A DNA stretch of 64,000 bases from Candidatus Poribacteria bacterium (lineage in GTDB: Bacteria; Poribacteria; WGA-4E; JAJDTR01). The notes under the pieces were generated by a model that saw nothing but the letters and a program-made list of their open reading frames with translations, was not told the origin of the DNA and did not search any database. Below, in pieces: positions 1 to 64,000 of the stretch. How positions within the stretch are numbered: the first letter of the stretch is position 1; the number at the start of each line of letters is the position of its first letter. Location of the stretch: the NCBI GenBank assembly GCA_965222225.1, contig CBDCTK010000002.1:2816001-2880000 (forward strand), written 5' to 3'. The translations under genes and the position numbers were made by a program.

Positions 1-71
1 AACTTCCGATGGAGTACGCAGTAGAGATGAATCGGTTAATCCAACTTCAGATGGAAGGGTCAGTAGGCTAA
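1..71 (+). CDS. sufB: Fe-S cluster assembly protein SufB, C-terminal fragment (gene starts upstream of window)
   Basis: Frame from nt 3 reads LPMEYAVEMNRLIQLQMEGSVG*, the conserved SufB C-terminus. It lies directly upstream of sufD. Confidence 0.93.
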   Translation, partial: LPMEYAVEMNRLIQLQMEGSVG

Positions 72-91
72 AGCGTGGAAAAGTAGCACTT

Positions 92-194
92 TAGGGCTTA
101 CCGCAGTTGCCCGATTCTTTGTAGAGATCGTTCTGTTCTCCGACGATGGATCGCCCTACTACGAGGCTTTGGGCGTTCAACTGCGTAAGTTCTG
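92..194. mobile_element. MITE-like element with TAGGRCTTACGCAGTT-type terminal inverted repeats
   Basis: tagggcttaccgcagttg (92-109) and caactgcgtaagttctg (178-194) are imperfect inverted repeats. The same ends recur at 38058/38266, and singly at ~4595, ~5911, ~8247, ~48681 and ~54116. Confidence 0.55.
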
Positions 195-228
195 GCTTTT
201 TGTCACGTTTCAAAAGTGGAGATTACAA

Positions 229-1668
229 TTGAGTTCCGATCTGATTCAAACTATCCCCCGTGTTCATGATTTACGCACGGGGGACTTTTCACGCGATTTT
301 TTGGAGGAGATGTCGAAAGGTCAGGATGAGCCTAAATGGATGCGTGAGAAGCGGCTCGCAGCTTTCGACCTATACGAAACCCTCCTAATGCCTCACACTT
401 CTGATGATGATGAGTGGCGTCGGACAGTAGATATGCGTACCCAAGACTACTGGCGTCGTACAAAACGGAAGATGCGCGGCTTCAAGTTGGATGAATATAA
501 GCCAGTTGCTTTCTCTGCATCAGGGTCGTCGGAAATGTCTGACCGCTCCGGTTGCTTACCGAAGCAGGTGGAATCGGAAGAAGCGGCGTCTGGAGCCGTG
601 GGTCTTCAGGATGGTCTCCCGGTTGAATCTTTTCTATTGAAGGAGATCGAACGTAAAGGGGTGTACTTCGCAGATTTTAATACGGCATTGAGGGCGCGTC
701 CCGACTTTGTACGGTCATATTTCATGACCAACGCGGTGACACTCGAGACGCAGCTCCGAAGTGGTAACATCCCGTTGCGAAATAAATTCGATGCGCTGCA
801 CGGAGCATTCTGGCAAGGCGGATACCTATTGCATGTTCCCAAAGGCGTTGTTGTTGAGATTCCTTTACGCACCTTTATCGCGCTGTCCGAGCCGCAGCGT
901 GCAGATTTGTCGCATACACTTATTGTTGCCGATGCTGAAAGCAAGGTCACAATTTTGGAGGAACAAGCTTCGACGGATGTTAACGCTACCGGGTTCCACT
1001 GTGGCGCTGTCGAAATCTTCGCTGGACGAAATGCCAATGTGACCTATGTGCAAGTGCAGCGATGGAATCAGCGGGTTTGGAACTTTTCCACACAGCGCGC
1101 AGTGGTTGGAAGGGATGCTCAATTTTGTTGGGTCACTGGGATGTTGGGAAGTCGTTTGAGCAAATTAAATCAGGTTGCTGCTATGGAAGGCGCGGGAAGT
1201 CGTGTTGAGATGCTAGGTTTGACGTTCACACACGGCCGCCAACATATTGATGTAAGCACTGCTCAAGAGCATATCGCGCCCCATACCTCCAGCGATCTGT
1301 TGTATCGAACTGTGCTCCGGGACCGCTCGCAGACCGCATGGAGTGGTGATATTTACGTCTATCCCGAGGGCCAACATACCGACGCTTATCAGAAAAATGA
1401 CAATTTGGTCTTGAGCGAACGTTCTCACGCAGATACACTGCCAGGCTTGGAGATTCAAGCGCATGAAGTACGTTGCACCCACGGTGCAACCGCTGGACCG
1501 ATTGATAAGGAACAGGTGTTTTACCTGATGAGCCGCGGATTGTCTCGTAGTCAGGCCGAAAAGATGATTGTTGATGGCTTTTTTGAGCCAGTGATGGCTC
1601 GGATTCCGCTGGAGTCGGTTCGTGAAGAATTACAGGAGTCGATTACACACAAGCTTGCGGTTGAATAA
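229..1668 (+). CDS. sufD: Fe-S cluster assembly protein SufD
   Basis: SufBD beta-helix motifs (QEHIAPHTSSDLLYRTVL, TDAYQKNDNLVLS, PGLEIQAHEVRCTHGATAG, FYLMSRGL). Start taken as TTG at 229 behind a GGAG RBS; the ORF track starts at 169. Confidence 0.92.
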   Translation: MSSDLIQTIPRVHDLRTGDFSRDFLEEMSKGQDEPKWMREKRLAAFDLYETLLMPHTSDDDEWRRTVDMRTQDYWRRTKRKMRGFKLDEYKPVAFSASGSSEMSDRSGCLPKQVESEEAASGAVGLQDGLPVESFLLKEIERKGVYFADFNTALRARPDFVRSYFMTNAVTLETQLRSGNIPLRNKFDALHGAFWQGGYLLHVPKGVVVEIPLRTFIALSEPQRADLSHTLIVADAESKVTILEEQASTDVNATGFHCGAVEIFAGRNANVTYVQVQRWNQRVWNFSTQRAVVGRDAQFCWVTGMLGSRLSKLNQVAAMEGAGSRVEMLGLTFTHGRQHIDVSTAQEHIAPHTSSDLLYRTVLRDRSQTAWSGDIYVYPEGQHTDAYQKNDNLVLSERSHADTLPGLEIQAHEVRCTHGATAGPIDKEQVFYLMSRGLSRSQAEKMIVDGFFEPVMARIPLESVREELQESITHKLAVE

Positions 1669-2000
1669 GATTGATAACAACGCTTGCCAGTTGAGGGATA
1701 ACAACCCGGAAAAAGCGTTGCCATTTTCTGGACGCAGATAAAAGCGTACTTAAGCACCGGTGAGTCGCAAAAACCAGTTTTCCTCCTGTGTTTATCCGCG
1801 TTTATCATTTGCGCGCGCAGGATCTTTTGAGCGTGGCGCCAAGATAATCGTTAATCCGTAATCAACGATCGTGCTTTGGGAGATAGCCCCTTGTACAAGA
1901 CAGTGGGGAGTGGATGGCAGACGTTTCTTCTGGTCACTAACCCCTTGCCACTGCTTTTATCAGAAACACTTCAAACCTAGAAACCGAAAGGAATCGAAAA

Positions 2001-2345
2001 ATGAGTCAACCGACAATTACCGCCTATATGAAACCCGTCTGTGGTTGGAGTAATGGTGTTCGCGCAATCTTCGCGAAATACGGTTTGGAATATGAGGACA
2101 AAGACATCATTAACAATGCGGACAACTATCGCGAGATGGTCGAAAAGACCGGTCAGCCGCTTCAGCCGAGCGTCCAAATCGACGATGTCATACTCGCTGA
2201 TGTCAGCGGCGATGAGGTCGAGGCATACCTCATCCAGTCAGGCATTGCCCAACAAAGCACTTCGGAAACCGGTGTGCCCACCGATCAAGCGTGCGCCGAT
2301 CACGGTCCCGCCTCGGTGGACATTGGCTTCTCAAGCGGCAGCTAA
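2001..2345 (+). CDS. Glutaredoxin-family protein (monothiol CGWS)
   Basis: YMKPVCGWS active-site-like motif, TGQPLQPSVQIDD cis-Pro region, AAGGA RBS. Confidence 0.8.
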   Translation: MSQPTITAYMKPVCGWSNGVRAIFAKYGLEYEDKDIINNADNYREMVEKTGQPLQPSVQIDDVILADVSGDEVEAYLIQSGIAQQSTSETGVPTDQACADHGPASVDIGFSSGS

Positions 2346-2379
2346 TCTAGACGGGCAAACCGTTTTTCAACCTTTACAG

Positions 2380-2408
2380 AAACCGAGTTTCGAGGAGAAA
2401 CTCGGTTT
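2380..2408. repeat. Palindromic repeat family AAACCGAGTTT-N7-AAACTCGGTTT (REP-like or terminator)
   Basis: Perfect 11-bp inverted repeat. Related copies at 17205-17236 and 32521-32550, all intergenic. Confidence 0.7.
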
Positions 2409-2426
2409 CTCCTCGCTAAGACCTCT

Positions 2427-3689
2427 ATGGAGAGACCAATGTACGCTGGACAGGATGAATTTTGTCCGCTTGAAGTCGAGAGCGTCCGCAAAGACTTCCC
2501 GATTTTTGCAAGTGATTCACCTATCGCTTACCTCGACAGCGCTGCGTCCTCTCAAACACCAATCTGCGTCATTGAAGCGATGGATGGCTATTATCACAAT
2601 TATAGATCGAACATCCATCGTGGCATTTACCGCATCTCCGAGGAAGCGACTGCAGCGTACGAAGAATCCCGACAGAAAATCGCGCGTTTTATTAACGCGC
2701 GCCGCTCCAGCCAGATTGTTTTTACACGAAACACAACAGAATCAATCAATCTTGTCGCGTATAGCTGGGGAAGCGCCAATATCGGTCAAGGCGATGAAAT
2801 CCTCCTCTCCGTGATGGAACACCACAGCAACCTCGTTCCGTGGCAACTGCTCACGGAACGAACCGGCGCAAAACTGCGATTCATTGAGGTGGCTGATGAA
2901 GGCTTGCTTCAGTTAGAAGACCTAGAGCGGTTACTGACAGAACGGACAAAACTGGTGGCGATTACGCATGTCTCGAACGCCTTGGGAACGATCAACCCGG
3001 TTCGGGAGATTACCGCTGCCGCTCATTCTATTGGCGCCAAGGTGCTTATCGACGCCGCGCAAAGCGTGCCGCATCTTCCGGTTGATGTCCAAGCGCTTGA
3101 CTGCGACTTCCTCGCGTTCTCGGGCCATAAGATGTGCGGTCCCACGGGCGTAGGTGTGCTTTACGGAAAGCGCGAGCTCTTGGAAGACATGCCGCCCTTC
3201 CTCGGAGGCGGTTCGATGATTCGAGCGGTGAAGCGCGAACACTCAACCTACGCGGACGTGCCCGCGAGATTCGAAGCGGGGACGCCAGCTATCGCGGAAG
3301 CCATCGGTCTCGGTCATTCGGTAGATTACCTTGAGTGCGTCGGCTTGGACACGGTGCACGTTCATGAGCAGCAGATAATCGACTACGCCCATCAGAAATT
3401 GTGCGAGATTGACGGAATCACCATTTATGGACCAAAACCCCGCAAAAAGGCGGGCGTCATCACGTTTAATCTTGAGGGCATCCATCCCCACGATATCGCG
3501 GGTGTCCTTGATACCACCGGGGTAGCGATTCGCGCCGGACATCACTGTGCTCAACCACTGATGCAACACTATGGCGTTATTGCAACGGCGCGCGCAAGTT
3601 TTTATCTTTACAACACGATGGAAGACGTTGATAGGCTCTACGATGGGCTGCTGAAAACCCAAAACCTATTGGCGCGGAGACAAGGATGA
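2427..3689 (+). CDS. sufS: Cysteine desulfurase SufS
   Basis: YLDSAASSQ, MEHHSN, DAAQS, FSGHKMCGPTG (PLP Lys) and the class II signature RAGHHCAQP. Confidence 0.96.
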   Translation: MERPMYAGQDEFCPLEVESVRKDFPIFASDSPIAYLDSAASSQTPICVIEAMDGYYHNYRSNIHRGIYRISEEATAAYEESRQKIARFINARRSSQIVFTRNTTESINLVAYSWGSANIGQGDEILLSVMEHHSNLVPWQLLTERTGAKLRFIEVADEGLLQLEDLERLLTERTKLVAITHVSNALGTINPVREITAAAHSIGAKVLIDAAQSVPHLPVDVQALDCDFLAFSGHKMCGPTGVGVLYGKRELLEDMPPFLGGGSMIRAVKREHSTYADVPARFEAGTPAIAEAIGLGHSVDYLECVGLDTVHVHEQQIIDYAHQKLCEIDGITIYGPKPRKKAGVITFNLEGIHPHDIAGVLDTTGVAIRAGHHCAQPLMQHYGVIATARASFYLYNTMEDVDRLYDGLLKTQNLLARRQG

Positions 3690-4084
3690 ATATCTACGAG
3701 GAAGACATTCTCGATCACTACGAAAATCCCAGCAATTATGGGACGCTGGAGAAACCTGATATCTCCTACAAAGACGACAACCCCTTGTGCGGAGATCAGA
3801 TTCGTATGGATCTTGAGGTCGAGGATGGTGTCATCAAGGATGTCCGCTTTTGTGGTCACGGCTGCACAATCAGCCAAGCGGCGGCGTCGATGTTGACGGA
3901 GGAAGTCAAAGGACAGGCGTTAGAAGACGTAAAAAAGTTGACCAAGGACGACATCTTGAAGATGCTTGGTATTCCGCTCGGTCCGGTGCGCTTGAAATGC
4001 GGTCTGTTAGCCTTGAAGGTGCTGAAAGCGGGCGCCTACGGAATTAAGGACTGGCCCGGAGAAGAGGACGACGAGGAGGCATAA
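3686..4084 (+). CDS. sufU: SufU/NifU-like Fe-S scaffold or sulfur acceptor
   Basis: ILDHYENP, NPLCGD, GCTISQAAASML and RLKC motifs. ATGA overlap with sufS. Confidence 0.92.
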   Translation: MNIYEEDILDHYENPSNYGTLEKPDISYKDDNPLCGDQIRMDLEVEDGVIKDVRFCGHGCTISQAAASMLTEEVKGQALEDVKKLTKDDILKMLGIPLGPVRLKCGLLALKVLKAGAYGIKDWPGEEDDEEA

Positions 4085-4086
4085 GC

Positions 4087-4398
4087 ATGGCGGAGTTCTT
4101 CAAAGTTGCCAAAGTCAGCGAAATACCTCCCGGCGGGAAAAAGTTGGTCGAAGTGGATTTCGTGCCGGTGGCGCTTTTTAACGTCAACGGAAAATTCTAC
4201 GCTATCGAGGACATCTGCACCCACGATGGCGGCCCCCTCGCCCAAGGTGAATTTGAAGGCGAAGAGATTGAGTGCCCTCGCCACGGCGCGCGCTTCAGCG
4301 TGATTACCGGCGAACCCCTCTGTATGCCCGCGGTCGAACCCGTTGACTGCTACGAAGTCAAGATCGACGGCGATGACATCCTAGTAAATATTGATTGA
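4087..4398 (+). CDS. Rieske-type [2Fe-2S] ferredoxin
   Basis: CTHDGG and ECPRHGARF Rieske boxes. Confidence 0.93.
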   Translation: MAEFFKVAKVSEIPPGGKKLVEVDFVPVALFNVNGKFYAIEDICTHDGGPLAQGEFEGEEIECPRHGARFSVITGEPLCMPAVEPVDCYEVKIDGDDILVNID

Positions 4399-4419
4399 TG
4401 GCAAATGCGAGAATCTCTT

Positions 4420-4444
4420 GTAGGGTGCGCATTGCGCACCAGCC
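4420..4444 (+). repeat. GTAG-type REP palindrome GTAGGGTGCGCA.TGCGCACCAGCC
   Basis: Near-identical copies at 13526-13550 (+), 24400-24424 (-) and, interrupted, 34624-34683 (-). Confidence 0.85.
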
Positions 4445-4463
4445 TTTGAAAGCGTCAGCGGCG

Positions 4464-4487
4464 ATCAAGCGAGTGCGATAGAAATCT
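4464..4487 (+). repeat. 35-nt micro-element, internally deleted copy
   Basis: ATCAAGCGAGTGCGATAGAAATCT carries both ends of the consensus, and follows CG. Confidence 0.6.
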
Positions 4488-4547
4488 TCGCCTGCTCGCG
4501 ATAAGAAGTCGCGACCTGGAAATCGCTCCTACAGTTTGCTTGTAGAA

Positions 4548-4577
4548 TACGTGTAAATATGAATGTAAATGACTATA
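4548..4577 (-). repeat. Dispersed 30-nt element end (TATAGTCAT..ACATTCATATTTACACGTA)
   Basis: Reverse complement nearly identical to 53867-53895. Confidence 0.6.
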
Positions 4578-4628
4578 TACGGCTTTGAGCGTTTAACTGT
4601 GTAAGCCCCAAAGAGAAGGAGATCTCAA

Positions 4629-4928
4629 ATGCTAACCGAAGAGACCGTGCTGGAAAATTTAAAACAGATTATAGATCCGGAGGTAGGAATCAACATCGTT
4701 GACATGGGCTTAATCTACGGAGTTGACATAAAGGACGAAATGGTCGGCATTACCATGACTCTGACAAGCCCGGGCTGCCCTGTCGGCCCCCAACTCGTTA
4801 ACGGCACGCAAAACGTCACTCAACAACTGGAAGGAGTTGACGAGGTCAACGTTGATGTTGTTTGGACGCCGCCTTGGACACCGGAGATGATGACGGATGA
4901 CGCCAAAGACGAGTTGGGGATCTTCTGA
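4629..4928 (+). CDS. sufT: DUF59/SufT metal-sulfur cluster assembly factor
   Basis: IIDPEVGINIVDMGLIY, TLTSPGCP and VWTPPWTPEMM motifs. AAGGAG RBS. Confidence 0.92.
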   Translation: MLTEETVLENLKQIIDPEVGINIVDMGLIYGVDIKDEMVGITMTLTSPGCPVGPQLVNGTQNVTQQLEGVDEVNVDVVWTPPWTPEMMTDDAKDELGIF

Positions 4929-4940
4929 ACCGGAACAAAA

Positions 4941-5675
4941 ATGAACTTGTCAAACCAGCAATATCAACCGAAAACGCTTAAGCGGCTCGGTGCCTCCGGC
5001 TTCCTTGTCGAATGGAAGGATGGGCATAAAAGCGAATACCCCTTTCCCTACCTCAGACGTATGTGTCCTTGTGCCGAGTGTTCGGCAATCCGTTACAAAG
5101 GCTTGGATGTTCACTCCCTGTTTGCGCCGGACGGAGACGGTGATTCCTCCCTAATCCAAGTATCCGAAGATGTCCTCCCCCTTGATATCCAGCTTGTCGG
5201 TCGCTACGCGGTGCAGTTTCGATGGAACGATGGACATTCGACTGGCATCTACTCTTTTCAAACGCTCAAGGAAATGTGCCCGTGCCCCGAGTGTACCGCC
5301 AACATTGACGAGAATGAGGTAGACCTTACGATGAATCGCCCCCAATTCCAGCCCGATAAACACGAAATCCCGCCGCGTGGACTCAAGGAGAAACTAGATA
5401 GCGGCCAACAGATTGTGCTGCTTGATGTGCGCGAACCCGGCGAATACGAGATTGCCCACCTTGAAGGCGCAACCTTGATTCCTCTCAACGACCTGCCCCA
5501 AAACACTGATCAGCTAGACCCGCAAACCGAAATTGTGACCTACTGCCACCACGGCATGAGGAGCCTGCATGCTGCCGCATTTCTATACCAGAGCGGGTTC
5601 GAGAACGTCAAGAGTTTGGTGGGCGGCATCGACCAGTGGGCAGTGGAAATCGATCCGACGCTCACTCGTTACTAA
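4941..5675 (+). CDS. DUF971 (GBBH-like N-terminal Zn domain) fused to a rhodanese domain
   Basis: W.DGH.S.Y...YLRRMCPCAEC and VGRYAVQFRWNDGHSTGIYS (DUF971), then LLDVREPGEY, YCHHGMRS and GGIDQW (rhodanese). Confidence 0.85.
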   Translation: MNLSNQQYQPKTLKRLGASGFLVEWKDGHKSEYPFPYLRRMCPCAECSAIRYKGLDVHSLFAPDGDGDSSLIQVSEDVLPLDIQLVGRYAVQFRWNDGHSTGIYSFQTLKEMCPCPECTANIDENEVDLTMNRPQFQPDKHEIPPRGLKEKLDSGQQIVLLDVREPGEYEIAHLEGATLIPLNDLPQNTDQLDPQTEIVTYCHHGMRSLHAAAFLYQSGFENVKSLVGGIDQWAVEIDPTLTRY

Positions 5676-5712
5676 GTAAGCTTACCCACATGAACGCCCA
5701 AACGACCGGACG

Positions 5713-5824
5713 ATCAACTGAGTGGATAGCGAAGGCGATAGAGATCCCATGGTGAGCGATCAAACGAGTGGATAACGATCAAGCAAACGAATAGGTAAGT
5801 GCGATAGAAATCCCCTAGAGATCC
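5713..5824 (+). repeat. Cluster of 35-nt micro-elements (one intact copy plus one copy nested in another)
   Basis: 5713-5747 ATCAACTGAGTGGATAGCGAAGGCGATAGAGATCC; 5759-5777 left part of a second copy; 5778-5813 full copy; 5814-5824 right end. Confidence 0.8.
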
Positions 5825-5924
5825 CTCCCCCGATCGCGACCTCCCGTCAAAGCAGCGTTCTGGAATCGTCCATCCTCAATCTGCGATTGATAATCGCCGT
5901 TAAAATCTCTGGTGCGTAAGCCCT

Positions 5925-6371
5925 ATGGAAATTCTGTTGCTCCTACTTTTTGCGTTTATCGGTGCGCTAGGCAACGCCATGTTCGCCGCTAGTCAAAAGA
6001 AAGCCATCGCTCTTGGGAACTCACTTGCATTTCTCGTAATATCAATTTTCGTTTCGGTTTTCCTCGCCATGATATTGGCGCCCCTATCGGGACCGACAAG
6101 GTATACAACAATTATCAAACAGAACTGGTTTTGGGCTGTTATAGGCGGTATCGGGCTATTCCTCACGTTTTTGGGTTTTAATCTACTCTACACCAACTAC
6201 GGGACATCAAGCTATATGCTCTACGCCGTCATGTCCATCATAACGACATCAATAATCGTGTCGGTAGTGATATTCAAAGAGACCTTTAACACCTATCATT
6301 GGGCGGCGTTTGTCGGTGCGATAGTAACCATAATCCTGTACACAATCGGCAATAGTATAGGCAAAACCTAG
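5925..6371 (+). CDS. Small multi-pass membrane protein, EamA/DMT-like transporter
   Basis: About 5 hydrophobic helices and a VVIFKETF...W motif typical of DMT half-transporters. AT-rich. Confidence 0.7.
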   Translation: MEILLLLLFAFIGALGNAMFAASQKKAIALGNSLAFLVISIFVSVFLAMILAPLSGPTRYTTIIKQNWFWAVIGGIGLFLTFLGFNLLYTNYGTSSYMLYAVMSIITTSIIVSVVIFKETFNTYHWAAFVGAIVTIILYTIGNSIGKT

Positions 6372-6519
6372 CAGCCGTCCCCTCCTTGTAGGGACAAACA
6401 GTCGTTTGTCCTCACCACATTTCCCACTGAAAAAGGGACACTCTGACTACTGACCACTAACGACTGCTCTTTTACTACGTGTCCCGGTACATCTCCCTCG
6501 TCCGCATCTCTCTCTAAAA

Positions 6520-7562
6520 TCAGAACAGGCAAGAACTACCGGGAACATAATTCCTGGAAAAGGAAATGCCAAATGTAATCGGGAATGTATCTTGGCGTGG
6601 CAACTGAAAGAATGTTCTATCCACCCGCAATTCAAGTTTCAAGCGGCTCTCGGTGAGACGCAGCGCCTCTATTCCGACTGCCACATAGGCTCCCAAACCA
6701 TTATCACCTTCCGAACTGTATTCGTCAACCTACTCCCACTCCTCTCCCCACAATTCACGATATCGTTCCGCGGAACCGAACTATTCCTTATGTTTCTTTA
6801 CTCTTGTTGTAGTTTCGTATTCGACGCCGACTAAAGCAAAACCGCCGCCCACATAGGGTGAAATATCCTGCTTTTTAAGGAAGTATTTTCCTCCGATCGA
6901 CCAAGAAAAGAAGGAGAAACGGTCGTCATCATCTTCAAATAGGTCGCCTTCTTCCTGTATCCTGAACCGGAAATCTGTAAACGCGGCAAACGAGGGCCTT
7001 TCAAAAGACCATCCAAACCCCAGAGCGGGCCTGGTCGCTATATCCGTTCCGGGCATGCTGATTCCGAAGATCCCCATATTCCAAAGAGACTCACCCGATA
7101 TTTTTCGGAGTTCACGGGCGTCGTGTTCGGTAACGGTCTCCATATCAACCGTCGCATTGATCGGCTTGTGCAGGAGGAGCGCGTCAACCAGTCGTGGCGC
7201 TGCCGGAATCATCTCTTCGATAGTTGCCAAGGTCATCTGATGCTCGGTGATAATCGAGCCGATGGGATCTTCGTGACTCAGACGCACGAAAATCTTCTCT
7301 CCCAGACGGCGCAATACGACGTGATAGGCGCTTGCAGAGACGGGTGCCTCGTAAAAACGGGATCGCTGACCGATATTCCGTGCTTACGCAACGCATCACA
7401 GACCAACTGAGCCGCGGTCTGTGCGTCCGATTCGGGGATACACCCGGGTGGTCTCCGATTAGGCAGACAGCGGGGGCGGATGCCGGAGCATTATCGGGGG
7501 TAACAACAAGCAATACGAGAAAAGCGGCAAGAAACAGGCAACACCCAATCCTTATTTAGCAT
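6520..7562 (-). pseudogene. Degraded secreted or outer-membrane beta-barrel-like protein
   Basis: Signal-like RIGCCLFLAAFLVLLVV, then pieces in shifting frames (ESDAQTAAQLVCDALRKHG; YEAPVSASAYHVVLRRLGEK; SPYVGGGFA; GLGAYVAVGIEALRL...FGISFS). At least 3 frameshifts plus in-frame stops. ORF 6781-7314 is the middle piece. Confidence 0.65.
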
Positions 7563-7697
7563 GTTGTTAATGGGGAATTCGGCAAATCCTTGGGGTTGAG
7601 GGAAAGTAAAATTGCTTTACTTCCGCTCAGCCTTTTCTCACCAGGGCAGCAAATTGGAAAATCGACCCACTACCTAAAGGGGCGGTCCGATTAGGCA

Positions 7698-8213
7698 TTA
7701 TTTCTTTTTCAAGCTGACGGTGCTACCGCCATCGCCGGTCAACGTGAGAGTATCCCCATTTATCGACCAGGTACCGTTGGCTATATCCTCAAAGTGAAGT
7801 TCTATGTCAATTGCGTCAGTCTCGACCTCGCCTGTAACCTCGGCGACTGTGAGTGAATAATCGGAACCCGATAGGGAATAAGTCCCCCAGCCTTCAATTG
7901 AGGTCCCCTCTGGTCCATCTCCTTCGTCAACTTCATAAGTCGTTTCCCTGTGCCACGTTCCATCGTCGTTAAACGTCCAGTCATCGGCGAAAGAGATTTC
8001 TAAGACTTGGCCAAAAGCACGGGCCAACTGTTCAAATTGATCCAGTTGTTGTCGAATATTTGTGCCATCGACGGATTCTAGGCTCCATGTACCGACCCAA
8101 TCGGTATCGCCCTCACTATCACCATCGCCACCACAACCGATGATTCCGATAATAAAGATTACATTGAAGCTAATCAACCACAAAAACAAACGAGGAATTA
8201 CTTGTCCCAACAT
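7698..8213 (-). CDS. Lipocalin-like lipoprotein
   Basis: Lipobox IIGC followed by GGDGD. Contains WVGTWSLESVDG, WTFNDDGTW and GTWSINGDTLTL lipocalin-like strands. Confidence 0.75.
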   Translation of the reverse strand: MLGQVIPRLFLWLISFNVIFIIGIIGCGGDGDSEGDTDWVGTWSLESVDGTNIRQQLDQFEQLARAFGQVLEISFADDWTFNDDGTWHRETTYEVDEGDGPEGTSIEGWGTYSLSGSDYSLTVAEVTGEVETDAIDIELHFEDIANGTWSINGDTLTLTGDGGSTVSLKKK

Positions 8214-8402
8214 ACTATCAATTCTCCTTTACGATTTAGAAAAAGTTAGGACTTACGCGCTCCGGTAGGGAACAACAAACGTTGTTCCCTGCGAGCTTCG
8301 AATGGTGTCCTTGCTGTAGGTGCCATATGCTTAACATATATGGCCAAGATACAAAAGGAACACAAGCCACCAGCGCCCTGTTCTCCTTTCTTCCATCTGC
8401 TG

Positions 8403-11400
8403 CTACTTCCGTATCAACATCTTCCGCATAGCAGAGAAATCCCCTGCTGTCAGCGTGTAAAAATAGACCCCACTCGCCACCGGTTCACCGAATTCGTTCT
8501 TTCCGTTCCAATAAGCGGCGCGGCTGCGGCTGTAATAAGTCCCCGCAGTTTTGCCCCCCAGCGCCAAACGCCGCACTAGCTGCCCATCCAAGGCATGGAT
8601 AGTCAACGTGACAGCCGCACCTTTTGCTAACTGATACGGGATCCACGTCTCCGGGTTGAACAGGTTTGGAAAGTTCGCGGCAAGGGCGTTGTCTTTGCTT
8701 GCGGTAACCGGTAGTTGCGCCGTAAGGGCGGGACCGTTGTAGTTTGCGATGGCGTCCGCCCCAACGGTAAAGGTGAGAGTACCGTCCACATCCATGTCGC
8801 CATCAAATTCAAACTCGATCGTGATTTTCGTGTCGCTCGTTCGGTCTGGTTGGTGCCAAGGCATTGTTACACCGTCAATGCCGGCTATCTCCACCGCATC
8901 TCGGATGTCAAAGATAGAGTGCTCGAAGGTGCAGCCGCTGAGTGTGAGTGTCACAACGCTGCCCTCCAGCGTTGCTTCCGTTAATGGAGACGGGGTCGAG
9001 GCTGCTACCGATTCCATGGACGCGGTGACCGGTAGTTGCACAGTAAGGGCTAAACCGCTGTATCCTTCAATGGCATCTGTCCCCACGCTGAAGGTGAGGC
9101 TAGCGTCCGCGTCTATATTGCCGTTGAATTCAAGTTTAACAGTTACTTCCGTGTCGCTGACACGGTTGACGTTGAACGATTCAGCAGTGACACCTCGAAC
9201 CCCAGATACTTTTACTGCATCTCTCATGGCCCTGACAGGTGCGTAAACCCTACCATTGAGCGTGAGAGTGACGACGCTCTCATGCAGTGTTGCCTCTGTT
9301 AATGAGGACGCCAATTACCGATTCTTCTCCTCCGGAGACAGCGACTTGTGCAGAGAGTGCGTGGCCGCCGTATCCTGCGATAGCATCTGCTCCCACGGTG
9401 AAGGTGAGGCTAGCGTCAGCATCTATGTCCCCATTGAATTCAATTGCAACAGTTACCGCCGTGTCACTGACACGCTTGGTATTAGATGCGTCAACAGTTG
9501 CTCCGGCAATCCCGGACACCTTCAGTGCACGTCGGATGTTCCAGATAGACTCCACAAAACCCCTACCATTAAGACTCAGAGTGACTGTGCTACCATTCAG
9601 CGTCGATTCTATTAGTGGGGATTCGATAGAAGCTGTTACCGATTCCGTGAATGCGGTGACGGGTAGTTGAGCGGTAAGGGCGGGACCGCTGTATCCAGTA
9701 ATGGCATCTGCCCCCACTGAAGGTAAGGGTAGCGTCCGTATCAATGTCGCCATTGAATTCAAGTTCAACCGTGATTTCCGTGTTGTTCTTCCGGTCGAGT
9801 CCACGCCAAGGAATCGTTACGCCAGCGATACCAGATACCTTTACCCCATCTCCAATAGACTGCGCGTAGGGCCTGCCAACGAGAGTGAGCGTGACGACGC
9901 TCCCATTCAGGATTGCTTCTGTCAAAGGGACGGGAGTCGATGCCGTTAGCGATTCCGTGGACGCCGTGACCGGTAGTTGCGTCGTAAGGGCGGAACCGCC
10001 GTATCCTGCGATGGCATCTGCTCCAACAGTGAAGGTGAGCGTAGCGTCCTCGTCTATGTCGTCATTGAATTCAAGTTTAACAGTTACTTCCGTGTCGCTC
10101 ACCCGGTCTACGTCGAACCATTCGACAGCAAGACCGCGAACCCCAGATACCTTTACCGCTTTTCCGATGTCAACCCTAGACTGCGCGTAGCTCCTGCCAT
10201 TAAGCGTCAGAGTGAAGACGTTCCCATCCAGCGTTCGTTCTGTCAACGGGGACGTGGTTGCGGCGGATACTGATTCCATGGACGCCGTGACCGGTAGTTG
10301 CGCTGTAATGGCGGGACCGCCGTACCCTGCGATGGCATCTGCTCCAACGGTGAAGGTGAGGATAGCGTCCTCATCTATGTCACCTTTGAATTCTAGTTCA
10401 ACTGCCACTTCCGTGTCGCTGATACGATCTACATCGAACCTTTCGACGGTGACTGCGCGAACTCCAGATACATTTAACGCCTCTCGGATGTCAAAGATAG
10501 ACTCCACGTAAGACCTGCCACTGAGCGTGAGAATGACGACGCTCCCATCCAGCGTTGCTTCTGTTAATGGAGACGCGGTTGAAGCTACTACCGTCTCCGT
10601 GACCGCAGTCACAGGAATCTGTGCCGTGAGCGCAAGGCCAAAGTAGCCCGGTACGGCATTTGCCCCGACGGAGAAGTTAAGGGCAGCGTCCGTGTCTATG
10701 TCGCCATTGAATTCAAGTTCGACCGTCACTTCCGTGTCGCTTACGCGCTCGACGTCGAATTTTTCAACCGTGACGCCGGCAATTCCCGAAACCTTTACCG
10801 CATCCATGATGTCAAAGATAGACTGCGCGTAAGCCAAGCGACTAAGCGTGAGCGAGCCAACGCTTCCATGAATCGTTGAATCGTTGGCTCGGTTAACGGC
10901 GACGCGGTCGAAGCGGCGAGTATTTCCGGGGCGCTATCGATAACATCCCAGACTTCCCACTGGCGTATCCGCCCATCTCTGCTTCCGGTAATGGCGGAGT
11001 GTTTGTCGCGGCCAAAAGCCACGGTCGTCACAGGCGACCCATGCCCGAGCAAGGCTCGAACCGTTCTTGTGTCGGGATCCCACAAACGTACGCTCCCGTT
11101 TATATTTGCGCTGGCGAGCACGTCTCCCTCAGGGCTGAAAGCAATGTCCAGCACCGGCGATTCATGGTCGAGCGTGGCTTCCTGTTCTCCGGTGTTCGGG
11201 TTCCACAGCCGCACTGTACCGTCAATACTTGCGCTGGCGAGGAAGCCGCTCGCACGACTGAAGTCGACGCTCAAGACGCTCCCCGTATGCCCGCTGAGCG
11301 TGGCTTGAAGCTCTCCGGTGCCGGGGTGCCACAGCCGCACCGTGCCGTCGGCGCCGCCGTTGCAAGCAATCCACCGTCGGGGCTAAACGCGATGCTCGTA

Positions 11401-12209
11401 ACGCTGTCCGTGTGGCCGCGGAGCGTGGTTTGAATACCTCCGGTTGTGGCGTTCCACAGCCGCAACGTGCCGCGCGCGCTTCCGCCAGCAAGAATCTCAC
11501 CGTCGGGGCTGAAGGCGGTACTCAATACATGAATTCTGGGCTCCAACTTAAGCTGAGCCCACGTTGTATACCCCGTGAGGGTCAAGTTGAGTTGCTGTCC
11601 GCTAGGCACCCACGAGCTGTCAGCGCTATCCGCGTTTCGTGACCACAACTGCACGTTGCCCCCTTCACTTGTGGTGGCGAGCAGCCCTCCATCGGGGCTG
11701 ACGACAAAATTGAAAATAGGCGCCCCGTGTATAAGCGGGGCGGCGAACTGTTCCGCGTGGGGATCCCAAAAGTGAACGCTGCCTGAAACGACAAGCCCGA
11801 TTGGCCCTCCATCGGGAATGACGAAAATGTTTGAGGCGCTGCGTACCTGCCCGACGACGTTTGCATCAGGCAGCGGAATATAGCGGAGGATTACGCTTAT
11901 GCCACCGGTAGCTATGAGTTCAACAGGGTGAACGCCGAAGGCTTCCCCGACAGCATCAAAGGCTTCCCAAGCAGCGCCCAGTCCTTCACCGGCGGCGCCC
12001 AACCCTTCGCCAACAGCGCCGAATCCTGCACCTATTCCCTCTCCGGCAGCGCCTAGTCCTGCTCCTAAGCCTTCGCCGACAGCACCGAAGATTTCGCCCA
12101 AACCCCAACAGAGTTCTCCGCCGTAGCCAACGCCTTGTACGCCATAGACCAAGAAGACCGTGAGCAGCATGAAGATGATAATCTTTCGACTCGTAGCTCT
12201 GGATTTCAT
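8403..12209 (-). pseudogene. Large secreted protein (Gly-rich N-terminus + WD40 propeller + 7 Ig-like repeats + FlgD/T9SS-type C-terminal domain), broken by 4 frameshifts
   Basis: ORFs 11271-12209, 10795-11340, 9590-10837, 9280-9804 and 8403-9314 join into one gene. Lesions at ~11362 (1-nt loss), 10871-10886 (8-bp tandem duplication AATCGTTG), ~9718 (2-nt loss) and ~9313 (short deletion). The C-terminus is NFPNLFNPETWIPYQL...SGVYFYTLTAGDFSAMRKMLIRK. Confidence 0.85.
8700..10920 (-). repeat. Seven tandem ~310-nt coding repeats (~100-aa beta-rich domain)
   Basis: Unit: AST.SPLTEATL.GSVVTLTL.GR.Y..SI.DI..AVKVSG..GVTV..FDVDRVSDTEVTVELEFNGDID.DATLTFTVGADAIAGY.GPALTAQLPVTA. Confidence 0.9.
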
Positions 12210-12303
12210 TAGATGCCTCCTCGTGTGGGGTGTTATGAATTCAAGGTGAAATCAGGGGAATAAATAGATTCATCTGAGCTGTCCACTGGTGGAGGAGGGA
12301 TTA

Positions 12304-12397
12304 ATCAAGCTCTTGTCGGACAGATTAAGAGTTCCTTCGGTTATCAAGCCCGCCCCGTGTGCGGGGCGTTCCCTTGAGGGCGATTCACCAGCTTGAT
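12304..12397 (-). promoter_or_regulatory. Candidate structured RNA or terminator between modC and the surface-protein gene
   Basis: Hairpins CGCCCCG-CACA-CGGGGCG and CCCT-CA-AGGG. The strand ATCAAGCT has two alternative complementary partners. No recognised family. Confidence 0.3.
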
Positions 12398-12431
12398 CTC
12401 CGCCTACGGGACGTAGTTACGGACTTCCATT

Positions 12432-13511
12432 TCAGGTCTCCCAAAGCGGGTTGACCGCGTTGGCTTTAATCACAAAGTAACACCTCATTCCAACCGCGAG
12501 GCCAAGTTGGACTCGCGCTTCATTCGTAATCTTCACGGATAGCGGGTGCTCCTCAATCTCGGCGGACAACATAATCCGATCGCCGAACGGGACAATACTG
12601 CAGATTGCCCCGCTCAGCACATTCCGCGCGCTAATCGGCAAATCGGGTTCTAGCGAGACGATGATATCTTCCGCCCTGATGCCAACTTGCATCAGCTTGC
12701 CAATTTCAATGTCCGTATAGGGCACTAGCAGCTTTTGGCTTCCAATTTCCAATTCTGTCACACCTCGTTCTCGTTCGCACGCGATGACGGGCAAGGACAG
12801 AATATTCTCTACACCCGTCATCTGAGCGATGGGCAGGGCAGACGGAGAGGTGAGCAGTTGATGCGGTTCACCCCGTGCGGCAACGCGCCCATCGGACAGC
12901 AGAAAGGCTTCGTCCGCCAACGCCATCGCCTCCGAGATTGAGTGTGTCACATAAAGAATCGGGATGTCAAATGTCTCTTTGATGTGGTGGAGATAGGGTA
13001 GGATACGATGCTTTAGCCCCAGATCGAGAGCGGCAAGCGGCTCGTCCATCAATAGCATTCGCGGACTTATGGCTAATGCGCGCGCGAGCGCCACACGTTG
13101 ACGCTGACCGCCGGACAACTGACGCGGATAGCGTTTTAACAGGTCCCCGATTTCGAGGATTTCAATCACACGATTGACGTCAATCTGCTCCCCGTTCCGG
13201 GATGTGCCGTTGTGGCCATAGAAGATGTTCTTTTGGACGGTCAGGTGGGGAAAGAGCAGGCCCTCCTGAAAAACGTACCCGAATCCCCGTTTTTCCGGCG
13301 GCAGCCGTACCCCCTCTTGAGAGGAATAGAGCGTATCACCAAGAAATGAAATGACGCCATCGTCCGGATGCAGGATGCCGCTTATGCAGTTGAGCAGCGT
13401 GCTCTTGCCGCTGCCCGACACACCCAGCACCGCCGTCACCTTTTGCGTGATCGCGGCATCAATCTCAAGATGGAAATTCCCGAGCCGCTTATGGAAGGCA
13501 AGCTTTAACAT
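12432..13511 (-). CDS. modC: Molybdate ABC transporter ATP-binding protein ModC
   Basis: GVSGSGKS, GYVFQEGLLFPHLTV, LSGGQRQRVA, MDEPLAALD, YVTHS and a C-terminal TOBE domain (ISARNVL...IKA). Confidence 0.9.
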   Translation of the reverse strand: MLKLAFHKRLGNFHLEIDAAITQKVTAVLGVSGSGKSTLLNCISGILHPDDGVISFLGDTLYSSQEGVRLPPEKRGFGYVFQEGLLFPHLTVQKNIFYGHNGTSRNGEQIDVNRVIEILEIGDLLKRYPRQLSGGQRQRVALARALAISPRMLLMDEPLAALDLGLKHRILPYLHHIKETFDIPILYVTHSISEAMALADEAFLLSDGRVAARGEPHQLLTSPSALPIAQMTGVENILSLPVIACERERGVTELEIGSQKLLVPYTDIEIGKLMQVGIRAEDIIVSLEPDLPISARNVLSGAICSIVPFGDRIMLSAEIEEHPLSVKITNEARVQLGLAVGMRCYFVIKANAVNPLWET

Positions 13512-13525
13512 GGGCTAGTCAATCC

Positions 13526-13550
13526 GTAGGGTGCGCACTGCGCACCAGCC
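13526..13550 (+). repeat. GTAG-type REP palindrome
   Basis: GTAGGGTGCGCACTGCGCACCAGCC, same family as 4420. Confidence 0.85.
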
Positions 13551-13618
13551 TCTTGGTTGCAAGGTGCAATCAAATCGATCGCCCGTTTAATGAACGCTGG
13601 TTTCACCCCATAAACACC

Positions 13619-16333
13619 CTACATCGAAAGCCCCAACAACCCTCGCGTAAACTGGAAATCGGTATTCCCTTTCCCGTAGAGTTTGGGGGTGTACTGACGG
13701 GAGGCGACTTGGAGTATCACCTCAAGCATCCGGCTCGAAAAAAAGTCGGGCGTCCAATCGTCGCCAGGGGGTGTTACATCAAGGTCTTCCGCGTAGATAG
13801 CCCCCGTCGTTTCATCCGTTGTCGCCTGAACGAGCGGAATCATGCGGTGTGATTGAAGGGGATGCCCCACGATATGCGCCAGTACAAGATCCACGCCCGT
13901 CGCTCCCATTCCTGTAAGCGTTTCGACGGGATGATCCGTAGGTGTTTCCATGACATGCAACCCTGCCCTGCCTATTGCCTGTCCATAGGCGAGCGTATTT
14001 CTTAACTCCTGACCCTCAAGCACCATCTCCAAATAAACGGGCGAAGTCAAGAAGGTAGCGTTGGCAGGTGCCACAACGGTGCCGCCAGCCCCGGCAATCT
14101 CCTGCGTCAACCGTGCAAGACTTCTGGCAGCCCTCTCGAAAACCTTGCCGCTTGAAGTTAACCCCAGACGCAGGTGCTCTAAACCCACGTCGGCGTGGCG
14201 TGGCGCGGGCATCTCTTCCAAAGTGTTTTCAAACCAACGTTCTACCTTCCGCGTCACCGCTTCAATGCCGCCATCCAACTGGATGCTCGCCCAGCCGTAA
14301 CGATTGCTATCAATTCCGTGCGTTTCAAGCGCATGCAGCATATGGTCGTTATGCGTCTTTTCGCACCCGTGCTCCAAGAGCAACCCGAGACCAACGGTCG
14401 GGTGGGTGAGATGCCCCACGAGTGTTCGCGTGTATATCTCCTCCGTTTGCCCGCTCGACACGCCGCATCCCTCCGTATGCGCCAACGCAACATAACGCGA
14501 GATTCCTTTGTCCCTCCCCAACTTGCGGTCGTTCAGACGATTCGCAATCATCTGGGCAATCTGCCCGGAGCAGAGACTTGTTGGAAGAATCAAGCCGATC
14601 TGGTCACTTCGATGGCTACCCTCGACTTGGAGGGCGCGAAATGTGCGGCTCTGGGCTGGTGCGTCGACTTTGACAGGGATGGATGTGCCGTCCCGTACTT
14701 CGGAGACAGCCGCCACAGAATCCAAATCCGTTGGTCCCGTCTGCTTCCAATCTCTCCACAGCGACACTTGGGAGTGGCCCGCCTTCTCCCCGACAGACCG
14801 TTCGCCGGACGCAACATCGATCATGAGTTCGAGCGTATCCTCGCCCAACGCCTCCATGGAAGTTCCGTCGAGATATGCCCCCGCGTTCACATCCATATCT
14901 TTCTCCAGCAGATTGTATCTTTCGGTGGTCGTCACGATTTTAATTGTCGGCACGAAAGGGAAGTTGGTGATGGAACCGTTGCCCGTCACGAAGAAAATCA
15001 TGTTTGCCCCCGACGCCACCTGCCCCGCAATGCTCTCAAGGTCGTTCCCCGGGCTGTCCATAAAATAGTAGCCCGGATCGGACATCAACTGACTGTAATC
15101 GATAACATTATCCAAGCGAACGTCCGGGTGCCGCTTCATTGCCGCGCCAATCGACTTGATGGCGATATTGTACAACCCCCTAAAATTGTTGCCGCCGCTG
15201 GGATTTCCTTCAGCGGAATGACCGTGCCAACTGGCGCGCTCCTTGAATCGCTCAATTGTGTCCAGAAACGTTGACGCTGTCTCCAAATCCTTGACATTCT
15301 GGAGCACATAGTGCTCCGCGCCGATAAGTTCGTCCGTTTCCGCGAGGTTGGCTGCCCCGCCGTAGCGAATGACCTCCTTGGCGACATAAGCCGCGAGCGG
15401 ATTGCCCGATACGCCCGAGAATGCGTCCGAACCTCCGCACTGAAGTGCAATCTTGATGTTCGAGAGGGGCTGTTTCGTGCGCTCCATCGCATTGACCTGA
15501 TCCCGCCAACTGCTGAGAATTGCTTGTCCCTTCTCCAAATTCGCGTCAAAACCGCCTTGTATGCTTAGAAAATGATGCATTACATGGTCAATCGGGTAAC
15601 CTTGGTTGATTAGATAGTTCTTAAGCATCCGATTCGTCACGGCTTCCGAGCCGTAGTCAACGGGGAGAATCGCGCCGACGTTCGGGTGAATCATGAACCC
15701 GGCGAGCGTCCGGAGCAGCATGTCCAGATTGTTGGGCGTTCTACCCTCTCCACCCTCGGTATGCGCCACGGCGATAATCCCGTCAATGTTTTCACAGTCC
15801 GCGGCAACCTCCTTCATTCGGCTCACCAAGGCGTTGACAAAACCGGAAGTTCGCGAAGTTGTGCCCATAACCACAATGTAATTTCGCGTTCCAACGCCGC
15901 GTCCTCCCTCCCGCCGGTAGCCTTCGAAGAACCTGTCGTCATCGTGTCGGGTGACCGGATCGCCCGGCTGAAAATTCTCCTCATCAAGATGATACGTGAT
16001 GATTTCATCCCTGAAGTTGGGGTGTGCTGGTAAATCAAAATCGAGATGCCGCAACGAGAGCGAATCAATCATCTTCTGATTGCACACATAGTCACCCGGT
16101 CGAATCTGCGAGATTGCGAAACCGAACGGCAACCCCCAAGAAAGCAGCGGTTCGCCTACCGGAATGGGCTTGATAGCAAACCGATGCCCCTCCAGAATGG
16201 TATGGGACAGCTCGAATTGTTCTCCATCACAGCGTATTTCCGAATTCGCCTCTAATCGACGCGTCGCGATTGCCACATTATCGCTTGGGGCGGGCAGCCG
16301 CGCAATGTCGTCAAAGTTGTATTGATTGTCCAT
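13619..16333 (-). CDS. UxaA/GarD-family sugar-acid dehydratase with duplicated modules
   Basis: SAF-like N-terminus (DNVAIA, GHRFAIKPI), GRGVGTRNY, LQCGGSDAFSGVSGNP, NPSGGN and FVTGNG, then a second module (PTSLCS, HTEGCG, HGCEK). Confidence 0.88.
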   Translation of the reverse strand: MDNQYNFDDIARLPAPSDNVAIATRRLEANSEIRCDGEQFELSHTILEGHRFAIKPIPVGEPLLSWGLPFGFAISQIRPGDYVCNQKMIDSLSLRHLDFDLPAHPNFRDEIITYHLDEENFQPGDPVTRHDDDRFFEGYRREGGRGVGTRNYIVVMGTTSRTSGFVNALVSRMKEVAADCENIDGIIAVAHTEGGEGRTPNNLDMLLRTLAGFMIHPNVGAILPVDYGSEAVTNRMLKNYLINQGYPIDHVMHHFLSIQGGFDANLEKGQAILSSWRDQVNAMERTKQPLSNIKIALQCGGSDAFSGVSGNPLAAYVAKEVIRYGGAANLAETDELIGAEHYVLQNVKDLETASTFLDTIERFKERASWHGHSAEGNPSGGNNFRGLYNIAIKSIGAAMKRHPDVRLDNVIDYSQLMSDPGYYFMDSPGNDLESIAGQVASGANMIFFVTGNGSITNFPFVPTIKIVTTTERYNLLEKDMDVNAGAYLDGTSMEALGEDTLELMIDVASGERSVGEKAGHSQVSLWRDWKQTGPTDLDSVAAVSEVRDGTSIPVKVDAPAQSRTFRALQVEGSHRSDQIGLILPTSLCSGQIAQMIANRLNDRKLGRDKGISRYVALAHTEGCGVSSGQTEEIYTRTLVGHLTHPTVGLGLLLEHGCEKTHNDHMLHALETHGIDSNRYGWASIQLDGGIEAVTRKVERWFENTLEEMPAPRHADVGLEHLRLGLTSSGKVFERAARSLARLTQEIAGAGGTVVAPANATFLTSPVYLEMVLEGQELRNTLAYGQAIGRAGLHVMETPTDHPVETLTGMGATGVDLVLAHIVGHPLQSHRMIPLVQATTDETTGAIYAEDLDVTPPGDDWTPDFFSSRMLEVILQVASRQYTPKLYGKGNTDFQFTRGLLGLSM

Positions 16334-16382
16334 GTTCCTTTTCTCCCGATTAAATTGTACATTCTTTACATAAAGATAAGAA

Positions 16383-16516
16383 GTAATGGGAGCTCTATGG
16401 GAATTCTATCGTACTCTTTGTTCAGTCCCTTGATCTATCCGTTCCTTTGATCGCTCATTATGGGATTTTCTATCACCCTCCCTACTCGGTCGGTTGATCG
16501 ATAGAGCTCCCATTAC
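16383..16516. repeat. GTAA-type palindrome with perfect 16-bp arms, carrying 35-nt micro-element insertions
   Basis: GTAATGGGAGCTCTAT (16383-16398) and ATAGAGCTCCCATTAC (16501-16516). Minus-strand copies at 16400-16434, 16435-16451 (partial) and 16463-16498. Confidence 0.8.
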
Positions 16517-16519
16517 GCA

Positions 16520-17104
16520 TCACGTAATTACTTCCCGGTAAATGGTGACCTGCATGGCATCGCGCTTCACCCACGGCAATTCCGTGTCAAACCAGCACGT
16601 TTGGCAGTCGTAGCGGGAACGAACATGCTCAAGATAATCCGCCATGCTGTCCGCGCCGATACCCACGTTATCCGCGACGATGGTCGCTCCATCAACAAGA
16701 CGCGGTTCTATCGCCTGAAAGCAGGGAAAGTAGTTGCCGAAATTGTTGTCTAGCAGAAGAAAATCGACGGAATCGTTAATAGTCTTCAGTACGTCTATAG
16801 CGTTGCCAATCCGAGAATCAACCAGATCGCTGAACCCGGCACGATTGAAATGCGCTTGCGCATCACGAGCGCGGTCCGGCTCAATCTCCACGGTTATCAA
16901 CCGGCCCTTGCCCGCAGCCTTGAGTCTCTCAAGCATCCACAATCCCGAATACCCGATTGCCGTTCCGCATTCCACAATGAGGGAGGGGCATGCCTTTTCG
17001 ACAAGCGCCGTAAGAAACTCGGCTTTCTCCGGACCTAACATCGGTATGCCTTCCTCCCGGCACCGTTTGTCCACTTCCTGAAGAACTTTATCGAATGTCG
17101 TCAT
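16520..17104 (-). CDS. Class I SAM-dependent O-methyltransferase
   Basis: IVECGTAIGYSGLW, LITVEI, DFLLLD and IVADNV motifs. Confidence 0.9.
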   Translation of the reverse strand: MTTFDKVLQEVDKRCREEGIPMLGPEKAEFLTALVEKACPSLIVECGTAIGYSGLWMLERLKAAGKGRLITVEIEPDRARDAQAHFNRAGFSDLVDSRIGNAIDVLKTINDSVDFLLLDNNFGNYFPCFQAIEPRLVDGATIVADNVGIGADSMADYLEHVRSRYDCQTCWFDTELPWVKRDAMQVTIYREVIT

Positions 17105-17370
17105 CTCGCGCTCCCCTTGTCATTTGAGCCAGGATTCTGTAGTCCGATTTGTGTTAGCCATCTTCAATCATCAAATCAATAATCGAATTGCGATTATCGC
17201 GCTCGAACCCGAGTTTTTTCTTGAAAACTCGGGTTCTTTCTCGGTACTCTTGTAGGATGGGATTGCGACCATCAAATCGCCGATTTCCCATCTCTTCAAT
17301 TCGCGTCTTTAGTAAGAGCCAACTTTGCTCGCAGCGGGAGGTCGTGATCGGGAGATTGTTCCTACGGTGC

Positions 17371-17440
17371 GTAGGTTGGGTTGAACGATCAAGCGACCGA
17401 ATAGATAGTGAGTGCGATAGGGATCCCAGTGAAACCCAAC
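17371..17440 (+). repeat. REP GTAGGTTGGGTTGAACG^CAGTGAAACCCAAC interrupted by a micro-element (17388-17426)
   Basis: Removing ATCAAGCGACCGAATAGATAGTGAGTGCGATAGGGATCC leaves a compact GTAG-led palindrome GTTGGGTT...AACCCAAC. Confidence 0.8.
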
Positions 17441-17500
17441 ACTTCATCTGTAGGGAACGCAGATCTGCGTTCCCTACTCACCACTCACCATTGCTTTTAG

Positions 17501-17529
17501 TTGACTTCCGCCCAGCCCCCTGCTAAAAT
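17501..17529 (+). promoter_or_regulatory. Sigma70-type promoter for the TPR gene
   Basis: TTGACT-17 nt-TAAAAT, with an extended TGn before the -10. Confidence 0.65.
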
Positions 17530-17588
17530 ACTATCCAAATTAGACACGCCAACTTAAAGCGTTCGGATGTGCGAATAGGAGAGCAAGA

Positions 17589-17915
17589 ATGCCGTCGAAA
17601 GAGGAAATTTACGATCGGGCTTTAACCCACTTTGGAAATGACGAACTTGACGATGCCGTGGCTGCGTTCAACGACTTGGTTGAACAATATCCCGACTATA
17701 TTGATGGACCCATCGGGCTTGGACACGCTTATGAACGTCAAGGGAAATACGACGAGGCGATCCAAGCGATAAAGAAAGCAATCGAGATTGATCCCACGGA
17801 TCCACTGGTCTACACCAGCCTGTCGGTATGCTATCAGCGCAAAGGAATGATTGCGGAAGCCGAAGACGCCATGGCAAAGTCTCAGGAACTGGCGATGGCT
17901 TCAAATATGTCCTAG
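17589..17915 (+). CDS. Tetratricopeptide repeat protein
   Basis: LGHAYERQGKYDEAIQAIKKAIEIDP TPR consensus. AGGAG RBS. Confidence 0.88.
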   Translation: MPSKEEIYDRALTHFGNDELDDAVAAFNDLVEQYPDYIDGPIGLGHAYERQGKYDEAIQAIKKAIEIDPTDPLVYTSLSVCYQRKGMIAEAEDAMAKSQELAMASNMS

Positions 17916-17951
17916 CGAAACAAATTTGGATTGCGCCGTCGCTTCTAACGT

Positions 17952-20219
17952 CTATGCACCGCGCACTGACTTCAGTCGCAAAGAATTCGTAACTACGAAC
18001 ACTGAACTGCACGCCATCGCCCCCGCGGCAATCATCGGATTTAGCAGGAAACCATCGAGAACCGGATACAGCACGCCAGCCGCAATCGGAATACCCAGCA
18101 CGTTATAGAAAAACGCCCAAAAAAGGTTCCACCGAATGGTTCGGAACGTTCTGTAACTCAACTTAATCGCTGTGACAACGCTCATCAAATCGCCCTTGAT
18201 TAGGGTGATGTCCGCCGTTTCGATCGCAATGTCCGTCCCTGTGCCTATGGCAATTCCTACGTCGGCGCGCGCAATGGCGGGGGCGTCATTTATACCATCG
18301 CCAACCATGGCTACCACCTTCCCCGCCTCTTGCAATTCACGGACACGCCTCGCCTTGTCCTCGGGCAGTACTTCCGCTTGATACCGATCGATCCCTACTC
18401 GCTCCGCAATTGCATGAGCCGCGCTCTCATTATCGCCCGTCAACATCACCGTTTCCAATTTCAATTCACCCAATGCACGCACGGCTTCGGCGGCTCGCGC
18501 CGTGAGCGGATCGGCAATCGCAAGCAGCCCGCCAATCCGTTTGTCTATAGCAATCCAAACGGACGTATTTCCTTCAATTGACAGCTTTGATTCCGCCTTA
18601 ACGCCGTCCGTGGGCAATTCAACGCCGGCACCTTCCATCAACCGACGATTGCCGATATGCACAATCTGACCGTTGACAACGGCTCGGATCCCGTGTCCGG
18701 CGATGGCTTCAAACTCTTGGAGGCTTTCCGTCACCCGTTCGCCCACCAATTGGGCATCCGGGTAACGATCAGCATAAGCGTGGAGGATGGCTTGCGCCAG
18801 CGGGTGTTCAGACCTCGACTCAACCGTAGCTGCAACTGACAACAGATCAGCTTCCCGATGACCGTAGAATGTCATTGCCTCTAGGACGGCCGGCTCACCC
18901 CGCGTTAGCGTACCCGTTTTGTCAAACGCAACCGTCGTGACACGACGCACTGTTTCAAGACTCTCGCCCCCCTTAATGAGGACGCCCAACTCCGCGCCTC
19001 GTCCGGTTCCAACCACGATAGCCGTTGGCGTAGCCAGCCCCAGCGCACAAGGGCAGGCGATAATCATCACCGCGATGAAATTCTGCAACGCTAATGTGAA
19101 ACTTGGACCAACCAAAATCCAGACGATGAACGTCAACGCAGCAATTCCAATGACAATCGGTACAAAGACTCCGGCAATTCGATCCGCGAGGCGCTGCACC
19201 GGGGCTTTCGACGCTTGTGCCTCTTCAACCAATGCGATAACCTGCGCCACCACGGTGTCTTCACCGATCTTGGTGGCTTCAAAAACAAAGCTGCCCATTT
19301 TATTGATAGTTCCGCCAATAACCTCGTCCGGAGTTTTTTTTGGCACGGGCATGGCTTCGCCCGTCAGCATCGACTCATCAACCGTTGAACTACCACCCCG
19401 TACAACGCCATCGACAGGAATCTTTTCGCCCGGACGTACCACTAGCTGATCTCCCACCTGCACCTTCTCAATCGGAATCTTAATCTCCGAGCCATCCCGC
19501 AGGATGTGTGCGCTCTTTGGCTGAAGTCCGACCAATTTCTTGACCGCTTCCGAAGTACGCCCCTTCGCTCGTGTCTCCAAGAATTTACCGGTGAGGACAA
19601 GCGTGATAATCATCGCAGCAGTTTCATAGTAATTTACACTGCTAGGCGTCGGCGAAAGAAACGACGCAATCGTCACAATGAGGCTGTACCCGTAAGCAGC
19701 GAAGGTGCCGACGCTGACGAGCACGTTCATATCGGCGGAGAATTGTTTCAGCGCGTTATATGCCCCCTTGTGAAAATGCCAGCCAGCCCAAAATTGGATT
19801 GGTGTCGTGGAGATAAGGAGGAGGGCGAGTTTCAAACGGAGGGCAAGTGAGGCGTGTGGATGGTAGAACATCAACCCCATGGAAAGGAGGGAGACGATTG
19901 CGCTGACGACAATCTTCCGCTTCAGTTGCGAAAGTTCGAGACGATGGGCTTCCTCCTGCGCCGTGATTCGCGCCTTCCGCGACTCTACCGCCGCCATCGG
20001 TTCATAGCCCGCGTCAACGATTGTTCGTTGGAGCGCCTCGAGACCGGCTAGCGCCTCATCGTACGTTACGATCGCCTGCTCCGTGCTAAAATTGACGCTC
20101 GTCTCCGAGACGCCGGGAACCGATCTCAGCGCCTTTTCAACCCTCGTAACACAAGCCGCGCAGTGCATTCCCCCAATAGCGATTATCGTCTTGCGAAGAG
20201 AGGTCCCTGTATCGTCCAT
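17952..20219 (-). CDS. copA: Cu(I)-translocating P1B-type ATPase
   Basis: GMHCAAC HMA domain, [27 protein letters not shown], and YN plus M..S in the TM helices. Confidence 0.95.
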
Positions 20220-20374
20220 TGGTGTATAGTTATTCGTACTGCGTAATGTCAAGCCCTAAATTTTCGCGCTCCAGAGGAGCGCAATGTGGATCATGCGGTT
20301 AAATTGATCTAATGAGATTCATTCAATCGCACTTCTTTTCGCCAACTGTCGTCACTAAACACTTACTCAGGTTT

Positions 20375-21199
20375 TTATAGACTCTGCAGATGGGAAATGG
20401 GACCTGTGTTTCCAAATCCCAACTCGATGGCTCGATCCATCATCTTCTGTTGGCGCGGCGTAGCGGTGTGCAGAAGATTCTCGCTGTAGAACCTACCCCA
20501 GTGATTCGTCTCTCCACGGAGAAAATCCATCAACCAGTCGAAGTGTTCCTGGTTCTTTTCAGCGGTTGTATTTTGGACCGCATTGAAGTAGATGACACGG
20601 CGCCCGGGATTATCGCTCAACGCGGCATGATGCGTCTTGTGATTCATGAAGATGACATCTCCCGGTTTGGTGCAGATTCGGTAATGCCCCGGAATCTCCT
20701 CGGGTTTAACGCCAACGCTGACGATAGTTTCACGGAGCGCGTCGCGGTATTCCTTGAAATGGCTGCCCGGAATGACGCTGAGGCAACCGTCGTCGGGACC
20801 GAGCGGATCCAGATAGATTGCGACCTTCATGCTGAAAAAGCCTTCAGGCCCGCAGGCATCGTGATGCCACCGAGTGCCGCCGGCGTGGATGACACCTTCG
20901 CTTAAGGTTAGGATGAAATCATCACCAAGTAGGGTTTCCAGGACATTAACAAATCGCTCATCATCAAGCAGAGGGTAAAACGCTTCCGGATCATAGTCGA
21001 AAAAGGGGATAGTCTGTTGCCTTCTTGCGGAATTACCTCCTTCATCTTGGCGAAGTTCCGGATCTTCCTCTCCGTCGCGCGCTTTTCTCATTGCCACATC
21101 AAAAGCGTCGGAAAGCACTCGCATTTCATCGGGAGACAGCAGTTGTTTCCATAGAAAGAAGCCTAAGGTTTCAAAGTGCCTGATTTGTTCCTCTGTCAT
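20375..21199 (-). CDS. Phytanoyl-CoA dioxygenase (PhyH) family protein
   Basis: WHHD, GCLSVIPGSH, PGDVIFMNHKTHHA and a downstream R. Confidence 0.88.
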   Translation of the reverse strand: MTEEQIRHFETLGFFLWKQLLSPDEMRVLSDAFDVAMRKARDGEEDPELRQDEGGNSARRQQTIPFFDYDPEAFYPLLDDERFVNVLETLLGDDFILTLSEGVIHAGGTRWHHDACGPEGFFSMKVAIYLDPLGPDDGCLSVIPGSHFKEYRDALRETIVSVGVKPEEIPGHYRICTKPGDVIFMNHKTHHAALSDNPGRRVIYFNAVQNTTAEKNQEHFDWLMDFLRGETNHWGRFYSENLLHTATPRQQKMMDRAIELGFGNTGPISHLQSL

Positions 21200-21316
21200 G
21201 GTTTGTCCTCCATTATCATCTAGGTTTGGAATTGGCGTTCCTCGTTGGACATGGTGCGGATCTGACCGTTTGATTCAGTTACCTGAGCGCGAATCGTAGC
21301 GCAACGTTAGCTTATC

Positions 21317-23374
21317 TCAATTACCGATTAACTCGGGGCAATCGCACGTGCCGAGCCAGTCCAAAAGCCTCGGAATTTCGTGCTGGGCGATTCGAGCGCC
21401 CAGGTAGATTATATGCCCCGCCTGCCAGATGCATGTTTTCTCCCCATGCCTTCCGAGCGTTTGGGCGGTGGAATCGAGTTCCACACAGCGGGCATTAAGG
21501 CTTTGCAGGGAGGTGCCATCGGACAGTGTGACTTCGCCCCCAACCTCTACTTCGCTTAAAGATCGGACGCCGGTTATCGCTGGATTCGCAGAGAGCGTTT
21601 CGCAGTCTGATGCGAGCAGTATGCACTTTGCGGGCAACTCCGCGAACCGACCCCAGCATCCCACTTTCCGAGGCAGAGCGGCAATCACGAGATTGTACCG
21701 ACCCACCTCTTTCCAATTCAGCCCATCAAGCGATCGAGTCTCAATCGGGTCGTAATGCGTCCCGTATCGTACGGAAATGCCGTCAAGGATTCCCGCAAAG
21801 AACCGGTCAAGGCAGTCATCTTGACCAAACCCGTTCAGGCTCCACACGTGATAGTCGCGCAGTGCGGCGACGCGAGCCTCTATGCGTCGCGGGGTGCGCC
21901 TCTGAAATTCAATGTTGAGTTCACAGGATAGCTCCCAAGAGTCTACGTTTCCGTCGGGGAAGGTGGCGTCCGTGCCTACCGGGGGTCTCTCGGTGTTGCC
22001 GTAGCCCAGGTACATAATGCGTGTCGGCTCTTGTGCGGTGTGTTGTTCGTAGATACGATTGAGATGAGCCGGAGACGGATGCCGTCCTTCGTGTCCCTGC
22101 ATCCACGGCATAAGCTCTTTCCCGTGCCTGCGCGCCAGACCGGCGACGTATCCCATATCTCCGGGTATGCTGCCGTCGTTAAACCCGTTATCGGATGCCG
22201 GGTACGGGTCGGCAGACACAATGTCAATCTCGCGCGCCGACATATCGAGTGACATGCCGCCGTGATCATTCCCCACATAGAAACTGTTGCATCGCGTCAG
22301 GTTTCGGTAGGTTCTTAAAGTGCTCAGCCCCTCTTGGCACAACGTCTCCTTTGCGGTGCGCAGCAGGCGGGCGCAGGCGCGGTGAAGAGACCACATCCAG
22401 TCGGCATAGGCGCGCTCGCCGAATGCCTCCCGATACGTCCAGTGGCGAGGATAGGTGTCGTCAGGATTCAAGCGCTCAAAGTCGGTAATGGCATCGTCCG
22501 AATAGTCCCAGAGCGGCATCGACTGAGCGGGATTCGCGGGACCGTTGGGCACCGTTTGCAGAAAGTCCTCATCTCCCATCCGAATCCCCATGACGACATC
22601 GCTTGGAAATGTACCGCCGTTTGCTTCGGTCCATCGCGCAATCTCCTGCTTTATTTGGGCGCGAAATCCCTCGGCGGTTCCAATGGCGTGGGGACTTGCC
22701 GTGTTGCCAAAGTAGTTGGCGGGTTGGGGTTGCTCGTAGATGGGACCGCGCATGCGCCAGTAGACCGCCAGCATGACGTTGTCCAGATCGCCGCGCGCGC
22801 CAGTAAGGTCGAACTCCATGAGGTAGGTGTGTTCGTCGCGGGGCTCAATTGTGGCAGGAAGAGTCAGCAGGTGTTGCGCCCCATCGTAATCTTTCTCCTT
22901 GACGGTGACCTCGGCATGATGCGGCGGCAGTAGCTCCGCGAAATAACTGCCGTTTCCCAACGTCCAATCCGCGCCGAAGATAGGCTTTTCAATCAAGATC
23001 TCGTGTCGTTGGGGCGTGAAAGAAAAGCGGTGCCAGTCAATTGCCTCTCCTTCGTAGACGCCGCCGATCATGACGCACGAGGTCGGCGTGATGCGATGGG
23101 AGGCGATGCGATCCGCACGTAACGTAATGTTCTCAATCGTGAACGCCAACTGCAAGCCGTGCCTTCGCGCGCATTCCAAAGCCTGCGCGGGTTGAATTTC
23201 GTCGCCCACCCAGATGGCGGGATAGGTGTTTATCTCAACGCCTTCGATCCCATGGTCTTTCATATCGCGGAAATCTTCGTCCACGCCGTTGACGATATTC
23301 ACATAGGTCATCCACACGGTTGCTTCGTGCCAAGTTCGTGCCATATTACTTGCCTCCACAAACCTGCTGCTCAC
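21317..23374 (-). CDS. Hypothetical protein, possibly a TIM-barrel glycoside hydrolase-like enzyme
   Basis: Long ORF coupled to the epimerase gene. MGDE, WDYS..AI..F and SADPYP segments resemble GH42-like proteins; the functional call is weak. Confidence 0.6.
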   Translation of the reverse strand: MSSRFVEASNMARTWHEATVWMTYVNIVNGVDEDFRDMKDHGIEGVEINTYPAIWVGDEIQPAQALECARRHGLQLAFTIENITLRADRIASHRITPTSCVMIGGVYEGEAIDWHRFSFTPQRHEILIEKPIFGADWTLGNGSYFAELLPPHHAEVTVKEKDYDGAQHLLTLPATIEPRDEHTYLMEFDLTGARGDLDNVMLAVYWRMRGPIYEQPQPANYFGNTASPHAIGTAEGFRAQIKQEIARWTEANGGTFPSDVVMGIRMGDEDFLQTVPNGPANPAQSMPLWDYSDDAITDFERLNPDDTYPRHWTYREAFGERAYADWMWSLHRACARLLRTAKETLCQEGLSTLRTYRNLTRCNSFYVGNDHGGMSLDMSAREIDIVSADPYPASDNGFNDGSIPGDMGYVAGLARRHGKELMPWMQGHEGRHPSPAHLNRIYEQHTAQEPTRIMYLGYGNTERPPVGTDATFPDGNVDSWELSCELNIEFQRRTPRRIEARVAALRDYHVWSLNGFGQDDCLDRFFAGILDGISVRYGTHYDPIETRSLDGLNWKEVGRYNLVIAALPRKVGCWGRFAELPAKCILLASDCETLSANPAITGVRSLSEVEVGGEVTLSDGTSLQSLNARCVELDSTAQTLGRHGEKTCIWQAGHIIYLGARIAQHEIPRLLDWLGTCDCPELIGN

Positions 23375-23379
23375 ACCAT

Positions 23380-24168
23380 TCAGGACTGCGTGCGCAGGAA
23401 TTCAATGCTTGATCGAATGCCCTCTTCAAGACTGGCTTTGCGGTACACTTTGACGGACGCAAATCTTTCGTACCCCACCGATCTCAGTGCGTCCAACACG
23501 GATTTGAAATCAATACGACCGCGGCCCAATAGCCCTGCGTTACTCTCACACAGGTGCACATGGCGCAGCGACTCGCCGCACCGGTACACCGGCTCGGTCA
23601 GAGAAGTCTCCTCGATATTCATGTGAATCGTGTCCAACATCGGTTTGAATACAGGCACATCAATCTCGTCAATCAACCGTTGGACTTCGGCGAGCGAATT
23701 ATTGAATCCGACTTGAAGGTGATTCACCGGTTCGATGACGAACTCCACGCCCTTATCCAAAGCCGCAAGTCCAACTTCGCGAAGGCAGGTGACAATGCGT
23801 TGATTTGCCACTACGGGATCCGCTTCATCACTGCGTAACCCGTGCAGGAGACCGACGACAAGAATCGCATTGAACCGACTCGCCGTATCCAGATAGCTCT
23901 TTAGGCGTTCCACCGTGCGTTTTCGAATCTCCGGATCCGGCGAACTCAGGCACAATCCCTCTTCATAAGCGGCGCCGGTCAACAGCGCGGGGACAACCAA
24001 GCCGTTAGCGGCTATCGTGCTTTCCAGCTCATCCAATTGATTGAGCACATCGGGCGTCAGGTTTAACTCAACCCCGGCATAACCGCAGTCCTTCAAGAGG
24101 GCAAAGGTCGCTTGAACGTCGTCCTCGATTGCCGAGAAGTCAATTATGATATAGCTGTAGCGGAACAT
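23380..24168 (-). CDS. Sugar phosphate isomerase/epimerase (xylose-isomerase-like TIM barrel)
   Basis: GYAGVEL, IEPVNH, LDTIHMNIEE and HVHLCESN. Start placed at MFRYSY. Confidence 0.9.
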   Translation of the reverse strand: MFRYSYIIIDFSAIEDDVQATFALLKDCGYAGVELNLTPDVLNQLDELESTIAANGLVVPALLTGAAYEEGLCLSSPDPEIRKRTVERLKSYLDTASRFNAILVVGLLHGLRSDEADPVVANQRIVTCLREVGLAALDKGVEFVIEPVNHLQVGFNNSLAEVQRLIDEIDVPVFKPMLDTIHMNIEETSLTEPVYRCGESLRHVHLCESNAGLLGRGRIDFKSVLDALRSVGYERFASVKVYRKASLEEGIRSSIEFLRTQS

Positions 24169-24201
24169 GAGGTATTTCCCTGTTGAGGGGAGCGACGTAT
24201 G

Positions 24202-24449
24202 AGAACCTGTTTGAATAGTCGGCAGCAAAGCTATTTTTAGTCATTTGAAGACAGGCTTTCATGTTTATGTATTTGCCCGCTATATACCTGTCGCCCCGCT
24301 GGGGCTTAGGTACGCAGGGTTTCGGTGTTTCTACACACCTTCATGAATCTCTATCGCAGTTGCTATTCGCTCCCTTGATCCCACTCTGGGGCTTTTAGAG
24401 GCTGGTGCGCAGTGCGCACCCTACAAACTGTACTTTTCAAACAGGCTCT
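24202..24449. mobile_element. MITE-like element with 18-bp TIRs (AGAGCCTGTTTGAAAAGT) enclosing REPs and a micro-element
   Basis: agaacctgtttgaatagt (24202-24219) matches the reverse complement of acttttcaaacaggctct (24432-24449) at 16/18. Contains a micro-element at 24345-24379 and a REP at 24400-24424. Confidence 0.6.
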
Positions 24450-24508
24450 GATTCTCGGTGTAAGCCGCACTCAATAAATTGCCAAGCGTCGGCAACCCAG
24501 TGCCGCGC

Positions 24509-24537
24509 ATTATATACCTTCCCTCAAAGGCAGTCAA
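24509..24537 (-). promoter_or_regulatory. Sigma70-type promoter for the epimerase operon
   Basis: Minus strand TTGACT-17 nt-TATAAT. Confidence 0.7.
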
Positions 24538-24599
24538 GAAAAAGTCACCACAGAGTCGGGACAGCCGCTGCTTGATGCCGGGTATTCAAGGATTGAGTG

Positions 24600-24628
24600 T
24601 TGAAAGATTGGCGGAAGTATGAGATAAT
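24600..24628 (+). promoter_or_regulatory. Possible divergent sigma70 promoter for the M24 peptidase
   Basis: TTGAAA-17 nt-GATAAT. Confidence 0.45.
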
Positions 24629-24783
24629 CCCTCGCAGACGGTGGTTCCGAGTCAAGCAATGGGCGGGCTTTTCGGATAGGGCGTGAGCCAAGCAGACTTA
24701 GGGTTGTCCCTGTCGTGCGACGCCGGATTACCAGCCTTGGACTCCCACAACTCAAAAATTCTAAATCTGAACGGAGTAAAATC

Positions 24784-26025
24784 ATGCTCTTCAACAAAAC
24801 TCGCGCTATGGCGTATATGGAGCGTTGCGGGGTGGACGTTCTCGTGGCGACTTCTCCCGTGAACATCACCTACTTTTCGGGCTACTACTGCTGGATTGAC
24901 CCGCTATTCAGAGAGTATATGATGGCACCGGGGGCGCCAAGTGACATACCGCAGAAGTTTGCGGTTTTCCCGCTTGAGAGTGAGCCTGCGCTTGTCGTGA
25001 GGCCAGATTTCGCGACGAACGCGGCGGATTTGTGGGTGCGCGATCTGCATATTGTCGGGAATCCGGTGATAGATACCTCTTTGACGCCGGAGACGTTGCC
25101 CGAAGATGACCAGCGGATTCTCGATCTGCTTCGATCGCCGCATCGCAATGCCAAACCGACCGATGCGTTACTGAGCATCCTGAATGCGCGAGGTCTGACC
25201 GAGGCGCGAATCGGGATGGAGATGGAAGGGCTTGCGCCGACCGCAAAGGCGGAAATCGCCGAAGCCTTGCCAAAGGCGACAATCATGGATTGCTCGGATC
25301 TGATTCGCTTTGTTCGGATGGTCAAGACGGAGGAGGAGTTGGCACGACTTACACGCGCCGCCGAAATTAGTGAAGAGGCGGGGATGGAAAGCCTGGCTTT
25401 GGCGCGAGCCGGGAAGACGATGGCACACGTTATCCAACACTACCGAGAGCGGATTGGCGAAGGAGGCGCGGATCTCGATCACTTCATGTTCGGCGTGAAC
25501 GGTCTGGGTTTTGCCTTGGAGCGGGACTACGTGTTGAAGGACGACGACGTGATGTACGTGGACTATGGTTGCATCTATCGGCACTATTTCTCGGACACCG
25601 GAACAACCTTGGCAATCGGAGAACCGTCGGCGGTGTTACGGGATAAACATGCCGCTCTGCGTGAATGTGTGATTCGAGCGGTAGACGTGGTATGCCCCGG
25701 GGTGAAATCGTCGGAAGTGCGAGCCGTCATGTGGGATACGCTCAATGCGCGCGGGATTACAGCTACGTTTCCGCACGGGCACGGGATGGGGCTGGAGGTG
25801 CGAGACTACCCGATCATCGTCGCCGACAACGGGTTGCGCATCAGCGATGATTGTGTGGATGTGGCGTCGGATCTCCCGTTTGAGGAGAACATGGTCATCA
25901 ATCTGGAGGCGATGACGTTTATGCCGGGTGTCGCCTCGCCGCACATTGAGCAGACGTTCCTCGTTACCGCGGATGGGTACCGACCGCTCTGCCCGCAAGA
26001 TCGGTCGGGGCCGGTGCGGCCGTAA
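24784..26025 (+). CDS. M24 (Xaa-Pro peptidase/creatinase) family metallopeptidase
   Basis: Creatinase N-domain, RMVKTEEE, and the metal ligands D, D, HGHGMG, E, E. Start at MLFNK behind GGAG. Confidence 0.9.
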   Translation: MLFNKTRAMAYMERCGVDVLVATSPVNITYFSGYYCWIDPLFREYMMAPGAPSDIPQKFAVFPLESEPALVVRPDFATNAADLWVRDLHIVGNPVIDTSLTPETLPEDDQRILDLLRSPHRNAKPTDALLSILNARGLTEARIGMEMEGLAPTAKAEIAEALPKATIMDCSDLIRFVRMVKTEEELARLTRAAEISEEAGMESLALARAGKTMAHVIQHYRERIGEGGADLDHFMFGVNGLGFALERDYVLKDDDVMYVDYGCIYRHYFSDTGTTLAIGEPSAVLRDKHAALRECVIRAVDVVCPGVKSSEVRAVMWDTLNARGITATFPHGHGMGLEVRDYPIIVADNGLRISDDCVDVASDLPFEENMVINLEAMTFMPGVASPHIEQTFLVTADGYRPLCPQDRSGPVRP

Positions 26026-26151
26026 GCAATCTAGGATGCTGAAAGTCATGTTTAGCCGTGGATTTGCAAATCCGCAGAAGAAGCATTGTGCCGAGCGCAA
26101 GGAAAACTAGGTTGTAGGGAGCAAGCTTCCCGTAATTTGATGAGGGAAAAC

Positions 26152-29100
26152 ATGGATAGTAGACCAAATCCTGCGCAAGAGTTTGAACTGGGGCAGATTG
26201 TCGTCTTGAAATCAAATCCTTCTGTTCGCGGTGCGGTTGTCCGTGTAACGCCGGGAACCTCCGAAGACAGGATAGACGTTTTTATTGATGGAGACGTTCA
26301 GACCTTCTACACATCTCAGTTGCAGGTTGAAACCGAGCGCGATGACGACCTGCAGAACTTTACCTGCGATCAGTTTCACGCCTACCTGACCGCTCTGCAG
26401 ATTCGCTATCCGGGCTTATCGAATTTGTATTCGCTCAACGCGGCTCGTGTAGACTTCGTTCCCTACCAATACCGACCTGTTCTGAGATTCATCCGTTCCG
26501 ATCGTCCGAGACTGCTCATTGCCGATAGCGTTGGTGTTGGAAAAACCATTGAAGCGGGATTGATTCTGCGCGAATTGCAAGCCCGACGCGATATCAAGTC
26601 CGTTCTCATCATCTGTCCCCGGGCGTTGGTAACCGAACAAAAATGGTTACGAGAGATGAAAAGATTCTCCGAAGATTTCACTCATCTTGACGGGAAACTC
26701 TTGCAATACTGCATCAAGGAGACGCATCTGGATGGGGAGTGGCCCGAGCAATATGAGAAGGTCATTCTTCCCTACTCGTTGTTCGACAACAATCTCCTTT
26801 ATGGTCAAGGACAGGCAAGAGGGTTGTTAGATTTAGACCCACCCCCGCGTTTCGATCTGGTGATTGTGGATGAGGCGCACCACATCCGAAACCAGAACAC
26901 TGCCAATCACGAAGTTGTTCGGTTTTTCTGTGAGCATGCCGAAGCCGCGGTATTTCTAACCGCTACGCCTATCCAACTTGGCAGTCAAGACCTGTTTGTT
27001 CTGCTAAACACACTTCGTCCCGATCTTATCTTGGATGAGGAAGGCTTTAGACACATGTCGGAGCCGAACCCGTTTATTAACGAGGCGGTTGATGCTGCCC
27101 GCTCGCAGGAACGGGACTGGACGTGCCGGGCGAAAACAGCCCTGAGACAAGCCGTGGCAACCTCGTGGGGACAATCTATCCTTACGGACAATCCAGAATT
27201 TAATCGCATCCAAAGTCAACTTGCAAGCGAATCTGTCACCAATGCGCAACGGGTACAACTCATCACGGATCTTGAAGCGCTGCACACATTCTCAGGAATA
27301 CTCAACAGAACTCGCCGCCGCGATATTGGCGAGTTTACAATACGCCGCCCGCAAACCGTGAATGTCGATTTGACTGCTGATCAGAAACATCTCCATGAGT
27401 CGCTGCTGGAGACGCAGGCGGCGATATTCACAATGCTGCACGGCAATCAGAATGTCAAATTCATGATGACGACCATCCGCAGACAACTGGCGAGTTGTCT
27501 ATACGGACTTGAACCGCTGCTTGAAGAGATTCTGAGCCGCCATCTCGACGAACTCGCTTGGGCGGAAGCGGACACTGCGGAGTCAATGCCTCAAGAGGAG
27601 TCTGTGACGCCGATTCAGCGCCAGATTGAAAGAATTCTTGAAGAAGCGCGGACGCTCGCCTCCCCGGATCGAAAACTGGAAGCGCTCCGAAAAATCCTAC
27701 GTGAAAGGCAAAGTCTCCCCAATAACAAGGTGATGGTCTTTAGCAGTTTCCGTCACACGCTTGCTTATCTTTACAGACACCTTGAGTCGGATGGTTTTCG
27801 CGTCGGGATGGTGCATGGCGGGACGCCGGATGACGAACGGGTTGATTTGCGAGATTGTTTTGAAGGATCTGCCGAGGAGCGCGAGAGTCTTGACGTGATG
27901 CTGTTCTCGGAAGTGGGGTGCGAAGGATTGGATTATCAATTCTGCGACTGTATTGTCAACTACGACCTGCCGTGGAACCCCATGAGAATCGAACAAAGGA
28001 TCGGGCGCATCGATCGAAGGGGACAGCAGAGCGAGTATGTTACCATTATCAACCTAATAACGCCCGGGACGATTGATGCCGACATCTACGAACGCTGTCT
28101 GCTCCGCATCGGCGTGTTCGAGAGCGCGTTGGGGGGCAGCGAAGAGATCCTCGGCGAAATTACGACAGAACTCCGGGAAATCGCCGAGAATTATGACTTA
28201 ACCGAAGAAGAACGAAGAGCCAAGCTGCAACAGTTGGAAGATAACCAGATTCGGTTAATACAGGAAACAGAACTGCTGGAAGATCAGCAATTGGAACTGT
28301 TCGGCATCCGTTTCCCGGATGACAGAATGGAGAAGGAGGTGGAAGACGCGTCCAGTTTTTGGTTGTCCTCGAAATCCATACAGCGGCTCGTCACGCTTTA
28401 TCTTCAGAAACGATTGGGGGCCGAGCGAGAATACATCCTTGGTGAAAGGCCACTGAAAACGCTGCGACTTTCGGGAACCGCGAGAGAGACGTTATTGCAT
28501 GATTTCCGGCAACTTCCAAGAGAAAGGAGTCCGGTCAATAGAGAGTGGGAGAACTGGCTAAAAGGTGAGAATCAGCACTTGGTCATCACGTTTGAGGCAG
28601 ATGGTGCGACCCAGGATCCTGAAGCTGCGTTTATTATGCCAATTCACCCCTTGGTGAAACAAGCTTCGTTGGCGCTAGAAAGGTAACAAAACGTCGTCAC
28701 CGCTCTAAAATCCCAAACCGATGATGTTCCGGCAGGACGTTACGATTTTGCGATTTACCAGTGGCAGTTTCACGGTATCAAGGAGGACATGATTCTGAAG
28801 CCCATCGCATTAGAGGAGGGGTTAACCCCACACCTTAGCCGTCTACTTGAGAGCGCGGTAGATAGCGACGTGCAGGCGACCAATCAGGTGGCGAGGCGGG
28901 ATAAATTAGAAACCTTGCACTACCAACAATGGGCGGAGGAGCGTGAAAAACATCAACAGCGCTCTCAGGAACTCGCTTCTTACCGCAGAGAGAGTTTGAC
29001 AACGAGCCATCGGGCGCGGATTGCGCTGTTGGGAGAACAACTGCGACAGGCGACTTCAGAAAATATCCGGCGAATGAGGCAATCCCAAGTTGCCAATGCG

Positions 29101-29211
29101 GAGGCGGATTACGGGCGACGTGTTCGCGAGTTAAAGGCTGCAATGGCTAGGGCGGAAATTACGCAGGAGCTGGTGGCGTATGGGATTTTGGAAGTGGAAG
29201 GTAGTTCCTGA
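26152..29211 (+). pseudogene. SNF2/RapA-like helicase interrupted by one in-frame TAA (28684-28686)
   Basis: LIADSVGVGKT, DEAHH, LTATP, EGLDYQ and NYDLPWNPMRIEQRIGRIDR. After the TAA the same frame reads QNVVTALKSQTDDVPAGRYDFAIYQWQFHGIKED into ORF 28789-29211. Confidence 0.85.
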
Positions 29212-29287
29212 CATCCGTTTAGAATCTAGGTTGCGATTGATGACATTTGGCCAAAAAACAAAACACTCATTTTAAGGAGGGTGCGAC

Positions 29288-32200
29288 GTGCCAAGCGAAC
29301 AATTTGAACGCATTCAGAAAATCCGGCACGAATTTCATCCGGCGAGCGAGAGAGTTAGAGACAGCCTGAACAGTGCGATTAAACATCTCGCAGACGGGCT
29401 TTATAGCCGAAATCCCCATTTTATCTTTGAGTTAATTCAGAACGCTGAAGACAATACATACGATAATCCTTCGCCTTCTCTCTCGTTTTGTTTGGCGAAA
29501 ATTGATCCGACCGGTACCGATGCAGCCGATGGCGCACTGATTATCGAAAACAATGAAACCGGCTTTACTAGCGAGAACGTGAATGCGATTTGCCAGATCG
29601 GTAAAACAACAAAGGAAAAGGCACAAGGCTATATCGGGGAAAAAGGGATAGGTTTCAAATCGGTCTTTCTCGTGACGGATAGTCCCCACATTTTTTCCAA
29701 CGGCTACCATTTCTGTTTACCTGAGCGCGACGAGGAAACTGGCTTTGGGTACATTGTGCCTCAATGGATTAAGCTGCCGGAAGGATTAGACCCCACTCAA
29801 ACCCATATTATCCTACCGCTAACGAAACCTGATTTTGGTTACGATCAAATTGAAGAAATGCTTCTTGAAATTGAGCCGGAAACCGTCCTTTTTCTTTCAA
29901 AACTGCAAGAAATTCGTATTAAGACGGACAGCGGCACAGATCTTTCAGTGTTAAAAAACGATTCCGCTATGCCGAAAGTTGAAATCCTAGTTGAAGGCAG
30001 GAAACAAGGCAGGTCCTTCTCTAAGGTTGATGAATTCTTAGTATGCACTGAAACCGTTAACAAACCCGAGGATATTCATCATGAAAAACGGAAAGGAATA
30101 GAAAACCGAGAAATTTCAGTCGCTTTTCCGTTAAATGAAAATTCTGCAAGTGCGGGAAAGATTTTTGCCTATTTGCCTGTGCGTTCTGACACGGGGTTTC
30201 CGTTTTTGATTAACGCTGATTTCATTCTTCCGAGTTCCCGCGAGGATATTCAGCAGGATGTATCTTGGAATCATTGGTTGATGGAATGTGTCGCGGACTT
30301 GGTGGCATTTGACGTACTACCTCTCTTAAAAGAGAAGCAACTCTTGACCGCCACCCTGTTGGACACACTTGCACGCAGGCTGTATGAAATTTCATCAGAT
30401 AAAGACGGATTGTATTATCCAATCCACGAGAGGGTATGTACTGCCTTGGCAAATAAAGCGTTTCTTCCAGCGCATGATGGGACGTTTGTCTCTGCGTCAA
30501 ACGCCAAGTTGGCGCGCGGGGATGCCATCAGAAACCTCCTCAGCCACAAGCAGTTAGGTGACTTGCTTGAACCCGCGCATGAACTCAAGTGGCTGTCCGA
30601 TGACATCACCGAAGGTCGCACGCCTGCGCTCCGAATCCTTGTCATGCAACTAGGCGTAGAGGAGGTCCGTCCGCCCTTGTTCGTCAGCAGACTGTCTGAG
30701 CAATTCCTCGCGCAACAATCTGACGAATGGTTTATCAGATTCTACAGATTTTTGTCAGATCACTCTAAAGATTTGCGTTCCCAACTGCCTACCAAGCCTA
30801 TTTTACGCCTTCAAGACGAGACACACGTCACTCCACCACGTGGGGACAGTTCTTCACCAAGCGTATACTTGGCAAGCGAAGCGGATACCGATATGCCGTC
30901 CCGCAAAATTAAGGTGGAGCTAACCCAGGACGAAGAAGTTCGAAACTTTTTGCGGGAGTTAGGAGTGCGGGAAAGGGAGATTGTTGACGATGTCATTGAG
31001 CATATCCTCCCCAAGTATGAATGCGGTAACCGAATAATTCTTGTTGAGGAGCACAGAATCGATTTTGAAAAAATCAAACGTGCATGCAAAACGGACTCGC
31101 AGGCTAATAAGACGCGACTGCAGCAAAGGTTACGGCAAACGCCGTTTGTCCTTGTGGAAAACACGCATGTGGAGAGACCAATATACCGCAAACCAAATCA
31201 ACTCTACTTTGCGTCCGATGAACTACGCTTGTATTTTGCAGGCAATGATTCCCGCGCGTTTGTCAATCTTGATGAATATCCAGATTCTGCACGGGAATTG
31301 CTTCAGGATTTATGCGTAACATGTATCATAAGAGTAGAAAAAAGACCAAGAGATTTCCATGGGCACATCATTTTGTACAGAGAATGGGGGCGGCACGCGA
31401 GAGGACTTGATGGATTCGATCCCGACATACAAGTCGATGGATTGGAACGCGCTTTGATTGACCCAAATGGCCCAAAAAGTGAATTTATCTGGAATTACAT
31501 CGCTAAACCTAATTCTAATTGTATTCGGGGAATCGTGGAGAACTCAACAAACCAGGATTACAGGGGAAGTTCGACAGAAGAACACATATCCGAAGATTTC
31601 GGGCGCCTGTTGATCGAAACAGCATGGTTACCAGATTCTGCAGGAAATATGCGTAGACCGTGCGAACTGACTCTCAATGATCTTCCTGAATCGTTTGAGC
31701 GAGATCCGAACTTAGCGGAAAAACTAGGTTTGAAAAAGGATGAGGTGGCAGAACTCGCGGAAAAAACTGGGATTCCGCTAAAGGTTATCGAAGTTCTGAA
31801 AAAACCGGGAATGTCAGAGAGATTTGAAGAATTTCTGGCGCGAGAGAGCGCAGACCAAGTAGATTCGACTAGCCCAATATCGAGCAATCCGGCGTTCCCA
31901 AAGAGCCCTGTGAAAAACCCAGAACGTCGGGCGGCCATGCTTGCCAAAGAATTGGGAAATTTGCCTGACAAAGAGTATAAGCGAATCTTAAGATCTGTGC
32001 GGGTTCACTCAGCAAGAGAGACTGCCCGCGTACGCTTCAGGATCGAGTATACCAACGATGATGAACAGATGATTTGCCAGATTTGCCAGAAGGAAATGCC
32101 GTTCAAAAAACGTGACGGCGAGCACTACTTTGAAGCGGTAGAGGCTATGAACGAGGAACATGTCACAAAGGAACTCGAAGCCCAGTTTCTAGCCCTGTGT

Positions 32201-32386
32201 CCAGAGTGTGCCGCCAGGTACCAAGAATTCATAAAGAAGGACGAAGTCGCTATGCAGTAAATGATAGACCGATTGATGGCATCAAAAAATTTTCAAGTTC
32301 AATTGCAGCTCGGTGAACTGAATACAAATCTCCGTTTTGTAGAAAAACATTGGCGGGACATCAAGCAGATTTTGGAATCCGCTTAG
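29288..32386 (+). CDS. Sacsin-like GHKL ATPase with a C-terminal HNH-like Zn module; in-frame TAA at 32258-32260 removes the last 41 aa
   Basis: FELIQNAEDN, ENNETGF, IGEKGIGFKSVF, AYLPV and FLINADF; C-terminal CQIC...CPEC. The frame continues MIDRLMASKNFQVQLQLGELNTNLRFVEKHWRDIKQILESA* to 32386. Confidence 0.8.
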
Positions 32387-32520
32387 AACCCGATTAATAT
32401 GTGGCAAAGACATTTCGCTTGATTTGAGAAAGTGTGCACTTTAATGCAAGTGCAAAGATTAAAAGGGGAACCGGAAATTTGATTAGCAGCAATCGTGCCC
32501 TACTGGATTGTGTAAGAAAG

Positions 32521-32550
32521 AAACCGAGTTTTGAGGAAAAAACTCGGTTT
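32521..32550. terminator. Palindrome between convergent genes (AAACCGAGTTTT...AAAACTCGGTTT)
   Basis: 12-bp inverted repeat, same family as 2380 and 17205. Confidence 0.6.
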
Positions 32551-32576
32551 CAGCCTTTTAGTATCGTTCTCCATCG

Positions 32577-33821
32577 CTAACTTTTTGCTGACAGGTCTAC
32601 GCAGACCAGCTCTTTTTGGTTTCGCAGGTAGAGTTTGCCGCCGACAAACGTTGGCGGCGTGAAGCAGCGGCCCTCCAGAAGCTGAGTCTCGGCAACTCCT
32701 TTGTATTCCGACGGATTTGCCTCGGCAATCCCCAAATTGCCGCCCTCTCCAAGAATGATGAGATGACCGTCGGCGAGGAGCAGCGTGCCTCTGTCGAACC
32801 CGCGATGCGCCCACTTTTGTTCGCCGGTCTTCGCCTCAATGCACTTCAAGATAATTTCGTCGAACCCGTACAAGTACTCGCCGAGAAGCACGGACGAACT
32901 CATCCAGTTCTCCATCACGTCGTGGCTCCGCCATACCTCCTCAACGCTCATTTCGTCGCCATCGGATTTCATTTGCAGGAGTACCGACCCCTTATCGTAG
33001 GCGGCGGAGACGAAAATCCGGTCGCCGGGCAAAAGAATTGGCACTGCGGCGTTGATGTCGTTTCCGGAGGGCCACGGGACGTGCTTCCAGTAAATGGTCC
33101 CGTCCGCCGGTGAAACGGAGACGAGTGATTTCCCTGTCAGAAAGATTGCCTGCCGAACGCCGTTGGAGTCGATGACGATGGGCGATGAGTACCCTGCTCC
33201 GTCCGTGTGAGATGTCCAGAGTATAGCTCCGGTCCCCTTGTCAAAGGCGACGATGGATTTCCCATCCTTGCCCCCCGCTTCGATGAGGAGCGAATCGCCT
33301 TCTATGATGGGCGATGTCGAAAATCCGAAACCGGGGATACCGCTCTCAAACTCTGTGACGAAATCGTGTCCCCACACCTTCTCGCCGTTGCCGGCATCCA
33401 AGCCGTAAAGCTTGCCTTTAGCACTGAGCACATAAACCCTATCGCCGTCAACTGCCGGCGTCGAACGGGGCCCACTCCCTTCGCCGGATTGATAGTTGTC
33501 ATCGGTTCGAGAGCGCCAAATTTCCGCCCCGTCCGATGCATCCAGGCAGACGGCGAACTCATCCTCACCCTCCGAGTGCATGGTGTAGATGCGTCCATCG
33601 ACGATCGAGATTCCAGAGTAACCTTCGCCGATTGGGATTCGCCATACGATGTCTGGACCGCCTTCGGGCCAATTCTTGAGCCAACCGGTTTCTTGGGAAA
33701 TGTTGTCGCGGGTGGGGCCCTGCCATTGCGGCCATTCTGCTCCCACCCTGCCGCAGCCTGCGAGTAGAACTGCAACTCCCAACAGTGTGATGAGTAATGC
33801 AAATTGATGGTGTCTGTTCAT
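32577..33821 (-). CDS. PQQ-like beta-propeller repeat protein, secreted
   Basis: Signal peptide, [29 protein letters not shown] repeats and a KLYLRN C-terminus. Confidence 0.9.
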
Positions 33822-34081
33822 GCGTGATTCCTCCCTCTTGATTGAAGAGATTTGTATTGTGTTAGTTGTTGAATTCAAGATGATTAACCTCGTTAAAAGT
33901 TTTGATTATATCAGTGATTCAAAAACCGCGAAAATGTTTAGCGTGTGCAACTATTTTAACCGTTTTTGTGAGGGTTTATCAATCTTTAATTAAACATTTC
34001 GATAACGTTGGCACGAGCGCTAAGGAACGCTGGACGGGATTCCCCGTCAAGGTTGACTTCTTGGGGGCTGTGAATTCCGGA

Positions 34082-34450
34082 TTAATGGTGGGGCGTGAAC
34101 GTTGGACTAACCGGTTTTTTGCGTTCCAATCGTCTTGCTTTCCTCTCCAACGCCTTGGCTTCGGATCTCCACTTTTTCCATGCCTTGCGTCTGGCTGCCG
34201 CCTCCTCTGATGTCATCAAGTTGAGCCTGCCCATGAGTTTTTCAACGGTGGTGGTATCTTCCATCCCTTCAATAAGCAAAGCCGATTCCCGGAACAATTT
34301 GTCGTACTCCGCATCAAGTGCGAGGCGTTTTGCCCAATACTCGTCGTATTCAAGGGGTTGGTTAACGCTGTGTATGGTGAGGCTAACCACCAAGACGGAA
34401 AACGTGATGAAAATAATTGCCGAGGGCCAATTTTTCTTCAAGAAGTTCAT
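34082..34450 (-). CDS. Hypothetical protein with an N-terminal TM helix
   Basis: MNFLKKNWPSAIIFITFSVLVVSLTI followed by a helical charged domain. Confidence 0.6.
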   Translation of the reverse strand: MNFLKKNWPSAIIFITFSVLVVSLTIHSVNQPLEYDEYWAKRLALDAEYDKLFRESALLIEGMEDTTTVEKLMGRLNLMTSEEAAARRKAWKKWRSEAKALERKARRLERKKPVSPTFTPHH

Positions 34451-34623
34451 CGGGCGGTCCGATAATTCAGGGTGGGAACGGGAAATCTCGACTCTGCCGC
34501 TCAGGGTGAGGTTAGCATTAGTCCGGTTGATTGTCAACGATTATCAGTCTATTTGAGGAAGATGCAAGAAGGGCACGCCAAATCCGGTCGAATAATGGTA
34601 ATTCGATCGTGGATATCTACAAA

Positions 34624-34683
34624 GGCTGGTGAGAACTCTATCGCGCGCGCTATTCGCTTGCTTGATCGCAGTGCGCACCCTAC
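34624..34683 (-). repeat. REP (family of 4420/13526/24400) split by a 35-nt micro-element at 34632-34666
   Basis: Minus strand GTAGGGTGCGCACTGCG[ATCAAGCAAGCGAATAGCGCGCGCGATAGAGTTCT]CACCAGCC. Excision restores the 13526 and 24400 sequence exactly. Confidence 0.9.
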
Positions 34684-34755
34684 AATATGTCGTGGGCGGT
34701 AAGAGAAGAAGGGAATCGGGAATTTATGATTGTCGATCGATTTCCGATAGGGTTG

Positions 34756-36852
34756 TTAGTCGGTGTATTGGATTATGCGGGCATCTAACACGGATAGACC
34801 GCGCTCATGAACCTTGACTGGGTTCAGATCGAGTTGGGCGATACTGGGATTTTCTATGAGGAACGTAGAGACGTTTAGCAGCGCGGCGCGGAGAGATTCG
34901 AGGTTCACCGGTTTGCCTCCTCGAATGCCGGTGAGCAACGGAAAGCCTTGAAGCTCCCGAATCATCTGATCCGCGTCATCCGGGTTGATGGGGCAGACCC
35001 TGAAAGAGACATCTCGCATCACCTCGACATAGACACCGCCAAGTCCAAACATCAGCGTTGGTCCGAACGTAGGATCGTTTAAGCCGCCGATAATGACTTC
35101 AACGCCATCGCATTCCTCCATTTTGCTCAGCAGTGCGCCGGTGATTCGAGCGTCCCGCTTGAACTTTCGTGCGTTGGCGATGACTTCGTCAAAGTCTCTA
35201 GCCACAGCGTCGGGAGCATTTAACCCTAACTTCACGCATCCGATGTCCGACTTGTGCAGCACGTCCTCGGAGATTATCTTCAGCGCGACCGGATAGCCGA
35301 TTTCCTCGGCAGCGTCGATTGCGCCCCGCGCTGTTGTGACGTGGCGGTACACCGGGAAGGGCAATCCGGCGGCTCCGAGCATTCGGTTTGCCTGATGTTC
35401 GAGGAGCGGTTTTGTGCGGTCGCTTCCGGGGTTGGGGCACGTTGTGGTCAAACCATCAAAGCATCGTTCAATCTTCGTTGCTCTGTATCGGGCGTACCGA
35501 ACTAACCCCGCCATCGTATTTACGGCGTCGTGGTGATCCATGAATAGCGGTACCCGGTTTTCTCGAAGCGTGTCGAAGGACTTGGAGTCCGCATAGGAGT
35601 AGTAGGTATAGATTAGGAGGGGCTTATCGGTTTTTGCGATGAGAGCAGCCATCTTCTTCGCCGACGATTCCACCTCGGGCGCGACATTCGGATTCAGGAA
35701 ATCCCACCCGGCGAACCCGCCGACAACGATCAATCCGTCAATCTCATCCCCTTCAAGCATAATCTCCGCGACTTCGGGAATCTTCTCCCACATCGCCAAA
35801 TCGACCGGATTGGTCACCTGCCCTATTTCGGGTACAATCTCCTTTATCCGCTCTTGATGTTTGAGGGAGAACGTCGGCAAATCCAGTCCTTTCAAGGTGC
35901 ATGCATCGGCGGTTAAGGCGCAATCGCCGCCGCCCTCGGACAGGATTCCGACGCGGTTCCCTTTCGGCAGTTTGCCGTGACTCAGCGCCAGCAGGAGAGA
36001 GCTGAACTCTATCGCGCTCTCGACCCGCAAAGCGCCGCACTGTTTGAAGGCAGCCTCATAAACCTCGTCTTGCCCCGCGAGGGAGGCGGTGTGACTTGAG
36101 ATGACACGCGCGCCCTGCTCGGTGCGACCGGTTTTCATCACAATGACCGGTTTGACTTTGGTCGTCTCCGCCACCTCATCCAAGAACGTTCTGCCATCGT
36201 TTATCCCTTCAATATGCAGACCGATCGCGTTGACATCGTCATCCTCTCTCAGGAATCGGATAACCTCATGAAATTGAACGTCCGCCTGATTCCCCAAGCC
36301 GATGATGTAGCGGAATCCCAAGCCTCGCTTAATTCCGGGGAACGCAAGCGATCGCGTGAGATTCCCGCTCTGGCCGACCAATCCGACGCCCCCCACCCGG
36401 ATATAGCCCGACAGCAGCCCGTCAAACTTTGCGGGAGCGCTGAAAAAGCCGAGGGTGTTGGGGCCAATGACGCGAATCCCCTTCTCCTTTGCTTGATGGA
36501 CGAATTCGTCTTGGGCAGCTTTGCCAGCTTCGCCGAGCTCCGCAAATCCGCCCGTGAGGAGCATGATGCCTCTGACGCCCTTCTCGACGCACTCTTCAAC
36601 CGAGGTGGCGGCAATCTGTCGGGCGGTCACCACGATTGCCAAGTCGATTTCATCGAGAACATCAAGGATGCTGGGATAGCATTTCAGGTCGAGGATTGAG
36701 TCTGCTCTCGGGTTTATCGGATGAATACGGCCTTGATAGCCGTAGTTTTTCATGATGGAGAGGTAAGTATAACTGAAACTGGTGGGGTTGCGTGAGGCGC
36801 CGATGAGTGCAACGGATTTGGGATTGAGAATATTGCTTAGCGGGTTTGACAT
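34756..36852 (-). CDS. ADP-forming acetate/acyl-CoA ligase (fused alpha-beta)
   Basis: PKSVALIGAS, IGPNTLG, QSG, SHTASLAG, NPVDL, HKSDIG, DPTFGP and LDLNP. Confidence 0.93.
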   Translation of the reverse strand: MSNPLSNILNPKSVALIGASRNPTSFSYTYLSIMKNYGYQGRIHPINPRADSILDLKCYPSILDVLDEIDLAIVVTARQIAATSVEECVEKGVRGIMLLTGGFAELGEAGKAAQDEFVHQAKEKGIRVIGPNTLGFFSAPAKFDGLLSGYIRVGGVGLVGQSGNLTRSLAFPGIKRGLGFRYIIGLGNQADVQFHEVIRFLREDDDVNAIGLHIEGINDGRTFLDEVAETTKVKPVIVMKTGRTEQGARVISSHTASLAGQDEVYEAAFKQCGALRVESAIEFSSLLLALSHGKLPKGNRVGILSEGGGDCALTADACTLKGLDLPTFSLKHQERIKEIVPEIGQVTNPVDLAMWEKIPEVAEIMLEGDEIDGLIVVGGFAGWDFLNPNVAPEVESSAKKMAALIAKTDKPLLIYTYYSYADSKSFDTLRENRVPLFMDHHDAVNTMAGLVRYARYRATKIERCFDGLTTTCPNPGSDRTKPLLEHQANRMLGAAGLPFPVYRHVTTARGAIDAAEEIGYPVALKIISEDVLHKSDIGCVKLGLNAPDAVARDFDEVIANARKFKRDARITGALLSKMEECDGVEVIIGGLNDPTFGPTLMFGLGGVYVEVMRDVSFRVCPINPDDADQMIRELQGFPLLTGIRGGKPVNLESLRAALLNVSTFLIENPSIAQLDLNPVKVHERGLSVLDARIIQYTD

Positions 36853-36865
36853 GCGATTCCGTTAT

Positions 36866-38014
36866 TCATCTTTGCTGGACGGGTGTCTCGTTAGGAATAA
36901 TGTCCACGGGGTATTTCGACAGATTTTCCGCTCCGGACTCCGTGATGAGGTAGGTGTTCTCAATGCGTGCGCCGAGTCGAGCCTCCGGCGTGTATCCACC
37001 GGGTTCGACGCAGACCACATCGCCGACGCGCAAAATGCCTTCGCGGTCACGGTTGAGGTCGGGAGGTTCGTGCATACGGATTCCGATGCCGTGTCCGGCG
37101 TGATGCACCAAGCCGGAATCCGCAAGCGCCGGGTGCTCCCGAATCTGCTCATCAAGCGCACGCCATATTTCAGTGCCCCGCGCGCCGGGCTTGAGCAGCG
37201 ATGGCACGGAATCCTGCACCGCTGCGATGTGGTCAAAGATGGACTGTTGCAGATCGGTCGGCTCACTATCGACAATGAAGGTGCGCGCCAAATCCGACCA
37301 GTACCCTCGGCAGCACGTGTGACCGTCGAGGATATAGAGTTCTCCTCGCTCAATTCGTCGGTTGCGTGCGGGACCGTGTCGTTCTCCGCACTGGTAATCA
37401 CCGTCGTGAAACACTCGCTCCCCTGCCTTGAGCATCGCGCCGCGTTGGCTTTCAGCCAGGACCTCCAACTCGTTCACGCCCGACCTCAGGATAGCCTGTG
37501 CCGCATCATAGGAGGCGAGATTCACTTGCACACTCCACCGGAGCATCTCTAGCTCATCGGGATCTTTGCGGCGCTGCACCTCCGAGATGATACCGTCAAT
37601 TGGAATAGACTCGTTCGGCTGCAGTGCGCTATCTACAGTTTGCCGGAGTAAACTGGAGACGGATTCGATCTGGATTCCAAGCTGTTGAACACGCGCCGTA
37701 TCTTGGAGTTTCAGCTTGACGACGGAATTCAGTTGGCGCATAAGATCGAAGTTCAGCGTATCCAGCTGATGCCATTCGTAGGCGATCCAGTCATCGACGC
37801 ATGAGACCCCGTCATCTGTGTGGGCGACGACCCAACAATCTCCGTCTGCCTCCAGTAACATGAAAACCGGGAAGGTGTCTGGCAGTAGTTTTCCCGTAAA
37901 GTAGTAGACATCGCGGAAATCCATGAACACGGCGGCATCAATGCGCTGCTCGGCGAGTCGTGCTCGAAATCGGTTTTGTCGGTCTAGGCAGCCGTTTTCA
38001 GTTAGTGTAGGCAT
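36866..38014 (-). CDS. M24 family Xaa-Pro peptidase
   Basis: YWSDLART, HHAGHGIG..HE, VEPGGY and RIEN. Confidence 0.9.
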   Translation of the reverse strand: MPTLTENGCLDRQNRFRARLAEQRIDAAVFMDFRDVYYFTGKLLPDTFPVFMLLEADGDCWVVAHTDDGVSCVDDWIAYEWHQLDTLNFDLMRQLNSVVKLKLQDTARVQQLGIQIESVSSLLRQTVDSALQPNESIPIDGIISEVQRRKDPDELEMLRWSVQVNLASYDAAQAILRSGVNELEVLAESQRGAMLKAGERVFHDGDYQCGERHGPARNRRIERGELYILDGHTCCRGYWSDLARTFIVDSEPTDLQQSIFDHIAAVQDSVPSLLKPGARGTEIWRALDEQIREHPALADSGLVHHAGHGIGIRMHEPPDLNRDREGILRVGDVVCVEPGGYTPEARLGARIENTYLITESGAENLSKYPVDIIPNETPVQQR

Positions 38015-38057
38015 CAGTCTATCCTTGGGCGAAATGGCAAGCAAATAGTCTTTATGA

Positions 38058-38266
38058 TAGGGCTTACACAGTTAAACATCTAAGGTTCGCAGTAGGGAAT
38101 TTACTGCCCGTTTCTACACAAAACATTATGGCTGACGGCTTGAAGGCAAGTGAACGACAGATGGACGCGGAATGAATTTCGCTACTACAAGCCTACTGTA
38201 GGAGCGATCTCCCGCGGCAGATGCGCAGTGAATAGCACTATTACGAGCCGAACTGCGTAAGTCCTA
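38058..38266. mobile_element. MITE-like element, 16-bp TIRs (TAGGRCTTACRCAGTT), containing GTAG REPs
   Basis: tagggcttacacagtt (38058-38073) and aactgcgtaagtccta (38251-38266); TA at both ends. Confidence 0.7.
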
Positions 38267-38315
38267 AAAAAGTCGAGTCAGAGTGGACTGAAAGGAAAGT
38301 GCCCTAATTTGTATA

Positions 38316-38345
38316 TTGACAGAGAATCTTGCTAAATCATACTAT
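38316..38345 (+). promoter_or_regulatory. Possible sigma70 promoter for the GGCT gene
   Basis: TTGACA-18 nt-TACTAT. Confidence 0.45.
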
Positions 38346-38411
38346 CAAGGGCACATAAGATTTAGTCATCAAATATTCTGCTTAGCATCAACCAAGTTGA
38401 AAGGAGTGCCA

Positions 38412-38918
38412 ATGGGTACTATAACATATTTTGCATACGGTTCAAACATGTCCGTAAAGAGACTCCAGCAAAGAGTTCGCTCTGCCGAGCCGAAAGAAAG
38501 GGGAGTTCTTCGTTGCCACCGTCTCGCATTTCACAAGGTCAGTAAGGATAAATCCGGCAAGTGCGATATAGTGTCTTCAAAAGAATCCGACGTGGTATGG
38601 GGGCGCTTGTATTACATCAACGGCAAAGAGGAGAAACGCCTAGATCGTCATGAGGGATTGGGAAGCGGTTACGATAAAAAATTCGTTACGGTCGAATTGG
38701 ATTGTGGCTGCACGGTTTGTGCCATGACTTACTATGTTGAGGATGATACGAAGAAAAATCCAAGCTTGAAGCCTTATACCTGGTATAAAAAGCACGTGCT
38801 GGTGGGTGCAAAGGAAGCATGCCTGCCTCCAGACTATATCAAGAAGATAGAAAGAGTTGAAGCCAAAAAGGATTGCGACAAAAAACGTGAGTGGGATGAA
38901 CTTGCGATATACTGCTAG
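38412..38918 (+). CDS. Gamma-glutamylcyclotransferase family protein
   Basis: YFAYGSNM, VWGRLY and LDRHEG motifs. AAGGAG RBS. AT-rich. Confidence 0.9.
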   Translation: MGTITYFAYGSNMSVKRLQQRVRSAEPKERGVLRCHRLAFHKVSKDKSGKCDIVSSKESDVVWGRLYYINGKEEKRLDRHEGLGSGYDKKFVTVELDCGCTVCAMTYYVEDDTKKNPSLKPYTWYKKHVLVGAKEACLPPDYIKKIERVEAKKDCDKKREWDELAIYC

Positions 38919-39019
38919 AGAATTCTCCTTTTGATGCACTTCCCGTTTGCCCAAGCCACGGACGATTTTACCGTCCACAGAGTGCGAGCGGTCATGTACT
39001 GCTAATGTAGGGAATAAAG

Positions 39020-39089
39020 ATCAAGTGACTGAACAGGATTAACTGAGTGGTTAACGAAGGCGATAGAAGATCCCGTGCGATAGAAATCC
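39020..39089 (+). repeat. Micro-element nested inside a micro-element
   Basis: ATCAAGTGACTGAACAGG[ATTAACTGAGTGGTTAACGAAGGCGATAGAAGATCC]CGTGCGATAGAAATCC, within a GTAG REP. Confidence 0.75.
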
Positions 39090-39243
39090 TCTCCGAATCG
39101 CGACCTATTGTCGGGAATCGGAATTCCCTTCTACAGGCGACGCACGTAGGAACGATCGCCGGGGGGCGACCTTCCATCGCGAACAGAGCTCGCTCCTACA
39201 GAAAGTGCACAATATACAATTATTCCCGGTATATGAATTGGCA

Positions 39244-39666
39244 TCAGCTCATAGGCTCAAATTTCGGGATGCTGATTTCAGGCGTAACATCGTCAAAGGT
39301 TACTTGGACGCGCATACCGACTTCCACCGCCGAGGGGTCGATGTTGACGACGTTGGAGATCATGCGTGCGCCGTCATCCAGATCGATAATCGCGTAGACG
39401 TAGGGCACCTCGGACTCGAAACCCTGATGTGCAACTTGGCGGATAATCGTGAAGGAGTAGACGGTGCCAAGTCCGGTTGACTTGATCCAGCCGAGATCCT
39501 CGGATAGACACCGATAGCACATCACGCGCGGGAAGTGGATGACCTCTTCGCAGGCGTTGCATCGCTGCAGAAAAAGTTCGTGCCGCTTCGTCGCTTTCCA
39601 GAACTCTTCCGTCTCGGGCTCGATTGTGGGTAACGGCTTGGTATATTCGACTTCTGTGGACATCAT
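39244..39666 (-). CDS. DUF35 Zn-ribbon/OB-fold protein (ChsH2-like)
   Basis: FW......L.LQRC..C....FPR..C..C, GTVYSFT, PY and VGMRV. Confidence 0.93.
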   Translation of the reverse strand: MMSTEVEYTKPLPTIEPETEEFWKATKRHELFLQRCNACEEVIHFPRVMCYRCLSEDLGWIKSTGLGTVYSFTIIRQVAHQGFESEVPYVYAIIDLDDGARMISNVVNIDPSAVEVGMRVQVTFDDVTPEISIPKFEPMS

Positions 39667-39680
39667 GCTATCTCCTGCCT

Positions 39681-40862
39681 CTACGGGATTTCATTGCCAA
39701 AAACGAGCGTGCATTGGTCCGCCATGGAGCCGCCGTTGCCGTTGGACAAACCGAATGTGGCGTCCTCAACTTGGAGTTCACCGGCTCTGCCCATCAGTTG
39801 GCGGGCGGCTTCGATCGAATGCAGTAAGTGGATGCCGGGGTTCGGCTGACCTCTGCCGAGTTGACCGCCATCGGTATTGAGCGGCATTTCTCCCTTGTAG
39901 GTCAGATCGGTCTCTTCGACATACGCCGCTCCCTCTCCCTTTTCGCAACAGCCGATATCCTCAAGCGAAATCACGACGGTAATGGTATAGCAATCGTAGA
40001 GTTCGACGAAATCCATATCCTTTATTCCCAATCCCGACATTTCAAATGCATACTTTGCTGCAAGCTTGACCGGGGAGGTGGTGAGAGAGCGCTCGTAACC
40101 GTAGGCTGGATTCCACAGTCCTCTGTCAAACTGCTGCCCTCCGCCCAACAGATAGGCAGGGGGATTTTTGGTGTCTTTTGCCCGTTCTGCCTTCGTCATG
40201 ATCAGTGCGCAGCCGCCGACACACGGCATGACAATCTCGAACAGGTGGAGCGGATCGCAGATGAGCCGTGAATTTAGCACATCATCTACGCTGACCTGCT
40301 TTTTCAGCAAGGCATTCGAGAACTTCGAGGCATGATACCGCGCGTTGATGACCACATGCGCGAACTGGTCATCTGTCGCGTTGAATTCGTGCATATAGCG
40401 CCGCTTAATCATGGCGTATGCGGAGTTGTTGAACATTGGCCCGTAAATGCTGTCGAAATCCCGTTCAAACGCCGTGCCGGTCTCCAGTCCGAATTCGTAG
40501 ATGCGCTTGGGATCCATGACGCTTCCGGCGACAATCAGGATATTGTTGCACAGGCCTCCCGCCAGCGCCGCGGCTGCGTAGAGGATTGCGGCATTCCCCG
40601 ATGCGCCGCCGCGATAGACATTGTCAAGAAACCGCGGGTGGAGCTGAAGGTATTCCTGCAAGTCTTCCGTCCAAGTCGGTTCCTCGTCGAGCGGACATAT
40701 TGAAATTAAGCCGTCAATGTCGTCCTTCGTCAGTCCGGCATCCTCAATGGCGAGCTTTGCCGCCCGGCAATATTCGGTGTAATTCGATCGGTCTCCGGGA
40801 TTGCGCTTGAGAAATTCGGTTTCGCCGTAGCCGACGATTGCTGCTTTGCCTTTTATGCTCAT
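39681..40862 (-). CDS. Thiolase-superfamily protein (SCP2-thiolase/Ltp2-like)
   Basis: AAIVGYGET, AIEDAGL...DIDG, ELYDCYT and LNTDGGQL; lacks the canonical thiolase Cys (GGASG). ATG start after GGAGG. Confidence 0.9.
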   Translation of the reverse strand: MSIKGKAAIVGYGETEFLKRNPGDRSNYTEYCRAAKLAIEDAGLTKDDIDGLISICPLDEEPTWTEDLQEYLQLHPRFLDNVYRGGASGNAAILYAAAALAGGLCNNILIVAGSVMDPKRIYEFGLETGTAFERDFDSIYGPMFNNSAYAMIKRRYMHEFNATDDQFAHVVINARYHASKFSNALLKKQVSVDDVLNSRLICDPLHLFEIVMPCVGGCALIMTKAERAKDTKNPPAYLLGGGQQFDRGLWNPAYGYERSLTTSPVKLAAKYAFEMSGLGIKDMDFVELYDCYTITVVISLEDIGCCEKGEGAAYVEETDLTYKGEMPLNTDGGQLGRGQPNPGIHLLHSIEAARQLMGRAGELQVEDATFGLSNGNGGSMADQCTLVFGNEIP

Positions 40863-40883
40863 CTGTGGCAATACCTCCTAAAA

Positions 40884-40917
40884 GCAGTGGCCAGTTTCCA
40901 GTGGTCAGTGATCAGTA
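40884..40917. repeat. Short tandem heptamer repeats (CAGTGGY/CAGTGAT)
   Basis: gcagtggccagtttccagtggtcagtgatcagt. Similar 7-mer runs at 6443-6468 and 46160-46247. Confidence 0.55.
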
Positions 40918-40949
40918 AAAACGGTAGTGTCCTGCCTCAATAAACTCGC

Positions 40950-41909
40950 CTAATAGGGTTGGGGGCGGTTCTTCACGAGGAAGACCGGCGCCGGTGGCAA
41001 GCCTTCCCAACCGCGAGAGCCGTCCGAATGCTTACGGATGGTGAATCGGTCGAAAACATCTCCCGCCAGATTGTTCGCCTCGGCGTTCAGCCTATCTTCC
41101 GTCAATTTTATCTTGAGATAGTGCATCTGATGAACCGACACCACCGCATCGAACCAGTGTGGCACCGCATCCATCGGATCTACCGGGCGGTAGGCGTCGC
41201 AGCCGCCGCCCAGCGTGATGAATGCCGTGCCTCGAGAGTCGTCGCGTACCCGGCTGACGGGGTTCACCGGGTAGGTACGCTCGTAGAAGTGTTGATGACC
41301 TCGAAAAACTAGATCGACGCCCTCGCGCCACGCAAGGGGCTCCACCGACTCGGAGATTTCGGCTAGACCGGGACCGTCGTTAGGCGCGTCCAAGCGGCAG
41401 AAGGCTGTGCCGGGTTCGTGGTGAAAAACGAATCGCCAGCGCGCATCCCGAGAACGTTCGAGATCTCGGACAAACCATTCAAGTTGGGTCATTCTGCTTT
41501 CGGGCAGGTCAAACTCCTCGCGCAGCACGCTGTGGGAGAGCGGGGTAACGCATAAGCCGGTGAAATGCGCCGGACCGGCATCGAACGAGTAGAAAAACCC
41601 CGGGACGTATCGCTCCAATCTCTCAAGCCATTGTCGACGTGCGGCGTTGAGATCGCCGTCGAAATCGTGGTTTCCCGGAATCGGACGGAGCGGTATCCCC
41701 GCCTCGGTCAGCGGGCGGATGCGTTCGAAAAAGGCGTCCCACGGCGCCGGATTCGCGCCGTTCGCCATGACGAGGTCGCCGGGTATGACGACGAACTCGG
41801 GGTTTTCGGCGACGAGGCGTTCAGCTAGATGTGTCAAGTTGTCGTCGGGGATTTGCCAATCCGCAACGACGCAGAAGGTGAGTTCGGTGGAGTCGAGAGT
41901 GTTTTTCAT
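40950..41909 (-). CDS. Calcineurin-like metallophosphoesterase (purple acid phosphatase-like)
   Basis: AD.Q, GDLV, GNHD, FHHEP and GHQHFYER. Confidence 0.92.
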   Translation of the reverse strand: MKNTLDSTELTFCVVADWQIPDDNLTHLAERLVAENPEFVVIPGDLVMANGANPAPWDAFFERIRPLTEAGIPLRPIPGNHDFDGDLNAARRQWLERLERYVPGFFYSFDAGPAHFTGLCVTPLSHSVLREEFDLPESRMTQLEWFVRDLERSRDARWRFVFHHEPGTAFCRLDAPNDGPGLAEISESVEPLAWREGVDLVFRGHQHFYERTYPVNPVSRVRDDSRGTAFITLGGGCDAYRPVDPMDAVPHWFDAVVSVHQMHYLKIKLTEDRLNAEANNLAGDVFDRFTIRKHSDGSRGWEGLPPAPVFLVKNRPQPY

Positions 41910-42070
41910 GGTTTTTTAAGCTTGTATGCTGATTTGGAGTAACCCGCGGGTTCGTCTTAAGGTTGTACTATTACAAGCATTTTCTCCGAGATGCTTCATC
42001 GAAGTAAATCAGCAATACAGCTTTACGACCCTGTAACAATTGCCCCGCGAATCCCATATCAATTATTCCG

Positions 42071-42099
42071 ATTATACCGCCAGTTCTCTATGTTTTCAA
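42071..42099 (-). promoter_or_regulatory. Sigma70-type promoter upstream of phosphoesterase-thiolase-DUF35
   Basis: Minus strand TTGAAA-17 nt-TATAAT. Confidence 0.7.
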
Positions 42100-42284
42100 T
42101 AGTGTCTACTTCTACCTCTGCCAAGCTGTAGGACAATGGCTAGGAAAAACGCCCAACATGGTACCGGCGCGCCCAATCACATCATGGATACGGGAGCATA
42201 CACAAGAACGCCCACAGCGACAATAAGCAACAAAAGCAGTGGTAGTAGCACTTGCAAGAGTCCTTGATGAGTCTTCGAAGTCAT
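42096..42284 (-). pseudogene. Small two-helix membrane protein with an in-frame TGA
   Basis: MTSKTHQGLLQVLLPLLLLLIVAVGVLVYAPVSMM*LGAPVPCWAFFLAIVLQLGRGRSRHY*. AAGGA RBS; TGA at 42177-42179. Confidence 0.45.
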
Positions 42285-42359
42285 TGAAGTCCATTCCTTT
42301 CCAATCCGAGTTAGAAATTCAGTGCATGCAAACGGGAAGGCGTTACGCAACCGTTTATG

Positions 42360-42911
42360 TTAAATATCTTCCCCTCCGATGGTGTTAATTACATCAAGCA
42401 ACACAGGCGCGAAGATATTTCTCTGTGCTTCTATCAAGTGAGGGAGATTTACACATTTGGACTGCTTGGGGCTACCGTCAGCGTAGGTGGTTCCTAGCTC
42501 AAACCCTAGATTTCCAATACTGTCACGCGTTATAAAGTTAAACGTCTTACCTGAATCTCTACCCTGATCTGTAGGATGTCCAGCACTATGGTTTCGAACC
42601 TCACGAATCTCCTTTAGGCATGGATTGCAGGTATAATCTTTTTTGAGAGTGCATGTGAAATGTTTTACGGCGTCTTGTTGCAAAATAAGGGCTTGCAATG
42701 CACCATAGACGTACATATATTTGTTGCCAACATCAAGACTATCAATGTTAGTCGTACGGGAAGCTTCCAAACAAAGTACTGTGTCCTTGATAACATCTAA
42801 ACAACTACATAGTTGCATTCTTGTGCGGCGATCTTCCAAAACAGCATGACTGCCTTCCCATTTGTCAATTATGTCACGGACTTCATCAATAAGTGGTTCG
42901 AGATTGTACAT
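42360..42911 (-). CDS. Hypothetical protein with a HEPN-like R-x5-H motif
   Basis: Helical N-terminal region followed by IREVRNHSAGHP. Markedly AT-rich. GGAG RBS. Confidence 0.65.
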   Translation of the reverse strand: MYNLEPLIDEVRDIIDKWEGSHAVLEDRRTRMQLCSCLDVIKDTVLCLEASRTTNIDSLDVGNKYMYVYGALQALILQQDAVKHFTCTLKKDYTCNPCLKEIREVRNHSAGHPTDQGRDSGKTFNFITRDSIGNLGFELGTTYADGSPKQSKCVNLPHLIEAQRNIFAPVLLDVINTIGGEDI

Positions 42912-43052
42912 CCTGGTCTCCTCTGAGTGAATTGTTATGAACTCGCGTCCCGCGCGATCCGTTCACGTATGGTATATCGGCAGACACTCTAGGGATGGGT
43001 GCGTGCATCAGGTCATCTGCCATATTCGATGGAATTTAAGTTCATGTCATGG

Positions 43053-45017
43053 TTAACGTTCTGTTCCGACAGAATCCCTAGAGGCTAAGTCCCACAACAG
43101 AATAGCATCGTCACCACTTCCACTGGCGAGCGTAGTCCCATCAGGAGAGAATGCAACGGAATTCACTACTCCCTTGTGTCCGGCAAGGGTCTTCTTGTGT
43201 TGTCCAGTACGCGTATCCCACAAGCGGATGGTCCAGTCCCTACTTCCACTGGCAAGTGTTCCTCCGTCAGGGGAGAACGCAACAGAGTTGATATCACGCG
43301 TATGACCTATTAGCGTTTGTCTGGGTGAACCTGTAAGCGCGTCCCACAATTTAAGTGAGCTCTTAGAGCCCCATTCTGCAGTGGCGATGGATGCCCCATC
43401 GGGAGAGAAAGCAATGGAGTACACAAGAGCGATGTCACCTATAAGAGTTTGCTTATGTTCCCCAGTGTACACGTTCCATAAGCGAATCTCGCTCGATGCC
43501 CCAGAGGCAATTGTAGCCCCGTCGGGGGAAAAGGCGACACATTTGATTTCATTCGTATGTCCCAAGGTTTGCTTGTGTATCCCGGTATGCGCGTCCCACA
43601 AACGAACCGTCTTGTCCGAACTCCCGCTGGCAAGAGTAAGTCCACCAGGAGAAAATGCAACTGACGTAACTAGACCTGTATGTCCTGCAAGAGTTCGAAT
43701 GTGTTTTCCAGTGTACGCATCCCACAGACGAATCGTATTATCCGCACTTCCACTAGCAAGAATATTCCTACCGGGGGAAAAGGCAGTAGATGTAACGTAC
43801 TCTCTGTGCCCCAATAGCATCCGAATGTGTTCACCGGTACGGGCATTCCACAAGCGAATGGCGGGTTGAGAACTCTCCTCACCACTAGTAAGTATGAAGC
43901 CCGTTGGGGAAAACGCCAAGCAGGTGACATGCCCTAAGGTAGGCTCTACCAGAGTGTGCAGGTGTCTGCCCGAGCGCACATCCCATAATCGAATTGACAT
44001 GTCCTTAAACCTTCTAAAAAAACTGTATCCTCCACCACTTGTAAGGGTAAGTCCGTCAGTAGAAAACGCAACGGAACTAACTTGACCCGTATGACCTTCA
44101 AGGGTATGGAGGTGTCTTCCCGAGCGTACATCCCACAAACGAATAGTCTTGTCCTCATAGTCACCGCCACTGGCAAGCGTAAACCCATCGGGGGAGAATG
44201 TTACGCTACTGACCCAATCCGTGTGCCCAACAAGGGTTTGTTTGTGCTGCCCTGTATGCGTGTCCCACAAACGAATAGTCTTGTCCTTATACCCTCCACC
44301 GCTGGCAAGCATAAGCCCATCGGGAGAAAACGCGATGGAGCAAATTCCACCCATATGACCGACAAGAGTATGCTTGTGTTGTCCCGTGCGCACATCCCAC
44401 AAACGAATAGTCTTGTCCTCATCAGCCTCGTCTTTTAGCAAGTCACTGAGCACGTGGTAACTTCCGCTGGCAAGTGTAAGTCCGTCGGGGGAAAATGTAA
44501 CAGTGCTAGTCGTACCCGTATGGCCGGGAAGAACCTTGAGTTGTGTTCCGCAGCGAACATCCCACAAACGAATTGTTCTATCATCGTCGCCTGAACTGCT
44601 GGCTAGCGTTTTCCCATCGGGGGAAAAGGCGACCGAAGTCACGACACCCCTATGCCCAATGAGAAGTTGCTTGAGTTCCCCAGTGCGAGCATCCCACAAG
44701 CGAACTTCCCAACTCCCACTGGCAAGCGTGAGTCCATCCGGAGAGAATGCAACGCAACGGACAACTCCCCTATGGCCCGTGAGCAGAGAGATTTCGGAAC
44801 CGCTGTGTGCATCATACAACCAGACGCCGATAGAACTCGCCACCGCGATTCGATCTCCGCTTGGAGAACACGCGATTTCAGATATCCAACCTTTGCCGAT
44901 ACGGAACTTTGCACCTTCGGGCAAACCCCATTGCGTATAATCATGGGCGACAACATCCTGTAGAAACCAGAAGTAAACAAACAAAACACAGAGCTTGAAG
45001 AACCGAATTTCTTTCAT
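43053..45017 (-). CDS. Secreted WD40-repeat protein (14 repeats)
   Basis: Signal peptide, LPEGAKFRIGKG, and 14 GH...AFSPDG.TLASG..D.TIRLWD-type units. Confidence 0.93.
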   Translation of the reverse strand: MKEIRFFKLCVLFVYFWFLQDVVAHDYTQWGLPEGAKFRIGKGWISEIACSPSGDRIAVASSIGVWLYDAHSGSEISLLTGHRGVVRCVAFSPDGLTLASGSWEVRLWDARTGELKQLLIGHRGVVTSVAFSPDGKTLASSSGDDDRTIRLWDVRCGTQLKVLPGHTGTTSTVTFSPDGLTLASGSYHVLSDLLKDEADEDKTIRLWDVRTGQHKHTLVGHMGGICSIAFSPDGLMLASGGGYKDKTIRLWDTHTGQHKQTLVGHTDWVSSVTFSPDGFTLASGGDYEDKTIRLWDVRSGRHLHTLEGHTGQVSSVAFSTDGLTLTSGGGYSFFRRFKDMSIRLWDVRSGRHLHTLVEPTLGHVTCLAFSPTGFILTSGEESSQPAIRLWNARTGEHIRMLLGHREYVTSTAFSPGRNILASGSADNTIRLWDAYTGKHIRTLAGHTGLVTSVAFSPGGLTLASGSSDKTVRLWDAHTGIHKQTLGHTNEIKCVAFSPDGATIASGASSEIRLWNVYTGEHKQTLIGDIALVYSIAFSPDGASIATAEWGSKSSLKLWDALTGSPRQTLIGHTRDINSVAFSPDGGTLASGSRDWTIRLWDTRTGQHKKTLAGHKGVVNSVAFSPDGTTLASGSGDDAILLWDLASRDSVGTER

Positions 45018-45351
45018 GGATAATCCTCTTTGGTGTGGTTGGGTGCACATGTCCAAAGCTGATTAATGCATTGGTAACGCACCTCGTTAGTCGAAAAACC
45101 TAACCCAATGTTTCTTTCGAGTAGGTGTTGGTGCAACCCATGACGATGATATTTCCAGAGTAACTGTTTGGGGTAATCACGTACCATCTCCTAATCCGTG
45201 TAATCTGGGTAATCCGTTTAATCCGCGATTCAGACAATTGTCAAAATGCCTCGGATAAAACCTTCAAAGTGTATAGCAATTCCGCTCTTCCATCCTTCCT
45301 CACGCTCCACTTACCACCAAAATTACATGCGATTGCCCTGCGAGCTGACTC

Positions 45352-46098
45352 TTATTGCGCGGTGTAGCCGCCATCTACAAACAGGGAGGTGCCTGTGACC
45401 CAAGCGGACTCGTCGGAGGCGAGGTACAGCGCGGCGGAGGCAACGTCCTCGGGCGTCCCCACCCTACCGATGGGGTGCATGGCAGCGATTTCGTTGCCGC
45501 GTTGCTTCAGGTCCTCTCGGTTGAAGTCTATCTCTATCCAGGCGGGGCAGACCGTATTCACGCGGATCTTGTGCTCGGCAAAGTCCAGCGCCATACACTT
45601 CGTCAGCAGTTCGATACCGCCCTTGGCGGCGTTATAGGCGCCCTGTTTCCGCTGGCCGACGTGACCCGAGATTGAGGAGCAGTTGACAATGGCGCCGCCG
45701 TTCTCAATCATGTGGGGAAGGGCGTATTTGGAGCACAGGAAATAACCGCGCAGGTTTATCCCCATAAGACTATCCCACTCCTCTTCGGTCAACTCCATAA
45801 TGGTTTTCCCGATACCGATGAACACACCGGCGTTATTGACAAGGATATCAAGCTTTCCGTACTTCGACATGGTTTGGTCAATCATGTGTTGCACCTGATC
45901 TGTCTTCGACACATCAATAGAGAGGTAGCTTGCCTCTCCGCCTTCCGACTTAATCTGATTCACGGTGTCTTCGATTGGTTTCGATCTTCTGCCGGTAATC
46001 ATGACCTTTGCACCCTCTCGGGCAAAGCGTACCGCCGTACCGCGACCTATTCCGGTTCCGCCGCCAGTGATAATGGTGACCTTGTTCTGTAATCTCAT
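45352..46098 (-). CDS. Short-chain dehydrogenase/reductase
   Basis: [17 protein letters not shown] and VDGGYTAQ. Confidence 0.95.
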
Positions 46099-46250
46099 TG
46101 GTTGCCTACTCCTAAGGTTAAACACGTTTTCATTCTAAAACCAAATGGAAAATTGTGGAAGTGGTGGGAAGTGGCCAGTCGCCAGTGACCTGTGACCAGT
46201 GAATGAAACGGATTTTCTGACCGCTAGCCAATGACCACTGGACACTGCTT

Positions 46251-47207
46251 TCAAGATGGCTTGACAACTCCAAGCGGTTGTTTTCCCTCGAAGACCTTCA
46301 CCACATTTTCGGCTGCACCGCGCGCCATGCGGTACCACGCCTCCTCGGTTGATGAAGCCGCGTGCGGTCCAAGCACCACGTTTTCGATTGATAGCAAGGG
46401 ATTGTTCGTGGGAGGCTCCTGAGAGAACACATCGAGTCCCGCCCCCGCAATCCAACCCGCCTGGAGCGCTTTGACAAGGCTCGCTTCGTGGACAATAGGT
46501 CCGCGGGCGGTATTGATGAGATAGGCTGTCGGTTTCATCAATTTCAGTTGGGTTTCGCCAATCAAGCCTGACGTTTCCGGGCTTAGAGGCGAGTGGATGC
46601 TGACGAAATCGGCGCGCGCCAGGAGTCCATTCAATGGGAGGTAGCTTACGCCGTACTCCGCCGCGAACGCCTCATCTTGATAGAGGTCATACGCCAGAAT
46701 CGTCATGTCGAATCCGCGCGCCCGCTTCGCTAGGCGCTTGCCAATTTTGCCCAGTCCGATAATTCCCAGCGTCTTTTGAAATAGCTCGACGCCGATGTGA
46801 GGCGACCAACCGCCGTTGCGAACGTTCCTATCTCCCTGTGGTATGTGCCGGGCGACGCCCAGCATCAATCCCATCGCCAACTCGGCGACACTTTCGCTAT
46901 TGGCTTCCGGCGTAGTCGTCACGATGATGCCGCGTTCCGACGCCGCCTGAAGGTCAATCGTGTCGAATCCGGCGCCGGTGCGAGAAATAATCTTCAGATT
47001 GTCCGCAGCGGAAATCACGCGTCTAGTGAAGTGGTGACTCCCCGAGATTATTCCATCTACGCCTTCAATGAGCGAGATAAGATCGTCCTCGGTCAATGTG
47101 TTTTCGCGATAATGCACGGAAACCGTGCAATTACGGGCTTCCAAGAAAGAGAGAATCTCGCTCGCATCCCATTCGCGCGGAAAGGTGGTAATCAATACGT
47201 TTCGCAT
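46251..47207 (-). CDS. D-2-hydroxyacid (phosphoglycerate-like) dehydrogenase
   Basis: GIIGLGKIG, INTARG, GAGLDVF..EP and PH; no ACT domain. Confidence 0.92.
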   Translation of the reverse strand: MRNVLITTFPREWDASEILSFLEARNCTVSVHYRENTLTEDDLISLIEGVDGIISGSHHFTRRVISAADNLKIISRTGAGFDTIDLQAASERGIIVTTTPEANSESVAELAMGLMLGVARHIPQGDRNVRNGGWSPHIGVELFQKTLGIIGLGKIGKRLAKRARGFDMTILAYDLYQDEAFAAEYGVSYLPLNGLLARADFVSIHSPLSPETSGLIGETQLKLMKPTAYLINTARGPIVHEASLVKALQAGWIAGAGLDVFSQEPPTNNPLLSIENVVLGPHAASSTEEAWYRMARGAAENVVKVFEGKQPLGVVKPS

Positions 47208-47237
47208 TTGTTGCCTCTTGCTATATTTTGCGTTCCC

Positions 47238-47364
47238 GTAGGAGCGATCTCCGAATTGCGACCTATCGGGAATCGGAGCCGCGATCGGGGAGAAGATCCT
47301 TATGGGATCTCTATCGCACTCACTAATCGCTCGCTTGATCTATTCGCTCAGTTGATCTCCTACA
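47238..47364. repeat. Inverted REP pair (GTAGGAGCGATCTCC family) with nested micro-elements
   Basis: Minus-strand copy at 47305-47339 (ATCAAGCGAGCGATTAGTGAGTGCGATAGAGATCC) inside a second copy whose left part is 47340-47356. Confidence 0.78.
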
Positions 47365-47479
47365 GTGGGTAGCGGATAGGTGTTAAGGGGGGAAGAGAGG
47401 AGGGCTGGCACTAGCCGCTGCCGGCGTCTTTGCCAATCTTAAACCCGGTACTTTTGAATGTTCCAATACCATCGTTAGC

Positions 47480-48637
47480 CTACGGCACGACAACCACCTT
47501 CATGCACTCCTCGGGCTCCATCGACTGCAGCATCGCCGATTCCGTCTGGAGGAGAGGGTATTCGTGCGACACAAACTTTTCGAACGGGAAGGAATCGGCA
47601 TACCTTTGCATGAGTTCCATGCTAGGGGTATAACCCGTGAAGGGGTGGTTGGTCATGCCGATGAGACGAATGTTCTTTGAACAGAAGTGGCGGTGCGGGC
47701 TGAGCGATACCTCTCCGGTCTCGGCGAAGTTCCCCGGCTCAAGGTAAATGCCTCCTTTGCGCGTCATGTCCAGTCCTTCGGGCACGACCTCGGCGATTCC
47801 CGCGCACTCGACAACAATGTCGGCGCCGCGTCCGTGTGTCAGAGAGCGAACAAACTCGATACGCTCCTCCGACGTGGTTTCGGCGGCGTTGACGGTGTGG
47901 TCGGCGCCAAACTCCTCCGCCAGTCCCAAACGATATTCGGAACGGTCAATGGCGATGATGTTGCCGGCACCCATCACGCGCGCCTTGATGAGGTGGCAGA
48001 TCCCCATAGGACCGACGCCCTGAATGACAACGGTGCTGCCGGTGGCGAAACCGTCGCCCGTGAGGGTAAATAGCTCCTTCGTCTTGTCCAAGTTATAGCT
48101 GACCGCCATCAACTCCGCCATGACCGCGACGCGCAAGGGTATGCCTTCGGGCACTTTGTACAGGAACGCGTTGGGCAGGATGTACATGTATTCCGCCCAA
48201 CCGCCGAACAGATGGGGTGATTCGGCGGAGGTGAAGGCGTTGCCGTAACCGCGCAGGTTTTCGCACCACGGAAAAGCAAACGTGTGCCGACACTCGTAGC
48301 ATTCCCCGCACACGACATCCGGACACAATGCGACCCGATTTCCGACGCGCAGGGGTTCGCCGTTGAAATCGAGACGTGGACGCACCCTGTCGTTAATCTC
48401 GGCGACGACGCCAATGATTTCGTGCCCCGGAATGATTGGAAACGGCGTATCGGATTCGGCATCGGTACCGGCGTACTGCTTCGTCTCGCCGCGCCATGTG
48501 TGTTTGTCCGTGCCGCAGATGCCGCACATTTCGACCTTGAGGAGCACCGCGCCGTCTTCCAATTTCGGAAGGGGGAATTCCTGAATTTCAATCTTTCCCG
48601 GATGAACCATTACTGCCGCGCGTACCTTGTCGCTCAT
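47480..48637 (-). CDS. Zinc-dependent alcohol/polyol dehydrogenase (MDR)
   Basis: CGTD.H, GHE, C..C..C.......C and GVGPMG. Confidence 0.95.
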   Translation of the reverse strand: MSDKVRAAVMVHPGKIEIQEFPLPKLEDGAVLLKVEMCGICGTDKHTWRGETKQYAGTDAESDTPFPIIPGHEIIGVVAEINDRVRPRLDFNGEPLRVGNRVALCPDVVCGECYECRHTFAFPWCENLRGYGNAFTSAESPHLFGGWAEYMYILPNAFLYKVPEGIPLRVAVMAELMAVSYNLDKTKELFTLTGDGFATGSTVVIQGVGPMGICHLIKARVMGAGNIIAIDRSEYRLGLAEEFGADHTVNAAETTSEERIEFVRSLTHGRGADIVVECAGIAEVVPEGLDMTRKGGIYLEPGNFAETGEVSLSPHRHFCSKNIRLIGMTNHPFTGYTPSMELMQRYADSFPFEKFVSHEYPLLQTESAMLQSMEPEECMKVVVVP

Positions 48638-48859
48638 ATGCCTTCCTCTGATGATTTGCGGTGTGCTATTTGTGTTACCTACAGGACTACGCAGTTCGGT
48701 TTGTGGTAACGATTTTCGGTTCTTCTGTAGGAGCGAGCTTTGCTCGCGACCGGGAGATCTCTCCTACAAACCCCCGGTTTCTGTGTCCTGCTGATTGCAC
48801 GATTCAAGCGCGTTTCCCGGGATTGCACATCGCGGTATCCAGATCTCCGTAAAAAAGGC

Positions 48860-50665
48860 TTACCAGATAATGTCCTTGATTTCGGGAATAAAGCGAGTTT
48901 TTTGGATTGGTTTGCCACTGGAACGATTCTCATAGAGCGGGAGCGCGACGCCCTTGGGGTCAATGGCGACAACATCTGACCCGCGCATCGTCAATTTGTA
49001 CGGAATTTCACCAATCACCCGATGCACGTCCCGCTCAGGTACGGGGAAGGTTATGGTGACTTGGTCGCCCGGATTCAGCAAGCTAATCTTCACGTAACGG
49101 CCATCAGTTATATAGCGACAGGGTTGATTGCCAACGCTGACCTTCACGTCGTCGAGCGAGCACCATTCCGCCATTCTGACGGCTACTTTCGAGGCGTCCT
49201 TAATGTGCAGGACAACTTTGCCCTCCACCGGCAGATAGCTATCCACATCCAGCCAGGTTGAAGCCCGGTTCAGGAGAAGATTGACGCGCACCTCGTCCGA
49301 CTCCTTCGTTACAATGCTGTCCCAGACATAGTAAAAGGTTCTTGCCCCATTCGCCGTGCAACAGTGCATGATAGAATGACCCGTTAGTTTTGGGCCCTGA
49401 TCCGTTTGTTCAACATGAAGCCCATCGTTGGCGCGCATCCAGCCAAGGAACGACCCCACGGAGCGTTCCGGGATGTTCCGTGTGTCCGGGTGCGAGTGTC
49501 CACCGGGTCCAGTAGAGAAGTAGCTGTCCGGTATGCCGTCGAGGAAATCGGCATCGCACATCTGACCTTCGGCATACACATTTCGCACCCATCGATCGAC
49601 ATCATCCCAGTAATCGCCCAGTCCGGCACGGGTCAAATAGAGCGCAAGGAGCACCATGTCCGCGACCTCGCAAATCTCTGTGGTGTTGCCCGCTCTGCCA
49701 AGATACCAGTCCGACCCCGGCATGGCTTCCGGGAAGAAGCCGATTAACGGATCGCCCATTTCGCGTGCCCAGCGGTAACAGGCATCCACACGCTCCAGAA
49801 TCTTGCGGTCGTTTATGGCGTAACCGTATTCACACACCGCTATGAGCGCGTATAAACTGTGATGAAAATGCCAGAAGGTGTATCGCCCATCGTCGTTGTT
49901 GAACATGCGCGCCAGGGCCCACCGCGCCAAGCCACCAGCCAGTTCGAGCGCGGGTTCGTAGCCGGTTACGCGATAGAACAGTGCAGAGCCGTGGCCGAGT
50001 GCGCCCACCGAGTATATCATGCTGAAAATCGGGTCGTTATCCGCGAGGGAACCGTCTTCAATGCCCACGGTTGGCTCGTCGGCATCGGGTGGAACCGTCT
50101 CGCCCGGGCGAAATCGTCCTTTCCACAAGAATCGGAATCCGTCCTTCTCGCGCGTGAGTGCCAGCAGCCGGTCAACCTTTCGCTTGCCAGCTTCAATCCA
50201 ACGCGAATCGTCGTCAACCTGTGCCAACATTGAAAGCGCTAACAGCAGCCTTCCCTCCGCCCAAACCTCAGAGAACGGACGGGGTTCGGTAAACTGTTCC
50301 AGCGTATCCGTTGGGCAATAGGTCAAACCGTCCTCACCCAGCAGATCGAGTTGCACGCGGAGTACCTCCAGATCCGCGTCCAGTCCGTCGGTGTTGCCCG
50401 ACGCCAACCGGCAGACGGTTAGCGCTTCAAGGAACTTGGCTGGGATATTCAGGTAGGCGTCGGTGATATGGCTTGGATAGAGTTCGGTCGGACGCTGGCA
50501 GAAATCCACGATGAATCCCAAAGCCCACTTTTCGTCGGGATACCATACCTCGGTAAGTGCATTCACCGCAAGCCCCATTCGATCCGCCAAATCGAGGGTA
50601 TCAGGCACCGTGGCTTCGTAACGCTCGCCGACAGTACATTTCGACATTGGGTTGTTGTTGAGCAT
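48860..50665 (-). CDS. GH127/GH146-like (alpha/alpha)6 glycoside hydrolase-related protein
   Basis: TTEICEVAD and HCCTANG resemble the E-x-C...CC Zn site of GH127. C-terminal beta-sandwich (SYLP.EG.V, VRMAEW). Confidence 0.65.
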   Translation of the reverse strand: MLNNNPMSKCTVGERYEATVPDTLDLADRMGLAVNALTEVWYPDEKWALGFIVDFCQRPTELYPSHITDAYLNIPAKFLEALTVCRLASGNTDGLDADLEVLRVQLDLLGEDGLTYCPTDTLEQFTEPRPFSEVWAEGRLLLALSMLAQVDDDSRWIEAGKRKVDRLLALTREKDGFRFLWKGRFRPGETVPPDADEPTVGIEDGSLADNDPIFSMIYSVGALGHGSALFYRVTGYEPALELAGGLARWALARMFNNDDGRYTFWHFHHSLYALIAVCEYGYAINDRKILERVDACYRWAREMGDPLIGFFPEAMPGSDWYLGRAGNTTEICEVADMVLLALYLTRAGLGDYWDDVDRWVRNVYAEGQMCDADFLDGIPDSYFSTGPGGHSHPDTRNIPERSVGSFLGWMRANDGLHVEQTDQGPKLTGHSIMHCCTANGARTFYYVWDSIVTKESDEVRVNLLLNRASTWLDVDSYLPVEGKVVLHIKDASKVAVRMAEWCSLDDVKVSVGNQPCRYITDGRYVKISLLNPGDQVTITFPVPERDVHRVIGEIPYKLTMRGSDVVAIDPKGVALPLYENRSSGKPIQKTRFIPEIKDIIW

Positions 50666-50845
50666 CTGATTTCCTTTCTTTCCGTGTATTCTGAAGCATG
50701 TTGACATCAACGCTTTGGCTGGAACTTCCGTGCAATACCTGACCTGTTGCAGTGGCTAGCTGACAGTTATGTGAGGCGTGTGCGAATCCGAGGCACCGCA
50801 CCGAACGGGTTGGGAGACCCAACCCCTACGGATTAAGACTGCTTT

Positions 50846-51526
50846 TCATCCCTTGTGCGCTTCGCGCAGGGATTCAAATTGTTCGTCCAAGTTGTAGATT
50901 TCGACTTGCGAAACACCGCTGGCAACTCTACTGCGCAGCACCTTCTCGTGCTCCACAATCGACTGAGCGCGTGACAAGACCGCTGCTGCCTTCCGCAACG
51001 GAACCACAACGACGCCATCGGCATCGCCCACGATAATGTCGCCGGGGTGAACCACTGTTCCGCCGCATCGAACTGTAACGTTGACTTCGCCAAGGGATCC
51101 TCGACCTGCCACTCTCGGTGTTGTACCACGCGCAAAAACGGGAAAACCCAACTCGCGTATCTCTGCAATATCCCTGGCCAAGCCGTCCAAGACGAGTCCG
51201 GCAAGCCCTTTCAATTTTGCCTCTGTGCTTGTGATTTCTCCCCATAGCGCCGTGTCGGGGTTTCCCTGGTTGTCAACCACGAGAACGTCGCCGCGCTCGG
51301 CGGCGCGTAAGGCTTTCAGGACGGGCAGAAAGTCGCCGGTCGTGGTGACGGCGGTGCAGGCGGGACCGCAAATGCGAGAGCCGGTCAGCAGGGCTTGAAT
51401 TCCCGAATCCATGGTGCTGAGATTCGCCATTGCGTCGCTGATGTTAGCCACGGCGATTTGGGAGAGCGCATCCACCAACGCCGTGTCGGGCCGTTCAATT
51501 GATTGATTGACTTCAAATAGACTCAT
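50846..51526 (-). CDS. RraA/HMG-aldolase family protein
   Basis: ISDA, GPACT, ALWGE, DG.ARD and PGDIIVGDADGVVVVP. Confidence 0.92.
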   Translation of the reverse strand: MSLFEVNQSIERPDTALVDALSQIAVANISDAMANLSTMDSGIQALLTGSRICGPACTAVTTTGDFLPVLKALRAAERGDVLVVDNQGNPDTALWGEITSTEAKLKGLAGLVLDGLARDIAEIRELGFPVFARGTTPRVAGRGSLGEVNVTVRCGGTVVHPGDIIVGDADGVVVVPLRKAAAVLSRAQSIVEHEKVLRSRVASGVSQVEIYNLDEQFESLREAHKG

Positions 51527-51734
51527 AGATGTTTTTTCCTTCGTGATATTTCGCGCTGTAAAAGATTCTAGTCGCTACTCCTGTCGATTTGGATTGGATC
51601 TGAGAATTTCCGGTGGTTTCACGGATGCCAGCGTCGATGGCGGGTAGTAAGATGGGAAATCGGCGACTTTATAATCGCTAATCTCACCCAATAACAAATC
51701 CTGCCATGCCGCAGGAGCCGCGTCGAATACGAAT

Positions 51735-52442
51735 TTAGATTTCGGCGGAGCGCGCCGTCAGCTCTTGCAAGCGCGGGGAGAATGTCTCGTAGACTTCACG
51801 CTTGACCAGAGGCCAAGCCGTGGGTCCCCGGTACAACACCGCCGGCATGTAATATGCGTTCGCAAGCATGCGGTGTTGGTCGGTTGTCGTGTTTGCGCCG
51901 GATCGATGCCAAAGTCCGTTGTGATAGACAAACACCGTACCCTTCTTTCCCGTGACCGGCATCTCCTGTGGGTAGCTGTCTCGGCTGGGACCCCGCTTCG
52001 TGAGATGGCTGAAAGGCACAATTCGCGTGGCGCCATTCTCCGGTGTGCTGTCGGTGAGCATCCAGAAGACTTGAAGTCCGTTCCAAGGCGGGATAAGGGA
52101 GCTAGGATCGGCCGCTAACGCGCCGCGTGTTGGCCAATCGGCGTGCAGGCTGCCAGCGGGAGTTCCGGGCTTGCACCACTTTAGCGCCGCGTTGTTTGCC
52201 AAGAAATACCCGTCACCAAGCACCGCTTCGGCAATCTCAAGAATCAGCGGATGGGTGCATAACGGCGCCAGGTCCGGAATCTCGTTCAACGACCCTTCAA
52301 GGCTAATGTACGCCGACCCCATCGACTCCATAATCGACCGCGCCATGCCATCGAGCCGTTCCGCCTCTTGCGGGTTCAGCAACCCCTCGAAAATACAATA
52401 ACCTTCTTCTGCCAATCTATCCTTGATTTCGTTGATTTCCAT
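51735..52442 (-). CDS. Phytanoyl-CoA dioxygenase (PhyH) family protein
   Basis: LHAD, NGATRIVPFSH and LWHRSG.N.T...R. Confidence 0.9.
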   Translation of the reverse strand: MEINEIKDRLAEEGYCIFEGLLNPQEAERLDGMARSIMESMGSAYISLEGSLNEIPDLAPLCTHPLILEIAEAVLGDGYFLANNAALKWCKPGTPAGSLHADWPTRGALAADPSSLIPPWNGLQVFWMLTDSTPENGATRIVPFSHLTKRGPSRDSYPQEMPVTGKKGTVFVYHNGLWHRSGANTTTDQHRMLANAYYMPAVLYRGPTAWPLVKREVYETFSPRLQELTARSAEI

Positions 52443-52634
52443 CTTATTCCCTCTGTACCTACATGGAAGCTGCTACGCCGATTGGTGATTGAGATGAAAC
52501 CCAATCATATATGATGTGCACGTAGATTTGGACATTGCATGTATCCTCCTCTCGGAAGGAATACACTATAGCCGATTTGGTTTCGGTTGGCAACAGAAAT
52601 CAGGGGTGTTCCTTCGCTACACCTTTGGAATGAT

Positions 52635-53843
52635 TTATCTTCTGTACCGTGACGAAGGCCCCTCTTCACGGTAGGTCGGGGGCGGCGGATCCAACCATTT
52701 CACGAAGCTATCCTTTATTGCGAAGGCGAAAAAGTGGTTACCTCCGGGGGTGTAGTGACCGGTGTAGTAACGCCGAGCATATTCCTCCGGCGAGCAGTTG
52801 AACAGTTTGAACTCCTCAAAGTGCGCCCGGAGAGAATCGTAAAACAGAAATCCCTGTTCGTTCAGGTAGTCAACAAAGATCCGGTCGAATCGCGGACGGT
52901 TATGGCAAGCGTGAATGACGTCATTCGACGGATAACTGAGAAGAACCATCAACTCCTTTCTTTCCTCTATTGCGAATCTCCGTACCTTGTCTACTATGTA
53001 CATGCTCGACCGCAGTGCGCAGGTTTGCAGTAAGTTCTGTGCAGTTTTGGCAATGGCTTCCGGCGAGCTGAAGTCCGCGGTCATTCCTAGCGCATCCGCC
53101 GTTGCCCTCAATACTCCGAGATTGAGGTCCTTCACGCCTAGCTGAGCGAGGCGGGCTTGGACGTCAAAGTCGTCTTTGAAGGTTTCATACAGGTGCGCGC
53201 TATCACAGAGTTGATACAGCAAATCGGGCGTCGAATAGGGGTTTTCATGTTCCTCAAACTCGGTGGTTTCCGGGTTGAGACGAACATGCGCCCAAGGGTT
53301 GGCATTGAACATAAACGCCGAAATCTCCGATAAGGCGCTCGATTTGAAAAGCCGAGGATCTCCCGGCAGATGAAGCAGTCGCCAGGTGTAGATGCTTCGG
53401 AAATGATCGTCCGAGAAGATGTTGAGCACGATGTATTTGGCGGATACTTCGGTCTTTTCCTCTCGAAGCATCCGTCTGTAGGCTTGATAGACGCCGTGAC
53501 CGCCGACTCCAAAGTTGCGAATCGGCTCGCCAAAGTGGGCGGCGAGGTACTCTTGCCAGGATTCACCGTCATTAACCTGATCGCACTGCGTGAAACTGTT
53601 TCCGTATGTATTTATTCGGCAGGGTCGATCCGCAAAGTTTGACATCAGCCGCTCGACGAATGTACCGTAACGAGAGATTGTATAGCTTTCGTCGAGGCCG
53701 TCCTTAAGCACGGAGTTCTTACGGATATACCCCAAATCGGAATCGAAAACGGCGTAGTTGTGGGCGTTCGAATCGAAAAACCTATCAACGTGTTCTCGCT
53801 TCAGCGTCAACGCTTCAAAAAATTCTCGTGTCGTAATGCTCAT
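52635..53843 (-). CDS. SGNH/GDSL-like hydrolase
   Basis: YGNSFT (block I), NFGVGGHG (block II) and GHYTPGGNH (block V-like). Confidence 0.7.
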   Translation of the reverse strand: MSITTREFFEALTLKREHVDRFFDSNAHNYAVFDSDLGYIRKNSVLKDGLDESYTISRYGTFVERLMSNFADRPCRINTYGNSFTQCDQVNDGESWQEYLAAHFGEPIRNFGVGGHGVYQAYRRMLREEKTEVSAKYIVLNIFSDDHFRSIYTWRLLHLPGDPRLFKSSALSEISAFMFNANPWAHVRLNPETTEFEEHENPYSTPDLLYQLCDSAHLYETFKDDFDVQARLAQLGVKDLNLGVLRATADALGMTADFSSPEAIAKTAQNLLQTCALRSSMYIVDKVRRFAIEERKELMVLLSYPSNDVIHACHNRPRFDRIFVDYLNEQGFLFYDSLRAHFEEFKLFNCSPEEYARRYYTGHYTPGGNHFFAFAIKDSFVKWLDPPPPTYREEGPSSRYRR

Positions 53844-53866
53844 TTTGGATGTTTTCCCTCCATAGC

Positions 53867-54161
53867 TATAGTCATCACATTCATATTTACACGTACTTAA
53901 AGAGAGACATTGGCGATTTGAAGATTGTTACGACAAGCCTACCGTAGGAGTTCAAGCGAACGGATAGTGAGTGCAATAGAAAGTCCCGTGCGATAGAGAT
54001 TCCTCTCCCGGTCGCGACCTCTTGTCGCGAGTAAAACTCGCTCCTACAGAAGACGTGCAATAAAGGGATCTCTATCGTCCTCGCTATTCGCTCCCTTGAT
54101 CGCCACTCCAAACAGAACTGCGTAAATCCTATATGTGTAATTCTTAGTTGCAATGACTATG
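53867..54161. mobile_element. Composite intergenic element (ATAGTCAT.. inverted ends, REP pair, micro-elements)
   Basis: tatagtcatcaca at the left end and tgcaatgactat at the right. Micro-elements at 53951-53986 (+), 53987-54003 (partial) and 54066-54100 (-). Confidence 0.6.
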
Positions 54162-54224
54162 AAGCGAACGCAACGATACCGGAAATATCCACTTCAGATC
54201 GTGGTAGTGCAACTCATCCTCTCG

Positions 54225-56156
54225 TTACCAACCCCACTCGGTGAAATAGGGGAAGATTCGATAGACATGCTGCCCGCGAATTTCGCCGAAGATTGTCCAT
54301 AAGCTGCCGATGACGTGTTGTCCCAAGATGATTCCGATGAAGAACGGCACCATGCGCCGATAGAGTTGAATGCCGCCGAACTTCAGAATCGCCCATTTAA
54401 TTAGCCACGCCACGAAGATTGAAAACCAGATGCCGCCCATCATCCAGCCGCAAGCCACGGCAAAGCCAACGGGATGGAAGGGGAATCCGATGAACCGTTG
54501 ATGCAGCAGACGTAGAACTACCGTAATCCCTGCACCTATGCCAACGTCGCGGAGCATCGGAAAATCTTGGCTGCGCGGGTGTTGAATCCACGTATCCAAC
54601 ATGCGGAAACCGTTGTCGCCGATATTGTGATAGACGTTGTCCGCGCCGAAATGATACATGTTGTGCAGCAGCGCCCAAAAGCCGGCGAACGTACCCACAA
54701 TGGAGGCGACAATCATGGCAATCAGGAAATGACGGCTGGGTGCGTTAAGCAGTTGCGCCATTTTGAAGCCTTCAATCTGATGACCGACCGGATGCGAGCG
54801 ATATGCACGGCACATCCAGAACAAGTGGCTGAACATAGCGATATTCGTGACACCGATACGACGTGTGCCAAACACGTTCAAGAGCATCTGATCCGGTCCC
54901 ATAAACTCGGCATCGTGAGCAGGAGGTCCAATCTCCGCGCGAATACGGGCGATAGCGATTGCATAGAGAATGTATACGAGGAGAAAAAGAAGGACGACCC
55001 AAGCCGACATTCCAGCATATCCGAGGAACGCGACCAGAGCGACGATACCCAGGACGATGCCGGCGAGCGCCGATCGGTAACTCATTGGCTCGTTGGCGGC
55101 GGTTTCGGGACTCTTCCCACGGACGATTTCTCTCAACACCTGCTTCAGGTGCAGTCGAGCGGACCACAACGGTAAAATCGCCAAGATTATCCACGCGCCC
55201 GCCGTTTGATAGCTTCGGAACGGGCCCGGCGTTGCCCAGATTCCCATCCCATTTCGGTACACAAGGTCTGCCTTCCAGATAAGATGGAAGAACCATGCCG
55301 AAAACGCTAAATTCAGCGGCAAGAAATAAGCCATCCCGACGACGAAGGGATAGACCGCCAACGGCAACCATCCGACGGCGTTCCACGGTTTTTCTGTAAA
55401 GAACCTGCCGAGATTATAGATTGGCGCGAAGTTGGGAGCCACAGGCCACAACCCATGGATTCCGTTCATAAGGTCAAATGTGCCCGCAATCCCGAATCCG
55501 AGCCACAACATGCGGTTGGAAAGCAGCCCGGTCCCACCCTTCGCCATCTCCATCGGTAGTTGGATAACAGGGTAGGCTAATTTTTCATTTTCCGTCCACT
55601 GTTTCCGAATGATAACATTGATGCAAGCGATTACGAAGAAGAGTACAATCAGGAAGCCGCCCCAACCCAAAGCCGGGATTAACCAAGGTGTGAAATGTTC
55701 TGAAATATAAAGTGTAGTCTCCCCTTTGTGGTAACCTTGCAGTGCTGTCGAGTCGTAGACGGTTATCCACTCCGGCACGTGTCTGCCAAAAAGAGCCATC
55801 CATTCGTTTTCCGGCGTCACGAACCAGAAACTCGTGAGGTGTTGAACCATGACGAGCAACAGGTCATGTCCAAAAATGCCGGTGGCAATGGCTGTCATCA
55901 CATAGATAATGAGGAGTTCGATGGGCTGAAGGACAGCGTTGGGGGCGTATTTGTTGAGGAAGGCATTGAGCAACACCAGTAAGAAGAGGGTAAAGGTGAC
56001 GTTGTAAAAGAGGGTGAAGAGTGTCGAAAAGACCGGTTGGTAAATAGTTTCGGCGAGCGTCAGCCAATAGAGATTGATTGGGATAAGGAGCCCGCCAATA
56101 ATCAGCGCACGGTAGGATATAGTGGTAGAATTATAATGAGATGATCCGTCTTTCAA
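54225..56156 (-). CDS. Polytopic membrane protein, DUF6785/DUF6784 (OPT-like transporter)
   Basis: Many TM helices with RKQWTENEKLAYP..QLP, RIRAEIG and FPFHPVGF motifs. Confidence 0.8.
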   Translation of the reverse strand: MKDGSSHYNSTTISYRALIIGGLLIPINLYWLTLAETIYQPVFSTLFTLFYNVTFTLFLLVLLNAFLNKYAPNAVLQPIELLIIYVMTAIATGIFGHDLLLVMVQHLTSFWFVTPENEWMALFGRHVPEWITVYDSTALQGYHKGETTLYISEHFTPWLIPALGWGGFLIVLFFVIACINVIIRKQWTENEKLAYPVIQLPMEMAKGGTGLLSNRMLWLGFGIAGTFDLMNGIHGLWPVAPNFAPIYNLGRFFTEKPWNAVGWLPLAVYPFVVGMAYFLPLNLAFSAWFFHLIWKADLVYRNGMGIWATPGPFRSYQTAGAWIILAILPLWSARLHLKQVLREIVRGKSPETAANEPMSYRSALAGIVLGIVALVAFLGYAGMSAWVVLLFLLVYILYAIAIARIRAEIGPPAHDAEFMGPDQMLLNVFGTRRIGVTNIAMFSHLFWMCRAYRSHPVGHQIEGFKMAQLLNAPSRHFLIAMIVASIVGTFAGFWALLHNMYHFGADNVYHNIGDNGFRMLDTWIQHPRSQDFPMLRDVGIGAGITVVLRLLHQRFIGFPFHPVGFAVACGWMMGGIWFSIFVAWLIKWAILKFGGIQLYRRMVPFFIGIILGQHVIGSLWTIFGEIRGQHVYRIFPYFTEWGW

Positions 56157-56359
56157 ACATACACCGCCACGAAGGTTGTCAATTGCTTGTGCAGGAATCG
56201 GGATAATCCTTGAACGGCAGGATTGCTACTGACCTTCCAGTTTGGGAGGGCGGATAGATTTTTCATAAAGCCCGGTTGGTCGAGTCCGGGCTCAAGGCAG
56301 AACGCGGGTAAATGCGTCGGTTGAACGGAATACCTGGGGCGCGGCAGTTACTGTAACGC

Positions 56360-57115
56360 TTATCTTAACCGTTTGATTGCGCCCCACGTCGTCGCTAACG
56401 AATTAAGATGGGATACGGATTGGGGTCTGCCCGGCTCGAATTCGAATAATTCTTGCACCTCCTTGGCGTCCATTCCGCGGTTGTAGATGCGCAGGTCGTC
56501 CATGACACCTACGAAAGTGTTTAACCCCATGAAGCCGATTTGAATCCGTGAGTCCGTTTGTTGAATCTTGCCAAGACCACCGGCGTTCCCCATTGCGTCT
56601 GCGTTCGTGTAGTAGGTTGCTGTTCCCTTTAGGAACGTCCCGACAATATGATTCCATTCATCCATAATCAGTTTCTGCCCGGGCCCCGTTCCCTTCCATG
56701 CCCCACCGGTACGAATCTCGATCCGACCGGCACCGCTAAGAATATCAATGTTGTATTGACCATCCTTGTAGATGGCGCGGTTTTCTCCGGCGTGGTCAAG
56801 TTTCTTCGGCTTGACCCAGAAAGAAACGGCGAATTCCTTTTCGACCAACAAGTGTTCCGTCTTGTGAATTACAGCGCTATGGGATTGGTCGTCAAAGAGC
56901 AAGCCATCGCCGAATTTGCCGTCCCCAGTCCGCTTGGCAGTGATAATCTGACCGTCATTTCCGTTGCCGGTTTCGTCTCTTAGCACTTTGTCCTTGCCCT
57001 CCATCGGGTAATAACCGATGAGGCCGTCTTCTAGATCGGCGGACACTGACAACGGCGATACCAAAAAAGTTACAAGAATAACTAATGAAATGCCGAACGG
57101 TAATTGACCTGTCAC
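56360..57115 (-). CDS. Secreted LamG/concanavalin-like domain protein with TTWG tail
   Basis: GLIGYYP, GKFG.GL.F, WNHIVGT, MDDLRIYNR and C-terminal SVSHLNSLATTWGAIK. GTG start after GGAGGG. Confidence 0.88.
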   Translation of the reverse strand: MTGQLPFGISLVILVTFLVSPLSVSADLEDGLIGYYPMEGKDKVLRDETGNGNDGQIITAKRTGDGKFGDGLLFDDQSHSAVIHKTEHLLVEKEFAVSFWVKPKKLDHAGENRAIYKDGQYNIDILSGAGRIEIRTGGAWKGTGPGQKLIMDEWNHIVGTFLKGTATYYTNADAMGNAGGLGKIQQTDSRIQIGFMGLNTFVGVMDDLRIYNRGMDAKEVQELFEFEPGRPQSVSHLNSLATTWGAIKRLR

Positions 57116-57201
57116 TAGAGTTCCCTCCATTTCAAAGTAAATTCTCAATCTTCGCGGCGCGGAAGTGCCAAAATCCGGAGTGTCCACCTATCCCCCGTGT
57201 T

Positions 57202-57962
57202 TCAATGTACTGCTTTCAGATCCCCCATGTGGTCGACAACGAACCAACGGGAGCAACCGAGAACGCACCGGGATTGTGTCCAAAGAGTTGCTCAATCTCT
57301 TTGTCGTCAAGCGCGCGGTCATAAATTCGCAACTCGTCGAGTACTCCCACAAAGCCCGCTAACCCGCAGCATGAGCCTAATCTCAGCGGCGACTGAATCT
57401 GGGTAAGTTGATTCGAGGCGGTTTTTCCGTTGCTGACGAGTTTGCCGTCGACGTAAAATGCCCCGGTCTTTTCCTGTGACTCAAACGTTCCGGCAATGTG
57501 GTGCCAAGTTCCTAATTCCAGCGCCGGTCCAACACCGGTACCTTGCCAGCCTCCGCCCGAGAAGAGATCCAGCCTGCCGCCGCGCAGCAAATCCAAGTTG
57601 TACTGATCGGTAAAGACCACGCGATTTTCGCCAGCGAAGTCGAGTTTCGTCGGAAAAACCCACACAGCAACACAAAAGTCCTTTTTGACAACGAGGACGG
57701 GCGATTTCGGGACTTGCGCCTGCGCGTTCTTGTTGGCGAACAGCAGTCCTTTCCCAAATCGTCCATTTCTCTCTCGCTTGGCAGTTTGGAGGTTGCCGTC
57801 GAGGCTATTCGCGCTCGCGTCCTCAAACTGCTGACTGTTTCCTTCAAACGGGTAGTAGGCAACGAGCCCGTCATCGAATTCGGCGCCGCTTAGTAAGGCG
57901 TGCCAACAGATGTGTAGAATAACACCCCAAGACAAACAACGCGTTAGGTGATGACTTGTCAA
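57202..57962 (-). CDS. Secreted LamG domain protein with TTWG tail (1-nt frameshift in a G run near the end)
   Basis: GLVAYYPFEG, WHHIAGT, LDELRIYDRAL and SVAPVGSLSTTWG. One extra G gives TTWGDLKAVH*. Confidence 0.85.
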
Positions 57963-58153
57963 GATTATCCTCCACCCAATACCGCTACGCGAGTCTCGGG
58001 TTTGGCAAGCAGGGACGGGCGATTGGCAGGTGTCCGGTTAAGTCTTCGGCATAAGCGTGACGTACGGAGATTAAGGCAAAGTCTAGTTGCGTCTTTACAC
58101 CCCAGCCGCACATCTACCTTCGTCCGTAACCCCCTTGAAAGCCGGCTGAAAGG

Positions 58154-58941
58154 TCACTTCCGATCCGATTTGATGTTACCCCATGTGGTAACGAGCGAGC
58201 CGTTGGGAGAGACTGATACGGTCGGATTCAACTGAAACAACGCCTGTACATCGTCTTCGCTGAAGGCACGCTCATGAAGCCGCACGTCGTCTAGGCTGCC
58301 AACCATGCATTGAATACCCATGTGGCCAAATCGAAGGTTGGATTGCACCACTTGGATAGCCGGAGGGCCTGCCGTGCCTACTAACTCGCCGTTAACATAG
58401 TGTGATGCCAATTGCGCGTTAACGTCATAAGTTCCCAAAATGTGGTGCCATTCTCCCAACCCCAGTTCGCCTCCCACCGCAGGTGTTCCGATCCAAGGCG
58501 GGTCATCCGCATTTTTTTAATCTCAAAGTGTCCTTTGGCGTGAAGGACATCAAGATTGAGTTGGTCGGTGAAGATGACTCTATTTTCAAAGTCTGGCCAC
58601 GTGTCACCTGTCGAAAGCGCCTCTGGATGAATCCAAGCCGCGACTGTTAAGTCGCCTTCGAACGTCAGACTTTCGGAACCCGGCGCCGATGCGCTATCGG
58701 TATTGTTGGCAAACCGGATGGCTTTGCCGAATTTACCGTCATCAACTCTTTGGGCAGACCCGATGTCGCCGTTGTTTCCCATTCCGCTTGCATCTTCCAG
58801 GGTATTGTCACTTCCCTCGAACGGATAATGCGCTACAAGCCCATCGTCTAGTGCGGCGGACGCCGTCGAAACAGCCCCTGTTAGAATCAAAGCGAGTCCC
58901 GCAAATAGTGAGACGATACCAAAAAACAATTGTTTTTTCAT
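58154..58941 (-). CDS. Secreted LamG domain protein with TTWG tail (frameshift in the A7 run at 58512-58518)
   Basis: ORFs 58381-58983 and 58154-58477 join into one gene ending SVSPNGSLVTTWGNIK. Confidence 0.82.
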
Positions 58942-59038
58942 TGAGTCGTCCTCCATGCCAGGTTTGTATGAGGATTGAAGCATAAGGAATTTGGTTCAAA
59001 CACTATTGTTGGCGCTACAAGAGTGCCCGATGCCAACA

Positions 59039-59067
59039 ATCATATAGGAAACGCCAAAGAAGTTCAA
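59039..59067 (-). promoter_or_regulatory. Possible sigma70 promoter for the LamG genes
   Basis: Minus strand TTGAAC-17 nt-TATGAT. Confidence 0.55.
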
Positions 59068-61210
59068 CTACTTTCCATCAATGCGAAGAATCAATGGATA
59101 ATCCCGTATCAATAGATTCGGAATAACCAAATTGCCGTGCTTGCGGTGCGACTGAAGGGGCTGTTGAAGTCCGTTTAGGCTATCTATACCTGTGACGCTA
59201 TCGGGAGAGAGGCCCTCAAGGGTTAGCGTGGTATTCACACCGGGATGATAATCGGCTGCCGCGGTGTCAATCCATAATGCCACCAATCGGCTTCCGTCGG
59301 GCAGGACGAAGCTACAACTTTCCAGTTCCTCGGATTGACTATCTATTTGGATTTTCCAAGGGATTGGCTCGGCGCCTGCCATGACCGTGCATAGAGTACC
59401 TCGGGAGCAACTGAACGACGCTCGGCATGAGGATTTGATTGCTTACCATTTTGAAGCCTAGGCTACGGTGCATGAGGATTGCCCTCGCGGCATACTTGGC
59501 GGCTTCAATGTCCGTGTAATGTGGTGATTCGTGTGGAACGAAGTCTTGATGGGTGTGCCAGACCATCTCCTCAACCATATATTCACCTTCAAAACCCAAG
59601 CCGAATGCCTCCTTCTCGAAGGCTTGTACAGAAGACGGATAATCCTGCCAATACGTGGTCCCCCTTGCTTGGTCGTTGAGCGGCGATTCTCCGTAGAAGG
59701 GGTGCCACGATACGGCGTCGACTAACCCTCCAGTCTCCGAACTCAGAACCCGCTTAAGCCAATCTCTTTCCCACTGATTGAATCGCCCCAGCGCCCCCAC
59801 GACAATTTTTGCGGTAGGATCGATGTCTTGAATAATCGGCGCGACTTGACTGACGACCTCCAGATAGTCGCTCAGCGCAATTGGTGCGCGTGGGTCGCCT
59901 CCCGGATTCTCAGTGGGTTCGTTCCAAATTTCATAGTATTTTACTCGACCGTTGAAGTGTTGAGCCATAAACCGTGCGTAGTCGGCAAACTGCTCCTGCT
60001 GCGCCGGCGTTTTGAACCACCATGCCGGCTCCTGTTGACCCAGTAATCCGTGTCCCGGGGTACCCCACCACCGATGCTCACTACCATCCAAACCGGCGCC
60101 TGCGCTCAGCGTAAGCACGATGTTAACCCCACGATCTGCGAGAGCAGTGATAAAGTTGTCACAGTCGGGAGGAATTCGATGGCCCCCCGGTGCAACGAGG
60201 ACTTCCTGCCAGTTGAGCGGGTTTGGCGACCAGAAGTTCGTTCGCACCCACTTGAGTCCGAGATCGTCAATATGGTGAAGGAGGTCGCGGTACACTCCGG
60301 TGCCGACTTCCCAGTTCCCAATGTCGCCTCCGATGCCGTTGTCCTCTAGTTGGCTTGATTTCTTGGGTTGAATCTTGGTCTGAGGATGGGTGTTCCCTTC
60401 TTGGAGAACGACATCTGCGAAATAATCTGGGCATGTGGGATAAAGAAATGACGTCGGTATCAGGTCGGTATTAGGCTTGGGGTGTTTCATTGCATGAAGA
60501 CCATGCTTGGCTGCGGCGTGTAATGTGCCTGGCTGCTCAAGTCGATATAGCGTTTGCACTTGGTTTGGGCTTAGTGCGCGATTGTAGATTCGAACCTCGT
60601 CAATGTCCCCCACCATTGCGTTGAGTCCAGTGTACCCGAGCCGAAGGGATGAGGCGATAACGTTCAATAGACCAGGCGTTTTGACGGTACTGACAAGGGC
60701 GCCATTGACATAAAATGCACCGATAGTCCCGTCTGTCGTAAAGGTGCCGACAATATGATGCCACACGCCTAGCTTCAGCGGTTCCGTCCCAGTAGATGTA
60801 CCGTGCCATTCCCCACCGGAAAAGAGATCCAATCGACCCCGTCCGCAAAGAAGATCGAGGTTAAACTGATCGGTAAAAACGAGCCGATTTTCGCCGTGGA
60901 GATTCACCGATTCCGGTCGAACCCAAGCGGAAACTGTCAGATCGCCCTTGATTTTCAGGTCTTCAGATAACCGGACAATAGCATGGCTGGTAATTGAGGG
61001 GAACCGAATGCCTCCGCCGAATCTACCTTCAGCCCGTTCTGCCGATAGAAGTAGTCCGTCGTGCCCATTGCCGCTGGCATCCTCAAAAACGTGACCGCTA
61101 CCCTCGAACGGATAATAGGCGATAAGTCCATCGTTCGGCTCTGCGAAGGTGGGCAGTACCAAGATAAACCACAAGAACGCAAGGAGTATCATTTGTAGCC
61201 CCATCACCAA
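59068..61210 (-). CDS. LamG domain fused to a clan-A (GH39/GH5-like) glycoside hydrolase; frameshift near 59395
   Basis: N-terminal LamG, then LGLKWVR, YYEIWNEP, AVSWHP and VEE. The C-terminal domain continues as TLCTVMAGAEP (ORF 59068-59382). Confidence 0.8.
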
Positions 61211-61217
61211 ACCTAGA

Positions 61218-62956
61218 TTAAACTACGACAATCTTAATCAATCCGTCTACGTTGATACAAAACCACTCCACAACGCTCAGCACGGCGGCAAGGAAAACGA
61301 GGTACACCCAAGGTGGGTATCGCAAGAGTGACGAACCGCTCAGCGTGACACTTTCTGTTAACAGGTTTTCAACTAACGTATTGACACCGATATGCGATTC
61401 CGGTTCGTCCGCGAGGTTGACCGCCCACATTTTTTCGTTATCACCAATTTTCAGCGTGTAAAAACCGGCAATCTCTGTCTGACCAAAGAGTATCTCACCT
61501 CGCTCGACAGCGGTTTCCCACGTCCGATCTCCAGGTCCGGTGATTGTCATGCTCGTAGGCAAATCCGTCCCATCGCCATCGGCTTTCCACGTCAACACCT
61601 CGCCGGTGTGTAGGTGATATTCCTCAATTCCCGAACTTCCTTGAAACCACTGAATTGTATTGGCAATAATCACTGGAAAGGCAATGCGCAGCGGGAGGTC
61701 AGATTGCAGAATGTCAATCGCCGCAAAGACAACCTTTCGGTTTGGCGTAACATCAACAAACAGCACGGGATCTTCAAATGAACGGGCTAACACCTCGGCC
61801 GTGGCTGGCGGCGTGACGTGGTACGCCTCGCCAATTTGCACGTTCTCCAAATGAACGTGACGCAGAATCGGGTGCGTCCGTTCCCAATCGGTGATAATTG
61901 GTGTTTCGAGTGGTGCCCCGATTTTCCAACTCGCCGGAGCGTCGCTGTTTTTGGGAGGATAGATGATCACATAATTCCCGTCGCCGAGCGTCGGCGGGTT
62001 GAATCGATCGAAGATGACGATGTGATACCCGGTCGCATTGGCATCATAGTCCTCCGGCGTAGTGACGCTGAGGTCCAGATTTTCGTCAACGGAGAGCGCT
62101 TTTTCGAGGAACGGATTCTCTTCGGTCACAAGCAAAACCGGGATATGTTCACGTTTGGGTAACGCGGCGTAGGCGACGTTGTCGGTGCGAAGTGCATCCG
62201 CGACATCCAAAACCGCCTTGAGTTGTCCGCCTTCAAAAGTAAAATTGCTGAAAATTTCGGATTTGCTTTCACCGGGCGCGAGCGTATAGGGTCGCACATC
62301 AAAGAGGTCTTCGTTGAAATAGAGTTCAACGTTGCACTTTTTCTCCTCTTCCGAAGCGTTGATAACGGTCAACAACGTTTGGTAATCGAACGCATTGACG
62401 AGACTCTTCCGTACGCGAAATTGAGTGATGCCAACATTGTCACTCGCCGCACCAACCTGAAGCAGATGAAGTTCGACCTCTTCACCCGGGTTTTGTAGCC
62501 GTGTCAACATGTCTTCGGAAACTGGCTGAAAATCGCTGAAGATGACGATTTCGGCGCTCGGCTTTGTTTGGGCAACGGCATACGCCAAATCCAGTGCGGG
62601 TTCAAGATTGGTGTTAATGTCGGTTGGCTGTATTGATTGAATTGCCTGTCGCAGTGACTTCTGGTGGTTGGTGAACGGACTATGGATTGTTGGCTTTGCA
62701 TGGCAACTAATCACCATCATTTCGTCCATGAATCGCAGTCCTTCTACCATTCGCAGGCCGCGCTGTTTGGCAGACTCCAACCGTGAGCTTGATGCGACAC
62801 GATTAGACTCTCGCTCTTCATCGGAAGACTCAAGAGCATTCATGCTTGCCGAATGGTCGATTATCAGGATGATACGCCGGGCGGCTTTGGTAATAAATGC
62901 AAACTGCGGTCGGGCGATCGCGAGCACCAAAAGTGTCAGAAATAGAAGCTGAAAGT
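61218..62956 (-). pseudogene. BatA/vWA-domain membrane protein, 5'-truncated
   Basis: FQLLFLTLLVLAIARP then IIDHSASM (MIDAS). A stop lies immediately upstream and no N-terminal BatA segment is visible. The C-terminal EWF(L)YQRRRID needs one extra T. Confidence 0.7.
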
Positions 62957-63283
62957 CTATGGCATTTGAAAAGAATGTTCCACTATATCAAGGACAGTGT
63001 CAGCGGAGCCGAAACGGTTAGGGGAACTCATGGATGTACAATTTGGAGGCTTACCGAAGGCTTTATCCGCCAGAATACACGAGACAGATGGTAGAGAATA
63101 AAACGCATGAATTCCAAAATGTCGCGGTGCAATATTCAAGCCTTTTGGGAATGCCATGAAGATATCAGGCTATGCAACCGTTCTCTATTTCCGCATCTTT
63201 TTTGCGTCAAGGTGTAAACGCGGGCTAACCAATTGACGTCATATGGCATCGAATCGAAAAGCACCCGAGGAAAATAGCGCCAC

Positions 63284-64000
63284 GTGAGACAGTTTTGCAC
63301 TGATTTTCTATTCGTATTATGCCTCTGCCCCTGTATTGCCTTTGGACAACAGTCTTCAAGCCAGTCCGGAGAAATCTACGGCACAGTCTATCAACAAACT
63401 CTTAAACCGCCTATCGAATCGGCACAGGTTCGCATCGTTGAAACTAATCAACGCGTGCTAACTAATGCGAATGGCGAGTTTCAGTTTCGTAGCCTGCCCC
63501 CCGGAAAATATACTCTCACCGCAAACGCTTCAGGGTATTCTCCTTCAACAGATGTCGTAGTTACCGTTACGTCGGCGGAAGCCGCCCGTGTTGAAATTTA
63601 TCTTGAGCCGGTTGTCGTCTCGCTTGACGAAGTAGAGGTGACGGCGGATCGTCCTTTGCCCTCGGTTGGCAGACAGAGTTTGGGCGGCACGGAGATTCAG
63701 CGCCTCCCCGGCACCGCAGGGGACGCCCTGCGCGCCCTGCAATCCTTGCCTGCCGTCGGTGTGGCAAACGATTTCAGCGGCGCCCTGTATATCCGCGGCG
63801 GCTCCGATGAAGATAATCTCTTTTACTTTGACCGGGTACCGATCGGTTACCCCTATCATTTCGGCGGAATCGTCTCGTCCCTCAGTTCGGAAATCATTGA
63901 GCGGATTGATGTCTACGCCGGCGGTTACGGCGCCGAATTTGGCGTCGATTCTCAAGCGGTTATCGACATCTATTCCCGGAACAAAAACACGGGCGGTTTC
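63284..64000 (+). CDS. TonB-dependent receptor (carboxypeptidase-regulatory-like domain + plug), runs off the window
   Basis: GTG start and signal peptide; TNANGEFQFRSLPPGKYTL, LDEVEVTA, DALRALQSLPAV, LYIRGG and IERIDVYAGGYGAEFG. Absent from the ORF track because it has no stop in the window. Confidence 0.9.
   Translation, partial: MRQFCTDFLFVLCLCPCIAFGQQSSSQSGEIYGTVYQQTLKPPIESAQVRIVETNQRVLTNANGEFQFRSLPPGKYTLTANASGYSPSTDVVVTVTSAEAARVEIYLEPVVVSLDEVEVTADRPLPSVGRQSLGGTEIQRLPGTAGDALRALQSLPAVGVANDFSGALYIRGGSDEDNLFYFDRVPIGYPYHFGGIVSSLSSEIIERIDVYAGGYGAEFGVDSQAVIDIYSRNKNTGGF

Follow-up and report, generated by a model that had tools for sequence, protein, structure and literature searches.

Short, closely similar sequences recur between the genes of the window, the whole 64,000-nt stretch of Candidatus Poribacteria DNA analyzed here, raising the question of what they are and how they are copied. 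A sequence-only reading had taken them for a fixed-length mobile micro-element that inserts into REP palindromes without target duplication. We therefore examined the repeat in the window, the genome and its relatives.

Identification of a dispersed 37-nt repeat

A profile of the 37-mer was built from 10 window copies and the whole 5.7-Mb Candidatus Poribacteria genome (G000) was searched. By profile and sequence reading together, the repeat was detected at all 12 window positions listed previously. The profile gave 11 full-length copies in the window (E 6.7e-11 to 7.5e-3), and also partial copies at 4464, 39075, 47340 and 53988. The features of the window are as follows.

4464..4486, + strand: internally deleted copy, 5' end joined to 3' tail, inner hairpin absent (only profile positions 16-37 match, E 0.077)
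5712..5748, + strand: full 37-nt copy, GATCAACTGAGTGGATAG...GATCCC (profile E 7.3e-9)
5754..5776, + strand: 5' half of an outer copy (GATCAAACGAGTGGATAAC), hosting the next copy nested (sequence reading)
5777..5814, + strand: full copy of 38 nt (1-nt insertion), then the outer tail CTAGAGATCCC (profile E 5.1e-8)
13526..13553, + strand: intact 'empty' GTAGGGTGCGCACTGCGCACC REP, the host repeat of copy 34631
16399..16435, - strand: full copy, diverged (profile E 7.7e-7)
16463..16499, - strand: full copy, diverged (profile E 2.7e-7)
17387..17427, + strand: 41-nt copy with an internal 4-nt ATAG duplication (profile E 2.9e-8); host hairpin GTAGGTTGGGTTGAAC...AGTGAAACCCAAC, with the copy in its loop
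24344..24380, - strand: full copy within a CCCCAGAGTGG...TGAAGGTGT repeat (profile E 1.1e-7), adjoined by an intact GTAG-REP at 24397-24424
34631..34667, - strand: full copy within the REP GTAGGGTGCGCACTGC^..ACC (profile match and orthologue comparison)
39020..39036, + strand: 5' half of an outer copy, GATCAAGTGACTGAACAG (sequence reading)
39037..39074, + strand: nested degenerate full copy of 38 nt (profile E 7.5e-3 and 5.5), with the outer tail next to it at 39075-39089
47304..47340, - strand: full copy, best window match (profile E 6.7e-11), abutted at 47340-47358 by a second copy's 5' half
53950..53986, + strand: full copy right after GTAGGA (profile E 6e-8), with a fragment of a 3' tail after it (53988-54004)
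54065..54101, - strand: full copy (profile E 3.6e-10)

The empty REP at 13526..13553 and that at 24397-24424 are a 100% inverted match, and this GTAGGGTGCGCACTGCGCACC family occurs 62 times in the genome. Eleven of the 12 window copies lie outside ORF calls, while the twelfth overlaps a 112-aa call that is itself made of repeats.

Genome-wide, the profile search revealed a dispersed family of 984 matches at E<1e-3, including 647 near-full-length copies, 607 of which are full-length and free of indels. The edges of the 37-nt core are sharp, the information content falling to about zero within 3 nt on both sides. As proposed from the window, the copies are mostly intergenic (850 of 984, or about 86%, lie outside crude ORF calls, which take up 82% of the DNA), occur in both orientations (534 + and 447 - on the chromosome) and are purine-rich on one strand (64% purine on the GATCAA strand). 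The literal consensus proposed earlier exceeded chance (3 matches at up to 3 mismatches against 0 in 100 shuffles) but was too strict, because seven internal positions vary freely.

Internal hairpin and orientation

The element had been described as non-palindromic, and a reading of it as structureless fails against four covarying pairs of an internal hairpin. The column pairs with the highest mutual information were 9-25, 10-24, 13-21 and 14-20, at which 431, 553, 575 and 511 of the 607 copies form Watson-Crick pairs, 148, 18, 13 and 73 form G·T, and 28, 36, 19 and 23 carry other combinations, respectively. Between them lies an invariant tandem G·A/A·G (G11·A23 and A12·G22). The wobbles number about 251 G·T against about 36 A·C, indicating that the hairpin structure belongs to one strand. 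The covariation was replicated with 101 copies from two sister species and the window: 93.1% of cells were paired, 182 cells were changed on both sides, the observed pairing score was reached by none of 500 shuffles, and slid controls gave 0.008-0.16 against the observed 0.667. The GATCAA strand would adopt an irregular hairpin, its stem having two Watson-Crick pairs on either side of the tandem G·A/A·G and a GRATA loop at its tip, and an outer ATC/GAT helix may extend it. An 8-nt tail, AGAGATCC, with an ATAG tag lies 3' of the hairpin; one ATAG is located 3 nt 3' of the stem and another in the loop, and the 5' end is GATCAA. A total of 164 stem variants exist among the 607 copies, and these variants are seen again in other species.

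Folded with DNA parameters, the hairpin has a mean energy of +0.7 kcal/mol and is part of the minimum free energy (MFE) structure in 27 of 512 copies, and the 37-mers fold no better than their shuffles. With RNA parameters the mean is -2.5 kcal/mol and the hairpin is part of the MFE structure in 388 of 512 copies. In four of five purine-strand copies folded as RNA, the MFE structure is this hairpin rod, lengthened by the ATC/GAT helix that starts from the first inserted base, the exception being window copy 54065-54101 with a different fold. These values, together with the acceptance of G·U-type wobbles on one strand only, raise the alternative of an RNA-level element: a short RNA motif, structured by a tandem G·A helix somewhat like a k-turn, would be copied back into DNA or kept because a protein binds its transcripts. 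The genome holds one RT-like ORF, but its match of 26.8 bits is weak and does not reach the Pfam cut-off, and it lies beside a type I restriction gene in a defence-like setting. In addition, the z-scores of the RNA folds relative to shuffled sequences (-0.64 to +0.47) are unremarkable, and Rfam gave no match at the gathering score in the window and none at E<=1 around the best copy. Orientation relative to co-directional flanking genes is near random (309 same, 261 opposite) and follows GC skew instead (Spearman -0.56, p 2e-5, against -0.10 for gene strand), the C-rich strand carrying the hairpin strand. The distribution of copies over intergenic classes tracks class length without a preferred class. 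Placement and orientation are not linked to transcription, and an RNA-level origin appears unlikely.

Insertion sites and target choice

Empty and filled alleles were both found at orthologous sites among sister species, and in agreement with the sequence-only reading no target duplication was detected in any empty/filled comparison made. In the cleanest case, G001 and G009 carry exactly 35 nt between G and C of a GTAG-REP hairpin (GTAGGCGGGG^CATCTTGCCCC) that is empty in G008. The REP of window copy 34631 is empty in four sister species, filled elsewhere within the REP in G003 and doubly filled in G006. One extra nested 35-nt copy is present in G001 compared with G009, and within a 53-kb synteny block of these two species with 41 copies, 8 were scorable, 6 being shared (three orthologous pairs) and 2 cleanly absent. 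Paralogous empty sites were found for 181 of 607 copies. In paralogue comparisons the net lengths were +34 (56), +35 (26) and +36 (29). The fixed length of 35-36 nt proposed before is to be restated as a conserved core of 37 nt and an inserted unit of about 35 nt; the cleanest cases show a net gain of 35 nt, and paralogues one of 34-36 nt. Likewise, insertion after G and before C is exact in the cleanest case but the junctions are imperfectly uniform. Nested insertions lack 1-2 nt of the outer copy, existing tandems read ...ATCCC(C)TCAAG, and a search for the element's own ATAG+6 end as a target (...ATYC N0-4 ATCAA...) gave 0 matches.

The GTAG-type REP hairpins are indeed hit, as had been claimed, but they are not the only target: insertions were also seen in the element's own copies, in a terminator-like hairpin and in another hairpin repeat, CCCCAGNGGGG. 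The 5' half of another copy was detected in the left flank of 164 of the 607 copies, and 109 directly precede the tail of an outer copy; about 18-29% of copies are nested in others. About one quarter of the copies are located exactly 6 nt 3' of a (G/A)TA(G/A) tag, always in one orientation. In 150 of the 607 copies an RTAR begins 9 nt ahead of the G, against an expectation of 9.7, and after context collapsing 111 of 444 have it at -9 or -8. Within the last 13 nt of the left flank, GTAG is found in 143 copies against 7 for CTAC. This tag+6 spacing is common to the GTAG-REP hairpins, the element's loop and its 3' end with its own ATAG.

Composites of the element and a REP form several families, some of which spread as units, and the copy number therefore overstates the number of insertion events. 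Such composites raise the alternative of passive copying, by which an immobile 37-mer would have entered a few hairpin repeats long ago and been spread by REP/RAYT composites, gene conversion or template switching. In agreement with this, a given stem variant is found repeatedly with one host repeat: of 19 identical copies, 18 are at GTAG..GTGC^CTGCG-type sites of one REP family, with varied flank letters (GTATGGTGC, ATAGGGTGC, GCAGGGTGC), the nineteenth being in GTAGGAGC^TCTCC. Copy-choice also fits the ragged junctions better than precise transposition, and repeat-rich intergenic DNA rearranges fast, 33 of the 41 copies being unscorable between G001 and G009. In contrast, the 607 copies fall into 444 context clusters (385 singletons) with flank information near zero, in line with the micro-element in unrelated contexts proposed from the window, and the 109 nested copies represent 76 distinct outer/inner combinations. 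Moreover, one orthologous REP is filled at different positions in different species, the sequences beside the exact 35-nt insertion at an orthologous site show no homology to another filled site, and the tag+6 register is precise across unrelated hosts. We consider passive copying improbable as the sole explanation.

A third alternative is a site that serves the host, its hairpin being recognized by a cellular protein, for example one of chromosome organization or replication/repair, and kept by selection at many intergenic places without selfish spread. The invariant positions are strongly conserved over about 1000 copies and 10 species, pairing is kept in 93-95% of cells (the G000 set and the replicate), and orientation tracks GC skew. 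Orthologous sites, however, differ in presence or absence between sister species, and copies pile up in each other and in other repeats with no favoured intergenic class. High copy number is restricted to one genus of these sponge-associated bacteria, within which it varies 2.7-fold (281-772 per species), and 157 of the 176 genomes of the phylum are free of the element. A host-serving role is thus the least probable of the three.

Candidate enzymes

No coding capacity was found in the 37-mer and no adjacent 'master' gene was found, and mobilization in trans is therefore the natural inference, as the sequence-only reading had supposed, although no specific enzyme is tied to the element. HUH/Y1 genes, whose products it had named as a parallel, are present: the genome contains five Y1_Tnp loci, one above the NCBIfam IS200/IS605 cut-off and two RAYT-like. 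No Y1/HUH gene was found to co-occur exclusively with the element. The IS200-type gene and one RAYT-type gene have homologues in many element-free genomes, and a close RAYT homologue is absent from some element-rich ones. Beside the Y1 genes lie hairpin repeats of other kinds (CCCCAGNGGGG, GTAGGAGCGAYCTCC, GTAGTAGGCA). The 37-mer occurs near these genes, though not in every species, because it is inserted into their own hairpin repeats, and no pristine copies flanking a RAYT were found. An IS110-type DEDD transposase was not found in this genome, which is 94.9% complete.

Proposed mode of spread

Based on these results, the best explanation, to which we assign a probability of roughly 0.45, is a very small non-autonomous family of mobile DNA, REP/SDR-like, present in one Poribacteria genus at about 1000 copies per genome and moved in trans via single-stranded DNA. 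The element would travel as a single strand, with a RAYT- or IS200-type tyrosine HUH (Y1) enzyme doing the cutting and joining. Such an enzyme would read the tag plus the hairpin, which would make the element a parasite of the REP/RAYT system; some of the copies would have arisen by hitch-hiking inside REPs that are themselves copied. Against this explanation stand the failure of any enzyme gene to track the element, the copies beside Y1 genes being accounted for by those genes' own hairpin repeats, the ragged junctions (+34 to +36, where HUH 'peel and paste' is described as seamless), the absence of insertions at the element's own ATAG+6 end, the instability of the hairpin as DNA, a strand bias opposite in sign to that reported for the IS608 top strand, and the small number of copies scorable between G001 and G009.

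More doubtful, but worth stating, is a stronger form, a hyper-parasite: a 35-nt single-stranded micro-transposon with a protein-read hairpin and a GTAG-mimicking tag in the same register, which would borrow a host Y1 enzyme and through it invade both REPs and itself. If true, this would be the smallest structured mobile DNA described, and about 1000 copies with 164 freely combining complementary stem variants would represent a natural mutational scan of the enzyme's needs.

The copying of very short dispersed repeats such as REPs and SDRs is a long-standing open question because most families yield few clues as to what is recognized. Here the clues are sharp: the unit is fixed, covariation in hundreds of independent contexts defines a hairpin on one strand, and a precise tag-distance rule holds in both target and element, with ten sister species offering empty and filled sites. 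The question thereby becomes one for concrete tests at the level of oligonucleotides, on a small set of candidate Y1 enzymes. For the annotation of Poribacteria genomes it matters that about 1000 copies and their host REPs speed up intergenic evolution and can interrupt assemblies.

Comparison with known systems

Several known classes of repeat were rejected. The ends GATCAA/GATCCC are inverted only in GATC and no target is duplicated, so that the element is not a MITE, in support of the earlier view that it lacks terminal inverted repeats. A CRISPR repeat is excluded by irregular spacing and by 588 of 752 clusters being single copies; the repeat of the single regular array detected is unrelated.

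REPs and REPINs moved by RAYT are, according to Bertels & Rainey 2011 (PMC3116915) and Di Nocera et al. 2013 (PMC3733652), extragenic hairpins of 20-40 nt in hundreds of copies, non-autonomous, with a tag beside the hairpin. The present element resembles them in its 37-nt core, high copy number, extragenic location, tetranucleotide tag and the presence of Y1 genes in the genome, and covariation supports a hairpin in it too, although one that is not stable with DNA parameters. It inserts into REPs, however, and is not one of them: it has no GTAG/CGTC end tag, the GTAG belonging to the host flank; its ATAG tag is 3' of the hairpin, while the GTAG of REPs is at the 5' foot; and its stem has only four Watson-Crick pairs plus G·A pairs and is not a sequence palindrome. 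It does not flank a RAYT gene as its cognate repeat, the Y1 genes having other hairpin repeats at their sides, nor is it a REPIN, as it forms no inverted doublets: the 116 pairs of neighbouring copies within 100 nt are 90% direct, without an inverted-pair peak.

IS200/IS605 elements and their small non-autonomous derivatives reportedly transpose as single strands; they are cut in the flank on the left and within the element on the right, each time at a fixed distance from a motif. The likeness lies in the lack of target duplication, insertion 3' of a motif, a one-strand hairpin, the link to the replication strand and the tag+6 register at both the target and the 3' end, by which the cuts would be placed in a like manner. 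The element differs in having one hairpin and not two, 35 nt and not hundreds, junctions that are not always seamless, a strand bias opposite in sign to the reported one and no identified cognate tnpA.

IS110-family elements reportedly insert at REP hairpins, which are preferred insertion sites of the present element as well. REPs are stated to be IS targets in PMC3733652, and IS1397 is cited in the reference list of PMC3116915. These REP-targeting elements (IS1397, IS110 family), in contrast, are kilobase-sized and encode their own transposase.

The SDRs of Nostoc/Anabaena are said to be dispersed, sharp-edged repeats of 21-27 nt, reportedly nested in other repeats and in each other, with empty orthologous sites and no target duplication, and their mover is reportedly unknown. 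We know of no SDR with a tandem-G·A hairpin of four covarying pairs or with a tag+6 register. The present element is longer (35-37 nt) and belongs to Poribacteria, not cyanobacteria. It shares with SDRs a length of tens of nucleotides, sharp edges, nesting, empty orthologous sites and the absence of target duplication, a likeness in behaviour only.

Copy number and core of the repeat

The sequence-only reading had described a mobile repeat of about 35 nt at twelve positions in the window. Its literal consensus, with up to three mismatches allowed, detected only three copies there (none in 100 shuffles) because the repeat contains freely variable internal positions, and this over-strict consensus was replaced by a profile built from ten window copies. 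The profile recovered all twelve positions, with 11 full-length matches plus partial copies, indicating that the family is real. It is far larger than the window suggests: the genome-wide scan that had been recommended gave, in the 5.70-Mb genome of G000 (50% G+C, two contigs), 1653 matches at E<10 and 984 at E<1e-3. Near-complete profile span was observed for 647 of the 984, including 607 without indel. The logo of these 607 copies defines a fixed unit with a 37-nt core, GATCAA nn GA ny GrATAr n GA nn GCGATAGArATyCC C, in which seven variable positions are scattered among nearly invariant ones (91-99%), the information falling to about zero within three bases beyond either edge.

The copies had been described as all intergenic. 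By our own crude ORF calls, which span 82% of the DNA, this holds for most of them, 850 of 984 genome-wide and 11 of 12 in the window being located outside ORF calls; only 13 of 981 are situated deep within ORF calls of at least 250 aa, where the genes may be disrupted or the calls wrong. The following clusters, single copy and other repeats were noted.

G000:C2:2705983-2707066, both orientations: cluster of 15 copies of the 37-mer within 1.1 kb
G000:C2:1578264-1578671, all direct: cluster of 9 copies of the 37-mer
G000:C2:2921272-2921310, strand opposite to the ORF: one copy deep in a 2419-aa ORF call
G000:C2:~1547511: regular array of a repeat unrelated to the 37-mer, with 20-mers recurring at least 4 times at a spacing of 50-95 nt
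window 8700-10870 and 43080-44780: two extended arrays of coding repeats, with units of ~321 nt (6-7 copies) and 126-132 nt, the latter ending with CCCACAA on the + strand and resembling WD40-type repeats on the minus strand

The array at ~1547511 could represent a CRISPR array or else a tandem repeat. The two coding arrays correspond to repeat proteins of eukaryote-like type, which are to be expected in sponge symbionts.

A covarying hairpin on one strand

In an alignment numbered so that position 3 is the G of GATCAA, the four column pairs with the highest mutual information among the 607 copies were 13-21, 10-24, 9-25 and 14-20, with Watson-Crick or G·T combinations in 579, 571, 588 and 584 copies, respectively, and three or four pair types at high frequency in each. 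Between them lie the invariant G11·A23 and A12·G22, forming a tandem G·A arranged as 5'-GA/3'-AG and mostly flanked as Y-GA-R, a context that favours stable sheared tandem G·A pairs. The element, described at first as non-palindromic, carries a hairpin of four covarying pairs plus the tandem G·A. Since G·T combinations (~251) far outnumber A·C (~36), the helix belongs to the purine-rich strand only.

The helix was examined in an independent set: 620 kb of two sister species supplied 93 distinct copies, to which 8 from the window were added. The four pairs were 93.1% paired, changes on both sides were present in all four (182 cells), and the covariation score was reached by none of 500 shuffles; after sliding the partners by 1-3 columns it was 0.008-0.16 versus the observed 0.667. 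The two G·A pairs were never standard pairs in this set. The 607 copies comprise 164 stem variants, which are met again in other species. The helix is under selection.

With DNA parameters, the covarying hairpin has a mean energy of +0.7 kcal/mol and is contained in the minimum free energy (MFE) structure of 27 of 512 copies, i.e. it is not stable, and the 37-mers fold no better than shuffles. With RNA parameters the mean is -2.5 kcal/mol and the hairpin is contained in the MFE structure of 388 of 512 copies. The RNA MFE structure continues it with an invariant ATC/GAT helix beginning at the first inserted base. The z-scores against shuffles were unremarkable for both DNA and RNA folding. We read this as a helix that would need a partner protein or non-canonical stacking, and not as a free-standing stable hairpin.

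Empty and filled sites

Positions 30000-49999 of the window were compared with eight sister species, with genes 83-93% identical, the genomes other than G000 being sampled in pieces. The host REP (a GTAG-tagged extragenic hairpin repeat) that carries the copy at 34631 is intact in four species (G001, G009, G002 and G004), is filled elsewhere in G003 and contains two copies in G006. Around the copy at 47304, the intergenic region holds copies in different REPs and orientations depending on the species, and none in G008. The comparison of empty and filled orthologous alleles, which had been advised as a check, detected both: one REP is empty in G008, reading GTAGGCGGGGCATCTTGCCCCGCC, and in G001 and G009 reads GTAGGCGGGG + 35 nt (ATCAAG...GATCC) + CATCTTGCCCCGCC, representing an exact 35-nt insertion placed without ambiguity between G and C, no base being duplicated or lost.

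The comparison of G001 with G009 over 200 kb as a collinear block was abandoned, the region not being collinear; after re-anchoring, 53 kb of synteny at about 94-95% identity were usable, containing 41 full copies. Six of these are shared (three orthologous pairs) and two are cleanly absent from the other genome, while rearrangement of the repeat-rich spacers prevented the scoring of 33. The readable differences include a 35-nt copy in G001, nested in another copy of the element, that G009 lacks.

For 181 of the 607 copies the joined flanks match an uninterrupted site elsewhere in G000. In 167 filtered pairs of such paralogues, the empty site has 0-5 extra bases at the position of the 37-mer, most commonly GCG, G, GCA, A or GC, and the net length difference in single-gap alignments was 34 (56 cases), 35 (26) or 36 (29). 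By tabulation of the junctions, the left boundary is usually directly after G, and the right one is ragged in the paralogue comparisons, shifting by one or two bases. The proposed lack of target duplication was upheld in every orthologue and paralogue comparison. Contigs from public sequencing runs contain joints skipping 37-41 nt at window positions 17387 and 24342, but the sides of these joints are short (19-62 nt) and lie in high-copy repeats, and thus the joints may come from paralogues. Taken from the aligned alleles, the results indicate that the element has moved, without target duplication.

Insertion sites and nesting

The flanks of the 607 copies form 444 context clusters, 385 of which are singletons. 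In 150 copies, against an intergenic expectation of 9.7, the first base of an RTAR tag, (G/A)TA(G/A), is found at exactly -9 relative to the G of GATCAA, and in 37 further copies at -8; after collapsing contexts, 111 of 444 have the tag at -9 or -8. The last 13 nt of the left flank include GTAG in 143 copies and the complementary CTAC in 7. Insertion is therefore 6 nt 3' of the tag, with the element and the tag on one strand. This tag+6 site corresponds to the 5' arm of GTAG-tagged REP hairpins, of which several families are abundant in G000, with 16-95 exact genomic copies of the core motifs that were counted. Distinct families, for example GTAGGGTGCGCACTGCGCACC and CTGTAGGAGCGAGC...GCTCGCGAC, were noted in the window at the following positions.

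4418-4458: GTAG-tagged REP
13526-13553: GTAG-tagged REP
24386-24426: GTAG-tagged REP
48721-48750: GTAG-tagged REP
54024-54053: GTAG-tagged REP

The same register is found in the element itself: ATAG of its own loop plus 6 nt is the site of nested copies, and ATAG of its own tail plus 6 nt is its 3' end (C38), so that the tag+6 register is common to target and 3' end. The ATAG tail of an outer copy directly follows 109 of the 607 copies, in 76 distinct outer/inner combinations, and the left flank holds the 5' half of another copy for 164. Insertion into REP palindromes, as had been proposed, is thus correct for the GTAG-REP hairpins but incomplete, since the element is also found in its own copies, in the CCCCAGNGGGG hairpin repeat and in a terminator-like hairpin.

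Of 19 identical copies, 18 occupy sites of the GTAG..GTGC^CTGCG type within one REP family, the flank letters differing, and the 19th is located in GTAGGAGC^TCTCC. Some REP-element composites are themselves multi-copy, and hence the copy number overstates the number of insertion events. Passive copying, through REP amplification and gene conversion, would be in agreement with such composites; set beside the many singleton contexts and the gain and loss at orthologous sites, it appears improbable as the source of the family.

Under a pure rule of any tag+6, head-to-tail dimers joined as ...ATCC^ATCAA... are predicted, and none was matched; the existing tandems, about seven, read ...ATCCC(C)TCAAG.... 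No guide-like code between stem and flank was detected, no stem position being included in the 15 strongest element-flank correlations. The joined host flanks fold at -3.87 versus -3.56 kcal/mol for random intergenic 50-mers, a difference too slight to be informative.

Orientation of the copies

Neighbouring copies are direct in 90% of cases within 100 nt and still in 60-65% at 2-100 kb, without a peak of inverted doublets. Relative to co-directional flanking genes, 309 copies are in the same sense and 261 in the opposite sense, and the share of copies in convergent, divergent and co-directional spacers follows spacer length. A putative binding site serving the host, a role that the conserved core and the maintained pairing could fit, is difficult to favour beside this distribution and is considered quite unlikely.

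In 51 bins of 100 kb, the share of copies in + orientation was correlated with GC skew (Spearman -0.56, p 2e-5) but not with gene strand (-0.10), the hairpin strand being located preferentially on the C-rich strand. The strand bias is replication-linked, and orientation favours a DNA process tied to replication over a function tied to transcripts. An RNA-level motif or an RNA intermediate, as might be suspected from the RNA folding energies, is accordingly rated as unlikely. The sign of the bias is opposite to that of the active strand of IS608; as a speculation, copies on the exposed strand might be lost preferentially.

Distribution in the phylum

A degenerate pattern with at most one mismatch was searched in 176 genomes of the phylum, the reversed pattern serving as control. 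Each of the 10 genomes of the window's genus contained 281-772 copies; elsewhere the element was present at 11-17 copies in the four genomes of one genus of another family, at 13 in one further genome and at 1-3 in four others. It was absent from the other 157 genomes at this threshold, and the control gave no copy in any of the 176. Strict-pattern copies differ about twofold between the close relatives G001 (772) and G009 (411), which suggests a recent expansion in G001.

G001:C1:3816001-4016000 (sampled loci L087-L096), by reading mostly one strand: 80 profile matches per 200 kb

A cyanobacterial origin was rejected, the HIP1 octamer GCGATCGC being not enriched (120 occurrences only) and the host being a member of Poribacteria.

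Candidate enzymes

Five Y1_Tnp (PF01797) loci were identified in G000, two of them broken. The intact IS200-type gene Y1a (157 aa; G000:C2:3080255-3080728) is above the NCBIfam IS200/IS605 cut-off; two other intact genes, below the cut-off, resemble RAYTs (REP-associated Y1-type transposases). RAYT-like genes are located at C2:2563962-2564705 and C2:3727535-3728017. Two RAYT-like genes with in-frame damage were noted. Inverted 37-mers flank Y1a and one Y1 fragment, an arrangement found at only 7 of 4352 ORF calls; copies on both sides are found at 52 of 4352, among which Y1a is the one identified member, annotation being limited to Y1a. The 37-mer was considered as the cognate end of Y1a and rejected: the conserved flanks at 14 loci in 13 genomes are an inverted CCCCAGNGGGGCGACAGGTG hairpin repeat, in which the 37-mer is an insert in some species and is absent in others. 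The search for a conserved master copy beside an HUH or RAYT gene thus led to another hairpin repeat.

G000:C2:3080100-3081000 and sampled loci L073-L086: single IS200-type Y1 gene with the hairpin repeat AAAGCCCCAG(A/C)GGGGCGACAGGTG inverted on both sides

These inverted flanks are present in many Poribacteria genomes, and the repeat occurs in dispersed form as well, commonly in ...GGTGTATAG units. The gene together with its flanking repeats is REPtron-like for an IS200-family protein.

Of 41 relatives, 27 have homologues of Y1a, some of them belonging to genera that lack the element. RAYT-type homologues are widespread and flanked by their own GTAG-REPs, and at the chosen threshold are absent from two element-rich genomes. 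Neither type co-occurs exclusively with the element among the 41 relatives, and both were rejected as exclusive partner. No IS110-type transposase was found in G000, and the search for reverse transcriptase there gave no match beyond one weak ORF.

G000:C2:4499560-4501572 (L118:2061-4073): 670-aa ORF whose reverse-transcriptase domain scores weakly (26.8 bits, below cut-off), adjoining a type I restriction R-subunit gene

This ORF may encode a defence-type reverse transcriptase. The trans-acting enzyme postulated in the sequence-only reading was thus not singled out among the Y1/HUH, IS110-type and reverse-transcriptase candidates.

Proposed mode of movement

HUH enzymes (IS200/IS605, RAYTs) are, to our knowledge, the one class known to recognize hairpins in a strand-specific way. 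Both of their cuts are made at a set distance from a short motif, the left one in flanking DNA and the right one within the element, and no duplication results. The one-strand hairpin, the fixed distance from the tag and the lack of duplication match this class, to which the movement may be assigned. The element would move as single-stranded DNA, with a Y1/HUH enzyme supplied in trans recognizing the hairpin plus the tag; as its tag register equals that of the GTAG-REPs, it would behave as a parasite of the REP/RAYT system, partly hitch-hiking in REPs. We assign this reading a probability of about 0.45; arguments against it are that the junctions are ragged, that the hairpin is weak as DNA, that the strand bias has the sign opposite to that of IS608 and that no enzyme co-occurs exclusively with the element.

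Comparison with known systems

By the defining tests of these classes, the element is neither a GTAG/CGTC-tagged REP, a REPIN (the inverted-doublet peak being missing), a MITE nor a CRISPR repeat, and it falls in no Rfam family. A literature search on Poribacteria and repetitive extragenic palindromic elements gave a single review, on an unrelated subject; for Poribacteria with RAYT and REPIN, no Poribacteria paper was included among the matches listed; and 13-mers of the element gave a chance match only, in a plant microsatellite paper. No description of the element was found within the literature searched. In behaviour, the closest systems appear to be the REP/REPIN-RAYT systems and the small dispersed repeats of cyanobacteria, reportedly described by Elhai et al. 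in 2008. The present element places unusually explicit constraints on how very short repeats are copied.
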